Of a DNA stretch of 64,000 nt, positions 1 through 64,000 are shown one piece after another (position 1 is the first letter of the stretch; each line of letters begins with the position of its first letter). A model generated the notes under the pieces. That model saw nothing but the letters and a program-made list of their open reading frames with translations. It was not told the DNA's origin and did no database searches. The stretch spans positions 22,988,795 through 23,052,794 of the forward strand of contig NC_092670.1 in NCBI RefSeq assembly GCF_964355755.1, given 5' to 3'. The DNA is from Antedon mediterranea (Eukaryota > Animalia > Echinodermata). The position numbers and the translations under genes are program-made.

Positions 1-2142
1 ACGTACTACATACAGTGCAGAATAGGTGAAAATAAGTGACCAAAGTTATTGACGCTTTTGAACATGATGACGTCATCACAATTTTGAAAATGGTGAATCG
101 TGCGAAAGATAATTGATTGACCTAGACAATATAAGAAAATTGAGGGAAATGGAATACGGATAAGTGGAGATGCGCTCTATTAAATGTGACGAGCTATGAC
201 GAAAGAGAAAAAAATCCTATATTTTTTATTCGAGTGGCCATACGATGACGTCATAATATTCAGTTAGCCATATTAATGCAAGATTCGATAAAGACAACTC
301 ATCTACTTCCAGAATATGTAATTTAAAAAATTTTCACCACGTAGTTTAGAATTTATGACTGTTTTAAGAAAGGCATAATTTTGACAATTTTGTGAACTTT
401 TTCATCAAAAACGCGTGCAAATTGTTCAATTCTACGTGCTCGTATGACGTGATTTTAAGTCGAAATTGATAGACAATTGGTAAATTTACTAGAAAAGGCT
501 GAAAAACCAAAAATCAAGCAAAAAAAAGATGTTTCTGCGCTACGTGCACACGCGCGCGTAAAAAAATTGCGCACGCGTGGGAATTTTTGAAATGCTCAAA
601 ATGACCTGAAACGCGTAGAAAGTTGATTAGAAATTGATTTTACGCATTTTGAAATTTTAAACGCGCGTGCGCGCGTAACTTTATGGAAAAGTGCAATTTT
701 CAATCCATAGAAAGTTAGCGCATGATATAAACTACACTTTTGCCAAGTTTCAATTAAAATTGCTTTTTGGTTTTTGATATATGTTAAATACGCAAAAATC
801 ACAAAAACGCGCGTAACTTACGCTGCGCAACTATAAAGTCAAAAAACGAAACGTCCTGCACATCTACAGCTACAGGTCAATCTTAAGAAAAAGTTACACA
901 ATATTTTGTTTGCCAGAATTTGAGATACGCTGCCAACAAAATTCAGGGAAAGAAAGAAGAATAACATAGAAAAACTAGATTTGAACTCGTCACTACGGAC
1001 GAGTTAGGTTATCCGCAGTCCTAAAGCCACGTGCACGTCATACGTTGGAATATTGCGCGCAGAAAAACGATTATGCCATTGAAAAAAATGTGAGTGCGCT
1101 GTCTATTTTGTGTCACGTCAAAGTGTATACGGTATACACTATATACCGTATACGTACTACATACAGTTCAGAATAGGTGAAAATAAGTGACCAAAGTTAT
1201 TGACGCTTTTGGACATGATGACGTCATCACAATTTTTAAAATGGTGAATCGTGCGAAAGATAATTGATAGACCTAGACAATATAAAAAAAATGGGGGGAA
1301 ATGGAATACAAATAAGTGAAGATGCGCTATATTAAATGTGACGAGCTACGAGGAAAGAGACAAAAATCCTATATTTTATATTCGAGTGGCCATATGATGA
1401 CGTCACAATGTCCGGTTAGCCATATTGATGCATGATTTGATATCTGCAACTCATCTACTACCAGAATATGTAATTATAAAAAAGTTCACCACGTAGTTTA
1501 GAATTTATGACTGTTTAAAAAAAGGCATAATTTTGACTAATTTTTGAACTTTTTCATCAAAAATGCGCGTAAATTGTTTAATTCTACGTGCTCGTATGAC
1601 GTGATTTTAAGTCGAAATTGTTTGAAAATTTATAAATTTACTAGAAAAGGCTGAAAAAACAAAAATCAAGCAAAAAAAGGATGTTTTTGCGCTACGTGCG
1701 CACGCGCGCGTAAAAAAATTGCGCACGTGTGGGAATTTTTGAAATGCTTAAAATGACATGAAACGCGTAGAAAGTTGATTAGAAATTGATTTTTTGCATT
1801 TTGAAATTTTAAACGCGCGTGCGCGCGTAACTTTTTGTAAAACATGCTATTTTTAATCCATAGAAAGTTTGCGCATGATATGACTTAAATTTTCACCAAG
1901 TTTCAATACAAAATAACTTTTAGTTTTTATTCTATGATCAATCATTGAAATTCACAAAATCGCGCGTAACTTACGCTGCGCGACTCAAAATTTGAAAATA
2001 AAAGTTTCTTGCACATCTACAGCTACATATCAATCTTATGAAAAAGTTATACAATCATATGTTGTCCAAAATTAGAGATATGCGACCAACAAAATTCGTG
2101 GAAAGAAAGAAGAAAATAGAAAAAAAAAGAGAAAAAAAAAAA

Positions 2143-2370
2143 GATCCTGACAATAACAAGAGGTTATCCGCCAAGTGCGGATAACCAAAAAAAAAAAAAA
2201 AAAAAAAAAGATCCTGACAATAACAAGGGGTTATCCGCCAAGTGCGGATAACCAAAAAAAAAAGATCCTGACAATAACAAGGGGTTATCCGCCAAGTGCG
2301 GATAACCAAAAAAAAAAAAAAAAAAAGATCCTGACAATAACAAGGGGTTATCCGCCAAGTGCGGATAACC
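2143..2370 (-). repeat. Stack of four 44-bp 5'-terminal modules separated by A-tracts
   Basis: GATCCTGACAATAACAAG(A/G)GGTTATCCGCCAAGTGCGGATAACC occurs at 2143, 2210, 2264 and 2327. Double stacks also occur at ~10967/11042, ~13469/13533 and ~21033/21092. Confidence 0.95.
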
Positions 2371-5300
2371 AACTAGATTTGAACTCGTCACTACGGACGA
2401 GTTAGGTTATCCGCCTCGCAAAACCCACGCGCATGACACCTAAGTTAGAATATTGCGCGCAGAAAAACGATTATGCCATTGAAAAAATGTTAGTGAGCCC
2501 TCTATTTTGTGTCGCGTCTAAGTGTGTACGGTATACACTATATACTGTATACGTACTGCATACAGTGCAGAATAGGTGAAAATAAGTGACCAAAGTTATT
2601 GACGCATTTGAACATGATGACGTCATCACAATTTTAAAAATGGTGAATCATGCGAAAGATAATTGATTGATCTAGACAATATAAAAAAATTGAGTGAAAT
2701 GGAATACGGATAAGTGGAGATGCGCTCTATTAAATTTGACGAGCTATGACGAAAGAGAAAAAAATCTTATATTTTATATTCGGGTGGCCATACGATGACG
2801 TCACAATGTCCGGTTAGCCATATCAATGCATGATTCGAGAAAAACAACTCATCTACTTCCAGAATATGTAATTTTAAAAAAGTTCACCACGTAGTTTAGA
2901 AGTTATGACAGTTTAAAAAAAGGTCTAATTTTGACGATTTTTTGAAGTTTTTCATCAAAAACACGCGCAAATTATCCAATTCTACGTGCTCGTGTGACGT
3001 GATTATAAGTCGAAATTGATTGAAAATTTATAAATTTACTAGAAAAGGCTGAAAAAATAAAAATCAAGCAAAAAAAAGATGTTTTTGCGCTACGTGCGCA
3101 CGCGCGCGTAAAAAAATTGCGCACGCGTGGGAATTTTTGAAATGCTCAAAATGACATGAAACGCATAGAAAGTTGATTAGAAATTGATTTATCGCATTTT
3201 GAAATTTTAAACGCGCGTGCGCGCGTAACTTTTTAAAACCATGCCATTTTTAATCCATAGAAAGTTTGCGCATGATATGACTTAAATTTTCACCAAGTTT
3301 CAATACAAAATGACTTTTGGTTTTTAATCTATGATCAATCATTGAAATTCATAAAATCGAGCGTAACTTACGCTGCGCGACTCGAAAATCAAAAAACAAA
3401 GTTTCTTGCACATCTACAGATATAGTTCAATCTTATGACAAAGTTATACAATCATTTGTTAGCCAGAATTAGAGATATGCTTGCAACAAAATTCGTGGAA
3501 AGAAAGAAGAAAAAAGAAAAAAAAGAACTAGATTTGAACTCGTCACTACGGACGAGTTAGGTTATCCGCAGTCCTAAAGCCACGTGCACGTCATACGTTG
3601 GAATATTGCGCGCAGAAGAACGATTATGCCATTGAAAAAATGTGAGTGCGCTCTCTATTTTGTGTCACGTCAAAGTGTATACGGTATACACTATATACCG
3701 TATACGTACTACATACAGTTCAGAATAGGTGAAAATAAGTGACCAAAGTTATTGACGCTTTTGCACATGATGACGTCATAACAATTTTTAAAATGGTGAA
3801 TCATGCGAAAGATAATTGATTGACATAGACAATATAAAGAAATGGAGGGCAATGGAATACGGATAAGTGGAGATGCGCTCTATTAAATGTGATGAGCTAT
3901 ACGAAAGAGAAAAAAATCCTATATTTTATATTCGAGTGGCCATACGATGACGTCACAATGTCCTGATAGCCATATTGATACATGATTCGATATCTACAAC
4001 TCATCTACTACCAGAATATGTAATTATAAAAAAGTTTACCACGTAGTTTAGAATCTATGACTGTTTAAAAAAAGGCATAATTTTGACAAATTTTTGGACT
4101 TTTTCATCAAAATTGCGCGCAAATTGTTTAATTCTACGTGCTCGTATGACGAGATTTTAAGGCAAAATTGATTGAAAATTGGTAAATATATTATAAAAGA
4201 CAGAAAAAACAAAAATCAAACAAAAAAAAGATGTTTTTGCGCTACGTGCGCACGGGCGCGTAAAAAAAGTGCGCACGCGTGGGAATTTTTGAAATGCTCA
4301 AAATGACATGAAACGCGTAGAAAGTTGATTAGAAATTGATTTTTCGCAATTTGAAATTTTAAGCGCGCGTGCGCGCGTAACTTTTTGTAAAACATGCCAT
4401 TTTCTCTCCATAGAAAGTTAGCGCATAATATGACTTAAATTTTCACCAAGTTTCTATACAAAATGACTTTTAGTTTTTATTCTATGATCAATCATTGAAA
4501 TTCATAAAATCGCGCGTAACTTACGCTGCGCGACTCAAAATTCATAAAAAAAAGTTTCTTGCACATCTACAGCTACAGCGCAATCTTTTCACAAAGTTAT
4601 ACAACTTTATGTTGGCCGGAATTAGAGATACGCAGCGAACAAAATTCGTGGAAAGAAAGAAGAATATAGAAAAAAAAAAAAAAGAAAAAACTAGATTTGA
4701 ACTCGTCACTACGGACGAGTTAGGTTATCCGCCTCGCAAACGCCACGTGCACATCATACGTTAGAATATTGCGTACAGAAAAACGATTATGCCAATGAAA
4801 AAATGTTAGTGCGCTCTCTATTTTGTGTCACGTCTAAATATATACAGTATAACACTATATTCTGTATACGTACTACATACAGTTCAGAATAGGTGAAAAT
4901 AAGTGACCAAAGTTAATGACGCTTTTGCACATGATGACGTCATAAAAAATTTTAAAATGGTGAATCATGCGAAAGATAATTGATTGACCTAGACAATATA
5001 AAGAAATGGAAGGCAATGGAATACGGATAAGTGGAGATGCGCTCTATTAAATGTGATGAGCTAAGACGAAAGTGAAAAAAATCCTATATTTTATATTTGA
5101 GTGGCCATACGATAACGTCACAATGTCCGGTTAGCTATATTGATGCATGATTCGATATCTACAACTCATCTACTTCCAGAATATGTAATTTTAAAAAAGT
5201 TCACCACGTAGTTTAGAATCTATGACATTTTTAAAAAAGGCATAATTTTCACGAATTTTTTAACTTTTTCATCAAAAACGCGCGCAAATTTTTCAATTCT

Positions 5301-5845
5301 ACGTGCTCGTATGACGTGATTTTAAGTCGAAATTGTTTGAAAGTTGGTAAATCTACTAAAAAAAGACAGGAAAAACAAAAATCAAGCCAAAAAATGATGT
5401 TTTTGCGCTACGTGCGCACGCGCGCGTAAAACAATTGCGCACGTGTGGGAATTTTTGAAATGCTCAAAATGACATGAAATGCGTAGAAAGTTGATTAGAA
5501 ATTGATTTTTCGCATTTTGAAATTTTAAACGCGCATGCGCGCGTAACTTTCTCTAAAACATGCCATTTTCTCTCCATAGAAAGTTAGCGCATGATATGAC
5601 TTAAATTTTCACCAAGTTTCAATACAAAATGATATATAGTTTTTATTCTATGATCAATCATTGAAATTCATAAAATCGCGCGTAACTTACGCTGCGCGAC
5701 TCAAAATTCATAAAAAAAAGTTTCTTGCACATCTACAGCTACAGGGCAATCTTTTGACAAAGTTATACAATCATATGTTGGCCAGAATTAGAGATACGCT
5801 GCCAACAAAAAATGGGAGAGAAGTGTGTAAAGAAAGAAATAAATA

Positions 5846-7424
5846 CTAGATTTGAACTCGTCACTTTGACGAGTTCGGGTTATCCGCGCAAACGCAACAT
5901 GCACATACGTTTAAAATATATGAACGCCGATAATTATTATGCCATCCTATGACATGAATTAAATATGTTTACAGTGCTGAATTGTACCTATTTTGTAGCA
6001 TACATCATATTACAGTGTTTACAGAATACACTGTATATGTTATATACAGTGAAGCATAGACGGAATTACGAGACCCATCTTTTAAATCTAATTATTAACA
6101 CGATGACTTCATCAAATTGACATATAAAAACAACAATTTTAGAAGATAATTATCTAATTAATTACATTAATACAAATTTGAAGAATTTTGGGCACGTAAA
6201 AGTGAGATGCGCTCTCGTTTAAACGCAATGAACTTTTACGCAAGAGGTGAAAATACGACTTTTTTTATTCAATTGGCCATATGATGACGTCACAACATCT
6301 GATTGGCAAAATGTTCACATGATTTCGTATCTACAATCCAATAGCTTCCAGAAAACGTTTTAATCATGATTATCACTTTTTATTCAGACGAGCTATAACA
6401 GAGTAAAATTTACTGTAAAGATGAAAATAAGTGACCCACGTTATTTACATTTTTAGACATGATGCCGTCATAACAATTAACATATTTTTATCTCATGCGA
6501 AAGATAATTGATTGACGTAGACAATAATAAAATCTCGGGGGAAATGGAATTCGTATGAGCGAGATGCGCTTTGTTGAATGTGATGAGCAATAACGAAATA
6601 GACAAAAATCCTATATTTTATATTCGAGTGGCCATATGATGACGTCACAATGTCCGGTTAGCCATTTTCATGCATGATTTGATATCTACAACTCATCTAC
6701 TTCCAGAATCTGAAATTTTAAAAATGTTCACCACGGAGTTTAGAATCTATGACAGTTTAAAAAAAGGCATAATTTTGACAAATTTTTGAACTTTTTCATC
6801 AAAAATGCGCGCAAATTGTTTAATTCTACGTGCTCGTATGACGTGATTTTAAGTCGAAATTGATTTAAAATTGATCAATTTACTAGAAAAGGCTGAAAAA
6901 ACAAAAATCAAGCAAAAAAAAGATGTTTTTGCGCTATGTGCGCACGCGCGCGTAAAAAAATTGCGCACGCGTGGGAATTTTTGAAATGCTCAAAATGACA
7001 TGAAACGCGTAGAAAGTTGATTAGAAATTGATTTTTCGCATTTTGAAATTTCAAACGCGCGTGCGCGCGTAACCTTTTGTGAAACATGCCATTTTTAATC
7101 CATAGAAAGTTTGCGCATGATATTACTTAAATTTACACAAAGTTTCAATACAAAATGACTTTTGGTTTTTAATCTATGATCAATCATTGAAATTCATAAA
7201 ATCGCGCGTAACTTACGCTGCGCAACTCTAAATTCATTAAAAAAAGTTTCTTGCACATCTACAGCTACAGGGCAATCTTTTGACAAAGTTAAACAATTTT
7301 ATGTTAACCAGAATTAGAGATATGCCACCAACAAAATTCGGGGAAAGAAAGAAGAATAACATAGAAAAAAAAAAAAAAGATCCTGACAATAACAAGGGGT
7401 TATCCGCCAAGTGCGGATAACCAA
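5846..7424 (-). mobile_element. Long-variant array unit (~1.58 kb) with an extra diverged ~400-bp block
   Basis: The terminus is a variant, GAACTCGTCACTTTGACGAGTTCGGGTTATCCGC. The block at 5885-6410 is diverged but repeats the GAGATGCGC and GGCCATATGATGACGTCAC landmarks before the normal body resumes. Confidence 0.85.
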
Positions 7425-8646
7425 CTAGATTTGAACTCGTCACTACGGACGAGTTAGGTTATCCGCAGTGCAAAAGCCACGTGCACGTCATACGTTAGAA
7501 TAGTGCGCGCAAAAAAATAAAACGATTATGGCATTGAAAAATGTTAGTGCGCTCTCTATGTTGCGTCGCGTCTAAGTATATACGGTATAACACTATATAC
7601 TGTATACGTACTACATACAGTGCAGAACAGGTGAAAATAAGTGACCAAAGTTATTGACGCATTTGAACATGATGACGTCATCACAATTTTTAAAATGGTG
7701 GATCATGCGAAAGGTAATTGATTGATCTAGACAATATAAAAAAATTGAGTTAAATGGAATAAGGATAAGTAGAGATGCGCTCTATTAAATTGACGAGCTA
7801 TGACGAAAGAGAAAAAAATCCTATATTTTATATTCGGGTGGCCAAACGATGACGTCACAATGTCTGGTTAGCCATATCAATGCATGATTCGAGAAAAACA
7901 ACTCATCTACTTCCAGAATCTGAAATTTTAAATATTTTCACCTCGGAGTTTAGAATCTATGACTGTTTTAAAAAAGGCATAATTTTGACGAATTTTTGAA
8001 CTTTTTCTTCAAAAACGCGCGCAAATTGTTCAATTCTACGTGCTCGTATGACGTGATTTTAAGTCGAAATTGATTGAAAATTGGTAAATGTACTAGAAAA
8101 GGCTGAAAAAACAAAAATCAAGCAAAAAAAAGATGTTTTTGCGCTACGTGCGCACGCGCGCGTAAAAAATATGCGCACGCATGGGAATTTTTTAAATGCT
8201 TAAAATGACCTGAAACGCGTAGAAAGTTGAATAGAAATGGATTTTTCGCAATTTGAAATTCTAAACGCGCGTGCGCGCGTAACTTTTCGGAAAAGTGTCA
8301 TTTTAAATCCATAGAAAGTTAGCGCATGATATAAATTACACTTTTGCCAAGTTTCAATTAAAATTGCTTTTTGGTTTTCAATCTATGTTAAATACGCAAA
8401 ATTCACAAAATCGCGCGTAACTTACGCTGCGCGACTCTAAAGTCAAAAAACGAAACGTCCTGCACATCTACAGCTACAGGTCAATCCTATGAAAAAGTTA
8501 CACAATCTTCTGTTTGCCAGAATTAGAGATACGCTGCCAACAAAATTCAGGGAAAGAAAGAAGAATAACATAGAAAAAAAAAAAAAAAAAAAAAAAAAAA
8601 GATCCTGACAATAACAAGAGGTTATCCGCCAAGTGCGGATAACCAA
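7425..8646 (-). mobile_element. Representative complete array unit with both termini
   Basis: The CTAG/hairpin/subTIR end is at 7425, and the A-tract plus a single 44-bp terminal module ending CCAA is at 8646. Confidence 0.9.
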
Positions 8647-11600
8647 CTAGATTTGAACTCGTCACTACGGACGAGTTAGGTTATCCGCAGCGCAAAATCC
8701 ACGTGCACGTCATACGTTAGAATATTGCGCGCAGAAAAACGATTATGCCATTGAAAAAAATGTTAGTGTGCCCTCTATTTTGAGTCACGTCTAAGTATAT
8801 ACGGTATACACTATATACTGTATACCTACTACATACAGTGAAGAATATGTGAAAATAATTGGCCCAAGTTATTGACGTTTTTGGACATGATGACGTCATC
8901 ACAATTTTAAAAACGGTATATCATGCGAAAGATAATTGATTGGCATAGACAATATAAAAAAATGGGGGGAAATGGAATTCGGATAAGTGGAGATGCGCTC
9001 TATTAAATGTGATGAGCTATGATGAAAGAGACAAAAATCCTATATTTTATATTTGAGTGGCCATACGATGACGTCACTATGTCCTGTTAGCCATATCAAT
9101 TCATGATTCGATATCTACAACTCATCAACTTCCAGAATGTGTAATTTAAAAAAAGTTCACCTTGTAGTTTACAATCTATGACTGTTTTAAAAAAGGCATA
9201 ATTTTGACAAATTTTTGAACTTTTTCTTCAAAAACGCGCGCAAATTGTTCAATTCTGCGTGCTCGTATGACGAGATTTTAAATCAAAATTTATTGAAAAT
9301 TGGTAAATTTACTAGAAAAGGCTGAAAAAACAAAAATCAAGCAAAAAAAAGATGTTTTTGCGCTACGTGCGCACGCGCGCGTAAAAAAACTGCGCACTCG
9401 TGGGAATTTTTGAAATGCTCAAAATGACCTGAAACGCGTAGAAAGTTGATTAGAAATTGATTTTACGCATTTTGAAATTTTAAACGCGCGTGCGCGCGTA
9501 ATTTTTTGTGAAACATGCCATTTTTAATCCATAAAAAGTTTGCGCTTAATATGACTTAAATTTTCACTAAGTTTCAAAACAAAATGACTTATAGTTTTTA
9601 ATCTATGATCAATCATTGAAATTCATAAAATCGCACTTAACTTACGCTGCGCGACTCTAAAGTCAAAAAACGAAACGTCCTGCACATCTACCGCTACAGG
9701 TCAATATTATGACAAAGTTACACAATCTTATGTTGGCCAGAATTAGAGATATGCGACCAACAAAATTCGTGGAAAGAAAGAAGAAAATAGAAACTAGATT
9801 TGAACTCGTCACTACGGACGAGTTAGGTTATCCGCAGTGCAAAAGCCACATGCACGTCATACGTTAGAATATTGCGCGCAAAAAAAAAAACGATTATGGC
9901 ATTGAAAAATGTTAGTGCGCTCTCTATTTTGCGTCGCGTCTAAGTATATACGCTATAACACTATATACTGTATACGTACTACATACAGTGCAGAATAGGT
10001 GAAAATAAGTGACCAAAGTTATTGACGCATTTGAACATGATGACGTCATCACAATTTTTAAAATGGTGGATCATACAAAAAGATAATTGATTGATCTAGA
10101 CAATATAAAAAAATTGAGTGAAATGGAATAAGGATAAGTAGAGATGCGCTCTGTCAAATTGACGAGCTATGACGAAAGAGAAAAAAATCCTATATTTTAT
10201 ATTCGGGTGGCCATACGATGACGTCACAATGTCCGGTTAGCCATATCAATGCATGATTCGAGAAAAAAAACTCATCTACTTCCAGAATCTGAAATTTTAA
10301 ATATTTTCACCTTGGAGTTTAGAATCTATGACTTTTTAAAAAAAGGCATAATTTTCACAAATTTTTGAACTTTTTCATCAAAAACGCGCGCAAATTGTTC
10401 AATTCTACGTGCTCGTATGACGTGATTTTAAGTCGAAATTGTTTGAAAGTTGGTAAAATTACTAGAGAAGGCTGAAAAAACAAAAATCAAGCAAAAAAAA
10501 CATGTTTTTGCGCTACGTGCGCACGCGCGCGTAAAAAAATTGCGTACGCGTGGGAATTTTTGAAATGCTCAAAATGACATGAAACGCATAGAAAGTTGAT
10601 TAGAAATTGATTTTTCGCATTTTGAAATTTTAAACGCGCGTGCGCGCGTAACTTTTTGTAAAACCTGCCATTTTTAATCCATAGAAAGTTTGCGCATGAT
10701 ATGACTTAAATTTTCACCAAGTTTCAATACAAAATGACTTTTGGTTTTTAATCTATGATAAATCATTGAAATTCATAAAATCGCGCGTAACTTACGCTGC
10801 GTAACTCCGAAATCGTCCAAAAGCTTGGCTGCACATCTACAGCTATAGGTAAATATTATGACAAAGTTATACAATCTTATGTTGGCCAGAATTAGAGATA
10901 TACGACCAACAAAATTCGTGGAAAGAAAGAAGAACATAGAAAAAAAAAAAAAAAAAAAAAAAAAAAGATCCTGACAATAACAAGAGGTTATCCGCCAAGT
11001 GCGGATAACCAAAAAAAAGAGAAAAAAAATAAAAAAAAAAAGATCCTGACAATAACAAGAGGTTATCCGCCAAGTGCGGATAACCAACTAGATTTGAACT
11101 CGTCACTACGGACGAGTTAGGTTATCCGCAGAGCAAAAGCCACGTGCACGTCATACGTTAGAATATTGCGCAGAGAAAAACATTATGCCATTGAAAAAAT
11201 GTTAGTGCGCTCTCTATTTTACGTCACGTCTAAGTATACACAGTATACACTATATATTGTATACGTACTACATACAGTGAAGAATATGTGAAAATAAGTG
11301 GCCCAAGTTATTGACGCTTTTGGACATGATGACGTCATCACAATTTTAAAAACGGTATATCATGCGAAAGATAATTGATTGGCATAGACAATATAAAAAA
11401 ATGGGGGGAAATGGAATTGGGATAAGTGGAGATGCGCTCTATTAAATGTGATGAGCTATGACGAAAGAGACAAAAATCCTATATTTTATATTTGAGTGGC
11501 CATACGATGAGGTCACTATGTCCTGTTAGCCATATCGATGCATGATTCGATATCTAAAACTAATCAACTTCCAGAATATGTAATTTTAAAAAAGTTCACC

Positions 11601-14600
11601 ACGTAGTTTACAATCTATGACTGTTTTAAAAAAGGCAAAATTTTGACAAATTTTTGACCTTTTTCATCAAAAACGCGCGCAAATTGTTCAATTCTACGTG
11701 CTCGTATGACGTGATTTTAATTCAAAATTGATTGAAAATTGGTAAATTTACTAGAAAAGGCTGAAAAAACAAAAATCAAGCAAAAAAAAGATGTTTTTGC
11801 GCTAAGTGTGCACGCGCGCGTAAAAAAACTGCGCATGCGTGAGAATTTTTGAAATGTTCAAAATGACCTGAAACGCGTAGAAAGTTGATTAGAAATTGAT
11901 TTTACGCATTTTGAAATTTTAAACGCGCGTGCGCGCGTAATTTTCTGTTAAACATGCAATTTTTAATCCATAGAAAGTTTGCGCTTGATATGACTTAAAT
12001 TTTCACCAAGTTTCAATACAAAATGACTTTTAGTTTTTATTCTATGATCAATCATTGAAATTCATAAAATCGCGCGTAACTTACGCTGCGCAACTCGGAC
12101 GCGACTGAAAACCTTATTACGACATCTTCAGATAGAGGTCAAACTTCTGATAAAGTTATACAATGTTATGTTAAGAAGATTTAGAGATACACTGGCAACA
12201 AAATTCGTGGAAAGAAAGAAGAAAATAGAAAAAAAAGAAAAAAAAAAAAAAAAAAGATCCTGACAATAACAAGGGGTTATCCGCCAAGTGCGGATAACCA
12301 ACTAGATTTGAACTCGTCACTACGGACGAGTTAGGTTATCCGCAGAGCAAAAGCCACGTGCACGTCACACGTTAGAATATTGCGCGCAGAAAAACGATTA
12401 TGCCATTGAAAAAAATGTTAGTGCGCCCTCTATTTTGCGTCGCCTCTAAGTATACGGTATAACACTATGTACTGAATATGTACTACATACAGTGCAGAAT
12501 AGGTGAAAATAAGTGACCAAAGTTATTGACGCTTTTGAACATGATGACGTCATCACAATTTTAAAAATGGTGAATCGTGCGAAAGATAATTGATTGACTT
12601 AGACAATATAAAAAAAATGGGAGAAAATGGAATATGGATAAGTGGAGATGCGCTCTATTTAATGTGACGAGCTATGAGGAAAGAGACAAAAATCCTATAT
12701 TTTATATTCGAGTGGCCATACGATGACGTCATAAGGTCCGGTTAGCCATATTGATGCATGATTCGATATCTGCAACTCATCTACTACCAGAATTTGTAAT
12801 TATAAAAAAGTTCACCACGTAGTTTAGAATCTATGACAGTTTAAAAAAAGGCATAATTTTGACAAATTTTTGAACTTTTTCATCAAAAATGCGCGCAAAT
12901 TGTTTAATTCTACGTGCTCGTATGACGTGATTTTAAGTCGAAATTGATTTAAAATTGATAAATTTACTAGAAAAGGCTGAAAAAACAAAAATCAAGCAAA
13001 AAAAAGATGTTTTTGCGCTACGTGTGCACGCGCGCGTAAAAAATTTGCGCACGTGTGGGAATTTTTCAAATGCTCAAAATGACATGAAATGCGTAGAAAG
13101 TTGATTAGAAATTGATTTTTCGCATTTTGAAATTTCAAACGCGCGTGCGCGCGTAACTTTTTGTAAGACATGCTATTTTTAATCCATAGAAAGTTTGCGC
13201 ATGATATGACTTAAATTTTCACCAAGTTTCAATACAAAATGACTTTTAGTTTTTATTCTATGATCAATCATTGAAATTCACAAAATCGCGCGTAACTTAC
13301 GCTGCGCGACTCGAAATTTGAAAAAAAAAGTTTCTTGCACATCTACAGCTACATATCAATCTTATGACAAAGTTATACAATCATATGTTGCCCAAAATTA
13401 GAGATATGCGACCAACAAAATTCGTGGAAAGAAAGAAGAAAATAGAAAAAAAAAGAGAAAAAAAAAAAGATCCTGACAATAACAAGAGGTTATCCGCCAA
13501 GTGCGGATAACCAAAAAAAAAAAAAAAAAAAAAGATCCTGACAATAACAAGGGGTTATCCGCCAAGTGCGGATAACCAACTAGATTTGAACTCGTCACTA
13601 CGGACGAGTTAGGTTATCCGCAGCGCAAAGGCCACGTGCACGTCATACATTAAAATATTGCGCGCAGAAAAACGATTAAGTCATTGAAACAATTTCAGTG
13701 TGCTCTCTATTTTTCGTCACGTCTAAATATATACGGTATACGCTATATACTGTATACGTACTACATACAGTGCAGAATAGGTGAAAATAAGTGACCAAAG
13801 TTATTGACGCTTTTGAACATGATGACGTCATCACAATTTTGTAAATGGTGAATCCTGCGAAAGATAATTGATAAACCTAGACAACAAAAAAAATGGGGGG
13901 AAATGGAATACAAATAAGGTAAGATGCGCTATATTAAATGTGACGAGCTACGTGGAAAGAGACAAAAATCCTATATTTTATATTCGAGTGGCCATACGAT
14001 GACGTCACAAGGTCCGGTTAGCCATATTGATGCATGATTTGATATCTGCAACTCATCTACTATCAGAATATGTAATTATAAAAATGTTCACCACGTAGTT
14101 TAGAATCTATGACTGTTTAAAAAAAGGCATAATTTTGACAAATTTTTGAACTTTTTCATCAAAAATGCGCGTAAATTGTTTAATTCTACGTGCTTGTATG
14201 ACGTGATTTTAAGTTGAAATTGTTTGAAAGTTGGTAAAATGACTAGAAAAGGATGGAAAAAACAAAATCAACCAAAAAAACGATAATTTTGCGCTACGTG
14301 CGCACGCGCGCGTAAAAAAATTGCGCACGCGTGGAAATTTTTGAAATGCTCAAAATGACATGAAACGCGTAGAAAGTTGATTAGAAATTAATTTTTCGCA
14401 TTTTGAAATTTTAAACGCGCGTGCGCGCGTAACTTTATGCGCAACCTGCCATTTTTAATCCATAGAAAGTTTTCGCTTGATATGACTTAAATTTTCACCA
14501 AGTTTCAATACAAAATGACTTTTGGTTTTTAATCTATGATCAATCATTGAAATTCATAAAATCGCGCGTAACTTACGCTGCGCAGCTCGAAAATCAAAAA

Positions 14601-15963
14601 ACAAAGTTTCTTGCACATCTACAGATATAGGTCAATCTTATGAAAAAGTTATACAATCTTATGTTGACCAGAATTAGAGATATGCGACCAACAAAATTCG
14701 TGGAAAGAAAGAAGAAAATAGAAAAAAAAAGAGAAAAATAAAAAAAACTAGATTTGAACTCGTCACTACGGACGAGTTAGGTTATCCGCAGCGCAAAAGC
14801 CGCGCGCACGATATAAGTTAGAATATTGCGCGCAGAAAAACGATTATGCCATTTAAAAAATGTTAGTGCGCTCTCTATTTTGCGTCACGTCTGAGTATAT
14901 ACGGTATACACTATATAATGTATACGTACTACATACAGTGCAGAATAGGTGAAAATAAGTGACCAAAGTTATTGACGCTTTTGGACATGATGACGTCATA
15001 ACAATTTTAAAAATGGTGAATCATTCGAAAGATAATTGATTGAACTAGGCAATATATAAAAATGGGGGAAAATGGAATACGGATAAGTGGAGATGCGCTC
15101 TATTAAATGTGATGAGCTATGACGAAAGAGACAAAAATCCTATATTTGATATTCGTGTGGCCATACGATGACGTCAAAATGTCCGGTTTGCCAAATCGAT
15201 GCATGATTCTATATCTACAACTCATCTACATTCAGAATATGTAATTTTAAAAAAGTTCACCACGTAGTTTAGAATTTATGACTGTTTAAAAAAAGGCATA
15301 ATTCTGATAAATTTTTGAACTTTTTCATCAAAAATGCGCGTAAATTGTTTAATTCTACGTGCTCGTATGACGTGATTTTAAGTCGAAATTGATTGAAAAT
15401 TTATGAATTTACTAGAAAAGGCTGAAAAAACAAAAATCAAGCAAAAAAAGGATGTTTTTGCGCTACGTGCGCACGCGCGCGTAAAAAAATTGCGCACGCG
15501 TGGGAATTTTTGAAATGCTCAAAATGACATGAAACGCGTAGAAAGTTGATTAGTAATTGATTTTTCTCATTTTGAAATTTTAAACGCGCGTGCGCGCGCA
15601 ACTTTTTGTAAAACATGCTATTTTTAATCCATAGAAAGTTTGCGCATGATATGACTTAAATTTTCACCAAGTTTCAATACAAAATGACTTTTAGTTTTTA
15701 TTCTATGATCAATCATTGAAATTCACAAAATCGCGCGTAACTTACGCTGCGCGACTCGAAATTTGAAAAAAAAAGTTTCTTGCACATCTACAGCTACATA
15801 TCAATCTTATGAACAAGTTATACAATCATATGTTGCCCAAAATTAGAGATATGCGACCAACAAAATTCGTGGAAAGAAAGAAGAAAATAGAAAAAAAAAG
15901 AGAAAAAAAAAAAAAAAGATCCTGACAATAACAAGAGGTTATCCGCCAAGTGCGGATAACCAA

Positions 15964-17484
15964 CTAGATTTGAACTCGTCACTTTGACGAGTTCGGGTTA
16001 TCCGCGCAAACGCAACATGCACATACGTTTAAAATATATGAACGCCGATAATTATTATGCCATCCTATGACATGAATTAAATATGTTTACAGTGCTGAAT
16101 TGTACCTATTTTGTAGCATACATCATATTACAGTGTTTACAGAATACACTGTATATGTTATATACAGTGAAGCATAGACGGAATTACGAGACCCATCTTT
16201 TAAATCTAATTATTAACACGATGACTTCATCAAATTGACATATAAAAACAACAATTTTAGAAGATAATTATCTAATTAATTACATTAATACAAATTTGAA
16301 AAATTTTGGGCACGTAAAAGTGAGATGCGCTCTCGTTTAAACGCAATGAACTTTTACGCAAGAGGTGAAAATACGACTTTTTTTATTCAATTGGCCATAT
16401 GATGACGTCACAACATCTGATTGGCAAAATGTTCACATGATTTCGTATCTACAATCCAATAGCTTCCAGAAAACGTTTTAATCATGATTATCACTTTTTA
16501 TTCAGACGAGCTATAACAGAGTAAAATTTACTGTAAAGATGAAAATAAATGACCCACGTTATTTACATTTTTAGACATGATGCCGTCATAACAATTAACA
16601 TATTTTTATCTCATGCGAAAGATAATTGATTGACGTAGACAATAATAAAATCTCGGGGGAAATGGAATTCGTATGAGCGAGATGCGCTTTGTTGAATGTG
16701 ATGAGCAATAACGAAATAGACAAAAATCCTATATTTTATATTCGAGTGGCCATATGATGACGTCACAATGTCCGGTTAGCCATTTTCATGCATGATTTGA
16801 TATCTACAACTCATCTACTTCCAGAATCTGAAATTTTAAAAATGTTCACCACGGAGTTTAGAATCTATGACAGTTTAAAAAAAGGCATAATTTTGACAAA
16901 TTTTTGAACTTTTTCATCAAAAATGCGCGCAAATTGTTTAATTCTACGTGCTCGTATGACGTGATTTTAAGTCGAAATTGATTTAAAATTGATCAATTTA
17001 CTAGAAAAGGCTGAAAAAACAAAAATCAAGCAAAAAAAAGATGTTTTTGCGCTATGTGCGCACGCGCGCGTAAAAAAATTGCGCACGCGTGGGAATTTTT
17101 GAAATGCTCAAAATGACATGAAACGCGTAGAAAGTTGATTAGAAATTGATTTTTCGCATTTTGAAATTTCAAACGCGCGTGCGCGCGTAACCTTTTGTGA
17201 AACATGCCATTTTTAATCCATAGAAAGTTTGCGCATGATATTACTTAAATTTACACAAAGTTTCAATACAAAATGACTTTTGGTTTTTAATCTATGATCA
17301 ATCATTGAAATTCATAAAATCGCGCGTAACTTACGCTGCGCAAATCTAAATTCATTAAAAAAAGTTTCTTGCACATCTACAGCTACAGGGCAATCTTTTG
17401 ACAAAGTTAAACAATTTTATGTTAACCAGAATTAGAGATATGCCACCAACAAAATTCGGGGAAAGAAAGAAGAATAACATAGAA
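15964..17484 (-). mobile_element. Second, near-identical copy of the long variant, interrupted in its A-tract
   Basis: It matches 5846-7365 almost base for base but ends GAAGAATAACATAGAA|CTAG with no terminal module. Confidence 0.88.
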
Positions 17485-20400
17485 CTAGATTTGAACTCGT
17501 CACTACGGACGAGTTAGGTTATCCGCAGCGCAAAAGCCACGTGCACGTCGTACGTTGGAATATTGCGCGCAAAAAAACGATTATGGCATTGAAAAAATGT
17601 TAGTGCGCTCTCTATTTTGCGCCACGTCTAAGTGTATACGGTATAACACTATATACTGTATACGTACTACATACAGTGCGGAATAGGTGAAAATAAGTGA
17701 CCAAAGTTATTGACGCATTTGAACATGATGACGTCATCACAATTTTAAAAATGGTGAATCATGGGAAAGACAATTGATTGACCTAGACAATAATAAAAAA
17801 ATGATGGAATTGGAAAATGGATAAAGGAGATGCGCTCTATTAAATGTGACGAGCTATGACGAAAGAGAAAAAAATCCTATATTTCATATTTGAGTGGCCA
17901 AACGATGACGTCACAATGTCCGGTTAGCCATATCGATGCATGATTCGATATCTACAACTCATCAACTTCTAGAATGTGTAATTTTAAAAAAGTTCACCTC
18001 GTAGTTTACAATCTATGACTGTTTTAAAAAAGACATAATTTTGACGAATTTTTGAACTTTTTCTTCAAAAACGCGCGCAAATTGTTCAATTCTACGTGCT
18101 CGTATGACGTGATTTTAAGTCGAAATTGATTGAAAATTGGTAAATTTACTAGAAAAGGCTGAAAAAACAAAAATAAAGCAAAAAAAAGATGTTTTTGCGC
18201 TATGTGCGCACGCGCGCGTAAAAAAAGTGCGCACGCGTGGGAATTTTTGAAACGCTCAAAATGACATGAAACGCGTAGAAAGTTGAATAGAAATTGATTT
18301 TTCGCATTTTGAAATTTTAAATGCGCGTGCGCGCGTAACTTTCTGGGCAACCTGCCATTTTTAATCCATAGAAAGTTTCCGATTAATATGACTTAAATTT
18401 TCACCAAGTTTCAAAACAAAATTACTTTTGGTTTTTAATCTATGATCAATCATTGAAATTCATAAAATCGCGCGTAAGTTACGCTGCGCAACTCGGACTG
18501 GACCGAAAACCTTATTACGACATCTTCAGACAGAGGTCAATCTTCTGATAAAGTTATACAATGTTATGTTAAGAAGATTTTGAGATACACGCGCAACAAA
18601 ATTCTGGGAAAGAAAGAAGAAAAAAGAAAAAAAAGAAAAAAAAAAAAAAGATCCTGACAATAACAAGAGGTTATCCGCCAAAGTGCGGATAACCAACTAG
18701 ATTTGAACTCGTCACTACGGACGAGTTAGGTTATCCGCAGTGCAAAAGCCACGTGCACGTCGTACGTTAGAATAGTGCGCGCAAAAAAATAAAACGATTA
18801 TGGCATTGAAAAATGTTAGTGCGCTCTCTATGTTGCGTCGCGTCTAAGTATATACGGTATAACACTATATACTGTATACGTACTACATACAGTGCAGGAT
18901 AGGTGAAAATAAGTGACCAAAGTTATTGACGCTTTTGAACATGATGACGTCATCACAATTTTAAAAATGGTAGATTATGCGAAAGATAATTGATCGACCT
19001 AGACAATATATAAAAATGGAGGGAAATGAAATACGGATAAGTGGAGATGCGCTCTATTAAATATGATGAGCTATGAAGAAAGAGACAAAAATTCTATATT
19101 TTATATTCGAGTGGCCATACGATGACGTCATAAGGTCCGTTTAGCCATATTGATACATGATTCGATATCTGCAACTCATCTACTACCAGAATTTGTAATT
19201 ATAAAAAAGTTCACCACGTAGTTTAGAATCTATGACAGTTTAAAAAAAGGCATAATTTTGACAAATTTTTGAACTTTTTCATCAAAAATGCGCGTAAATT
19301 GTTTAATTCTACGTGCTCGTATGACGTGATTTTAAGTCGAAATTGTTTGAAAGCTGGTAAATTTTCTAAAAAAGACAGGAAAAACAAAAATCAATCAAAA
19401 AAATGATGTTTTTGCGCTACGTGCGCACGTGCGCGTAAAAAAATTGCGCACGCATGGGAATTTTTGAAATGCTCAAAATGACATGAAACGCGTAGAAAGT
19501 TGATTAGATATTAATTTTTCGCATTTTGAAATTTTAAATACGCGTGCGCGCGTAACTTATTATGAAACATGCCATTTTTAATCCATAGAAACTTTGCGCA
19601 TTATATGACTTAAATGTTCACCAAGTTTCAATACAAAACGACTTTTAGTTTTTATTCTATGATCAATCATTGAAATTCACAAAATCGCGCGTAACTTACG
19701 CTGCGCGACTCGAAATTTGAAAAAAAAAGTTTCTTGCACATCTACAGCTACAGGGCAATCTTTTGACAAAGTTATACAATCATATGTTGGCCAGAATTAG
19801 AGATACGCTGCGCACAAAAAATGGGGGAGAAGGATGTAAGGAAAGAAATAAATACTAGATTTGAACTCGTCACTACGGACGAGTTAGGTTATCCGCAGTC
19901 CTAAAGCCACGTGCACGTCATACGTTGGAATATTGCGCGCAGAAAAACGATTATGCCATTGAAAAAATGTGAGTGCGCTCTCTATTTTGTGTCACGTCAA
20001 AGTGTATACGGTATACACTATATACCGTATACGTACTACATACAGTTCAGAATAGGTGAAAATAAGTGACCAAAGTTATTGACGCTTTTGGACATGATGA
20101 CGTCATCACAATTTTTAAAATGGTGAATCGTGCGAAAGATAATTGATAGACCTAGACAATATAAAAAAAATGGGGGGAAATGGAATACAAATAAGTGAAG
20201 ATGCGCTATATTAAATGTTACGAGCTACGAGGAAAGAGACAAAAATCCTATATTTTATATTCGAGTGGCCATATGTAGACGTCACAATGTCCGGTTAGCC
20301 ATATTGATGCATGATTTGATATCTGCAACTCATCTACTACCAGAATATGTAATTATAAAAAAGTTCACCACGTAGTTTAGAATTTATGACTGTTTAAAAA

Positions 20401-23400
20401 AAGGCATAATTTTGACTAATTTTTTAACTTTTTCATCAAAAATGCGCGTAAATTGTTTAATTCTACGTGCTCGTATGACGTGATTTTAAGTCGAAATTGT
20501 TTGAAAGTTGGTAAATTTTCTAAAAGAGACAGGAAAAACAAAAATCAAGCAAAAAAATGATGTTTTTGCGCTACGTGCGCACGTGCGCGTAAAAAAAATT
20601 GCGCACGCATGGGAATTTTTGAAATGCTCAAAATGACATGAAACGCGTAGAAAGTTGATTAGATATTGATTTTTCGCATTTTAAAATTTTAAACGCGCGT
20701 GCGCGCGTAACTTTTTGTAAAACATGTCATTTTTAATCAATAGAAAGTTTGCGCATTATATGACTTAAATGTTCACCAAGTTTCAATATAAAATGAATTT
20801 TAGTTTTTAATCTACGATCAATCATTGAAATTCATAAAATCGCGCGTAACTTACGCTGCGCAACTCCGAAATCGTCCAAAAGCTTGGCTGCACATCTACA
20901 GCTACAGGTCAATCTTATGACAAAGTTATACAATGTTATATTTGCCAGAATTAGAGATATGCGACCAACAAAATTCGTGGAAAGAAAGAAGAACAAAGAA
21001 AAAGAAAAAGAAAAAAAAAAAAAAAAAAAAAAAGATCCTGACAATAACAAGGGGTTATCCGCCAAGTGCGGATAACCAAAAAAAAAAAAAAGATCCTGAC
21101 AATAACAAGGGGTTATCCGCCAAGTGCGGATAACCAACTAGATTTGAACTCGTCACTACGGACGAGTTAGGTTATCCGCCTCGCAAAACCCACGCGCATG
21201 ACACCTAAGTTAGAATATTGCGCGCAGAAAAACGATTATGCCATTGAAAAAATGTTAGTGAGCCCTCTATTTTGTGTCGCGTCTAAGTGTGTACGGTATA
21301 CACTATATACTGTATACGTACTGCATACAGTGCAGAATAGGTGAAAATAAGTGACCAAAGTTATTGACGCATTTGAACATGATGACGTCATCACAATTTT
21401 AAAAATGGTGAATCATGCGAAAGATAATTGATTGATCTAGACAATATAAAAAAATTGAGTGAAATGGAATACGGATAAGTGGAGATGCGCTCTATTAAAT
21501 TTGACGAGCTATGACGAAAGAGAAAAAAATCTTATATTTTATATTCGGGTGGCCATACGATGACGTCACAATGTCCGGTTAGCCATATCAATGCATGATT
21601 CGAGAAAAACAACTCATCTACTTCCAGAATATGTAATTTTAAAAAAGTTCACCACGTAGTTTAGAAGTTATGACAGTTTAAAAAAAGGTCTAATTTTGAC
21701 GATTTTTTGAAGTTTTTCATCAAAAACACGCGCAAATTATCCAATTCTACGTGCTCGTGTGACGTGATTATAAGTCGAAATTGATTGAAAATTTATAAAT
21801 TTACTAGAAAAGGCTGAAAAAATAAAAATCAAGCAAAAAAAAGATGTTTTTGCGCTACGTGCGCACGCGCGCGTAAAAAAATTGCGCACGCGTGGGAATT
21901 TTTGAAATGCTCAAAATGACATGAAACGCATAGAAAGTTGATTAGAAATTGATTTATCGCATTTTGAAATTTTAAACGCGCGTGCGCGCGTAACTTTTTA
22001 AAACCATGCCATTTTTAATCCATAGAAAGTTTGCGCATGATATGACTTAAATTTTCACCAAGTTTCAATACAAAATGACTTTTGGTTTTTAATCTATGAT
22101 CAATCATTGAAATTCATAAAATCGAGCGTAACTTACGCTGCGCGACTCGAAAATCAAAAAACAAAGTTTCTTGCACATCTACAGATATAGTTCAATCTTA
22201 TGACAAAGTTATACAATCATTTGTTAGCCAGAATTAGAGATATGCTTGCAACAAAATTCGTGGAAAGAAAGAAGAAAAAAGAAAAAAAAGAAAAAAAATA
22301 AAAAAAAAAAGATCCTGACAATAACAAGGGGTTATCCGCCAAGTGCGGATAACCAACTAGATTTGAACTCGTCACTACGGACGAGTTAGGTTATCCGCAG
22401 CGCAAAGGCCACGTGCACGTCATACGTTAGAATATAGCGCGCAGAAAAACGATTATGCCATTGAGAAAATGTTAGCGCGCTCTCTATTTTGCTTCACGTC
22501 AAAGTGTATACGGTATACACTATATACTGTATACGTACTACGTACAGTTCAGAATAGGTGAAAATAAGTGACCAAAGTTATTGACGCTTTTGCACATGAT
22601 GACGTCATAACAATTTTTAAAATGGTGAATCATGTGAAAGATAATTGATTGACCTAGACAATATAAAGAAATGGAGGGCAATGGAATACGGATAAGTGGA
22701 GATGCGCTCTATTAAATGTGATGAGCTATACGAAAGAGAAAAAAATCCTATATTTTATATTCGAGTAGCCATACGATGACGTCACAATGTCCTGTTAGCC
22801 ATATTGATACATGATTCGATATCTACAACTCATCTACTACCAGAATATGTAATTATAAAAAGGTTCACCACGTAGTTTAGAATCTATGACTGTTTAAAAA
22901 ATGCATAATTTTGACAAATTTTTAGACTTTTTCATCAAAATTGCGCGCAAATTGTTTAATTCTACGTGCTCGTATGACGAGATTTTAAGGCAAAATTGAT
23001 TGAAAGTTGATAAATTTATTATAAAAGACAGAAAAAACAAAAATCAAGCAAAAAAAAGATGTTTTTGCGCTACGTGCGCACGTGCGCGTAAGAAAAGTGC
23101 GCAAGCGTGGGAATTTTTGAAATGCTCAAAATGACATGAAACGCGTAGAAAGTTGATTAGAAATTGATTTTTCGCATCTTGAAATTTTAAACGCGCGTGC
23201 GCGCACAACTTTTTGCGCAACCTGCCATATTTAATCTACAGAAAGTTTGCGCTTTATATGACTTAAATTTTCACCAAGTTTCAATACAAAATGACTTTTG
23301 GTTTTTAATCTATGATCAATAATTGAAATTCATAAAATCGCGCGTAACTTACGCTGCGCAACTCGAAATTTGAAAAAAAAAGTTTCTTGCACATCTACAG

Positions 23401-23507
23401 ATATAGGGCAATCTTTTGAAAAAGTTATACAATCTTCTGTTGGCTAGAATTAGAGATACGCTGCCCACAAAAAATGGGAGAGAAGTGTGGAAAGAAAGAA
23501 ATAAATA

Positions 23508-24714
23508 CTAGATTTGAACTCGTCACGTTGACGAGTTAGGCTATCGCCCAACGCATCGTAACACGCACATGTTATTTATTATGCTTAGTCTACAATAGGC
23601 TGCACTACAACGATTGTAAAGAACAGCTGGAATACATCAAAATCGTTTAATAAGTGTCAACAGTTGACGGTATTAGCATTGTAAACGGTTTAGTTGACGG
23701 TTATTTTTTATTTTACACCACTCACGTTTATTCAATTATTTGAAAATGATGACCTTTTCAAATTAAAAAAAAAGTTCATAAGTCTAAAAAGGAATTGTTT
23801 TAGTAATAAAATATTGAAAATTGGAAGAAAATTGATAACGTTTACGCGGTATGCGCTCTATTGAATGTGACGAACTGTGTCGAAAGAGACAAAATCCCTA
23901 TATTTTACATTTGTGTGGCCATACGATGACGTCACAACAGCCCAGAGGTAAACATTTTGCATGAATTCATATCTACAGTATATATGCTTACATATTAGGT
24001 TAAAAAAATTGGGGGTCACCAGACATCCCGGAGAGCTATAATCGATTCAAAATAGGCATATTTTTACACAAATTTGCATAAAATTACCAATTTTCAAGCG
24101 CACGATTTTTAAAGTTTGACGTGCACGTGTGTCATTATTTTGCATTCATAATTCATCAAATATGAAAGAAATATATCATAAAACTATGAAAAACAATAAT
24201 CAAGCGCAAAAACGGGCTTTCTAGGCTGCGTACGAGCGAAGTGCGCAATAGCGCGCGCGCAACGCAAATTTTTTTTGAAAAATGTGAAATGCTTAAAATG
24301 TCCTGAAACGTGTAGAAAGTTGATTAGAAATTGATTTTGAGCATTTTTAACTTTCAAAGCGCGCGTACGCGCGATTTGACCAATGTTCAAAATTTTGCTG
24401 ATGATACAGGAAGATGACCCTTGACATGAAGCATACGTGTGTCAAGTGGTATTTAAAAATAGCTATTGGTTTTCAAGTTATAGTCAATCTAAGAATTTCA
24501 GAAAATCGCGCGTAGTTACGCTACGCGACCATATTTTCATTAAACCAAAGTTTGTTGCACAACTACATATATACGTGCATCTGCTGGCCAAGTTACAACA
24601 TAACTGCTACCGCCGTTTTTGAGATCTGCGTGACACAAAAATTGAGCAGAAAAAATGAAATTTGTGACAATAACAATAGGCTATCGCTCTACAGAGAGTA
24701 GAGCGATAGCCTAA
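23508..24714 (-). mobile_element. Divergent sister-family Helentron-like unit with its own subTIR
   Basis: The left end is CTAGATTTGAACTCGTCACGTTGACGAGTTAGGCTATCGC. The right end is GACAATAACAA TAGGCTATCGCTCTAC-agaga-GTAGAGCGATAGCCTA A. The body is colinear with the other units but clearly more diverged. Confidence 0.88.
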
Positions 24715-27700
24715 CTAGATTTGAACTCGTCACTACGGACGAGTTAGGTTATCCGCAGCGCAAAGGCCACGTGCACGTCATACATTAAAATATTGCGCGC
24801 AGAAAAACCATTAAGTCATTGAAACAATTTCAGTGTGCTCTCTATTTTTCGTCACGTCTGAATATATACGGTATACGCTAATATACTGTATACGTACTAC
24901 ATACAGTGCAGAATAGGTGAAAATAAGTGACCAAAGTTATTGACGCTTTTGGACATGATGACGTCATCACAATTTCTAAAATGGTTAATCATGCGAAAGA
25001 TAATTGATTGACCTAGACAATATAAAGAAATGGAGGGCAATGGAATACGGATAACCGGAGATGCGCTCTATTAAATGTGATGAGCTATACGAAAGAGAAA
25101 AAAATCCTATATTCTATATTCGAGTAGCCATACGATGACGTCACAATGTCCTGTTAGCCATATTGATACATGATTCGATATCTACAACTCATCTACTACC
25201 AGAATATGTATTTACAAAAAAGTTCACCACGTAGTTTAGAATCTATGACTGTTTAAAAAAAGGCATAATTTTGACAAATTTTTAGACTTTTTCATCAAAA
25301 TTGCGCGCAAATTGTTTAATTCTACGTGCTCGTATGACGAGATTTTAAGGCAAAATTGATTGAAAGTTGATAAATTTATTATAAAAGACAGAAAAAACAA
25401 AAATCAAGCAAAAAAAAGATGTTTTTGCGCTACGTGCGCACGTGCGCGTAAAAAAAGTGCGCAAGCGTGGGAATTTTTGAAATGCTCAAAATGACATGAA
25501 ACGCGTAGAAAGTTGATTAGAAATTGATTTTTCGCACTTTGAAATTTTAAACGCGCGTGCGCGCGTAACTTTTTGCGCAACCTGCCATATTTAATCTACA
25601 GAAAGTTTGCGCTTTATATGACTTAAATTTTCACCAAGTTTTAATACAAAATGACTTTTGGTTTTTAATCTATGATCAATAATTGAAATTCATAAAATCA
25701 CGCGTAACTTACGCTGCGCGACTCGAAATTTGAAAAAAAAAGTTTCTTGCACATCTACAGATATAGGGCAATCTTTTGACAAAGTTATACAATCTTCTGT
25801 TGGCTAGAATTAGAGATACGCTGCCCACAAAAAATGGGAGAGAAGTGTGGAAAGAAAGAAATAAATACTAGATTTGAACTCGTCACTACGGACGAGTTAG
25901 GTTATCCGCAGCGCAAAGGCCACGTGCACGTCATACGTTAGAATATTGCGCGCAGAAAAACGATTAAGGCATTGAAACAATTTCAGTGTGCTCTCTATTT
26001 TTCGTCACCTCTAAGTATATACGGTATACACTATATACTGTATACGTACTACATACAGTGCAGAATAGGTGAAAATAAGTGACCAAATTTTATTGACGCT
26101 TTTGAACATGATGACGTCATCACAATTTTAAAAATGGTGAATCGTGCGAAAGATAATTGATTGACCTAGACAACATAAAAAAATGGGGGGGAAATGGAAT
26201 ACAAATAAGTGGAGATGCGCTATATTAAATGTGACGAGCTACGAGGAAAGAGACAAAAATCCTATATTTTATATTCGAGTGGCCATACGATGACGTCAGA
26301 ATGTCCGGTTAGCCATATTGATGCATTATTTGATATCTGCAACTCATCTACTACCAGAATATGTAATTATAAAAAAGTTCACCACGTAGTTTAGAATCTA
26401 TGACTGTTTAAAAAAAGACATAATTTTGACAAATTTTTGAACTTTTTCATCAAAAATGCGCGTAAATTGTTTAATTCTACGTGCTCGTATGACGTGATTT
26501 TAAGTCGAAATTGTTTGAAAGCTGGTAAATTTTCTAAAAAAGACAGGAAAAACAAAAATCAATCAAAAAAATGATGTTTTTGCGCTACGTGCGCACGTGC
26601 GCGTAAAAAAATTGCGCACGCGTGGGAATTTTTGAAATGCTCAAAATGACATGAAACGCGTAGAAAGTTGATTAGATATTGATTTTTCGCATTTTGAAAT
26701 TTTAAATACGCGTGCGCGCGTAACTTTTTATGAATCATGCCATTTCTAATCCATAGAAAGTTTGCGCATTATATGACTTAATTGTTCACCAAGTTTCAAT
26801 ACAAAATGACTTTTAGTTTTTATTCTATGATCAATCATTGAAATTCACAAAATCGCGCGTAACTTACGCTGCGCGACTCGAAATTTGAAAAAAAAAGTTT
26901 CTTGCACATCTACAGCTACATGGCAATCTTTTGACAAAGTTATACAATCATATGTTGGCCAGAATTAGAGATACGCTGCGCACAAAAAATGGGGGAGAAG
27001 GGTGGAAGGAAACAAATAAATACTAGATTTGAACTCGTCACTACGGACGAGTTAGGTTATCCGCATCGCAAAACCCACGCGCATGACACCTAAGTTAGAA
27101 TATTGCGCGCAGAAAAACGATTATGCCATTGAAAAAATGTTAGTGAGCCCTCTATTTTGTGTCGCGTCTAAGTGTGTACGGTATACACTAAATACTGTAT
27201 ACGTACTACATACAGTGCAGAATAGGTGAAAATAAGTGACCAAAGTTATTGACGCATTTGAACATGATGACGTCATCACAATTTTAAATATGGTAAATCA
27301 TGCGAAAGATAATTGATTGATCTAGACAATATAAAAAAATTGAGTGAAATGGAATACGGATAAGTGGAGATGCGCTCTATCAAATTTGACGAGCTATGAC
27401 GAAAGTGAAAAAAATCCTATATTTCATATTTGAGGGGCCAAAGGATGACGTCACAATGTCCGGTTAGCCATATCACTGCATGATTCGAGAAAAACAACTC
27501 ATCTACTTCCAGAATATGTAATTTTAAAAAAGTTCACCACGTAGTTTAGAATTTATGACTGTTTAAAAAAAGGTCTAATTTTGACGATTTTTTTAAGTTT
27601 TTCATCAAAAACACGTGCAAATTATCCAATTCTACGTGCTCGTGTGACGTGATTTTAAGTCGAAATTGATTGAAAATTCATAAATTTACTAGAAAAGGCT

Positions 27701-30700
27701 GAAAAAACAAAATATTTTTAACTCATGCGAAAGATAATTGATTGACCTAGAAAATATAAAAAAATTGAGTGAAATGGAATACGGATAAGTAGAGATGCGC
27801 TCTATTAAATTTGACGAGCTATGACGAAAGAGAACAAAATCCTATTTTTATATTTGGGTGGCCATACGATGACGTCGCAATGTCCGGTTAGCAATATCAA
27901 TGCATGATTCTATATCTACAACTCATCAAATTCCAGAATATGTAATTTTAAAAAAGTTCACCACGTAGTTTAGAATTTATGACTGTTTAAAAAAATGTCT
28001 AATTTTGACAAATTTTTGAAGTTTTTCTTCAAAAACGTGCCTAAATTGTTCAATTCTACGTGCTCGTATGACGTGATTTTAAGTCGAAATTGATTGAAAA
28101 TTGATAAATTTACTAGAAAAGGCTGAAATAACAAAAATCAAGCAAAAAAAAGACGTTTTTGCGCTACGTGCGCACGCGCGCGTAAAAAAATTGCGAACGC
28201 GTGGGAATTTTTGAAATGCTCAAAATGACATGAAACGCGTAGAAAGTTGATTAGAAATTGAATTTTCGCATTTTGAAATTTTAAACGCGCGTGCGCGCGT
28301 AACTTTCTGTCAAACATGCCATTTTTAATCCATAGAAAGTTTGAGCATGTTATGACTTAAATTTTCACCAAGTTTCAATACAAAATGACTTTTAGTTTTT
28401 ATTCTATGATCAATCATTGAAATTCATAAAATTGCGCGTAACTTACGCTGCGCAACTCGAAATTCGAAAAAAAAAGTTTCTTGCACATCTACAGCTACAG
28501 GGCTATCTTTTGACAAAGTTATACAATCATATGTTGGCCAGAATTAGAGATACGCTGCGAACAAAAATCGTGGAAAGAAAGAAGAAAATAGAAGACTAGA
28601 TTTGAACTCGTCACTACGTACGAGTTAGGTTATCCGCAGCGCAAAAGCCACGCGCACGATATAAGTTAGAAAATGTTAGTGTGCTCTCTATTTTGCGTCA
28701 CGTCTGAGTATAAACGGTATACACTATATACTGTATACGTACTACATACAGTGCAGAATAGGTGAAAATAAGTGACCAAAGTTATTGACGCGTTTGGACA
28801 TGATGACGTCATAACAATTTTAAAAATGGTGAATCATTCTAAAGATAATTGATTAACCTAGGCAATATATAAAAATGGGGGGAAATGGAATACGGATAAG
28901 TGGAGATGCGCTCTATTAAATGTGATGAGCTTTGACGAAAGAGACAAAAATCCTATATTTTATATTCGTGTGGCCATACGATGACGTCACAATGTCCGGT
29001 TAGCCAAATCGATGCATGATTCTATATCTACAACTCATCTACATTCAGAATATGTAATTTAAAAAAAATTCACCACGTAGTTTAGAATCTATGACTGTTT
29101 AAATAAAGGCATAATTTGTACAAATTTTTGAACTTTTTCATCAAAAATGCGCGTAAATTGTTTAATTCTACGTGCTCGTATGATGTGATTTTAAGTCGAA
29201 ATTGTTTGAAAGTTGGTAAATTTACTAAAAAAGACAGGAAAAACAAAAATCAAGCAAAAAAATGATGTTTTTGCTCTACATGCGCACGCGCGCGTAAAAA
29301 AATTGCGCACGCGTGGGAATTTTTGAAATGCTCAAAATGACATGAAACGCGTAGAAAGTTCATTAGAAATTGATTTTTTGCATTTTTTAATTTTAAACGC
29401 GCGTGCGCGCGTAACTTTCTGTAAAACATGCCATTTTCTCTCCATAGAAAGTTAGCGCATGATATGACTTAAATTTTCACCAAGTTTCAATACAAAATGA
29501 TATATAGTTTTTATTCTATGATCAATCATTGAAATTCATAAAATCGCGCGTAACTTACGCTGCGCGACTCAAAATTCATAAAAAAAAGTTTCTTGCACAT
29601 CTACAGCTACAGGGCAATCTTTTGACAAATTTATACAATCATATGTTGGCCAGAATTAGAGATACGCTGCCAACAAAAAATGGGAGAGAAGTGTATAAAG
29701 AAAGAAATAAATACTAGATTTGAACTCGTCACTACGGACGAGTTAGGTTATCCGCAGTCCTATAGCCACGTGCACGTCATACGTTGGAATATTGCGCGCA
29801 GAAAAACGATTATGCCATTGAAAAAATGTGAGTGCGCTCTCTATTTTGTGTCACGTCAAGTGTATACGGTATACACTATATACCGTATACGTACTACATA
29901 CAGTTCAGAATAGGTGAAAATAAGTGACCAAAGTTATTGACGCTTTTGCATATGATGACGTCATAACAATTTTTAAAATGGTGAATCATGCGAAAGATAA
30001 TTGATTGACATAGACAATATAAAGAAATTGAGGGCAATGGAATACGGATAAGTGGAGATGCGCTCTATTAAATGTGATGAGCTATACGAAAGAAAAAAAA
30101 ATCCTATATTTTATATTCGAGTGGCCATACAATGACGTCACAATGTCCTGATAGCCATATTGATACATGATTCGATATCTACAACTCATCTACTACCAGA
30201 ATATGTAATTATAAAAAAGTTTACCACGTAGTTTAGAATCTATGACTGTTTAAAAAAAGGCATAATTTTGACAAATTTTTGGACTTTTTCATCAAAATTG
30301 CGCGCAAATTGTTTAATTCTACGTGCTCGTATGACGAGATTTTAAGGCAAAATTGATTGAAAATTGGTAAATATATTATAAAAGACAGAAAAAACAAAAA
30401 TCAAGCAAAAAAAAGATGTTTTTGCGCTACGTGCGCACGCGCGCGTAAAAAAATTGCGCAAGCCTGGGAATTTTTGAAATGCTCAAAATGATATGAAACG
30501 CGTAGAAAATTGATTAGAAGTTGATTTTTTGCATTTTGAAATTTTAAACGCGCGTGCGCGCGTAACTTTCTGTGAAACATGCAATTTTTAATCCATAGAA
30601 AGTTTGCGCTTGATATGACTTAAATTTTCACAAAGTTTCAATACAAAATAACTTTCGGTTTTTAATCTATGATCAATCATTTAAATTCATAAAATCGCGC

Positions 30701-30853
30701 GTAACTTACGCTGCGCAACTCCGAAATCGTCCAAAAGCTTGGCTGCACATCTACAGCTATAGGTCAATCTTATGACAAAGTTATACAATCTTATGTTGGC
30801 CAGAATTAGAGATATGCGACCAACAAAATTCGTGGAAAGAAAGAAGAACATAG

Positions 30854-30884
<31 letters not shown>

Positions 30885-33800
30885 TCCTGACAATAACAAG
30901 GGGTTATCCGCCAAGTGCGGATAACCAACTAGATTTGAACTCGTCACTACGGACGAGTTAGGTTATCCGCAGTCCTAAAGTCACGTGCACGTCATACGTT
31001 GGAATATTGCGCGCAGAAAAACGATTATGCCATTGAAAAAATGTGAGTGCGCTCTCTATTTTGTGTCACGTCAAAGTGTATACGGTATACACTATATACC
31101 GTATACGTACTACATACAGTTCAGAATAGGTGAAAATAAGTGACCAAAGTTATTGAGGCTTTTGCACATGATGACGTCATAACAATTTTTAAAATGGTGA
31201 ATCATGTGAAAGATAATTGATTGACATAGGCAATATAAAGAAATGGAGGGCAATGGAATACGGATAAGTGGAGATGCGCTCTATTAAATGTGATGAGCTA
31301 TACGAAAGAGAAAAAAATCCTATATTTTATATTCGAGTGGCCATACGATGACGTCACAATGTCCTGATAGCCATATTGATACATGATTCGATATCTACAA
31401 CTCATCTACTACCAGAATATGTAATTATAAAAAAGTTTACCACTTAGTTTTTAGAATCTATGACTGTTTAAAAAAAGGCTTAATTTTCACAAATTTTTGA
31501 ACTTTTTCATCAAAATTGCGCGCAAATTGTTTAATTCTACATGCTCGTATGACGTGATTTTAAGTCGAAATTGATTGAAAATTGGTAAATTTACTATAAA
31601 AGGCTGAAAAAACAAAAATCAAGCAAAAAAAATATGTTTTTGCGCTACGTGCGCACGCGCGCGTAAAAAAATTGCGCACGCGTGGGAATTTTTCAAATGC
31701 TCAAAATGACATGAAACGCGTAGAAAGTTGATTAGAAATTGATTTTTCGCATTTTGAAATTTTAAACGCGCGTGCACGCGTAACTTTTTGTAAAACATGC
31801 CATTTTTAATCCATAGAAAGTTTGCGCTTGATATGACTTAAATTTTCACCAAGTTTCATTACAAAATGACTTTTGATTTCTAATCTATGATCAATCATTG
31901 AAATTCATAAAATTGCGCGTAACTTACGCTGCGCGACTCTAAAGTTAAAAAACGAAACGTCCTGCACATCTACAGCTAGAGGTCAATCTTATGACAAAGT
32001 TACACAATCTTATATTGGCCAGAATTAGAGATACGCTGCGAACAAAATTCCGGGAAAGAAAGAAGAATAAGATAGAAAAAAAAAAAAAAGAAAAAAAAAG
32101 ATCGTGACAATAACAAGAGGTTATCCGCCAAGTGCGGATAACCAACTAGATTTGAACTCGTCACTACGGACGAGTTAGGTTATCCGCAGCCCAAAAGCCA
32201 CGTGCACGTCATACGTTAGAATATTGCACACAGAAAAAGATTATTATGACTACTATACTATACTATAGATCCCTGGACCTATTTGTTTATCACAAATAGC
32301 CAATGAGTACTTAGTCTTATTTGGCCTGCTACATTATAGCAGTAGGTAGGAAATAAATGATTTGGGCTATACCAAATGCCGTTACAGTATATACAGTATA
32401 TTCTTTATACGTACTATATACAGTTCAGAATAGGTGAAAATAAGTGACCAAAGTTATTGACGCTTTTGAACATGATGACGTCAACACAAATTTAAAAATG
32501 GTGAATCATGCGAAAGATAATTAATTGACCTAGACATTATATAAAAATAGGAGGAAATAGAATACGGATAAATAGAGATGAGCTCTATTAAATGTGGCGA
32601 GCTAAGACGAAAGAGACAACAATCCTATATTTTATATTCGAGTGGCCATACGATGACGTCACAATGTCCGATTAGCCAAATCGATGCATGATTCTATATC
32701 TACAGCTCATCTACATTCAGAATATGTAATTTTAAAAAATTTCACCACGTAGTTTAGAATCTATGACTGTTTAAAAAAAGGCATAATTTTGACAAAATTT
32801 TGAACTTTTTCATCAAAAATGCGCGCAAATTGTGCAATTCTACGTGCTCGTATGACGTGATTTTAAGTCGAAATTGTTTGAAAGTTGGTAAATTTACTAA
32901 AAAAGACAGGAAAAACAAAAATCAAGCAAAAAAATGATGTTTTTGCGCTACATGCGCACGCGCGCGTAAAAAAATTGCGCACGCGTGGGAATTTTTGAAA
33001 TGCTCAAAATGACATGAAACGCGTAGAAAGTTGATTAGAAATTGATTTTTCGCATTTTGAAATTTTAAACGCGCGTGCGCGCGTAATTTTCTCTAAAACA
33101 TGCCATTTTCTCTCCATAGAAAGTTAGCGCATGATATGACTTAAATTTTCACCAAGTTTCAATACAAAATGATATATAGTTTTTATTCTATGATCAATCA
33201 TTGAAATTCATAAAATCGCGCGTAACTTACGCTGCGCAACTCAAAATTCATAAAAAAAAGTTTCTTGCACATCTACAGCTACAGGGCAATCTTTTGACAA
33301 ATTTATACAATCATATGTTGGCCAGAATTAGAGATACGCTGCCAACAAAAAATGGGAGAGAAGTGTATAAAGAAAGAAATAAATACTAGATTTGAACTCG
33401 TCACTACGGACGAGTTAGGTTATCCGCAGCGCAAAAGCCACGTGCACGTCATACGTTAGAATATTGCGCGCAGAAAAACGATTATGCCATTGAAAAAATG
33501 TTAGCGCGCTCTCTATTTTCCGTCACGTCAAAGTGTATACGGTATACACTATATACTGTATACGTACTACGTAAAGTTCAGAATAGGTGAAAATAAGTGA
33601 CCAAAGTTATTGACGCTTTTGCACATGATGACGTCATAACAAATTTTAAAATGGTGAATCATGCGAAAGATAATTGATTGACCTAGACAATATAAAGAAA
33701 TGGAGGGGGAAATGAAATACAAATAATTGGAGATGCGCTATATTAAATGTGACGAGCTACGAGGAAAGAGACAAAAATCCTATATTTTATATTCGAGTGG

Positions 33801-34094
33801 CCATAATTGTACGTATTTTGTGTCATAAAACAGATAATAATTGTATTTAAGGAATATTCTGAATATGTTATATACAGTGTAGCAAAGATTAAATTACGAG
33901 ACCTATTTTTTAATTCAATTTTTAACTTGAAGGAATCATCAAAACGTAATATAAAGATAGTAATTTAAATCTAGTCTTTTGTGCTGCCACCTAGCATAGT
34001 TTTTTTTTCTCTTCTGGTCATCATCATGTATCATGCATGCATACTCTGTCTGCTGAAAGTAGACTATACGCGCATGCGGAAGAGTAGTTGGGGG

Positions 34095-34290
34095 TTAAGC
34101 CACGCCCATTTATGTAAATTGCCCACGTTCGTCCTGGAAAAAAAAAAATTACACGGTGGTAAATGTGATATATTTTACGTTGTGATTGGGTATATAGTTA
34201 TTTGGTAATGACTGAACATGCGCATTTTATTTTTATATTGAGCATTTGATTGGTTCAAAATTTCCATCAATGACGCTCTTGTATAAAAGT
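34095..34290 (+). promoter_or_regulatory. Putative Pol II promoter of the OB-fold gene
   Basis: There is a GC/KLF-type box GCCACGCCC (34099), two inverted CCAAT boxes (ATTGG at 34185 and 34249) and TATAAAAG at 34282, 68 bp before the ATG. The ATTGG boxes are kept in the duplicate at ~42285 and ~42360. Confidence 0.6.
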
Positions 34291-34349
34291 TAAGATAGAG
34301 TAAAGTAGTTAGTTGGAAAGTCAATGTAAAGTCAAGGTGTTGGGAAAGG

Positions 34350-37300
34350 ATGTCGAAATTACGGAAGATTTACATTGTGGAAAAATTTGAACGGAGAGAA
34401 TCTTCCAAGGGGCGGAGATTCTTCGGTGTTGGTTCAGTGTTGGAATGTGGTGATACCGAAGTAAGGAATTGCTATATAAATGATACAGAAAGTGTAGGAG
34501 CAGAAAGGTTATTCATGTTAGAAGTAGGAACAAAGGTTATGATAACCGAAGTGAAACCAAGCCTTGATAATAATTCGTTGAGGTTGACAGACAAATCTAA
34601 GGTATGTAATTAACGTATTTTTTGTAAATTAATATTATTATTATTATAATTGTTTATTTAATTTATAAAAGTGTCATTTATTTGTTATTAAGCCCTAGGT
34701 CTATATCTATGTTGATATAAAATAGAATCCGTGGGTCACTATTGTTCTTAAAAAACTAAAACGGTACTTATATATACTTATGATCCATTATAACAATTAT
34801 AAAACAATGTCATTTTAATTTAGAAACCAGTTGATAACAATTGAATAATAAATAATAAACAGACGTTATTAACAGAATAGGGAGGAGAAATTGTTTATTT
34901 TCAATTAATTTACTCATTGATTGTTTATTTAAATTTTGTCATGAAATTTGCAATTTGTAGGCTAGGCTATTGTTTATAACATTAAAATAACATTTACATT
35001 GATAAAATTACAATTAAGCATAATTTTCTGAGTGTTCGGTCTAGCGTATGCCATATTGCCAGAATAAGTTAATTGTAAATTCTTAGTTGTATGATTTCTT
35101 TTTAATAAATACCATTTTCTGTTCAAGTACAAATTGAAGTAAGAAATTACGAAACTGTGGTTTACAGTTTCGTAATTTCTTACTTCAATTTGTACTTGTA
35201 TATATAAACACAATAGGCAAAGAACATTAATTCTAAACCGTCCGGTGATATACTGAAATTTAATTAATTAATTTGAAACGATAAAGATGAGGAAATCTGT
35301 GAGAATGAGAAAAAGTCGCCCCAACCGAGACTCGAACTCGGACCGCCTGCTTGATATGCAGATGTCCTAACCATTAGACCACTGGAGCTTTCATGGTATT
35401 GTTCGAACTCGATTGGATAACGACTCTTTAACATTCTCGGCGTGGTACGGCGGAACAGCACTAGAATATTATTTTAATCATAATTTTTCTTTTGTGATTT
35501 TAAGGTTTTGACAAACATTGCTGATTTTGATATCAATATGGAAGTTGTTAGTAATTTTATCAGACCACCGACGGTGTCAATGTCAGCGGCTAGGGGAAGC
35601 CCGAAGAAAACGAGGTTATCTTTGAATGGAACAGTAATGAAGGTAACATTTTCTCTTGATTTAATCTAGGGCATAGGCTTATAGCACAGTTATGAAATTA
35701 TGAGCTAGTTACGTTTCGTACCTTGCTTTTATTTCGACTCCAAATTTGTTATGGAACTTTATCCTGAATACCACACCTTAGAATTAGACATCATAATTAC
35801 TTTTACGATGAATTACAGAAAAAGTAACAAATAAATCCTTTAAATTGAGGGATTTCCTGACCTGTTTTTTGCACATGGTTTGTAAATTTCGCTAATTGAT
35901 GTTTATATGGAGCGCCAAAAGAGAAACTATAATAGAGATTCAAAACTGAGTGGAATGCGTCTACTTTTTATGCATCTATTTATGAAATACACGTTTTAAT
36001 TTCCATTTTTTTTTTCAATAAAAATATTGTAACATGTTACTTCTGAAAACGTACTGAAGTTTGTGTATACAAAATTCAAAATTTACACGTCTGTAAAATC
36101 ATTTAAAGAATTTATTTGTTACTTTTTATGTGATTCTTCTTCATACAAGTACTTTGAGCCCCAATTGTAAGGTGTGGTATTTACAATAAGTTACTTAACA
36201 AGTTTGAAGTCGAAAGGAAGTCTAAATAAAAACAGGTGCTAAACGGAACTAGTGGCGTTATGAACAGTTATAAATTTGGTACTTTGTTTAGACTTGAGGA
36301 TGAATGAAGTTATATTATTATCATATTGGATTGTTTTATTTAGATACTCATTAATCAGTTTTACTATGCAATATGATGGATTATGATAAATAAACATTTT
36401 TTGTTTATCTTATTGAAGTAATAGATTTTCACCAGTAGTATATATTCAATTATAAACTATTAGACTATTAGTGTAGGCCTATTATAATTTGAAAATTGTT
36501 AATTTGGTAATATAGTTTTAATAATCAATTACTAGATTAAAAGAAACCCAAAAATATATAATATAGCACCAGTTTTAACATCACATGCCTTTGTTGTTTT
36601 TTTGTTGGTTTAGGTTGGTGAACTTTATGAAACACCAAGATATAAAAGAAGATTGTTGACATTAGGCAGTGGCCCAGATAATTGTATCGACGTAGTTTTG
36701 TGGGGGGAGACTGCCTCAAATGTATCGAGTGATATGAAAAATCAAGAACTAACCCTATCAGCACTAGTAATGGAAGACAAAGAGTTGAGAAGTACTCCAT
36801 CAACAGTGTTGGAGGTATGCATTTTTTTTATTACTTTTTGGTAAATGAATAGGCCTATGCAACAGTGGTTTTGTTTTAAAATGAAAACAACATTGATATC
36901 ATATTGAATAAATGTATAGAAAGTATTATAGAGTGCCAATATCTATCAATAGCTTGGGAAGTCATATTGAAACATTTTCTAATAAACATTGAATATTTTG
37001 TTAGAAATTATTTATAGCTTGTTTGAAAGCAATGTGTTATAGTATTGTCTCAACTCAAAAAAAGTATCAAAAAACATAATATTTGTATATTGTTTTATAT
37101 TTAGGTTATTTTGGTGAGAGATAAATATCAATTAACTGTGTATATGTTGTAGATAAGGTTATTTTATATGTGTATTAAATCATAACCAATGTTCAATATA
37201 TTTCATTTGTTTTTTTTGTGATGTAGGCTGGTGGAGTTAATTCAGTTGATGGTGTAATTGTGGCTGTAGGAGATGAAAATGATGGGTATGTACTTTTTTT

Positions 37301-37807
37301 GCAATGTTTAATTTGTTTATATTAAATTTGGTGATTGTGATATAATTGACTTAAAAAAAAATAATTTGTCCTAAAAAAATTGTTTTCAATATGCCATTTT
37401 AATGTGAAATAATAGTTTAATGAAATTAGAGAAAAAAGTTATTTACCTAAAAATACTGTAATTTAAGGCAAAAATAGTCAAAATGGTTGCTTTTGGTTAA
37501 GATGTGAAGATTTTGTTTCTTCTCTTAAACTACAAAATGGGTTATTTAAAGTCTAATGTTAATATTTTTTTTTCAAAGAATTTGTATTTGGGGGACAATG
37601 CATCTTTAAAATATTATATTTTATATGTATTTTGATTATTATAATGATTGTTTTGATTGCAGGTATCCTGTAGACATGTACATGGACAATGATTCTGTAT
37701 TATACATACCAGAAGATCTACACTTTGATTTCAATATTAATTTGCCATGTCGTGTGAATTATTCTGCTAATAGTTTTGGGTGTATTACCGATATTCAATT
37801 TTTGTAA
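34350..37807 (+). CDS. Five-exon gene for a 264-aa OB-fold, RPA70-like ssDNA-binding protein; join(34350..34601,35505..35642,36614..36814,37227..37285,37663..37807)
   Basis: All four introns are GT-AG with T-rich acceptors and compatible phases (0,0,0,2). The 795 nt stay open from ATG to TAA. Exons 2-3 give SLNGTVMKVGELYETPRYKRRLLTLGSGPDNCIDVVLWGETA...LTLSAL...LRSTPSTVLE, which resembles RPA1-type OB folds (KRxLxL...IxVxLWGExA). The fold was assigned by eye. Confidence 0.8.
35124..35198. repeat. Perfect 35-bp inverted repeat with a 5-nt spacer in intron 1
   Basis: CAAGTACAAATTGAAGTAAGAAATTACGAAACTGT-ggttt-ACAGTTTCGTAATTTCTTACTTCAATTTGTACTTG. Confidence 0.95.
35317..35388 (-). tRNA. tRNA-like 72-nt cloverleaf with anticodon position ATC; probably a tRNA-derived repeat or pseudogene
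   Basis: The minus strand reads GCTCCAG tg GTCTAATGGTTAGGAC a TCTGC-atATCaa-GCAGG cggt CCGAG-ttcgagt-CTCGG TTGGGGC G. It has an A box, a B box and a TTTTT terminator 2 nt downstream. Confidence 0.6.
35695..36259. mobile_element. Non-autonomous TIR element in intron 2
   Basis: The left end CTAGTTACGTTTCGTACC...TTCGACTCCAAATTTGTTA is an imperfect inverted match to the right end TAACAAGTTTGAAGTCGAA...GGTGCTAAACGGAACTAGTGGCGTT. The left part is also present in the gene duplicate (43641-43910). Confidence 0.6.
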
Positions 37808-38024
37808 GGTAACAGTTGTTTGCAAGTTTGTTTTAATGCGTTTTTATTTTATATATTTGTTGAAAAGTAAATTTAATGATTTTGTACTTAAAATCATTAA
37901 ATTTACTTTCATTATTTATTAATATACTGAATTAACATTGATTATTTAATAGACATATATGATAATCTTATGTACAAAATATACAATGCTAATTAATATT
38001 TAAAAAAAGTAATAAAGGAAATAC

Positions 38025-38450
38025 ATACCTCCAACACTGTTGAAGGGTAGTTCTTAACTCCTTTTCTTCCATTATAAGTGCTGATATTGTTAATTTGATT
38101 TGTCATAGCACCCGATAGACCCAAGGCTGCTTCCCCTCCACATAACTACGTCGATACAATTAAGTAGGCTAATGCCTAATGTCAACACTTTTTTTATATT
38201 TTGGTGTTTCATACGGTAATACATTAATTGCATACCTTAGATTTGTTTGTCAACCTTAACAAATTATTATCAAGAGTTGGTTTAAGTTTGGTTATCATAA
38301 CCTTACTTCCAACATATAACATGAATAATTGTTTTGCTACTACACCTTCTGTGTCATTTATAAAGCAATTTTTTACTTTGGTATTATTACTTTAAATTAC
38401 TGAACCAACACTGAATATCTCCGCTTCTTTGAAGATTCCCTCCGTTCAAA
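38025..38450 (-). pseudogene. Inverted, decayed OB-fold gene fragment (exon 1 plus exon 3; exon 2 deleted)
   Basis: The reverse complement matches exon 1 (...AAATCTAAG|GTATGC) followed by exon 3 (TATGAAACACCAA...ACAGTGTTGGAG|GTATGT), with frameshifts. Confidence 0.8.
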
Positions 38451-38599
38451 TTTGTTAATTATAATTTTATCAATTTAAATGTTTTAAAAACAATATGTTA
38501 TAAACCAACTAACCTATAAAGTTTAATAAACGCTGGATTTTAAAAATGTGAAGGTTGAAATGTCTTTCCTCTCAAATTTTTAAGTATTAAATTTGAGTA

Positions 38600-40200
38600 A
38601 ATTTTTTTTTTTAAATGATGTAATTTGTTTCTAAATATTTTTATATTTATCGTCAGTGTAATTTGCTGCTGATTAAGATAAATATAAATGTGCATTTGAA
38701 TATTTTTTTTTTTGATAATTAGTGTAATTTATTTGTAATTGAGATAAATTATTAATGTCAATTTAATGATTTTGTATTTATAAATTTGAATGATTTTTTT
38801 GCTAATTACAATACATAATGTAAAGTGTAATAATTGTGTATTATCAGTGTAATTTGTTGGTAAATGAGTTAATTAATGTAAATTTAATAATTGTGTATTT
38901 ATAATCAGTGTAATTTGCTGCTAATTAAGATAAATGTAAATTTTGTATTATAATTTTTTTTATTTTGTTGTTAATTAAAATAATTTAAAATCAGTGTAAA
39001 TGAGTTAAATGAATAATATAAATATATTAATTTTGTATTATATAAATTTATTTAATTATAAATAAAAGAATTCAAATTTATATTAATTATTTATCTTCAT
39101 TATCAATAAATTACACTAATTATAAATACAACATTTAGGTTGCATGAAATATTATATTAGCAGTAAATTACACTGATTATAAACATAAAAACATTAAATT
39201 GACATTAATTTTTTAACTCATTTAGCAACAAGTCACTGATTTTGAGTAGAAAATCATGAAATTTACAATAATTATTTATTTAAAGTAGCACCAAAACTAA
39301 ACTGATTATAAATACAAAATAATATCAATATGTTAAAGGGTGGTCTTACCTGTTATCTCTTTAATTTTGCTTACATTTTATTTAGCCTTAAATATTACCA
39401 AAACAACCACACAATTTGGTAAAAAACAGAAATTATGCATTATAACATCCCCTGAAATTACCTGTTTTTGTTTGACATCGTGTTGTCGTTACACGGAAAT
39501 CAGCATACATTTAATAATTTTGTATTTATAATCAGTGTAATTTGCTGCTAATTTAGATAAACAATTTAAATTTTGTATTATAATCTTTGTACTTTGTTTT
39601 TAATTAAGATAATTTAAAATCAGTAAATTTAATAATCTTGTATTTATAATTGGTGTAATTTGTTGCTAATAAATATTTATTGTAAATTTTGTATATAATT
39701 AGTGTAATTTATTGCTAATTAAGATAAATAAATAATGTAAATTTGAATAATTTTTTTATTTATAATTTGTGTAATTTATTGGTAATTCAGATAAATTATT
39801 GATTTAAATTTAATGATTTTGTATTTATAATAATAATTTTTTTTCGTTTTGCTAATTACAATAGATAATATAAATTGTAATCATGTTGTATAATCAGTGT
39901 AATTTGCTGATGATTAAGATAAATAATGTAAATTTTGTATTTAATCAGTGTAATTTTTAGTTGGTAAATGAGTTAAATTATTAATGTAAATTTGATAATT
40001 TTGTATTAATAATCAGTGTAATTTACTGCTAATTATGATAAATAATGTACTTTTTTTTATTCTTTGTACTTTGTTGTTAATTGAGATAATTTAAATTATT
40101 CTAAATTATTGGTAGGCCTAAATGAGTTAAATGAATAAATAAATGTAAATATAATAATTTTGTATTATAATCGGTGTAATTTGCTGCTAATTAAGATAAA
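38600..40200. repeat. AT-rich degenerate minisatellite (~55-60 bp unit), partly inverted
   Basis: The unit is ATCAGTGTAATTTGCTGCTAATTAAGATAAA...TGTAAATTTAATGATTTTGTATTTATA, with reverse-orientation copies at ~39050-39320. The same repeat occurs at ~41730-42110, 45100-45530, 47080-47930 and 49130-49700. Confidence 0.85.
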
Positions 40201-42482
40201 AAATGAATGTAATGTTTGCCACAAGATAACTATTAAATGCCATTGTGATATGATTTTAATTGTTTTAGTCATTTTTTGATTTTATTCCATTTATGTTAGC
40301 CGTTAGTTCTTACACAGTTATGAGGAAAATGGCTATTCAGCATTGTGGTCATAGGAGGTTACAAGAGTTTTGCAAAATCAGCACATTGTGTAACTTTAGT
40401 TGCAGTTTTATGGTAAAACCTTTTAACTACTCGATAAGCTAAATATTGCAAGTTTTGCTGTGATAGTGTAAAACCAGGTGGGTATAATAAACAAATAGCT
40501 AAAGGTTCAATATTAATCTTACCAATGTCGAAAAAAGCCGACAATGGAAAACGTCATCCAGCCACCAATGGCGAGAAAAGCCGACATGTAGAATGACCTC
40601 ATTCAAATGAGATTTTAGCTAACTTCGTTCACCGAGAATGATTATCCTTGAAATTATCGAATAATCTGATTGTTTGTTACTTCAAAATCATTTTTTATTT
40701 GCTTTAAAAAACTTCTACTGATTCATAATTTATGGCTGCTAATGATGATGACACAGTTGATGAGGTGATCGATATTTTGTTTGCAGATGACAGGGACGAA
40801 AAAGATTTTGAAATCGGGGTACCGCAAACAAACTGGTGCAGAGTTACCGCTGCTTAGTACATCAGCTGTCTTTAGTATTTAACGAATTATTATTAATTAA
40901 TTGGCCATTGTTTTTTTTTTTATGTATTTTAATAAAGGATACATTATTAATAATTGACAATTGTTGTATTCACTTACAACTAAGTATAACACATTTTGTT
41001 TATTTTTATGTAACGATTGTTTTTTTATTCAAGTCATAAATTGAGTCAAATTTTATTTTTTTACAAAACTGCCCAAACTGTTCAAAATTTGTGCATCCGT
41101 GTGCGCCATATTTTAAAAATCTGAACAACAGTTTTCAACTTTCGATAAACAATAATTGTTATAGTGTGACACTCAGCAGCAACGCACAAACTTCTCTCTG
41201 AGCGACGTGCCAAAGACATTGTTGACATTCCATTATGTAGGAAATCAACACGTGTACTTTTCTCGCAAATTAAGTGAACAGTGATGGCCAGGACAAGTTC
41301 ACTAATTGGCGGTGAATAAAAGGTAACTGATATGCCGATCAAATAAAATGCCGTAAATAAAAAAAATTGCGAGAGAATTTGACGACCCCGGTGAACGACC
41401 TCGAAACGGACGACCCATAACACAAAACCGACGACCCCTACAGGCTAGCCTAGGCCTAAGTGTGGTATAACATTCCGAGGCCGAACATAGCCAAAGATCT
41501 TTAAACCATACCTTATATAATACTTGGAAGCAAGCAATTGATTGAAAAAATACATAAATATCGCCATTTGATACTGAATGTGTCGACACGAACAAACGGA
41601 CAGATATGGAATGCAAAGAGTGCATCATTAAAACTGCATTTGACATGTTAAAAATAAATTAAAAAAAGAAAAAAATATGTGGTTGTTTTGATATTGTTTA
41701 AGGCTAAATAAAATGTAAAATAAATTAAACTCAGTGTAATTTGTTGCTAAATAGGTTAAATGGTTAATGTAAAGTTAATGTTTTTATATTTATAATCAGT
41801 TTAATTTGTTGCTAATAAATATTTCATGCAGCCTAAATGTTATATGTATAATTAGTGTAGTTTATTGATAATGAAGTATGGGTTAATTGATTAATGTAAA
41901 GTTAATGTTTGTAAATTTATAATCAGTGTAATTTGCTGCTAATAAATAATTAAATTTGGTATTATAATTAGTGTAATTTATTGGTAATGAAGATAAACAA
42001 TGTAAATTTGAATAATTTTTTGTATTTATAATTAGTGTAATTTATTGATAATTTAAATAAATTATTAATGTCAATTTAATGATTTTTTATTTATAATCTG
42101 CAATTTTTTTTGCAAATTACAAAACACCCTTTTTTAATCAAATTTTTAACTTGAAGGCATCATCAAAATGTAATATAAAGATAGCAATTTAAATCTTAAA
42201 TTATTTTGTGGTGCAACCTAGCATAGTTTTTTTTTTCATTGCTAGTCACCATATCGGGTAATATTTTGGATATATTTTACGTTGTGATTGGACATTTAGT
42301 TACTGCTGTTTTTGGTAATGACTGAACATGCGCACTTTATTGTTATATTGATCATTTGATTGGTTAAAAAATGTCATGCGCAAAAGTTGAGGTATAGTAG
42401 TACACGTAGCTAGTTAGGTAGTTAGTTGGAAAGAAAGTCAATGTAAAGCCAAGGTGTATGTATCATGATTGTGGAGAGAGGG

Positions 42483-44284
42483 ATGTCGAAAATACGTAAA
42501 TTGTATATACACTAGTCGAAAAATTTGAACGGAGGGAATCTTCCAAGAAGGAGCGGAGATCTTCGGTGTTGGTTCAGTGTTCGAATGTGGCGATACCAAG
42601 TAAAGTATTGGTATATAAATGAGACCGAAGGTGTAGGCCTAGTTGCAGAACGATTATTCATGTTAGAAGTTGAAAGAAAAGTTATGAACCGAAGTTAAAT
42701 CAAGTCTTAATAATAATTGGTTGACACATCTAAGGTATGCAATTATTATTAATGTATATTTTTTGTTATTATAGGCCTACCTAGGCCTATATTTGTTTAT
42801 TTAATTTACAAAAGTGCCATTTATTTGTTATTTATTAGGTCCTAGGCCACGTCTAGGCCTATGCCTATATGTTAATATAAAATAAAATCAGTTAAAAAGT
42901 TAAGACGGTACCTAAAAATATACTTATCCATGTTAACAATTATAATAGTTTAATACAATGTCATTTAATAAGATTTAGAAACCAGTTGATATAAATAATT
43001 GAATAATAAACAGACGTTAAATTAAAGGAATAGGGAGTAATTAATTGGTTTTTTTAAAAATTAATTTACTCAGTTATTTAATAATTAAAAATTTGAGGGG
43101 AAGGACATTTCAGTCTTGACATTTGTAATATCCGGTGTTTATTTAAACTTTGTCATCATGAAATTTGCAATTTGTAGACTAGCTAGTTGTAGGCCATTGG
43201 TAGGCCTAGAGGCCTATATAGGCTATATAACATTAAAATAAAATTTAAATTGATAAAATTAGAATTGAATTATAATAATGGTTATGCCCATATTGTGATC
43301 TCAGTATAATTGTAAACTCTGAGTCGTATGATTTTTTTTTAATAAATAACATTTTCTGATGTTTTTTCATTAAGTAAAGTAAGAAATGACCAACCTGTGT
43401 GGTAGGTCTAGGCCTATATACATATTTTGTTTTAATGATTATTTTTCTTTTGTGTTAATAGGTTTTTACAAATATTGCTGATTTTAATGTCAATATGGAA
43501 GTTGTTCGTAATTTTGTCAGATTACCGACGGTGTCAATGTCAACAGCTAGGGGAAGCCCGAAGAAAACGAGAATGGGACATTAATGAAGGTAACATTTTT
43601 TCTTTATTTAAGCTAGGCCTAGGCTTATAGCACAGTTATGAACGGCGCTAGTTTCGTTTCGTACCTGAACTTTATTTCGACTCCAAATTTGTTAAGGAAC
43701 TTTATCCTGAATACCACACCTTTGAATTAAACCTCATATATGCTTTTACGATGTGGAGTTATAGAAAAAGTAACAAATAAATCCTTTAAATTGATGAATT
43801 TTAAATACGACGTGTTTCTCGCACACGGTTTGTCAATTTTTGCATATTGACGTTTTTATGGAGCGCCAAAATAGCAACTATAATAGAAGACTAAAAGTCA
43901 GTGAAATGTGTATAGGCAATTTAAGGCAAAAATAATCAAAATGGTTGCTTTTGGTTAAGATGCGGAAATTTTTGTTTCTTTTATTTTTTATGGAAGTGAT
44001 TACTTCATTAAAACTAGAGTCTGATGATAATAACCTTTTTTTTTTTTAATAATTTTTCATGTATTTGGGGGACAATGCATCTTTAAAATATTATGTTTTA
44101 TATCTATTTTGATTATTATAATGATTGTTTTGATTGCAGGTATCCTGTTGACATGTTAATGGAAAATGATGCTGTATTACACATATCAGAAGATCTACAC
44201 TTTGATTTCAATGTTAATTTGCCATGTCGTGTGAATTATTCTGCCAATAGTTTTGGGTGTATTACCGATATTCAATTTTTGTAA
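42483..44284 (+). pseudogene. Direct duplicate of the OB-fold gene, inactivated
   Basis: Exon 1 (42483-42734) has indels, and exon 2 (43462-43589) has a short deletion. Exons 3-4 are removed by a deletion joining intron 2 to intron 4 at ~43912. Exon 5 (44140-44284) is intact. The promoter and 3' flank are duplicated as well. Confidence 0.85.
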
Positions 44285-44499
44285 GGTAACAATTATTTGC
44301 AAGTTTGTTTTAATGCATTTTTATTTTATATATTTGTTGAAAAGTAAATTTAATGATTTTGTACGTAAAATCATTAAATTTACTTTCATTATTTATTAAT
44401 ATACTGAATTAACATTGGTTATTTAATAGACATATATGATAATCTTATTTACAAAATATACAATGCTAATTAATATTTTAAAAAAGTAATAAAGGAAAT

Positions 44500-44945
44500 A
44501 GATACCTACAACACTGTTGAAGGGTAGTTCTTAACTCCTTTTTTTCCATTATAAGTGCTGATATTGTTAATTTGATTTGTCATAGCACCAGACACACCCA
44601 AGGCTGCTCCCCCCCCCCCCACACATAACTACGTCGATACAATTAAGTAGGCTAATGCCTAATGTAAACACCTTTTTTATATTTTGGTGTTTCATAGGGT
44701 ATACATTAATTGCATACCTTAGATTTGTTTGTCAACCTCTACGAATTATTATCAAGGCTCGGTTTAACTTCGGTTATCATAACCTTCCTTCCCACTTCTA
44801 ACATGAATAAGCGTTTTGCTACTACACGGGTACTACACCTTCTGTCTCATTTATATAGCAATTTTTTACTTTGGTATTATTACTTTAAATTACTGAACCA
44901 ACACTAAATATCTCCGCTCCTTCGAGATTTTCCCTCCGTTCAAAT
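44500..44945 (-). pseudogene. Second inverted exon 1 plus exon 3 fragment
   Basis: It is a paralog of 38025-38450 and lies in the same position relative to exon 5. Confidence 0.8.
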
Positions 44946-45849
44946 TTGTTAATTATAACTTTATCAATTTAAATGTTTAAAAAACAATATTATTATAAAC
45001 CAACTAACCTATAAAGTTTAATAAACATTGGATTTTAAAAATATGAAGTCTGAAATGTCGCTCCCTGCAAATTTTTAAGTAATCAATTTCAGTAAATTAA
45101 TTTTTTTTTAAATGATGTAATTTGTTTCTAAATGAGGTAAATGATTAATGTAAATTTAATATTTTAATATTTATAGTCAGTGTAATTTGCTGCTAATTAA
45201 GATAAAAATGTACATTTGAATATTTTTTTTTTTTTGATAATTAGTTTAATTTATTTGTAATTGAGATAAATTATTAATGTCAATTTAATGATTTTGTATT
45301 TATAATTGGTGAATTTTATTGCTAATTGTAATACATTATGTAAAGTGTAATAATAATGGTGTATTATCAGTGTAATTTGTTGATAAATGAGTTAATTAAT
45401 GTAAATTTAATAATTGTGTATTTATAATCAGTGTAATTTGCTGCTAATTAAGATAAATAATGTATATTTTGTGTTATAATCTTTGTACTTTGTTGTTAAT
45501 TAAGATAATTTAAAATCAGTGTAAATTATTGTTAGTCATAGCAGCCGACACTCTGGAGGCTGCTTCTTCCCACATAACTATGTCGATACATCACTATGTC
45601 ATACAAGGCAATAAATACATTTTTTTGTTTCTTGAAATCGTAACATGTGATGGTAAAACTGATGCTATATTATATATATTTGGGTTTCCTTTAATTATAT
45701 AATTAATTATATTAATAAATAATAGTTTATAATTGAATATATACATCTGGTGAATGTTTTATATCGACATAGACGTAGGCCTAATAACAAATAAATGGTA
45801 CTTTTGTATATTAAATAAACAATTATAATAACAAAAAATATACATTAAT

Positions 45850-46870
45850 TGCATACATTAGATTTGTCAACCTCAATGAATTATTATCAAGACTTGGTTT
45901 AACTTTGGTTATCATAACTTTTCTTCCCACTTCTAACATGAATAATCGTTCTGCTACTACACTTTCGGTATCATTTTTATAGCAATTCCTTACTTCGGTA
46001 TCACCACATTCGAACACTGAACCAACACCGAAGGAATTTCCCCCCCCCCCCCTGGAAGACTCCCTCTGTTTCAAATTTTTAGATTATAATTTCATCTATT
46101 TAAATGTTTAAAAAAGTGATGCACAGATTCTATTTTATCAACATAGACATAGTCCTAATAACAAATAAATGGCACTTTTGTAAATTAAATAAGCAATTAT
46201 ATTAACAAAAAATATACATTAATTGCATACCTTAGATTTGTCTGTCAACCTTAACGAATTATTACCAAGGATTGGTTTCACTTCGGTTATCATAACCTTT
46301 GTTCCTACTTCTAACATGAATAACCTTTCTGTTCCTACACTTTCTGTATCATTTATATAGCAATTCCTTAATTCGGTATCACCACATTCGAACACTGAAC
46401 CAACACCGAAGGAATTCCCCCCCCCCCCCCTTGGAAGACTCCCTCTGTTTCAAATTTTTAGACTATTTAAATGTTTAAAAAAGTGATGCACAGATTCTAT
46501 TTTATCAACATAGACATAGGCCTAATAATAAATAAATGGCACTTTTGTAAATTAAATAAGCAATTATATTAACACAAAATATACATTAATTGTATAACTT
46601 AGATTTGTCTTTGAACCTCGATGAATTATTATCAAGACTTGGTTTAACTTCGGTTATCATAACTTTTCTTCCGATCTCTAACATGAATAATCGTTTTGCT
46701 AGTACACCTTCTGTCTCATTTATATAGCAATGTTTTACTTTGATATCATTATATTTCATTACTGAACCAACACCGAAGAATCTCCGCCCCTTAGAAGACT
46801 CCCTCCGTTCAAATTTTTCGACTACCGTAATTTCGACATCCTTTCGACAACACCTTGACTTTACATTGAC
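45850..46870 (-). pseudogene. Three tandem (~370 bp period) inverted copies of OB-fold gene exon 1
   Basis: ORFs 45823..46074 and 46586..47032 and the intervening copy (~46225-46455) all encode ...GVGSV.ECGDTEVRNCY.NDTE...FMLEVG.KVMITEVKPSL.NNS..., each with the start of intron 1. Confidence 0.85.
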
Positions 46871-47929
46871 TTTCATTGAATTTTTGATTATAAGTTTATC
46901 AATTTCAATGTTTAAAAAACAATATGTTATAAACCATACAACTAGCCCACAAATTGGAAATTTCATGATGAAAAAGTTTAAATAAACACTGTATTTTAAA
47001 AATGTCAACACTGAAATGTCTTTCCTCTCCAATTTTTAATTAACAATCAGTTCGAGTAAATTAGTAAAAAAAAAAATTGATGTAATTTTGTTGTTAAATG
47101 ATTAATGTAAATTTAATATTTTTATATTTATAATCAGTGTCATTTATTGCTAATTAAGATTAATAATTAATGTAAATTTGAATATTTTTAAACATTTATA
47201 ATTAGTGTAATTTATTGGTAATTCAGTTAAATTATTAATGTAAATTTAATGATTTTGTATTTATAATTGGTGAATTTTTTTGCTAATTACAATATAGAAT
47301 GTAAAGTGTAATAATGTGTATTATCACTGTAATTTGTTGGTAAATGAGTTAATGTAAATTTAATATTTTCGTATTTTTATTGGTGTAATTTGCTGCTAAT
47401 TAAGATAAACAATGTGAATTTTGTATTATAATTTTTGTACTTTGTTGTTAATTAAGATAATTTAAAATCAGTGTAATTTGTTGGTAAATGAGTTAAATGA
47501 AAAATATAAATATAATAATTTTGCTAATTGAGATAAATTATTAATCTAAATTTAATGATTTTGTATTTATAATCGGTGATTTTTTTAAAAATTACAATAG
47601 ATAATGTAAAGTGTAATCATTTTGTATAATCACTGTAATTTGCTGCTAATCAAGATGTAAAGTTTGTATTATTAATCTTTGTACTTTGTTGCTAATTAAA
47701 AATGATTTAAATTAGTGTAAATTGTTGGTAAATGAGTTAAATGAATAATATAAATATACTTATGTTATATTTACAATCAGTGTAATTTGCTGCTAATTAA
47801 GATATTTTAAAATTAGTTTAATTTGTTGTTTGTTGAGTTAAATAAATAATATAAATATAGGCCTAATAATGTTGTATTTATAATCGGTGTAATTTGCTGC
47901 TAATTAAGATAAATAATTAATGTGCTGTT

Positions 47930-49030
47930 TGCTACAAGATACCTATTAAATGTGATTATGATATGATTTATTTGTTTTAGTCGTTTTTTTTAATTTTATG
48001 TAAGCCGTTAGTTGTGGTCATTATGTTACAAAAGTTTTGCGAAATCAGCACATCGAGGGGCGCGTCAATAGGCTTGTGTAACTTTAGTTACGTTGCAGTT
48101 CTATTGTAAAACCTTTTAACGACCCGATAAGCTAACAATTGGAAGTTTTGCTGAGAAAACCGGTTGGGTATAATAATAAAAAAGGAGTTAATGGTTCAAT
48201 ATCAAGTTCTTTAATAGTGTTTGATAAAAGGGGCAGATGCTTTTTTTTTTTGGAGTGTTGACAAAGTGCGTGGTATGCGAGGCATCATGTTATCATTTCC
48301 AAAAGTGCGAGGCATAGTTTACAATTTCAAAAAGGTGCGAGGCATATCCTCTATTATGCTATATTATAGGCCTAAATAATCAATTGTTTATATTTTTATA
48401 ATAGGCCTAGGGTATCTAAACAGATTCGTGTATATACTAATCACGTTGTTTATTTTTATGTAACGATTGTTACATATTCATTGTGTCAAATTTTACTTTT
48501 ACAATTTTACTTTTACAAAAGTGCCGAACTGTTCAAAAGTTGTGCATCTGTATGCGTGATATTTTAAAAATCTGAACGACAGTCTTCAACTTTCAATAAA
48601 CAATAAGCGACACTCATCAATTGACTGCCATGGTTGTTGATATTTCGAGCGTGTGTAATTTACAAATTGATTACAATCGATTTAACATGTGTTTCAAACA
48701 TAGCAGAGTTAAAATCATATTTGTCTCACCCCGGTAGATCGGAGAGATAGAAAATCCCTCCCTGAGAGGATTCGGCCTTGTGGCGATTCCTCTCCTATAG
48801 CACGTGGTTTCAGAACCAACGCACAGCCTTTTCTCTGAGCGGCGTGCCAAAGACATTTTTGACATTCCATTGTCTAGGAAATCAACACGTGTACCTCTCT
48901 TGCAAATAAAGTGAACAGCGATTGCCAGGACAAGTTCAATAACTAGCGGTGAATAAAAGGTAACTGATATGCCGATCAAATAACATGCCGCAAAGAAAAA
49001 AAACTGCGAGAGAATTCTGGAACGTGTGTG
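47930..49030 (+). repeat. Diverged duplicate of ~40200-41390
   Basis: Shared blocks include AAATCAGCACAT, GTAAAACCTTTTAAC, TGTAACGATTGT and CTCTGAGCG.CGTGCCAAAGACATT...GGTAACTGATATGCCGATCAAATAA. Confidence 0.8.
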
Positions 49031-50099
49031 AAAAAGACTTACGCCCGACAACTAGGCCTAAAATTAAACTTTAGCTAATAATGCCTAATACTAACCTAGA
49101 CCACTCTTCAACATATTGATATTATTTAATTTTGTATTTAGTTTAATTTGGTGTTAGTTAAAATAAATAATTAATGTAAATTTAATGATTTTGTACTTAA
49201 AGTCAGTGTAAATTGCTAAATGAGTTAAATGTTTTTATATTTATAATCAGTGTAATTTGCGGCTAATAAATATTTAATGTAGCCTTAATTTTATATTTAT
49301 AATTAGTGTCATTTATTGGTAATGAAGATAAATAATTTATATAAATTTAAAAAAATGTTTTTTTTATTGGTAGGCTAATTGAGATAAATTGTTAATGTCA
49401 ATTTAATGATTTTGTAATGTATAATTGGTGAATTTTTTTGCTAATTGTAATAATACATTATGTAAAGTGTAATATTTAATTTTGTATTATCAGTGTGTTG
49501 GTAAATATGAAAATATATAATGTACGTAAATTTGGTATTATAATCAGTGTAATTTGCTGCTAATTAAGATATTTTAAAATCAGTTTAATTTGTTGTTGTT
49601 TGTTGAGTTAAATAAACAATATAAATATAGGCCTAATAATGTTGTATTTATAATCGGTGTAATTTACTGCTAATTATGATGAATAATTAATGTACTGTTT
49701 GCTACAAGACAAGTATTAAATGTCATTATGATATGATTTAATTGTTTTAGTCGTTTTTTTATATTTTATTGCATTTTATGTAAGTTGTTAGTCCTTATGG
49801 GATGGCAAAATCAGCATTGTAGTTGTCAAGAGTTGTCAAAACAACAATGCAATATATATTTTTTATTAAATGATTTGCATAAAATCAAAAATAGAATTTA
49901 ATATGTTGTTAGCATGAATTTGATAACATTTTTTTTTTCATGAAAACACAACCTTGATCTATGGTGGCGCCCTATCGGATGGACAATCAGAGCCATAATA
50001 TGCTCTGTGGACAATATTACTGGTACAGCGAAAACCGCGGATTATTCGTTTGTGATTATTATATATTTTGGTAGGCCTACGTACCACCTCCATATATCA

Positions 50100-50385
50100 C
50101 TTGATGACGTCATGATACCAGATAGACAACATGAATTCATATCTACAATTCAACAACTTCCATATTAAATTTTAATCATGTGGGTAACTTTTCATTCCGA
50201 TTAGATCTAAACAGATTAAAATATACTGTATAGATAAAATTAAGCAACTCATGTTATTCTAATTTTTTTATAATGAGGTAATGAAAATTTAAAAATGTTT
50301 AACATGTGAAGGAAAATTGATTTCTGTGGAACATTAATTTTGTTTTCAATAGAAATTTAGCGCACGATATAAATTAAAACTTTTA
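50100..50385 (-). mobile_element. Decayed internal fragment of the array element family (long-variant type)
   Basis: TGATGACGTCA...ACATGAATTCATATCTACAATTCAA...TTTTAATCATG...TACTGTATAGAT...ATAGAAATTTAGCGCACGATATAAATT aligns by eye with 6280-6510 and with the ATAGAAAGTTAGCGCATGATATAAATT landmark. Confidence 0.65.
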
Positions 50386-51165
50386 TGGTGAAAGTGTGGT
50401 GAATTGTGTCTCGGTCTACAGCATTGTGTTAGTTTTGGCGACGATTGCGTGCCATATTAGTGAAGAACAACGTGGTTACACCTCCATGTTGGATTTGTAA
50501 TATTATAGCCTAGTATTGCTCCCGATATTGCTTCGCAATTTTATGTGCTAAAACGAACATATAGCCTATATTACAAAAAGTTTAAACACAATTGTGTTAA
50601 ATATAATAGTAAGAAATAGGTAAGATATATTTTGCTTAATTTGGATTGTTGATTTGTAATAAACTAATATTTAATTGTTTTTGTGTTCGCCATCAAAATG
50701 AAATGGCGTAGGCCTAGCCGTGTCCCGGATTACCTCTTCTTCAGGAAGGTCTAGACCTAGCCTAGGTTTAGTTGTACAGTACTGTAGTAGAGGCATATAA
50801 TGGCGCTAGCCTAGTTCCATTTTGCATCTGGCTTATAATGGCCTGGGTTTAGGCTAGTCTATAGTAGTACTAGTAGGCCCTTAGTAGTGTAGGTCAATTC
50901 AGTTCACTTCTTCACCTGTCTTATGTCATTATATATGTTTGTCTTGTAGTTGTTGGAAGAGATACAAGTATAGTACAGTAATAACATTATTGTTTCTACA
51001 GTACTTCATAATCTCTAGAATATCGTAAATAGTGAACATAAAATAAATAATTTGTAGAGATGATTTATGGTCTCATGATTGGGAGTGAAGTGTTGCCTGT
51101 TATTTTGTAGGCATGAACAATTTACATAATTCAGATTTTATTGTTTGTGATCAAACTATTAAATG

Positions 51166-51596
51166 AACGTTATGTCTAAAGATACCGTACCGTATCCATA
51201 CTTTTAAAAACTAAAGGTACGGTAATTATAGAGGGCGCTATGTAATATGGATGTTAATCAAATAGGTTATTGCATTGGTTTTCTGCAAGTCAGCTGTGTA
51301 GCCTAGCGGGCATGTGATGAGGCTTTGGCTTAAGGGGTTGGAGGTTCGATACTCTTCTTGACGTCCTTTTTTTTAATTTTTTTTTTTAGTTTTTAATTTA
51401 AGAGAGATTATTAAGAGGGTTAGGTTTTTAATATTTAGGAAGGAGTTTAATATTTAGGAACGAGTTTTATATTTAGGTACAAGTTTTAGGAATGCAATTT
51501 TACCGTACTTTTATCAAACGGAAGCGCCCTCTATAATTACTGTATCTTTAGTTTTTAAAAGCATGGATACGGTACCGTATCTTTAGCAATGGCGTT
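51166..51596. mobile_element. 431-bp MITE with ~65-75 bp TIRs, an AAATG flanking duplication and an internal tRNA-like Pol III cassette
   Basis: The left TIR CTAAAGATACCGTACCGTATCCAT...TAATTATAGAGGGCGCT has an inverted copy at 51523-51586. AAATG lies on both sides (51161, 51597), and the empty site TATTAAATGAAATT is seen in neighbouring repeat units. An A box TAGCCTAGCGG and a B box GGTTCGATACT followed by a T-run are at 51289-51372. Confidence 0.8.
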
Positions 51597-51599
51597 AAA

Positions 51600-54100
51600 T
51601 GAAATTACCATTGAGACAAAATGTAGGCCCCAATTAGCTGGCTCATAACCAAAGTCATTTTAAGGAAATTTCCTAATTTTTCAGACATTGATTAAGATTA
51701 AGAAGCTTGTTGATTTGGAAAAAGTGTTAATGTTGTTTATTACCATTATCAATGTTTTTCCTTGTATTGTTTAGATTGTATTTGTTTTTTATTAACAGAA
51801 GATTTACAGTTTCAGCTACAGCTGTGAGTATTAATAGGGCAATTCCACGATTTTTTTTTTTGGATTTTGAAAATTTTCAACTTTTAGCAGTTTTAACATG
51901 TTTGATATCAAACTAAAGCTAATGTTATATACTTTCAGGATATTTAAGTGGTTAAAAAAAATTATGAGATATATACAGACATATTTCCATTTAAAATAAT
52001 GATATTTAGATAACTTAAAAAATAAAACAATATGAGGTTTACTTAAATCCTATAACAGACAACTACATCCTAATTTATACATGTCATTTCTTTTTAGAAT
52101 TAAAGAACTAAATATATTGTTTGAGATTTTGATTGAATTAATCAACATAGAAATATTAAGGAGGGGCCCACATAATTATTAATAGTTTTGTCAGGTTGTT
52201 ACCAAAAAACATTTTTTTTTAAATTTAAGAACCTTGTACCTTCTAGACAATTATAATATTTTCCAAACTATTAAAAATTATAGCTTTACATACACTGATA
52301 AGGTTACTTTTTTTTTAAAACCTTATTTTACATTTTTATATGATATAAAAAGTGTCTGGTTGTTACCGGGTTGATCACAGACTGACATGTCAGTTTGTGA
52401 CCAGTGTTATTACAGTAAGCTAAACCAGCATTGTTACAGTAAAAGTTATTTCAATATGCTTTAAAATCAATAATCAAAATATATAGTATATAGTTTTAAA
52501 AAATTGAATTAATCAACATAGAAATATTAGAGAGGAACCAACATTTATTAATAATTTTGTTGGGTTGTTACCGAAAAACAACATCATTTATTTTTAAATT
52601 TAAGAACCAAGCACCTTCTTGACAATTATAATATTTTCCAAAGTATTAAAAATTATAGCTTTACATACACACTCATGAAAAAATGTTAATGTTGTTTATT
52701 GCCATTATCAATGTTTTTCCTTGTTTTTTTTAGATTGTAGAAAATATACAGTTTCAGCTACAGCTGTGAGTATTAGTAAATTATTAAACGGAGAAAATAT
52801 ATTTTCTTTACTTTGTGAACTGTTGCCTGCCCTAATCAGTCATTTCATACCCAAAGTCATTTTGAGGAAATTTCTTAATTTTTCAGACATTGATTAAGAA
52901 GCATGTTGATTTGAAAAAAGTGTTAATGTTGTTTATTACCATTAATAATGTTTTTTCTTGTTTTTTTTAGATTGTAGAAAATATAGTGTCAGCTACAGCT
53001 GTGTGAGTATTAGTAGAGTATCTGTTAACGGAGAAAACATATTTTCCTTACTTGGTGAACTGTTGCCTGTTATTTTGTAGGCATTTCCTATTATGAAACA
53101 TTTACATAATTCAGATTTTATGGTTTGTGAATAAGATATTAAATGAAATTAGCATTGAGACTACATGTAGGTCCTAACCAGCCGTCTCATACCCAAAGTT
53201 ATTTTGAGGAAATTTTTTAATTTTTCAGACATTGATTAAGAAGCATGTTGATTTGGAAAAAGTGTTAATGTTGTTTATTGCCAATTATTAATGTTTTTCC
53301 TTGTTTTTTTTATAGATTGTAGAACATATACAGTGTCAGCTACAGCTGTGAGTATTAGTAGATTATCTGTTAAACAGATAAAACATATTTTCTTGACTTT
53401 GTGAACCATTGCTTGTTATTTTGTAGGAATTTTCTATTATGAAACATTTACATAATTTAAATTTTATGGTTTGTAATATATTAAATGAAATTAGCATTGA
53501 GACAACATGTAGGCCCTAATCAGTTGTCTCATACCCAAAGTCATTTTGAGGAAATTTCTTAATTTTTCAGACATTGATTAAGAAGCATGTTGATTTGGAA
53601 AAAGTGTTAATGTTGTTTATTGTCGTTAATAATGTTTTTTCTTGTTTTTTTTTAGATTGTAGAAAATATACGGTGTCAGCTACAGCTGTGAGTATTAGTA
53701 GATTATCTGTTAAACGGAGAAAACATATTTTCCTTACTTTGTGAACTGTTGCCTTTTATTTTGTAGGCATTTTCTATTATGAAACATTTACATAATTCTA
53801 TTCTAATTTTATTGTTTGTAAATAAAATATTAAATGAAATTAGTATTGAGACAACATGTAGACCCCAATCAACCGGCCCATACCTAAAGTCATTTTAAGG
53901 AAATTTCCTAATTTTTCAGACATTGATTAAGATTAAGAAGGTTGTTGATTTGGAAAAAGTGTTAATGTTGTTTATTGCCATTATTAATGATTTTTCTTTT
54001 TTTTTTTAGATTGTAGTTGTACAGAAAATATACAGTGTCAGTTACAGCTGTGAGTATTAGAAAATCATCTGTAAAACGGAAAAAACATATTTTCCTTACT
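51600..54100 (+). repeat. ~345-bp tandem repeat carrying an acceptor/micro-exon/donor cassette
   Basis: AAGT(C/T)ATTTT.AGGAAATTT..TAATTTTTCAGACATTGATTAAG occurs at ~51652, 52854, 53196, 53538 and 53887. Each unit has TTTTTAG|ATTGTAG...CAGCTACAGCT|GTGAGT. Confidence 0.85.
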
Positions 54101-54784
54101 TGATGCCCTCCCTTAATTGATAAACATGTGTTGTCTGTAAATTTACAATACTGGGTGACCAAATATTTTTGTGTATAAAATTCTATTATATTAGAACATT
54201 GAATAATTAAACCTATTTTCAGATTATATGTTTATACTAGGACTTTATTGAATATTACAATATAAAAATGTATGTGAATTATCATTTTATACAAGTATTT
54301 GATTAAAAGCAAAACAAATACAAGTTGATTTCGCAGGAAGTTGAAAAATTGTGAAGGTGAAATAATTTGTTTCCGACATATTCCATATAATGAATTTTTG
54401 ACATATTTTTTGGTCACAATATCTTCTATAGTGATTTAGTTATATTGTATAAACCAAAGTCATAAATATATTATCACAATTTACTTAAAAATTTAGGACA
54501 ATCATCCTTTTTAACATAAATGTGGTGGCATATACTTACAATTTATAAAATGGGTCTATCCTGAATTTAGTAGTGAGTTGGTCCTAATTTGGCTTGCTAG
54601 GCTCAATAGATCATGTTACATTTCACAAGGGGGATGTGTATAATATTATTTAGCTATTTGTAAATACACTGATTTATTTACTGATTCAATATATGATTCT
54701 TTGACTGGAATTCTTAGTACAGTGTATCTTAAAATCAATAACTAACTCTTTTTTTTTTCTTTTATTGTAGGTGACTGTCTTGTA

Positions 54785-55075
54785 TAAACCCACTGGATCT
54801 CAGAAGAGATCTGGGTCTTTAGAAAAAGATCCTTCTCTCCGAAGAGAGAATCTACGAGGGGTTACCGAATTTGAAAATCTATGTTCAATTATCTGTAACC
54901 ATTATGCACAATTATCTGTAACCATTTTGTAAAACATCTTGTAAAACCTTGAAGATAAACCGAAGTTTATTTCAAGACCATTTTTGCAAACATTCACTGA
55001 AACCTTGAAGATAAACCGAAGTTTATTTCAAAACCTTTTTTGCAGAAAGTTCGAAGAATAAAACAGAAGCTTATT
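54785..55075 (+). other. Cluster of hairpins with (A/C)GAA tetraloops upstream of the Rep-helicase ORF
   Basis: The hairpins are CTGGATCTC-agaa-GAGATCTGG, GGTCTTT-agaa-AAAGATC, TTCTCTC-cgaa-GAGAGAA and two copies of TTGAAGATAAAC-cgaa-GTTTATTTCAA. Confidence 0.7.
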
Positions 55076-55560
55076 AAAAAAGAATTAATTAAAGAAGATT
55101 TAAAGATCACTTTTATTTGAATCTGTTATTAAGTAGAATTGTAAAAAGAATAAAAATTACAATCTTAAACTATTTAGCATAACCAAGTATTACAGAGAAG
55201 TTTAAATTAATATTAAGTATTTCATCAAGCCAATATTAAATAGAAGCTATATTTTTGTATTCAGTGAAATTGTATAATCGAATTATTGAAAAAAAGCAGA
55301 CAAAAAAAAATATTGACAAAGAGAAAAGAAATTGGGAAAAAAGTTAAAAGTTATAGAAACAAAAGACAATATAAAGTTGAATTGTTTTTGTAATTTTTAA
55401 TAATTTAATTTGTTGTAGCAAGGATTTCTTTTTTGAAGTTTGAATTGATAAAAAGAACCTAATTGTAATATTCTTTGGAATTGCAGAATACATTTTAATT
55501 TAATTTGTAAAAAAAGTTTATTAATTTGAAGAAACTTGTTTCTTATACAAATTTTGAATA

Positions 55561-58500
55561 ATGGATATGGAATTCATAGCAGTAGTTGGTATCTTTTTGT
55601 TGATTATCTTTACAATGATATTTTATTTGTGTAAGAATGTGAATAAAGAAGTTACAAGTAAAAAGCAGATTTTTGTCAATACAACTGGTAATGTTAATAA
55701 TGGAGTTATGGATAAGACAGCAGAATTTAAAATAGTTGTTAATGACATCTTGGACCTACTTGATGAATGCTGTTCAACTGAGAATGTCAAAGACGACAGA
55801 AATGATGATACAGGTAATGTCAATTGTGAATTTATGAAAGATACAACAGAATTTAAAGGAATAATTGATGATATCATAAACATATTATCTTATGGTACAG
55901 AGGTCACTTCAGAGTTTGATGATACATGCGATTTCTGTAATATTGAAGTGAAAGTAGACGACAATTGCATAACATGTGACTGTTGTAGTCAATATTTTCA
56001 TGTGAAATGTGTAAGAGAAGTTTTTGAAGACAAACTATGTAATTCCCGGGTAATTTGGATTTGTTCAATGTGTGGGAATAATAATTTTGTTGATAACATG
56101 TTTGGCGAAATAGGTATTCCCTGTCATTTCAATAGATATACGATTCTAGAACCTGATGAATCTGTCACTTCAGACTTTCCAGAATTAACGAAAAATAAAG
56201 AAAAACGCTGTAATAATGCAATATTAAAATGTCAACAAACAGGAAGTGAAGATTTACTTGGTAGTGATTGGATCAGAGTAAGATCAAAGAAAAGAACCGA
56301 CAACAGAAAAAAAAGATGTAAAAATAGAGGAAATAAGAAAAGGAGAAAGCGCGTTATAAATGGTATAAGTATAGAACCAGGTGTAAAATATATTGGCAAA
56401 GGTGTAAAAGATTTCTATGAAAGACAAAATAATAACAAAATGGAATGGAATATGAATACAACTACTTACAGAGAATACAACAAAGAAAATGGTAAAACGA
56501 ATATATTGGAAAATTCACAAACAATAATTGACGACAGTGGTAGGCCTATGTGTGATGATTTGAAAAATACAAAAGTAACGCACGGAATACAACAACAATC
56601 AGGTGGTGGTTCGAAACGTTTACGAAATAACAAGGGTCGTTTTGTCAAAACTAAGAAGATTGATAACAAAAAAGCACAAGGTAATGTGAATTTAAAGAAT
56701 GATTGTGATACTATGGAACGGTTTGGCAAAGATATAAAGAACATGGGTAATAATCACAATTCTGAAACGAAAACTGACGAGGATTTTAAAATGAAATGTA
56801 CTGTAGAAAACGACAACACAGCGACTGACGATGCGAAAGCACAAAATAATAGCAAAATGAATGACAGAAGTAGAATAATTGATAGTAATGGTACAGATCA
56901 TAAAAATCAAACATGTGCAAGTTGTGAATTTGAGGAAAATGAAGTATTGATAATTGATGACGGATGCAAAAAAGCAGTGACTGAAAAACTTAGGTCCCAT
57001 ACTAAACCTAAATGTGACCAACATACTATCGATCCGGATATTGAAGTTTTAACAAAAAATAATTTTTCGGAAGAATTGATAATCGATGATGTACCAAAAC
57101 AAAAAAATACACGAAAAAGGCAGAAAACACAATCAATAAATGAATTACAAGTATATAATAGTAATGAAAATATAACTGTAGCACAGGGTAATTTTAATCA
57201 AGGGAATTATAGATTTGGCTTTGCTAGTGGTAAACAGTGTGTTGCAAATAGTCTTGTAGCTATTCTTTATTCTACAAAGAGGAATGGAAATGAATTTTAC
57301 ACCAAAGACCTTGATACAATATTGACTCTTGGAAACGAGTTGTACCGTTACATTCAGAAAGATTCCACTATGCACGAGGACCTTTTAATGATTTCTGAAC
57401 TGCCGAAAGAATTGGATATCTTGGATAACACATTTGTAATATCTCCCAAAGAATCAGTTTTTGGCATAATAGATGGAAATCTCGAATTTATGGCTGAATA
57501 TGGAGCCTTGTCATTAAACCAAGCTCTTGAACAAGAATTACACCAACATGATGCATTTTTTATGAATTTCAACAGAAGCACATTTTCTATTATCAAACGT
57601 GTAAATGGATTTCATATATTTGATCCACATGCAAGAGATCGATTTGGTTGTGTTAGTGAACATGGAAAGAGTATTTTACTTTACAGTCCATCTTGGCAAG
57701 GTGTGTACGATTATTGTATAAGATTAGCAAGGTCAATGAACTGTAATTTACATGAAACCGAGTTTGAACTGACTGGTGTAAATATTGAAAATAAGTCTAT
57801 GATGTTATGTTCCGCTTCTGTGCTCGATGATAATTGTGAACAAAGAAACTTGGGAAACGTCGATGTTGATGAACCTAGTACGTCTTATCAGTATAAATGT
57901 AGTACAAGATTACCAGACAAGAATATTGATTCTAAGGTTAAAGGCCAAAAACATAATAAAGAAGGTCATGTCTCATCAAGTAATGGATGGCAAAGTGATA
58001 GTGATATTGAAATTGTTAATGTTCAGTATGGAGAAAGACCTGACAAGAATTTTAAATTTATTCCTATCTCAGAAGCACAAAAGAAAAACATGTGTAATGA
58101 AGTAGGCATTCATTGTGAACATACCGATAGGAATTCTGGTATTAACAGAGCTAGTCAGATTGGACATCCTCTTCAAATTACGAATATTACAGGTGATGGT
58201 AATTGTTTTTATCGTGCAATTTCATACATTATTTCTGGTACTGAAGATAATCATTTTCTTTTAAGAAGAGCAATTACTAATCATTTATTGGAGACTGATG
58301 ACTTGTTTATTAATACATTTAGTCACGAATATAGATCAGTTAAGGAATATGTGTTAAAAAAAAGAGTAATGGATAATGGAACGTGGGCATCCAATACTGA
58401 AATAAGTGCAATGGCAAACTTGCTTAATACAGATATTTATTCATTTAATGATCAACTTTTGACTTGGCAATTGTTTTCTGCTAAAAAGCCAGGAAGAATA

Positions 58501-61500
58501 GATGATGTTACAACTGACAATGGTATATATATTTTGTACACCATGAATGTGCATTTTAATGTAGTGGAATCTGTTAATGTTAGTCAAAATAATGTTCAGG
58601 AAAAAACAGGACACGTTGATATGAATGTGACATCGCACAATAAACTTTCAAATACAGAGGCGAATTTTTTTGTAAAGAATTCTACAACAAAGAAACGAAA
58701 GCAAACGGGAAATGAAACTTGTGAAACATTTGAAGATATAGAACCAAAACACAAAAAGAGTAAAACTGTTGAGGGACCTTGTTCTGGAAATAAAGTAAAA
58801 ACATTGAGAAGGAGAAGAAAAATATCTTATGAAAATAGAAAGCAAAAAGAAAAGAATCGTCAGAGAATGAAAAGAAGAAGAGAAGAAAAAGATAATTCAA
58901 TAGAAAAAAATGAAAATAGAAACAAATATCAAAGTGATCCTGCATACAGAGAAGAAAAGAAACGTAAAGTAAAAGAGGCACAACAAGTAAGATATGCTGA
59001 TGATGATTATAAATTCAAAAAAAGGAAGGAAAACAGAAAAAGACAACAAAAAATGTATAGATGTGAACCTGAATATAATGTTAAGGTACGAAATAAAGCT
59101 AAACATAACTACAATATTGATTTGGATTACCGAACAACCAAAAAAGTCAACAATCGGTTAAATTATAAATGTAATGAAAAATTTACGCAAAATTTGAAAG
59201 AAAAATTGAAAAATAGATACAATAATGATATAATATTTAGACATAAAACTAGACAAAATAATAAACAAAGAAATGCAGAAAAGTATCACAATGATTCAAA
59301 ATTCAGACAAACATTGAAGGAAAAATTAGCAGCGAAGTATCGTAATAATTCAAAATTTAGAAAAAACGTTACGCAAAAATTGGCAGAGAAGTATCGGAGT
59401 AATTTGAAATTTCGTCAAAACTGCAAACAAAAATTGGCACAGAAATATCGAGGTAATTTAAAATTTCGTCAAAGTATTAAGGAAAGGTGTAAGCAAAGAT
59501 TTGCAGAAAAGTATCATGGTGATGAAGGGTTCCGAAAAAATATTATGAAGAAAAACATGAAAAATAGGGAAAAAAAGAAAAAAGAAAACAATAATTTTGA
59601 GTTTGTTTTAGAAAATTTCAGGGAAACAGTTTCTCGTGGTCCTGAATATGTTTGTTGCGTATGCTTTAAAATGTTATTCAAAGATCAAGTTATGAAGTGT
59701 ACCAAAACTAAGTACAAAAATAAGGCTTGTATAAATGAAAAGTATTTGCATATTTGCAACAATGAATGTAATAAACCTTGTCAATTTATCGAATCACCAA
59801 GATGTCGTTTATGGATTTGTTTCACATGCCACAGGAAATTGTTAAATGGGAAAGTCCCTGCCGAAGCCAATTCAAACAATTTACAACTACACGATATTCC
59901 TCCTGAGCTTAGGTGTTTAAATAATTTAGAGCAGCATTTGATTGGATTGAACATTCCTTTTATGAAATTAATGAATTTACCTAAAGGTGGACAGCATGGA
60001 ATACATGGACCTGTTGTATGTGTACCTTCAAATACTATTGAAACTGTAAAAATGCTGCCTAGACCACAGGTTGATGATCAATTAATATCTGTAAAATTGA
60101 AGCGAAAGTTGTCTTACAAAGGTTATTACAAATATAAATTTGTTAATACTGCTCATGTTATTCAAGCTCTTAGATATTTACAAGATCATAACAAGTGCTA
60201 TTTTGATATAGCTATTAATGAAGAATGGCACAATTATTTATCTGAAGAAAACATCGAAAATACAAATACTAATGGAGATGAAAATCAAACATGTATAGAA
60301 AGTAATGAAGAAGAAGAGGAAGAATTAGAAGACCGATTATGTGGTGCTACCTTTGATACAAGTCTTCAACCTGTTGACAGGCGACAAAATTTGGTTGATG
60401 AATATTTTAATGACATCATTTGTTGTGCACCGTGTGAAAATAATAGCCCTATTGCATTATTAAGTAATAAAAGCAATGAAGCAAAATCATTTCCAGTGTT
60501 ATTTCCAACAGGCCAACCAACATTCCATGATACGAGAGATGTTAAAATAACACTCGGACGTTATTTTCATAATAGATTAATGCATATAGATAACAGGTTT
60601 GCACAAAATACAGAATTCATATTTTATGCTCAATCGTTATATGAACTTCAACAAATTTTATCAAGTATTTCCATTGCATTGCGAAAAGGGTCAAGTAAAA
60701 AGGATGATTTTAGTAAAGTTACTGTATCGGATTTAAAAAATGTTACCAAAATTGACGAAATTTTAAAATCTGATAGGGGTTATAAATTTCTAAAACAAAT
60801 TCGTGGAACTCCACCGTACTGGCAAGCTACACAGAAAGATGTAATAGCAATGGTTAGACAGATTGGAAAGCCAACATTCTTTCTTTCATTCTCAAGTGCT
60901 GACTTCCGTTGGAAAGAAATAATGACGACATTGTTAAATCAGTCAGGAGACCAAAGAAACATTGAAGAATTGGAATGGGCAGATAAATGTAATTTGTTGA
61001 AATCAAATCCAGTGACTGTTGCCAGAATGTTTGACAAACGCTTTCATACTTTTTTGAAAAATGTAATTTTGTCTGAAGCACAGCCTATTGGTAAAGTCAT
61101 AGATTATTTTTACCGAATTGAATTTCAAATGAGAGGAAGTCCACATGTTCATATGTTAGTATGGGTTGAAAATGCTCCTATTTTTGGTACGGATAAAGAT
61201 AACGAAGTTATTAATTTTGTCGATAAATATATTTCGTGTGCTGTGCCATGTGAAACTGTAGATCCTGAACTGAATGAAATTGTTAAAAGTGTGCAAATTC
61301 ACAGTAAAAGACATTCTAAATCATGTAAAAAAAAGGGAACAAACTGCAGATTTAACTTCCCCAGACAACCTTCTGGAAATACATTTGTTATGAGACCTAC
61401 AATTGCGGATAAAGACAGTGATGATAATGATGACAATAAACAAGCAATGGAGCTGTTAACCTCAGTAAAAGATGCTGTGAGTAATGAAGAAACATATAAA

Positions 61501-64000
61501 AATGCAATAGAACTTTTCCAAAGTTTAGGTATTACACAGAGTGCATTTGAGAAAGCAAATAATTGTGTAGCTACTGAGGAAAAGATTGTTATAAAGAGAA
61601 ACCCTCAAGATGTGTGGGTAAATCAATATAATCCTTCCTTATTGAGAGCATGGAATGCTAATATGGATATTCAGTATATTACAAATGTATATGCATGTAT
61701 TATTTACGTTATAGGATATATGTCTAAATCTGAACGGGAAATGGGCTTACTTTTATCTCATGCAGCATCAGAAGTGAAAGAAGGCAATGAAGATGCTAGG
61801 CAAAGTTTGCGAAAACTTGGTAATGTTTATATGAATAACCGAGAAGTGTCTGCACAAGAAAGTATTTATCGTGTTTGTAGTTTAAGATTAAAAGAATGTT
61901 CAAGGAAAGTTGAATTTATCCCAGTAGGACCTAATCCTGTCAGAATGAGTTTACCATTAAGTGTAATTAAAAACAAAAAAGATGATGATGTAAGTGCATG
62001 GTTGCCAAATAAGATCGACAAATATAAAGCTCGACCTAATAGTTCTGAATTTAATAAAATGTGCCTTGCAAAATTTTGTTCGGAATATAGAATATTGAGT
62101 TCATCAGAAATGAAAGAAAACAAACAAAAAAAGAATGTATATCAGTTAAAAAAACAGTTGGGATTCATCCAAAAAAGAACACGAACTAGTAATGCTATAG
62201 TAAGATACCCTCGATTTCCAATGGATACAGCACCTGAGAAATATTTTTTGAGTATACTTCAGTTATTTCTACCATTTCGAAAAGATGAACAGTTAAAACC
62301 TCCAAATTTTGAAACGTACGAACAATTTCATGAGAAAGGATGTGTGAATTTATGTGGCTGTCAATTACAAACGGTAAAGTCAATAGTTAATGGAAACATG
62401 AAACAATATGAAAAAAGTGCTGAAGATGTTGAAGAAGCACAGGAATTTTTATTAAAATTTGGACCACAAGAAGATGCATGGAGCCTATTATGTCCAGAAA
62501 GCGAAAAAGAAAGGTTAGACAACCCAAAGCCAAATGTAGAGGTTGATGATGAAGAAGATGAATTTTTCATTCCAGATTTTGGAATTCAAAAAAATCATAC
62601 ATCTAAGGTAGAGTCTAATTCATCTAATATTCCAAGACCAGAATTGAACAAAATGATTCGATCTTTAAATGAAAAACAACAACATATATTTTATAAGACA
62701 AGACAATGGTGTTTAGACAAAGTTAATGGTAAAAAACCTGAAGCATTTTACAATTTCATAACTGGAGGCGCTGGTACAGGAAAAAGTCATTTGGTAAATT
62801 GTATTTATAATGAAGCGACACGTATTCTTGGAAAGATTATGGAAAATCCCGATGATTTGTCAATATTGAAATTAGCTCCTACAGGAATCGCAGCATATAA
62901 TATTAAAGGCCAAACAATTCATAGCGCTTTGTCTATCCCGATTAATATTTCACTTCCGTATCAACCACTTGGAGAAGAAAAAATAAGTGCACTTCGTAAT
63001 AAATTGGGCCAGTTGCAAATTGTTATTATAGATGAAATATCAATGGTAAATCAAAGGTTACTTTGGTATATCCACGGACGATTAAGGCAAATAAAACAAG
63101 TACGCAACGATAGTCCATTTGGTAACATTTCAGTAATTGCTGTTGGTGATTTTTATCAGTTACCCCCGGTGATGGGCAGTTCGTTATATAAAGACACATT
63201 GGAAAGCTCACTGTGGATAGATAACTTTAAGCAAGTACAGTTAGATCAAATCATGAGGCAAAAAGAAGATAAACAATTTGCTTTATTGTTAAACAAATTG
63301 CGTACAAAAGAAAAACATGATTGTTTGTCTGATAACGATTTATTAGTTCTAAAATCACGTGAAACAGGTGAAGAATGTGAAGATGCTGTTCATATTTACC
63401 CACGCAACAAACAAGTTGATGAATGGAATAAAAAAATGTTGCACAAAACCTGTACAGACATTGTATGCATTAAAGCAGAAGATAGTGTAGTAAATAGCAA
63501 GAAACAGAGCAAAAATTGTGACAAACCTCGGAATTCACGTCAAACTAGTTTACTAAGTTATTTGTGGATTGCAATTAATGCCAGAGTGATGTTGATTAAA
63601 AATGTAGATGTTAAAAAAGGCTTAACGAATGGATGTATGGGACATGTTGATGAAATAGTCAAACCTGATCATAACACCGAACCAGTATCTATTAAAGTAA
63701 AATTTGACAATAATGACATTGGTATTCAGGCAATTGAAATGTTTAAAGAATCTATGGGGAAAAAATACAGTCGAAAACAATTTCCTCTCAAATTAGCATA
63801 TGCATGCACAGTTCATAAAGTGCAAGGAATGACAATGGATAAAGCAGTGGTTTGCCTTAAAGATACTTTTATGCATGGTCAAGCATATGTAGGCCTCAGT
63901 CGTGTTACTTCAATAACTGGACTTACTATTGAAAATTTTAAACCTAGTCTGATTTATTGTGATCCAAACATAAAGAAGTGCTTAAATAATATGGATTCAT
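55561..64000 (+). CDS. Helentron/Helitron2 Rep-helicase polyprotein, >2813 aa, 3'-truncated by the window edge
   Basis: Frame +1 starts at ATG 55561 after an in-frame TGA at 55555, and no stop was found in reading it. Rep motifs are PTFFLSFSSAD, YRIEFQMRGSPHVH and YVIGYMSK. PIF1 motifs are TGGAGTGKS, IIDEISMV, GDFYQLPPV, QIMRQ, QFPLKLAYACTVHKVQGMT and QAYVGLSRV. Confidence 0.95.
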   Translation, partial: MDMEFIAVVGIFLLIIFTMIFYLCKNVNKEVTSKKQIFVNTTGNVNNGVMDKTAEFKIVVNDILDLLDECCSTENVKDDRNDDTGNVNCEFMKDTTEFKGIIDDIINILSYGTEVTSEFDDTCDFCNIEVKVDDNCITCDCCSQYFHVKCVREVFEDKLCNSRVIWICSMCGNNNFVDNMFGEIGIPCHFNRYTILEPDESVTSDFPELTKNKEKRCNNAILKCQQTGSEDLLGSDWIRVRSKKRTDNRKKRCKNRGNKKRRKRVINGISIEPGVKYIGKGVKDFYERQNNNKMEWNMNTTTYREYNKENGKTNILENSQTIIDDSGRPMCDDLKNTKVTHGIQQQSGGGSKRLRNNKGRFVKTKKIDNKKAQGNVNLKNDCDTMERFGKDIKNMGNNHNSETKTDEDFKMKCTVENDNTATDDAKAQNNSKMNDRSRIIDSNGTDHKNQTCASCEFEENEVLIIDDGCKKAVTEKLRSHTKPKCDQHTIDPDIEVLTKNNFSEELIIDDVPKQKNTRKRQKTQSINELQVYNSNENITVAQGNFNQGNYRFGFASGKQCVANSLVAILYSTKRNGNEFYTKDLDTILTLGNELYRYIQKDSTMHEDLLMISELPKELDILDNTFVISPKESVFGIIDGNLEFMAEYGALSLNQALEQELHQHDAFFMNFNRSTFSIIKRVNGFHIFDPHARDRFGCVSEHGKSILLYSPSWQGVYDYCIRLARSMNCNLHETEFELTGVNIENKSMMLCSASVLDDNCEQRNLGNVDVDEPSTSYQYKCSTRLPDKNIDSKVKGQKHNKEGHVSSSNGWQSDSDIEIVNVQYGERPDKNFKFIPISEAQKKNMCNEVGIHCEHTDRNSGINRASQIGHPLQITNITGDGNCFYRAISYIISGTEDNHFLLRRAITNHLLETDDLFINTFSHEYRSVKEYVLKKRVMDNGTWASNTEISAMANLLNTDIYSFNDQLLTWQLFSAKKPGRIDDVTTDNGIYILYTMNVHFNVVESVNVSQNNVQEKTGHVDMNVTSHNKLSNTEANFFVKNSTTKKRKQTGNETCETFEDIEPKHKKSKTVEGPCSGNKVKTLRRRRKISYENRKQKEKNRQRMKRRREEKDNSIEKNENRNKYQSDPAYREEKKRKVKEAQQVRYADDDYKFKKRKENRKRQQKMYRCEPEYNVKVRNKAKHNYNIDLDYRTTKKVNNRLNYKCNEKFTQNLKEKLKNRYNNDIIFRHKTRQNNKQRNAEKYHNDSKFRQTLKEKLAAKYRNNSKFRKNVTQKLAEKYRSNLKFRQNCKQKLAQKYRGNLKFRQSIKERCKQRFAEKYHGDEGFRKNIMKKNMKNREKKKKENNNFEFVLENFRETVSRGPEYVCCVCFKMLFKDQVMKCTKTKYKNKACINEKYLHICNNECNKPCQFIESPRCRLWICFTCHRKLLNGKVPAEANSNNLQLHDIPPELRCLNNLEQHLIGLNIPFMKLMNLPKGGQHGIHGPVVCVPSNTIETVKMLPRPQVDDQLISVKLKRKLSYKGYYKYKFVNTAHVIQALRYLQDHNKCYFDIAINEEWHNYLSEENIENTNTNGDENQTCIESNEEEEEELEDRLCGATFDTSLQPVDRRQNLVDEYFNDIICCAPCENNSPIALLSNKSNEAKSFPVLFPTGQPTFHDTRDVKITLGRYFHNRLMHIDNRFAQNTEFIFYAQSLYELQQILSSISIALRKGSSKKDDFSKVTVSDLKNVTKIDEILKSDRGYKFLKQIRGTPPYWQATQKDVIAMVRQIGKPTFFLSFSSADFRWKEIMTTLLNQSGDQRNIEELEWADKCNLLKSNPVTVARMFDKRFHTFLKNVILSEAQPIGKVIDYFYRIEFQMRGSPHVHMLVWVENAPIFGTDKDNEVINFVDKYISCAVPCETVDPELNEIVKSVQIHSKRHSKSCKKKGTNCRFNFPRQPSGNTFVMRPTIADKDSDDNDDNKQAMELLTSVKDAVSNEETYKNAIELFQSLGITQSAFEKANNCVATEEKIVIKRNPQDVWVNQYNPSLLRAWNANMDIQYITNVYACIIYVIGYMSKSEREMGLLLSHAASEVKEGNEDARQSLRKLGNVYMNNREVSAQESIYRVCSLRLKECSRKVEFIPVGPNPVRMSLPLSVIKNKKDDDVSAWLPNKIDKYKARPNSSEFNKMCLAKFCSEYRILSSSEMKENKQKKNVYQLKKQLGFIQKRTRTSNAIVRYPRFPMDTAPEKYFLSILQLFLPFRKDEQLKPPNFETYEQFHEKGCVNLCGCQLQTVKSIVNGNMKQYEKSAEDVEEAQEFLLKFGPQEDAWSLLCPESEKERLDNPKPNVEVDDEEDEFFIPDFGIQKNHTSKVESNSSNIPRPELNKMIRSLNEKQQHIFYKTRQWCLDKVNGKKPEAFYNFITGGAGTGKSHLVNCIYNEATRILGKIMENPDDLSILKLAPTGIAAYNIKGQTIHSALSIPINISLPYQPLGEEKISALRNKLGQLQIVIIDEISMVNQRLLWYIHGRLRQIKQVRNDSPFGNISVIAVGDFYQLPPVMGSSLYKDTLESSLWIDNFKQVQLDQIMRQKEDKQFALLLNKLRTKEKHDCLSDNDLLVLKSRETGEECEDAVHIYPRNKQVDEWNKKMLHKTCTDIVCIKAEDSVVNSKKQSKNCDKPRNSRQTSLLSYLWIAINARVMLIKNVDVKKGLTNGCMGHVDEIVKPDHNTEPVSIKVKFDNNDIGIQAIEMFKESMGKKYSRKQFPLKLAYACTVHKVQGMTMDKAVVCLKDTFMHGQAYVGLSRVTSITGLTIENFKPSLIYCDPNIKKCLNNMDS
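55927..56073 (+). other. PHD finger domain within the polyprotein
   Basis: CDFC-x12-CDCC-SQYFH-VKC-x17-CSMC preceded by WI; this is a C4HC3 pattern. Confidence 0.8.
57178..57783 (+). other. Herpesvirus large-tegument-like cysteine deubiquitinase domain (peptidase C76/VTD-like)
   Basis: QGNFNQGNYRFGFASGKQCVANS (catalytic Cys), DLDTILTLGNELY, ISELP and FHIFDPHAR (D-P-H motif). Confidence 0.85.
58180..58572 (+). other. OTU cysteine protease domain
   Basis: ITGDGNCFYRAIS ... WASNTEISAMANLL ... HFNVV, with the catalytic Cys and His intact. Confidence 0.9.
59641..61740 (+). other. Zn-binding region plus HUH (Y2) Rep domain
   Basis: CCVC...WICFTCH, IPPELRCLNNLEQHLI, VKLKRKLSYKG, IRGTPPYW, RGSPHVH, HSKRHSKSC...CRFNFP, AWNANMDIQY and YVIGYMSK. 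Confidence 0.92.
62641..63930 (+). other. PIF1-family (SF1B) helicase domain
   Basis: Walker A is at 62761 and Walker B at ~63025, and motifs III-VI follow in order. Confidence 0.95.

Follow-up and report, generated by a model that had tools for sequence, protein, structure and literature searches.

A head-to-tail array of non-autonomous Helentron-type elements in Antedon mediterranea that probably grew by self-targeted insertion

The window analysed here (64,000 nucleotides of Antedon mediterranea contig NC_092670.1, positions 22,988,795 to 23,052,794) contains a head-to-tail array of at least 28 non-coding, rolling-circle-type copies of three sequence types (Table 1). We favour a model, to which we give a probability of about 0.7, whereby the array grew by repeated transposase-made insertion of single units at their own CTAG^T junctions and T-tracts. 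The copies are likely to have come singly, at the transposon's own ends, and not to have been copied as a block. Complete units are 1118-1579 nt long on the minus strand. The array spans at least 33.8 kb; U0 is cut by the window edge, the array beginning left of base 1, and the right end falls within U27, which is cut after 420 nt.

Table 1. Features of the array and of the remainder of the window
Feature	Position	Strand	Remarks
Array, 28 units (U0-U27)	1..33805	-	head to tail; minus-strand reading from 5'-TT to CTAG-3'
Stack of four 5' modules on U1	2143..2372	-	
U2	2373..3527	-	cut in tract; all 1155 nt identical to intact U17
Class-3 units U4, U15, U18, U20, U21, U23, U26	5770..33385	-	no 5' module; diverged subterminal tail
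Class-3 junctions	5846, 19855, 23508, 25868, 27023, 29714, 33386		from the junction analysis
U5	5846..7424	-	type-B 3' portion on main-type body
Example 3' end (U6)	7425..7467	-	subterminal inverted repeat arm, 8-bp stem-loop, 9 nt, CTAG
Example 5' module (U6)	8601..8646	-	TT, 10-bp hairpin, then T-tract
Nest 1, U8 within U7 T-tract	8647..11087	-	U8 at 9794-11012
Stranded module of U7 with its complex tract remainder	about 11013-11087		
Double 5' module on U10	13469..13579	-	tract and lineage as in U1
Nest 2, U14 + U15 + U16 within U13 T-tract	15964..21137	-	
Stranded tract remainder and module of U13	about 21080-21137		
U17	21138-22356	-	intact; neighbours differ from those of U2
U19	23508..24714	-	diverged family; ~66% identity (BLAST), 34% diverged
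U27	33386..33805	-	3'-terminal 420 nt alone, then type-B-like sequence
Open RepHel frame	55558..63999	+	2814 stop-free codons; runs past the window edge

The units have the anatomy of non-autonomous Helentrons (HINE/HLE2), with 5'-TT, a 5' hairpin, subterminal inverted repeats, a 3' stem-loop and CTAG-3'. Their terminal 19 nt are invariant in 27/27 units, and each of the three types has a 3' stem of 8-10 bp that stops 8-9 nt short of the end. The stem of the 5' hairpin measures 10 bp in the main family and 16 bp in U19; its outer arm in U6 is the subterminal inverted repeat. This repeat is 10-11 bp long, its copies lying 2 nt inside the 5' end and 33-43 nt inside the 3' end. In U19 the two arms are altered together, and the 5'-side copy is missing in the 14 module-less units. 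No coding capacity was found in the array, where the longest stop-free frames (91-122 codons) are low-complexity read-through.

In PMC4067079, the subterminal inverted repeats of HINEs sit a few nucleotides inside the 5' end and about 40 nt short of the 3' end, and Helentron targets are described as T-rich, without target duplication. Like HINE/DINE-1 elements as characterised there (Thomas et al, 2014; HLE2 of HELIANO, PMC11417382), the units are non-coding and have a 3' stem-loop, subterminal inverted repeats set 2 nt in from the 5' end, a short inverted repeat beside the 5' arm and T-rich targets without target duplication, the last being seen in two internal nests. The repeats are slightly shorter than the 12-15 bp given for mite HINEs (PMC4067079). 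Unlike HINE/DINE-1, the units end in CTAG, as do proto-Helentron-Pi and canonical Helitrons, and it is whole elements, rather than internal repeats, that are repeated. The variable terminal T number reported for HINEs, which is not a strict criterion, is also absent, arrayed copies having exactly two T at 13/13 intact joints. A canonical Helitron (HLE1: 5'-TC, CTRR-3', no inverted repeats, A^T insertion) matches in its CTAG-3'; we rejected this assignment because of the 5'-TT end, the subterminal repeats and the nests in T-tracts.

All 27 junctions share a single orientation, a 14-nt CTAG-end motif being present 27 times on the plus strand of the window and not at all on the minus strand, and no host DNA lies between units at any of them. 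A maize study reportedly found Helitrons clustered in the same orientation. Our recount reproduced the three junction classes of the original prediction: the 5' module is followed by exactly AA|CTAG at 13 junctions (12 in the main family plus U19 with its own module), seven junctions break the A-tract, each in a different place (class 2), and seven occupy a fixed AAATAAATA|CTAG site (class 3). However, the accompanying claim that every junction falls at a neighbour's 5' terminus was too strong, since a true 5' terminus is found at 13/27 only and the hairpin-bearing terminus is missing from 14/27. What all junctions have in common is not a neighbour's 5' terminus but a 3' end with T after it: A precedes CTAG at 27/27, and T directly follows it on the element strand (CTAG^T), again at 27/27. 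None of the junctions (0/27) lies inside a unit body, though the body has 82% of the element-strand TT sites (P 1e-20, a nominal value that presumes independent events). At other loci, contigs contain 3' ends beside unlike flanks as well as two joints of unit body to CTAG end, indicating that targeting is not exclusive.

Neighbouring units are different variants, as first observed. Their distance was 13.76%, compared with 13.44 +/- 0.55% in 20,000 permutations, such that neighbours are no closer than random pairs, and the nearest relative was adjacent for 0/28 units (2.0 expected). The median pair distance among units is 10.8%. No adjacent sister pairs appeared in a tree of 25/28 units (U0, U19 and U27 excluded). 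Nor was there a higher-order period: no lag from 1 to 8 fell below expectation, and the junction classes are aperiodic. Adjacent closest relatives and a fixed period, two of the patterns named beforehand as counting against the prediction, were thus looked for and not seen. Unit bodies are mosaics of recently shared blocks, and near-identity (<=2 differences per 100 columns, twins excluded) continued over a 100-column gap in 84/350 cases inside units and in 0/27 across junctions (Fisher P 0.0013, nominal). At a threshold of 1 the count across junctions was 0/17 (P 0.13), and at 3 it was 2/33 (P 0.028). Matrix correlation across junctions gave rho of about 0 in a test that is powerless, the within-unit control being mostly non-significant as well. 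No two-unit blocks were common to different places among the 28 units. U18 and U20, two positions apart, are mutual closest relatives (3.7%), a hint that some local duplication may have occurred. Recombination is evidently active, since the units are mosaic, and could shuffle neighbours too.

Two cut units can be rejoined with modules stranded further along the array, across 1.3 and 3.6 kb. When the insert is given two A, rejoining is exact and both nests follow the last-in-first-out prediction. The rejoined tract of nest 1 opens with the pattern of U1, U10, U11 and U12 if the insert carries two T; that of nest 2 has 2 + 12 = 14 A and a module variant matching U5, the twin of U13. Pure-A rejoining can coincide by chance, as three other cut/extra pairings matched some intact unit's tract. 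Nests 1 and 2 are nested insertions that leave TT as the net addition and make no target duplication. A stranded module is missing from the window for four of the seven cut units (U2, U3, U11 and U22), and U0 is ambiguous.

The twins U2 and U17, 15 units apart, have unlike neighbours on both sides, as do U5 and U13, which lie eight units apart and differ by 0.2%. U19 has its own co-varying subterminal repeats and shares the common terminal 19 nt, and its joints are base-exact on either side. At class-3 joints, U5 and U19 have only 19-20 nt in common with the main family; together with the different 5' module of U19, this leaves little homology for crossing over. These joints, hairpin-less on the 5' side, combine with all three 3'-end types, and the seven class-3 units form one clade in the unit tree. 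The seven class-3 junctions amount to one recurrent joint, probably made once, for which inheritance is an equally good explanation. The module stack of U1 comprises its own module, one like that of U10 in form, and two that were likely stranded from U0 or from units left of the window. U10 and U1 share a 142-nt exact match, and the double module of U10 is likely an inherited double 5' end.

How might such an array grow? In part of a study of Helraiser, the transposase cleaves the circle junction precisely, reversibly and on one strand (Grabundzija et al, 2018, PMC5876387), and the RTS-LTS junction described there resembles an array joint in having a 3' hairpin followed by CTAG and a T. With its 3' stem-loop and CTAG^T, each head-to-tail joint would thus match the sequence of a transposon circle joint, and since the related Helraiser transposase cleaves this sequence, Rep, the predicted RepHel transposase, could cleave an incoming circle as well as an array junction and exchange strands between the two. 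The Helraiser data concern a Helitron1 transposase acting on oligonucleotides and circles (PMC5876387), and the array joint as an integration target is an extrapolation from them. Each insertion would add one unit and one further target site. Insertions slightly off the joint would hit the long T-tract, a sequence of the kind that Helentrons canonically target, and would sever the neighbour's 5' module, which would then either stay behind as a stranded piece or travel along in a double 5' end; mosaic units would arise by ordinary homologous exchange within unit bodies. The unlinked junctions, the nests and the twins with unlike neighbours make insertion of whole units at the element's own junction or T-tract the best reading, in line with the original prediction. 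Its further suggestion of an ordered record of insertions holds for a partial order but not for a full one, given the cut units that lack a stranded module. The record is only partial because a unit inserted ahead of a 5' end gives the same sequence as one inserted behind a 3' end, and because of the mosaic units, the missing modules and the truncated right end. More tentatively, and with the odds somewhat against it, each tandem joint may be a complete, reusable Rep origin, in which case the array would be a site-specific recombination platform, taking in and releasing single-unit circles, 5'-less units would persist as an array-obligate lineage and distant families would board. If so, class-3 and unmatched class-2 units would use a neighbour's 3' end as start site, and families sharing only the last 19 nt could enter the same array.

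Other histories can be set against self-targeted growth. An old satellite-like array, in which transposition made a few founder joints and unequal crossing-over and gene conversion, acting between many arrays, later amplified and shuffled the units, would explain the mosaic bodies, the U18/U20 similarity, the great abundance of the family in reads and the recurrent class-3 joint. The tail at that joint leads straight into CTAG in 4/4 and 2/2 covering contigs of two sets, X1 and X3, both possibly from the source sample. We consider a satellite-like history unlikely, since shared blocks end at junctions, whole-unit twins keep exact unit boundaries, the joints of diverged units offer about 20 nt of homology, and the seven distinct tract cut points, two exact nests and lack of a period do not fit. 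A classical satellite was rejected in that neither local homogenisation nor a higher-order period is seen, and the prediction that this is no ordinary, homogenised satellite is upheld by the unrelated neighbours. Somewhat less probable still is that Rep nicked junctions and caused strand exchange between existing arrays, or multi-unit transfer, without one-by-one growth. This requires the same cleavage chemistry, as described for Helraiser (PMC5876387), and accounts equally well for the loss of linkage at junctions and the absent stranded modules, but the nests U7/U8 and U13/U14-16 require true tract insertion and no two-unit blocks are shared.

A rolling-circle concatemer of one template, inserted once and later decayed, would also produce exact CTAG^TT joints with no host DNA in between. 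The distances between units, the wide spacing of the twins, the three 3'-end types and three junction classes make this very improbable; with no nearest relatives adjacent and the diverged U19 inside the array, the prediction that it is no single-template concatemer stands. Least probable, and only barely conceivable, is an assembly artefact joining dispersed copies. The repeat is of very high copy number (the family's summed contig depth, which is not a copy number, is thousands-fold that of single-copy-looking contigs), no contig of the runs examined spans a unit, and class-3 contigs extend 13-26 nt beyond the joint, below the 31-nt bridging threshold. Against this, the joints are base-exact under one rule, the nests rejoin over kilobases, and contigs of X1, X3 and X5, the last from a separate study, show the class-3 tail leading into CTAG.

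Tandem Helitrons are commonly explained as concatemers in the portions of PMC5876387 and of PMC12628747 (citing Xiong et al, 2016) that treat them. The bat and plant tandems described there share head-to-tail joints without host DNA with the array, and several 5' ends per 3' end, as in U1 and U10. However, they are attributed to one-template concatemers and are often 3'-truncated, whereas in the array each unit retains its 3' end, truncation is 5' and neighbours are unrelated. Fusarium FoHeli elements (Chellappan et al, 2016, PMC5148889) have likewise been modelled as inserting into themselves near the 5' end, giving transposable double 5' termini, and one element there had inserted 2 bp from another; these are isolated dimers and one trimer, compared with 27 joints, rejoinable nests and module-less units here. 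Tandems from independent insertions, each of which leaves a target for the next, have also been reported by McGurk and Barbash (2018, PMC5932611); there, it is a duplicated host target that is used again, and unequal exchange gives rise to the large arrays. In the array, no host target is left and the element's own sequence is the target.

Transposon-derived satellites are usually taken to be products of unequal exchange. With tandem Helitrons usually seen as fossil concatemers, the array suggests a third route: growth unit by unit through self-targeting, with each insertion supplying another target. For a very abundant element, self-stacking would serve as a harmless-site strategy, and it would let 5'-defective elements survive. 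Poly-T flanks normally conceal Helentron ends and nick sites; the array offers sequence-level tests of both (net TT, no duplication). It also makes a direct biochemical prediction for its RepHel transposase group, for which no reconstituted system was found in the literature cited here.

Scanning of 33450-64000 found no array-type terminal motif and no autonomous element with array termini within the window, and the terminal patterns had 0 matches in metagenome, genome and viral contigs, as expected for an animal repeat. A Helentron-type RepHel frame lies 22 kb from the array, its far end beyond the window. Its domains (Herpes_teg_N, OTU, DUF6570, Helitron_like_N and PIF1) are typical of HLE2, and close relatives carry an endonuclease domain; it is a candidate transposase source for the array. 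Rfam gave a single tRNA-like match in the window, outside the array, and an atlas search with a short repeated frame at 34299-34610 returned no useful lead, its top scores being 0.90 with few shared features.

Across bases 1-33805 a 14-nt motif starting with CTAG occurs 27 times on the plus strand and never on the minus strand, in agreement with the single orientation originally claimed for the 27 junctions. It delimits 28 units (U0-U27), of which the complete ones measure 1118-1579 nt; U27 ends prematurely, 420 nt in. No host DNA lies between units at the array joints, again as described, and a recount reproduced the three proposed junction classes exactly. Thirteen joints have an intact 5' module followed by AA/CTAG (class 1; 12 in the main family, plus U19), seven each fall at their own distinct point of the A-tract (class 2; U0, U2, U3, U7, U11, U13 and U22), and seven share a single fixed site without the module (class 3; U4, U15, U18, U20, U21, U23 and U26). 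An A precedes CTAG at 27/27 joints. Class-2 joints skew to the left of the array and those of class 3 to its right, with P 0.04 in a single unplanned Mann-Whitney test.

The minus strand of an intact unit opens with TT and a 10-bp hairpin, the outer arm of which is formed by a subterminal inverted repeat of 10-11 bp; a T-tract comes next. A non-coding body of ~1.1 kb separates this tract from the second repeat arm, which is followed by an 8-bp stem-loop and CTAG. The terminal 19 nt at the 3' end are invariant in 27/27 units. This anatomy agrees with that of the non-autonomous HINE/DINE-1 Helentrons in the accessible text of PMC4067079 and PMC11417382, except for the CTAG end, which the former reports for proto-Helentron-Pi. 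Three 3'-end types are mixed in the array: the main family, type B (U5 and U13, diverged over the 3' 570 nt) and U19 (~66% identity by BLAST), in which both subterminal arms are altered together. U22 contains an internal tandem duplication (27294-28136; 424 nt, 91% identity) of the kind that exchange out of register between two distinct units could produce, and ~150 nt near the 3' end of U26 (32236-32405) have no other match in the window.

The original prediction held that the array is unlikely to be a single-template concatemer or an ordinary satellite, a view that closely related neighbours or a fixed higher-order period would contradict. Neither was found. Mean neighbour distance is 13.76%, compared with 13.44 +/- 0.55% under permutation; the nearest relative is the adjacent unit in 0/28 units (2.0 expected) and lies within two places in four (3.9 expected). 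No lag between 1 and 8 deviates from the expected value in the 23 complete main-type units, and no periodicity of junction classes was found along the array. In a tree of 25 units (excluding U0, U19 and U27) no two sister units are neighbours in the array, and all seven class-3 units form one clade. These results reject both the concatemer and the higher-order satellite.

The units are mosaics built from recently shared blocks. U2 matches U17 without a difference over 1155 nt, and the distance between U5 and U13 is 0.2%; the left and right neighbours of both twin pairs all differ. Where a long exact match spans a joint, it extends only into the conserved terminal block (among the 70 longest of 1350 matches). 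In a continuation test, near-identity (at most two differences per 100-column window, re-scored past a 100-column gap) persisted in 84/350 cases within the body, twins excluded, versus 0/27 over a junction (Fisher P 0.0013), with 22/151 versus 0/17 at a threshold of one (P 0.13) and 164/732 versus 2/33 at three (P 0.028), all P values being only nominal because windows and pairs overlap. Hand-collapsing the 27 junction rows to ~17 independent links gives 0.76^17, or ~0.01; an earlier matrix-correlation form of the linkage test had no power. Three joints would be hard to make by homologous crossing-over, since homology to the main family is limited to 19-20 nt at U4/U5 and U18/U19, and one side of U19/U20 bears a foreign module. 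An origin of the array in satellite turnover seems unlikely, and Rep-triggered exchange between arrays slightly more so.

We favour growth of the array by unit-wise Rep insertion, a prediction to which we give a probability of about 0.7; the joint rule, the independence of neighbours and the nests are its directly observed parts. According to the accessible text of PMC5876387, the Helraiser transposase makes circles and cleaves the 3'-to-5' junction precisely, reversibly and on a single strand. Each array joint would carry the circle-joint sequence, so that Rep would cut circle and array alike, and strand exchange after the cut would add one unit and one fresh site. Repeated insertion at the element's own nick site or T-tract, as first proposed, remains the best reading, but the 5' hairpin is a less likely target determinant than the 3' end: only the 3' end is common to all three types, and module-less class-3 ends join all three. 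Events off the joint would fall in the adjoining long T-tract; none of the 27 joints lies in a unit body, although the body holds 82% of TT sites, and no body T run exceeds 9 in the seven intact units counted. In geminivirus tandem clones a unit-length circle is released between two origins. Such release would give module-less units a way to move. Class 3 is explained equally well if one old joint was inherited and then took later insertions.

An element that inserts into a neighbour's T-tract should end up between a cut unit and a stranded tract with its module. The array holds seven cut units and six extra modules, and last-in-first-out matching pairs U7 with the extra module on U8, and U13 with that on U16. 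When two A are assigned to the insert, the rejoined U7 equals the complex tract pattern opening U1, U10, U11 and U12, and the rejoined U13 has 14 A with the module variant of its twin U5; the nested insert thus brings TT, without duplication. Pure-A matches are weak by themselves, because three further pairings likewise matched some intact tract, and U0 is ambiguous. U2, U3, U11 and U22 have no stranded-module partner within the window; their modules could have been deleted or have gone with the truncation of the right end, or the units could have arrived module-less (the accessible text of PMC4067079 proposes nicking inside poly-T). The extra modules of U1 and U10, which share a tract and a lineage, resemble an inherited double 5' end; such a product is what the self-insertion model for Fusarium predicts in the accessible part of PMC5148889.

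Eighteen sequencing runs contain part of the stretch, and contigs were compared from four at a class-1 joint and four at a class-3 joint; the unit family is very abundant in them. The class-3 tail continues into CTAG in 4/4 covering contigs of run X1 and 2/2 of X3, which extend 13-20 nt beyond the joint, short of the 31-nt bridging threshold. X1 and X3 come from the same sample, possibly the source; X5, from a different study, has one contig with the same joint. In X1 the class-3 tail contigs sum to a depth of 23,774, compared with ~180-300 in contigs that look single-copy; this roughly suggests tens of copies, and no solo form is seen among the covering contigs. Among the loose ends before A/CTAG (68 contigs in X1, 26 in X3, 13 in X5 and 22 in X6) are other junction classes as well as unlike flanks, with a median of 255 nt in X3, which shows that there are solo copies or array ends. 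Two X1 joints run from a unit body into a CTAG end. Targeting is strong at the array locus, yet not exclusive.

In the accessible text of earlier work, Helitron tandems are attributed to concatemers (PMC5876387; Xiong et al. 2016, as summarised in PMC12628747), and there are internal-repeat arrays in HINEs and Xenopus elements (PMC7492417, PMC12001565), fungal self-insertion dimers and one trimer (PMC5148889), double insertion at duplicated host targets (PMC5932611), Helitrons targeting telomeres (PMC13085455) and HUH transposons with orientation-specific targeting (PMC10288648). A search of the non-subscription literature, as far as its accessible text goes, returned no case in which whole, mutually unrelated Helentrons of mixed families form a long array with exact self-joints and rejoinable nests. 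Each ingredient is already known; the novelty lies in how they are organised and in the evidence that growth was unit-wise.

To the right of the array lies a Helentron-type transposase frame (RepHel), a candidate transposase source, with Herpes_teg_N, OTU, DUF6570, Helitron_like_N and PIF1 domains; DUF6570 and Herpes_teg_N are nearly confined to HLE2 in the accessible text of PMC11417382. Among named proteins, its closest relatives come from Antedon mediterranea (86-94% identity across the Rep region), and several of them bear an endonuclease domain, so the host is probably a feather star or a near relative that has intact Helentrons. The element was possibly active recently. By eye, the frame also shows a hydrophobic stretch at its N terminus and a Cys/His cluster similar to a PHD finger.

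Features to the right of the array
Feature	Position	Strand	Remarks
Diverged same-strand duplication	33891-39001 and 42114-45526		73-88% identity in blocks
Short coding-like segment, recurrent	34299-34610, 38218-38453, 42521-42745, 44701-44947, 45762-46824	both	
Near-perfect palindrome	35115-35207		44 bp, loop 5 nt
tRNA-like sequence	35317-35388	-	Rfam 54.8 bits
Tandem repeat	52829-54101		342 nt, 3.7 copies; upstream of RepHel frame
Open RepHel frame	55558-63999	+	2814 codons uninterrupted, runs off window

No array-type terminal motif occurs in the window right of 33450. This region may represent the terminal portions of large Helentrons; the RepHel frame would then lie antisense to the TT-to-CTAG direction. 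The recurrent coding-like segment forms a 367-nt tandem repeat and gave no Pfam match and no usable Atlas lead; the tRNA-like sequence may be a SINE head. Diverged type-B/main body remnants lie in array orientation at 33807-33965, 42116-42190 (a weak match, E 0.11) and 50091-50381.
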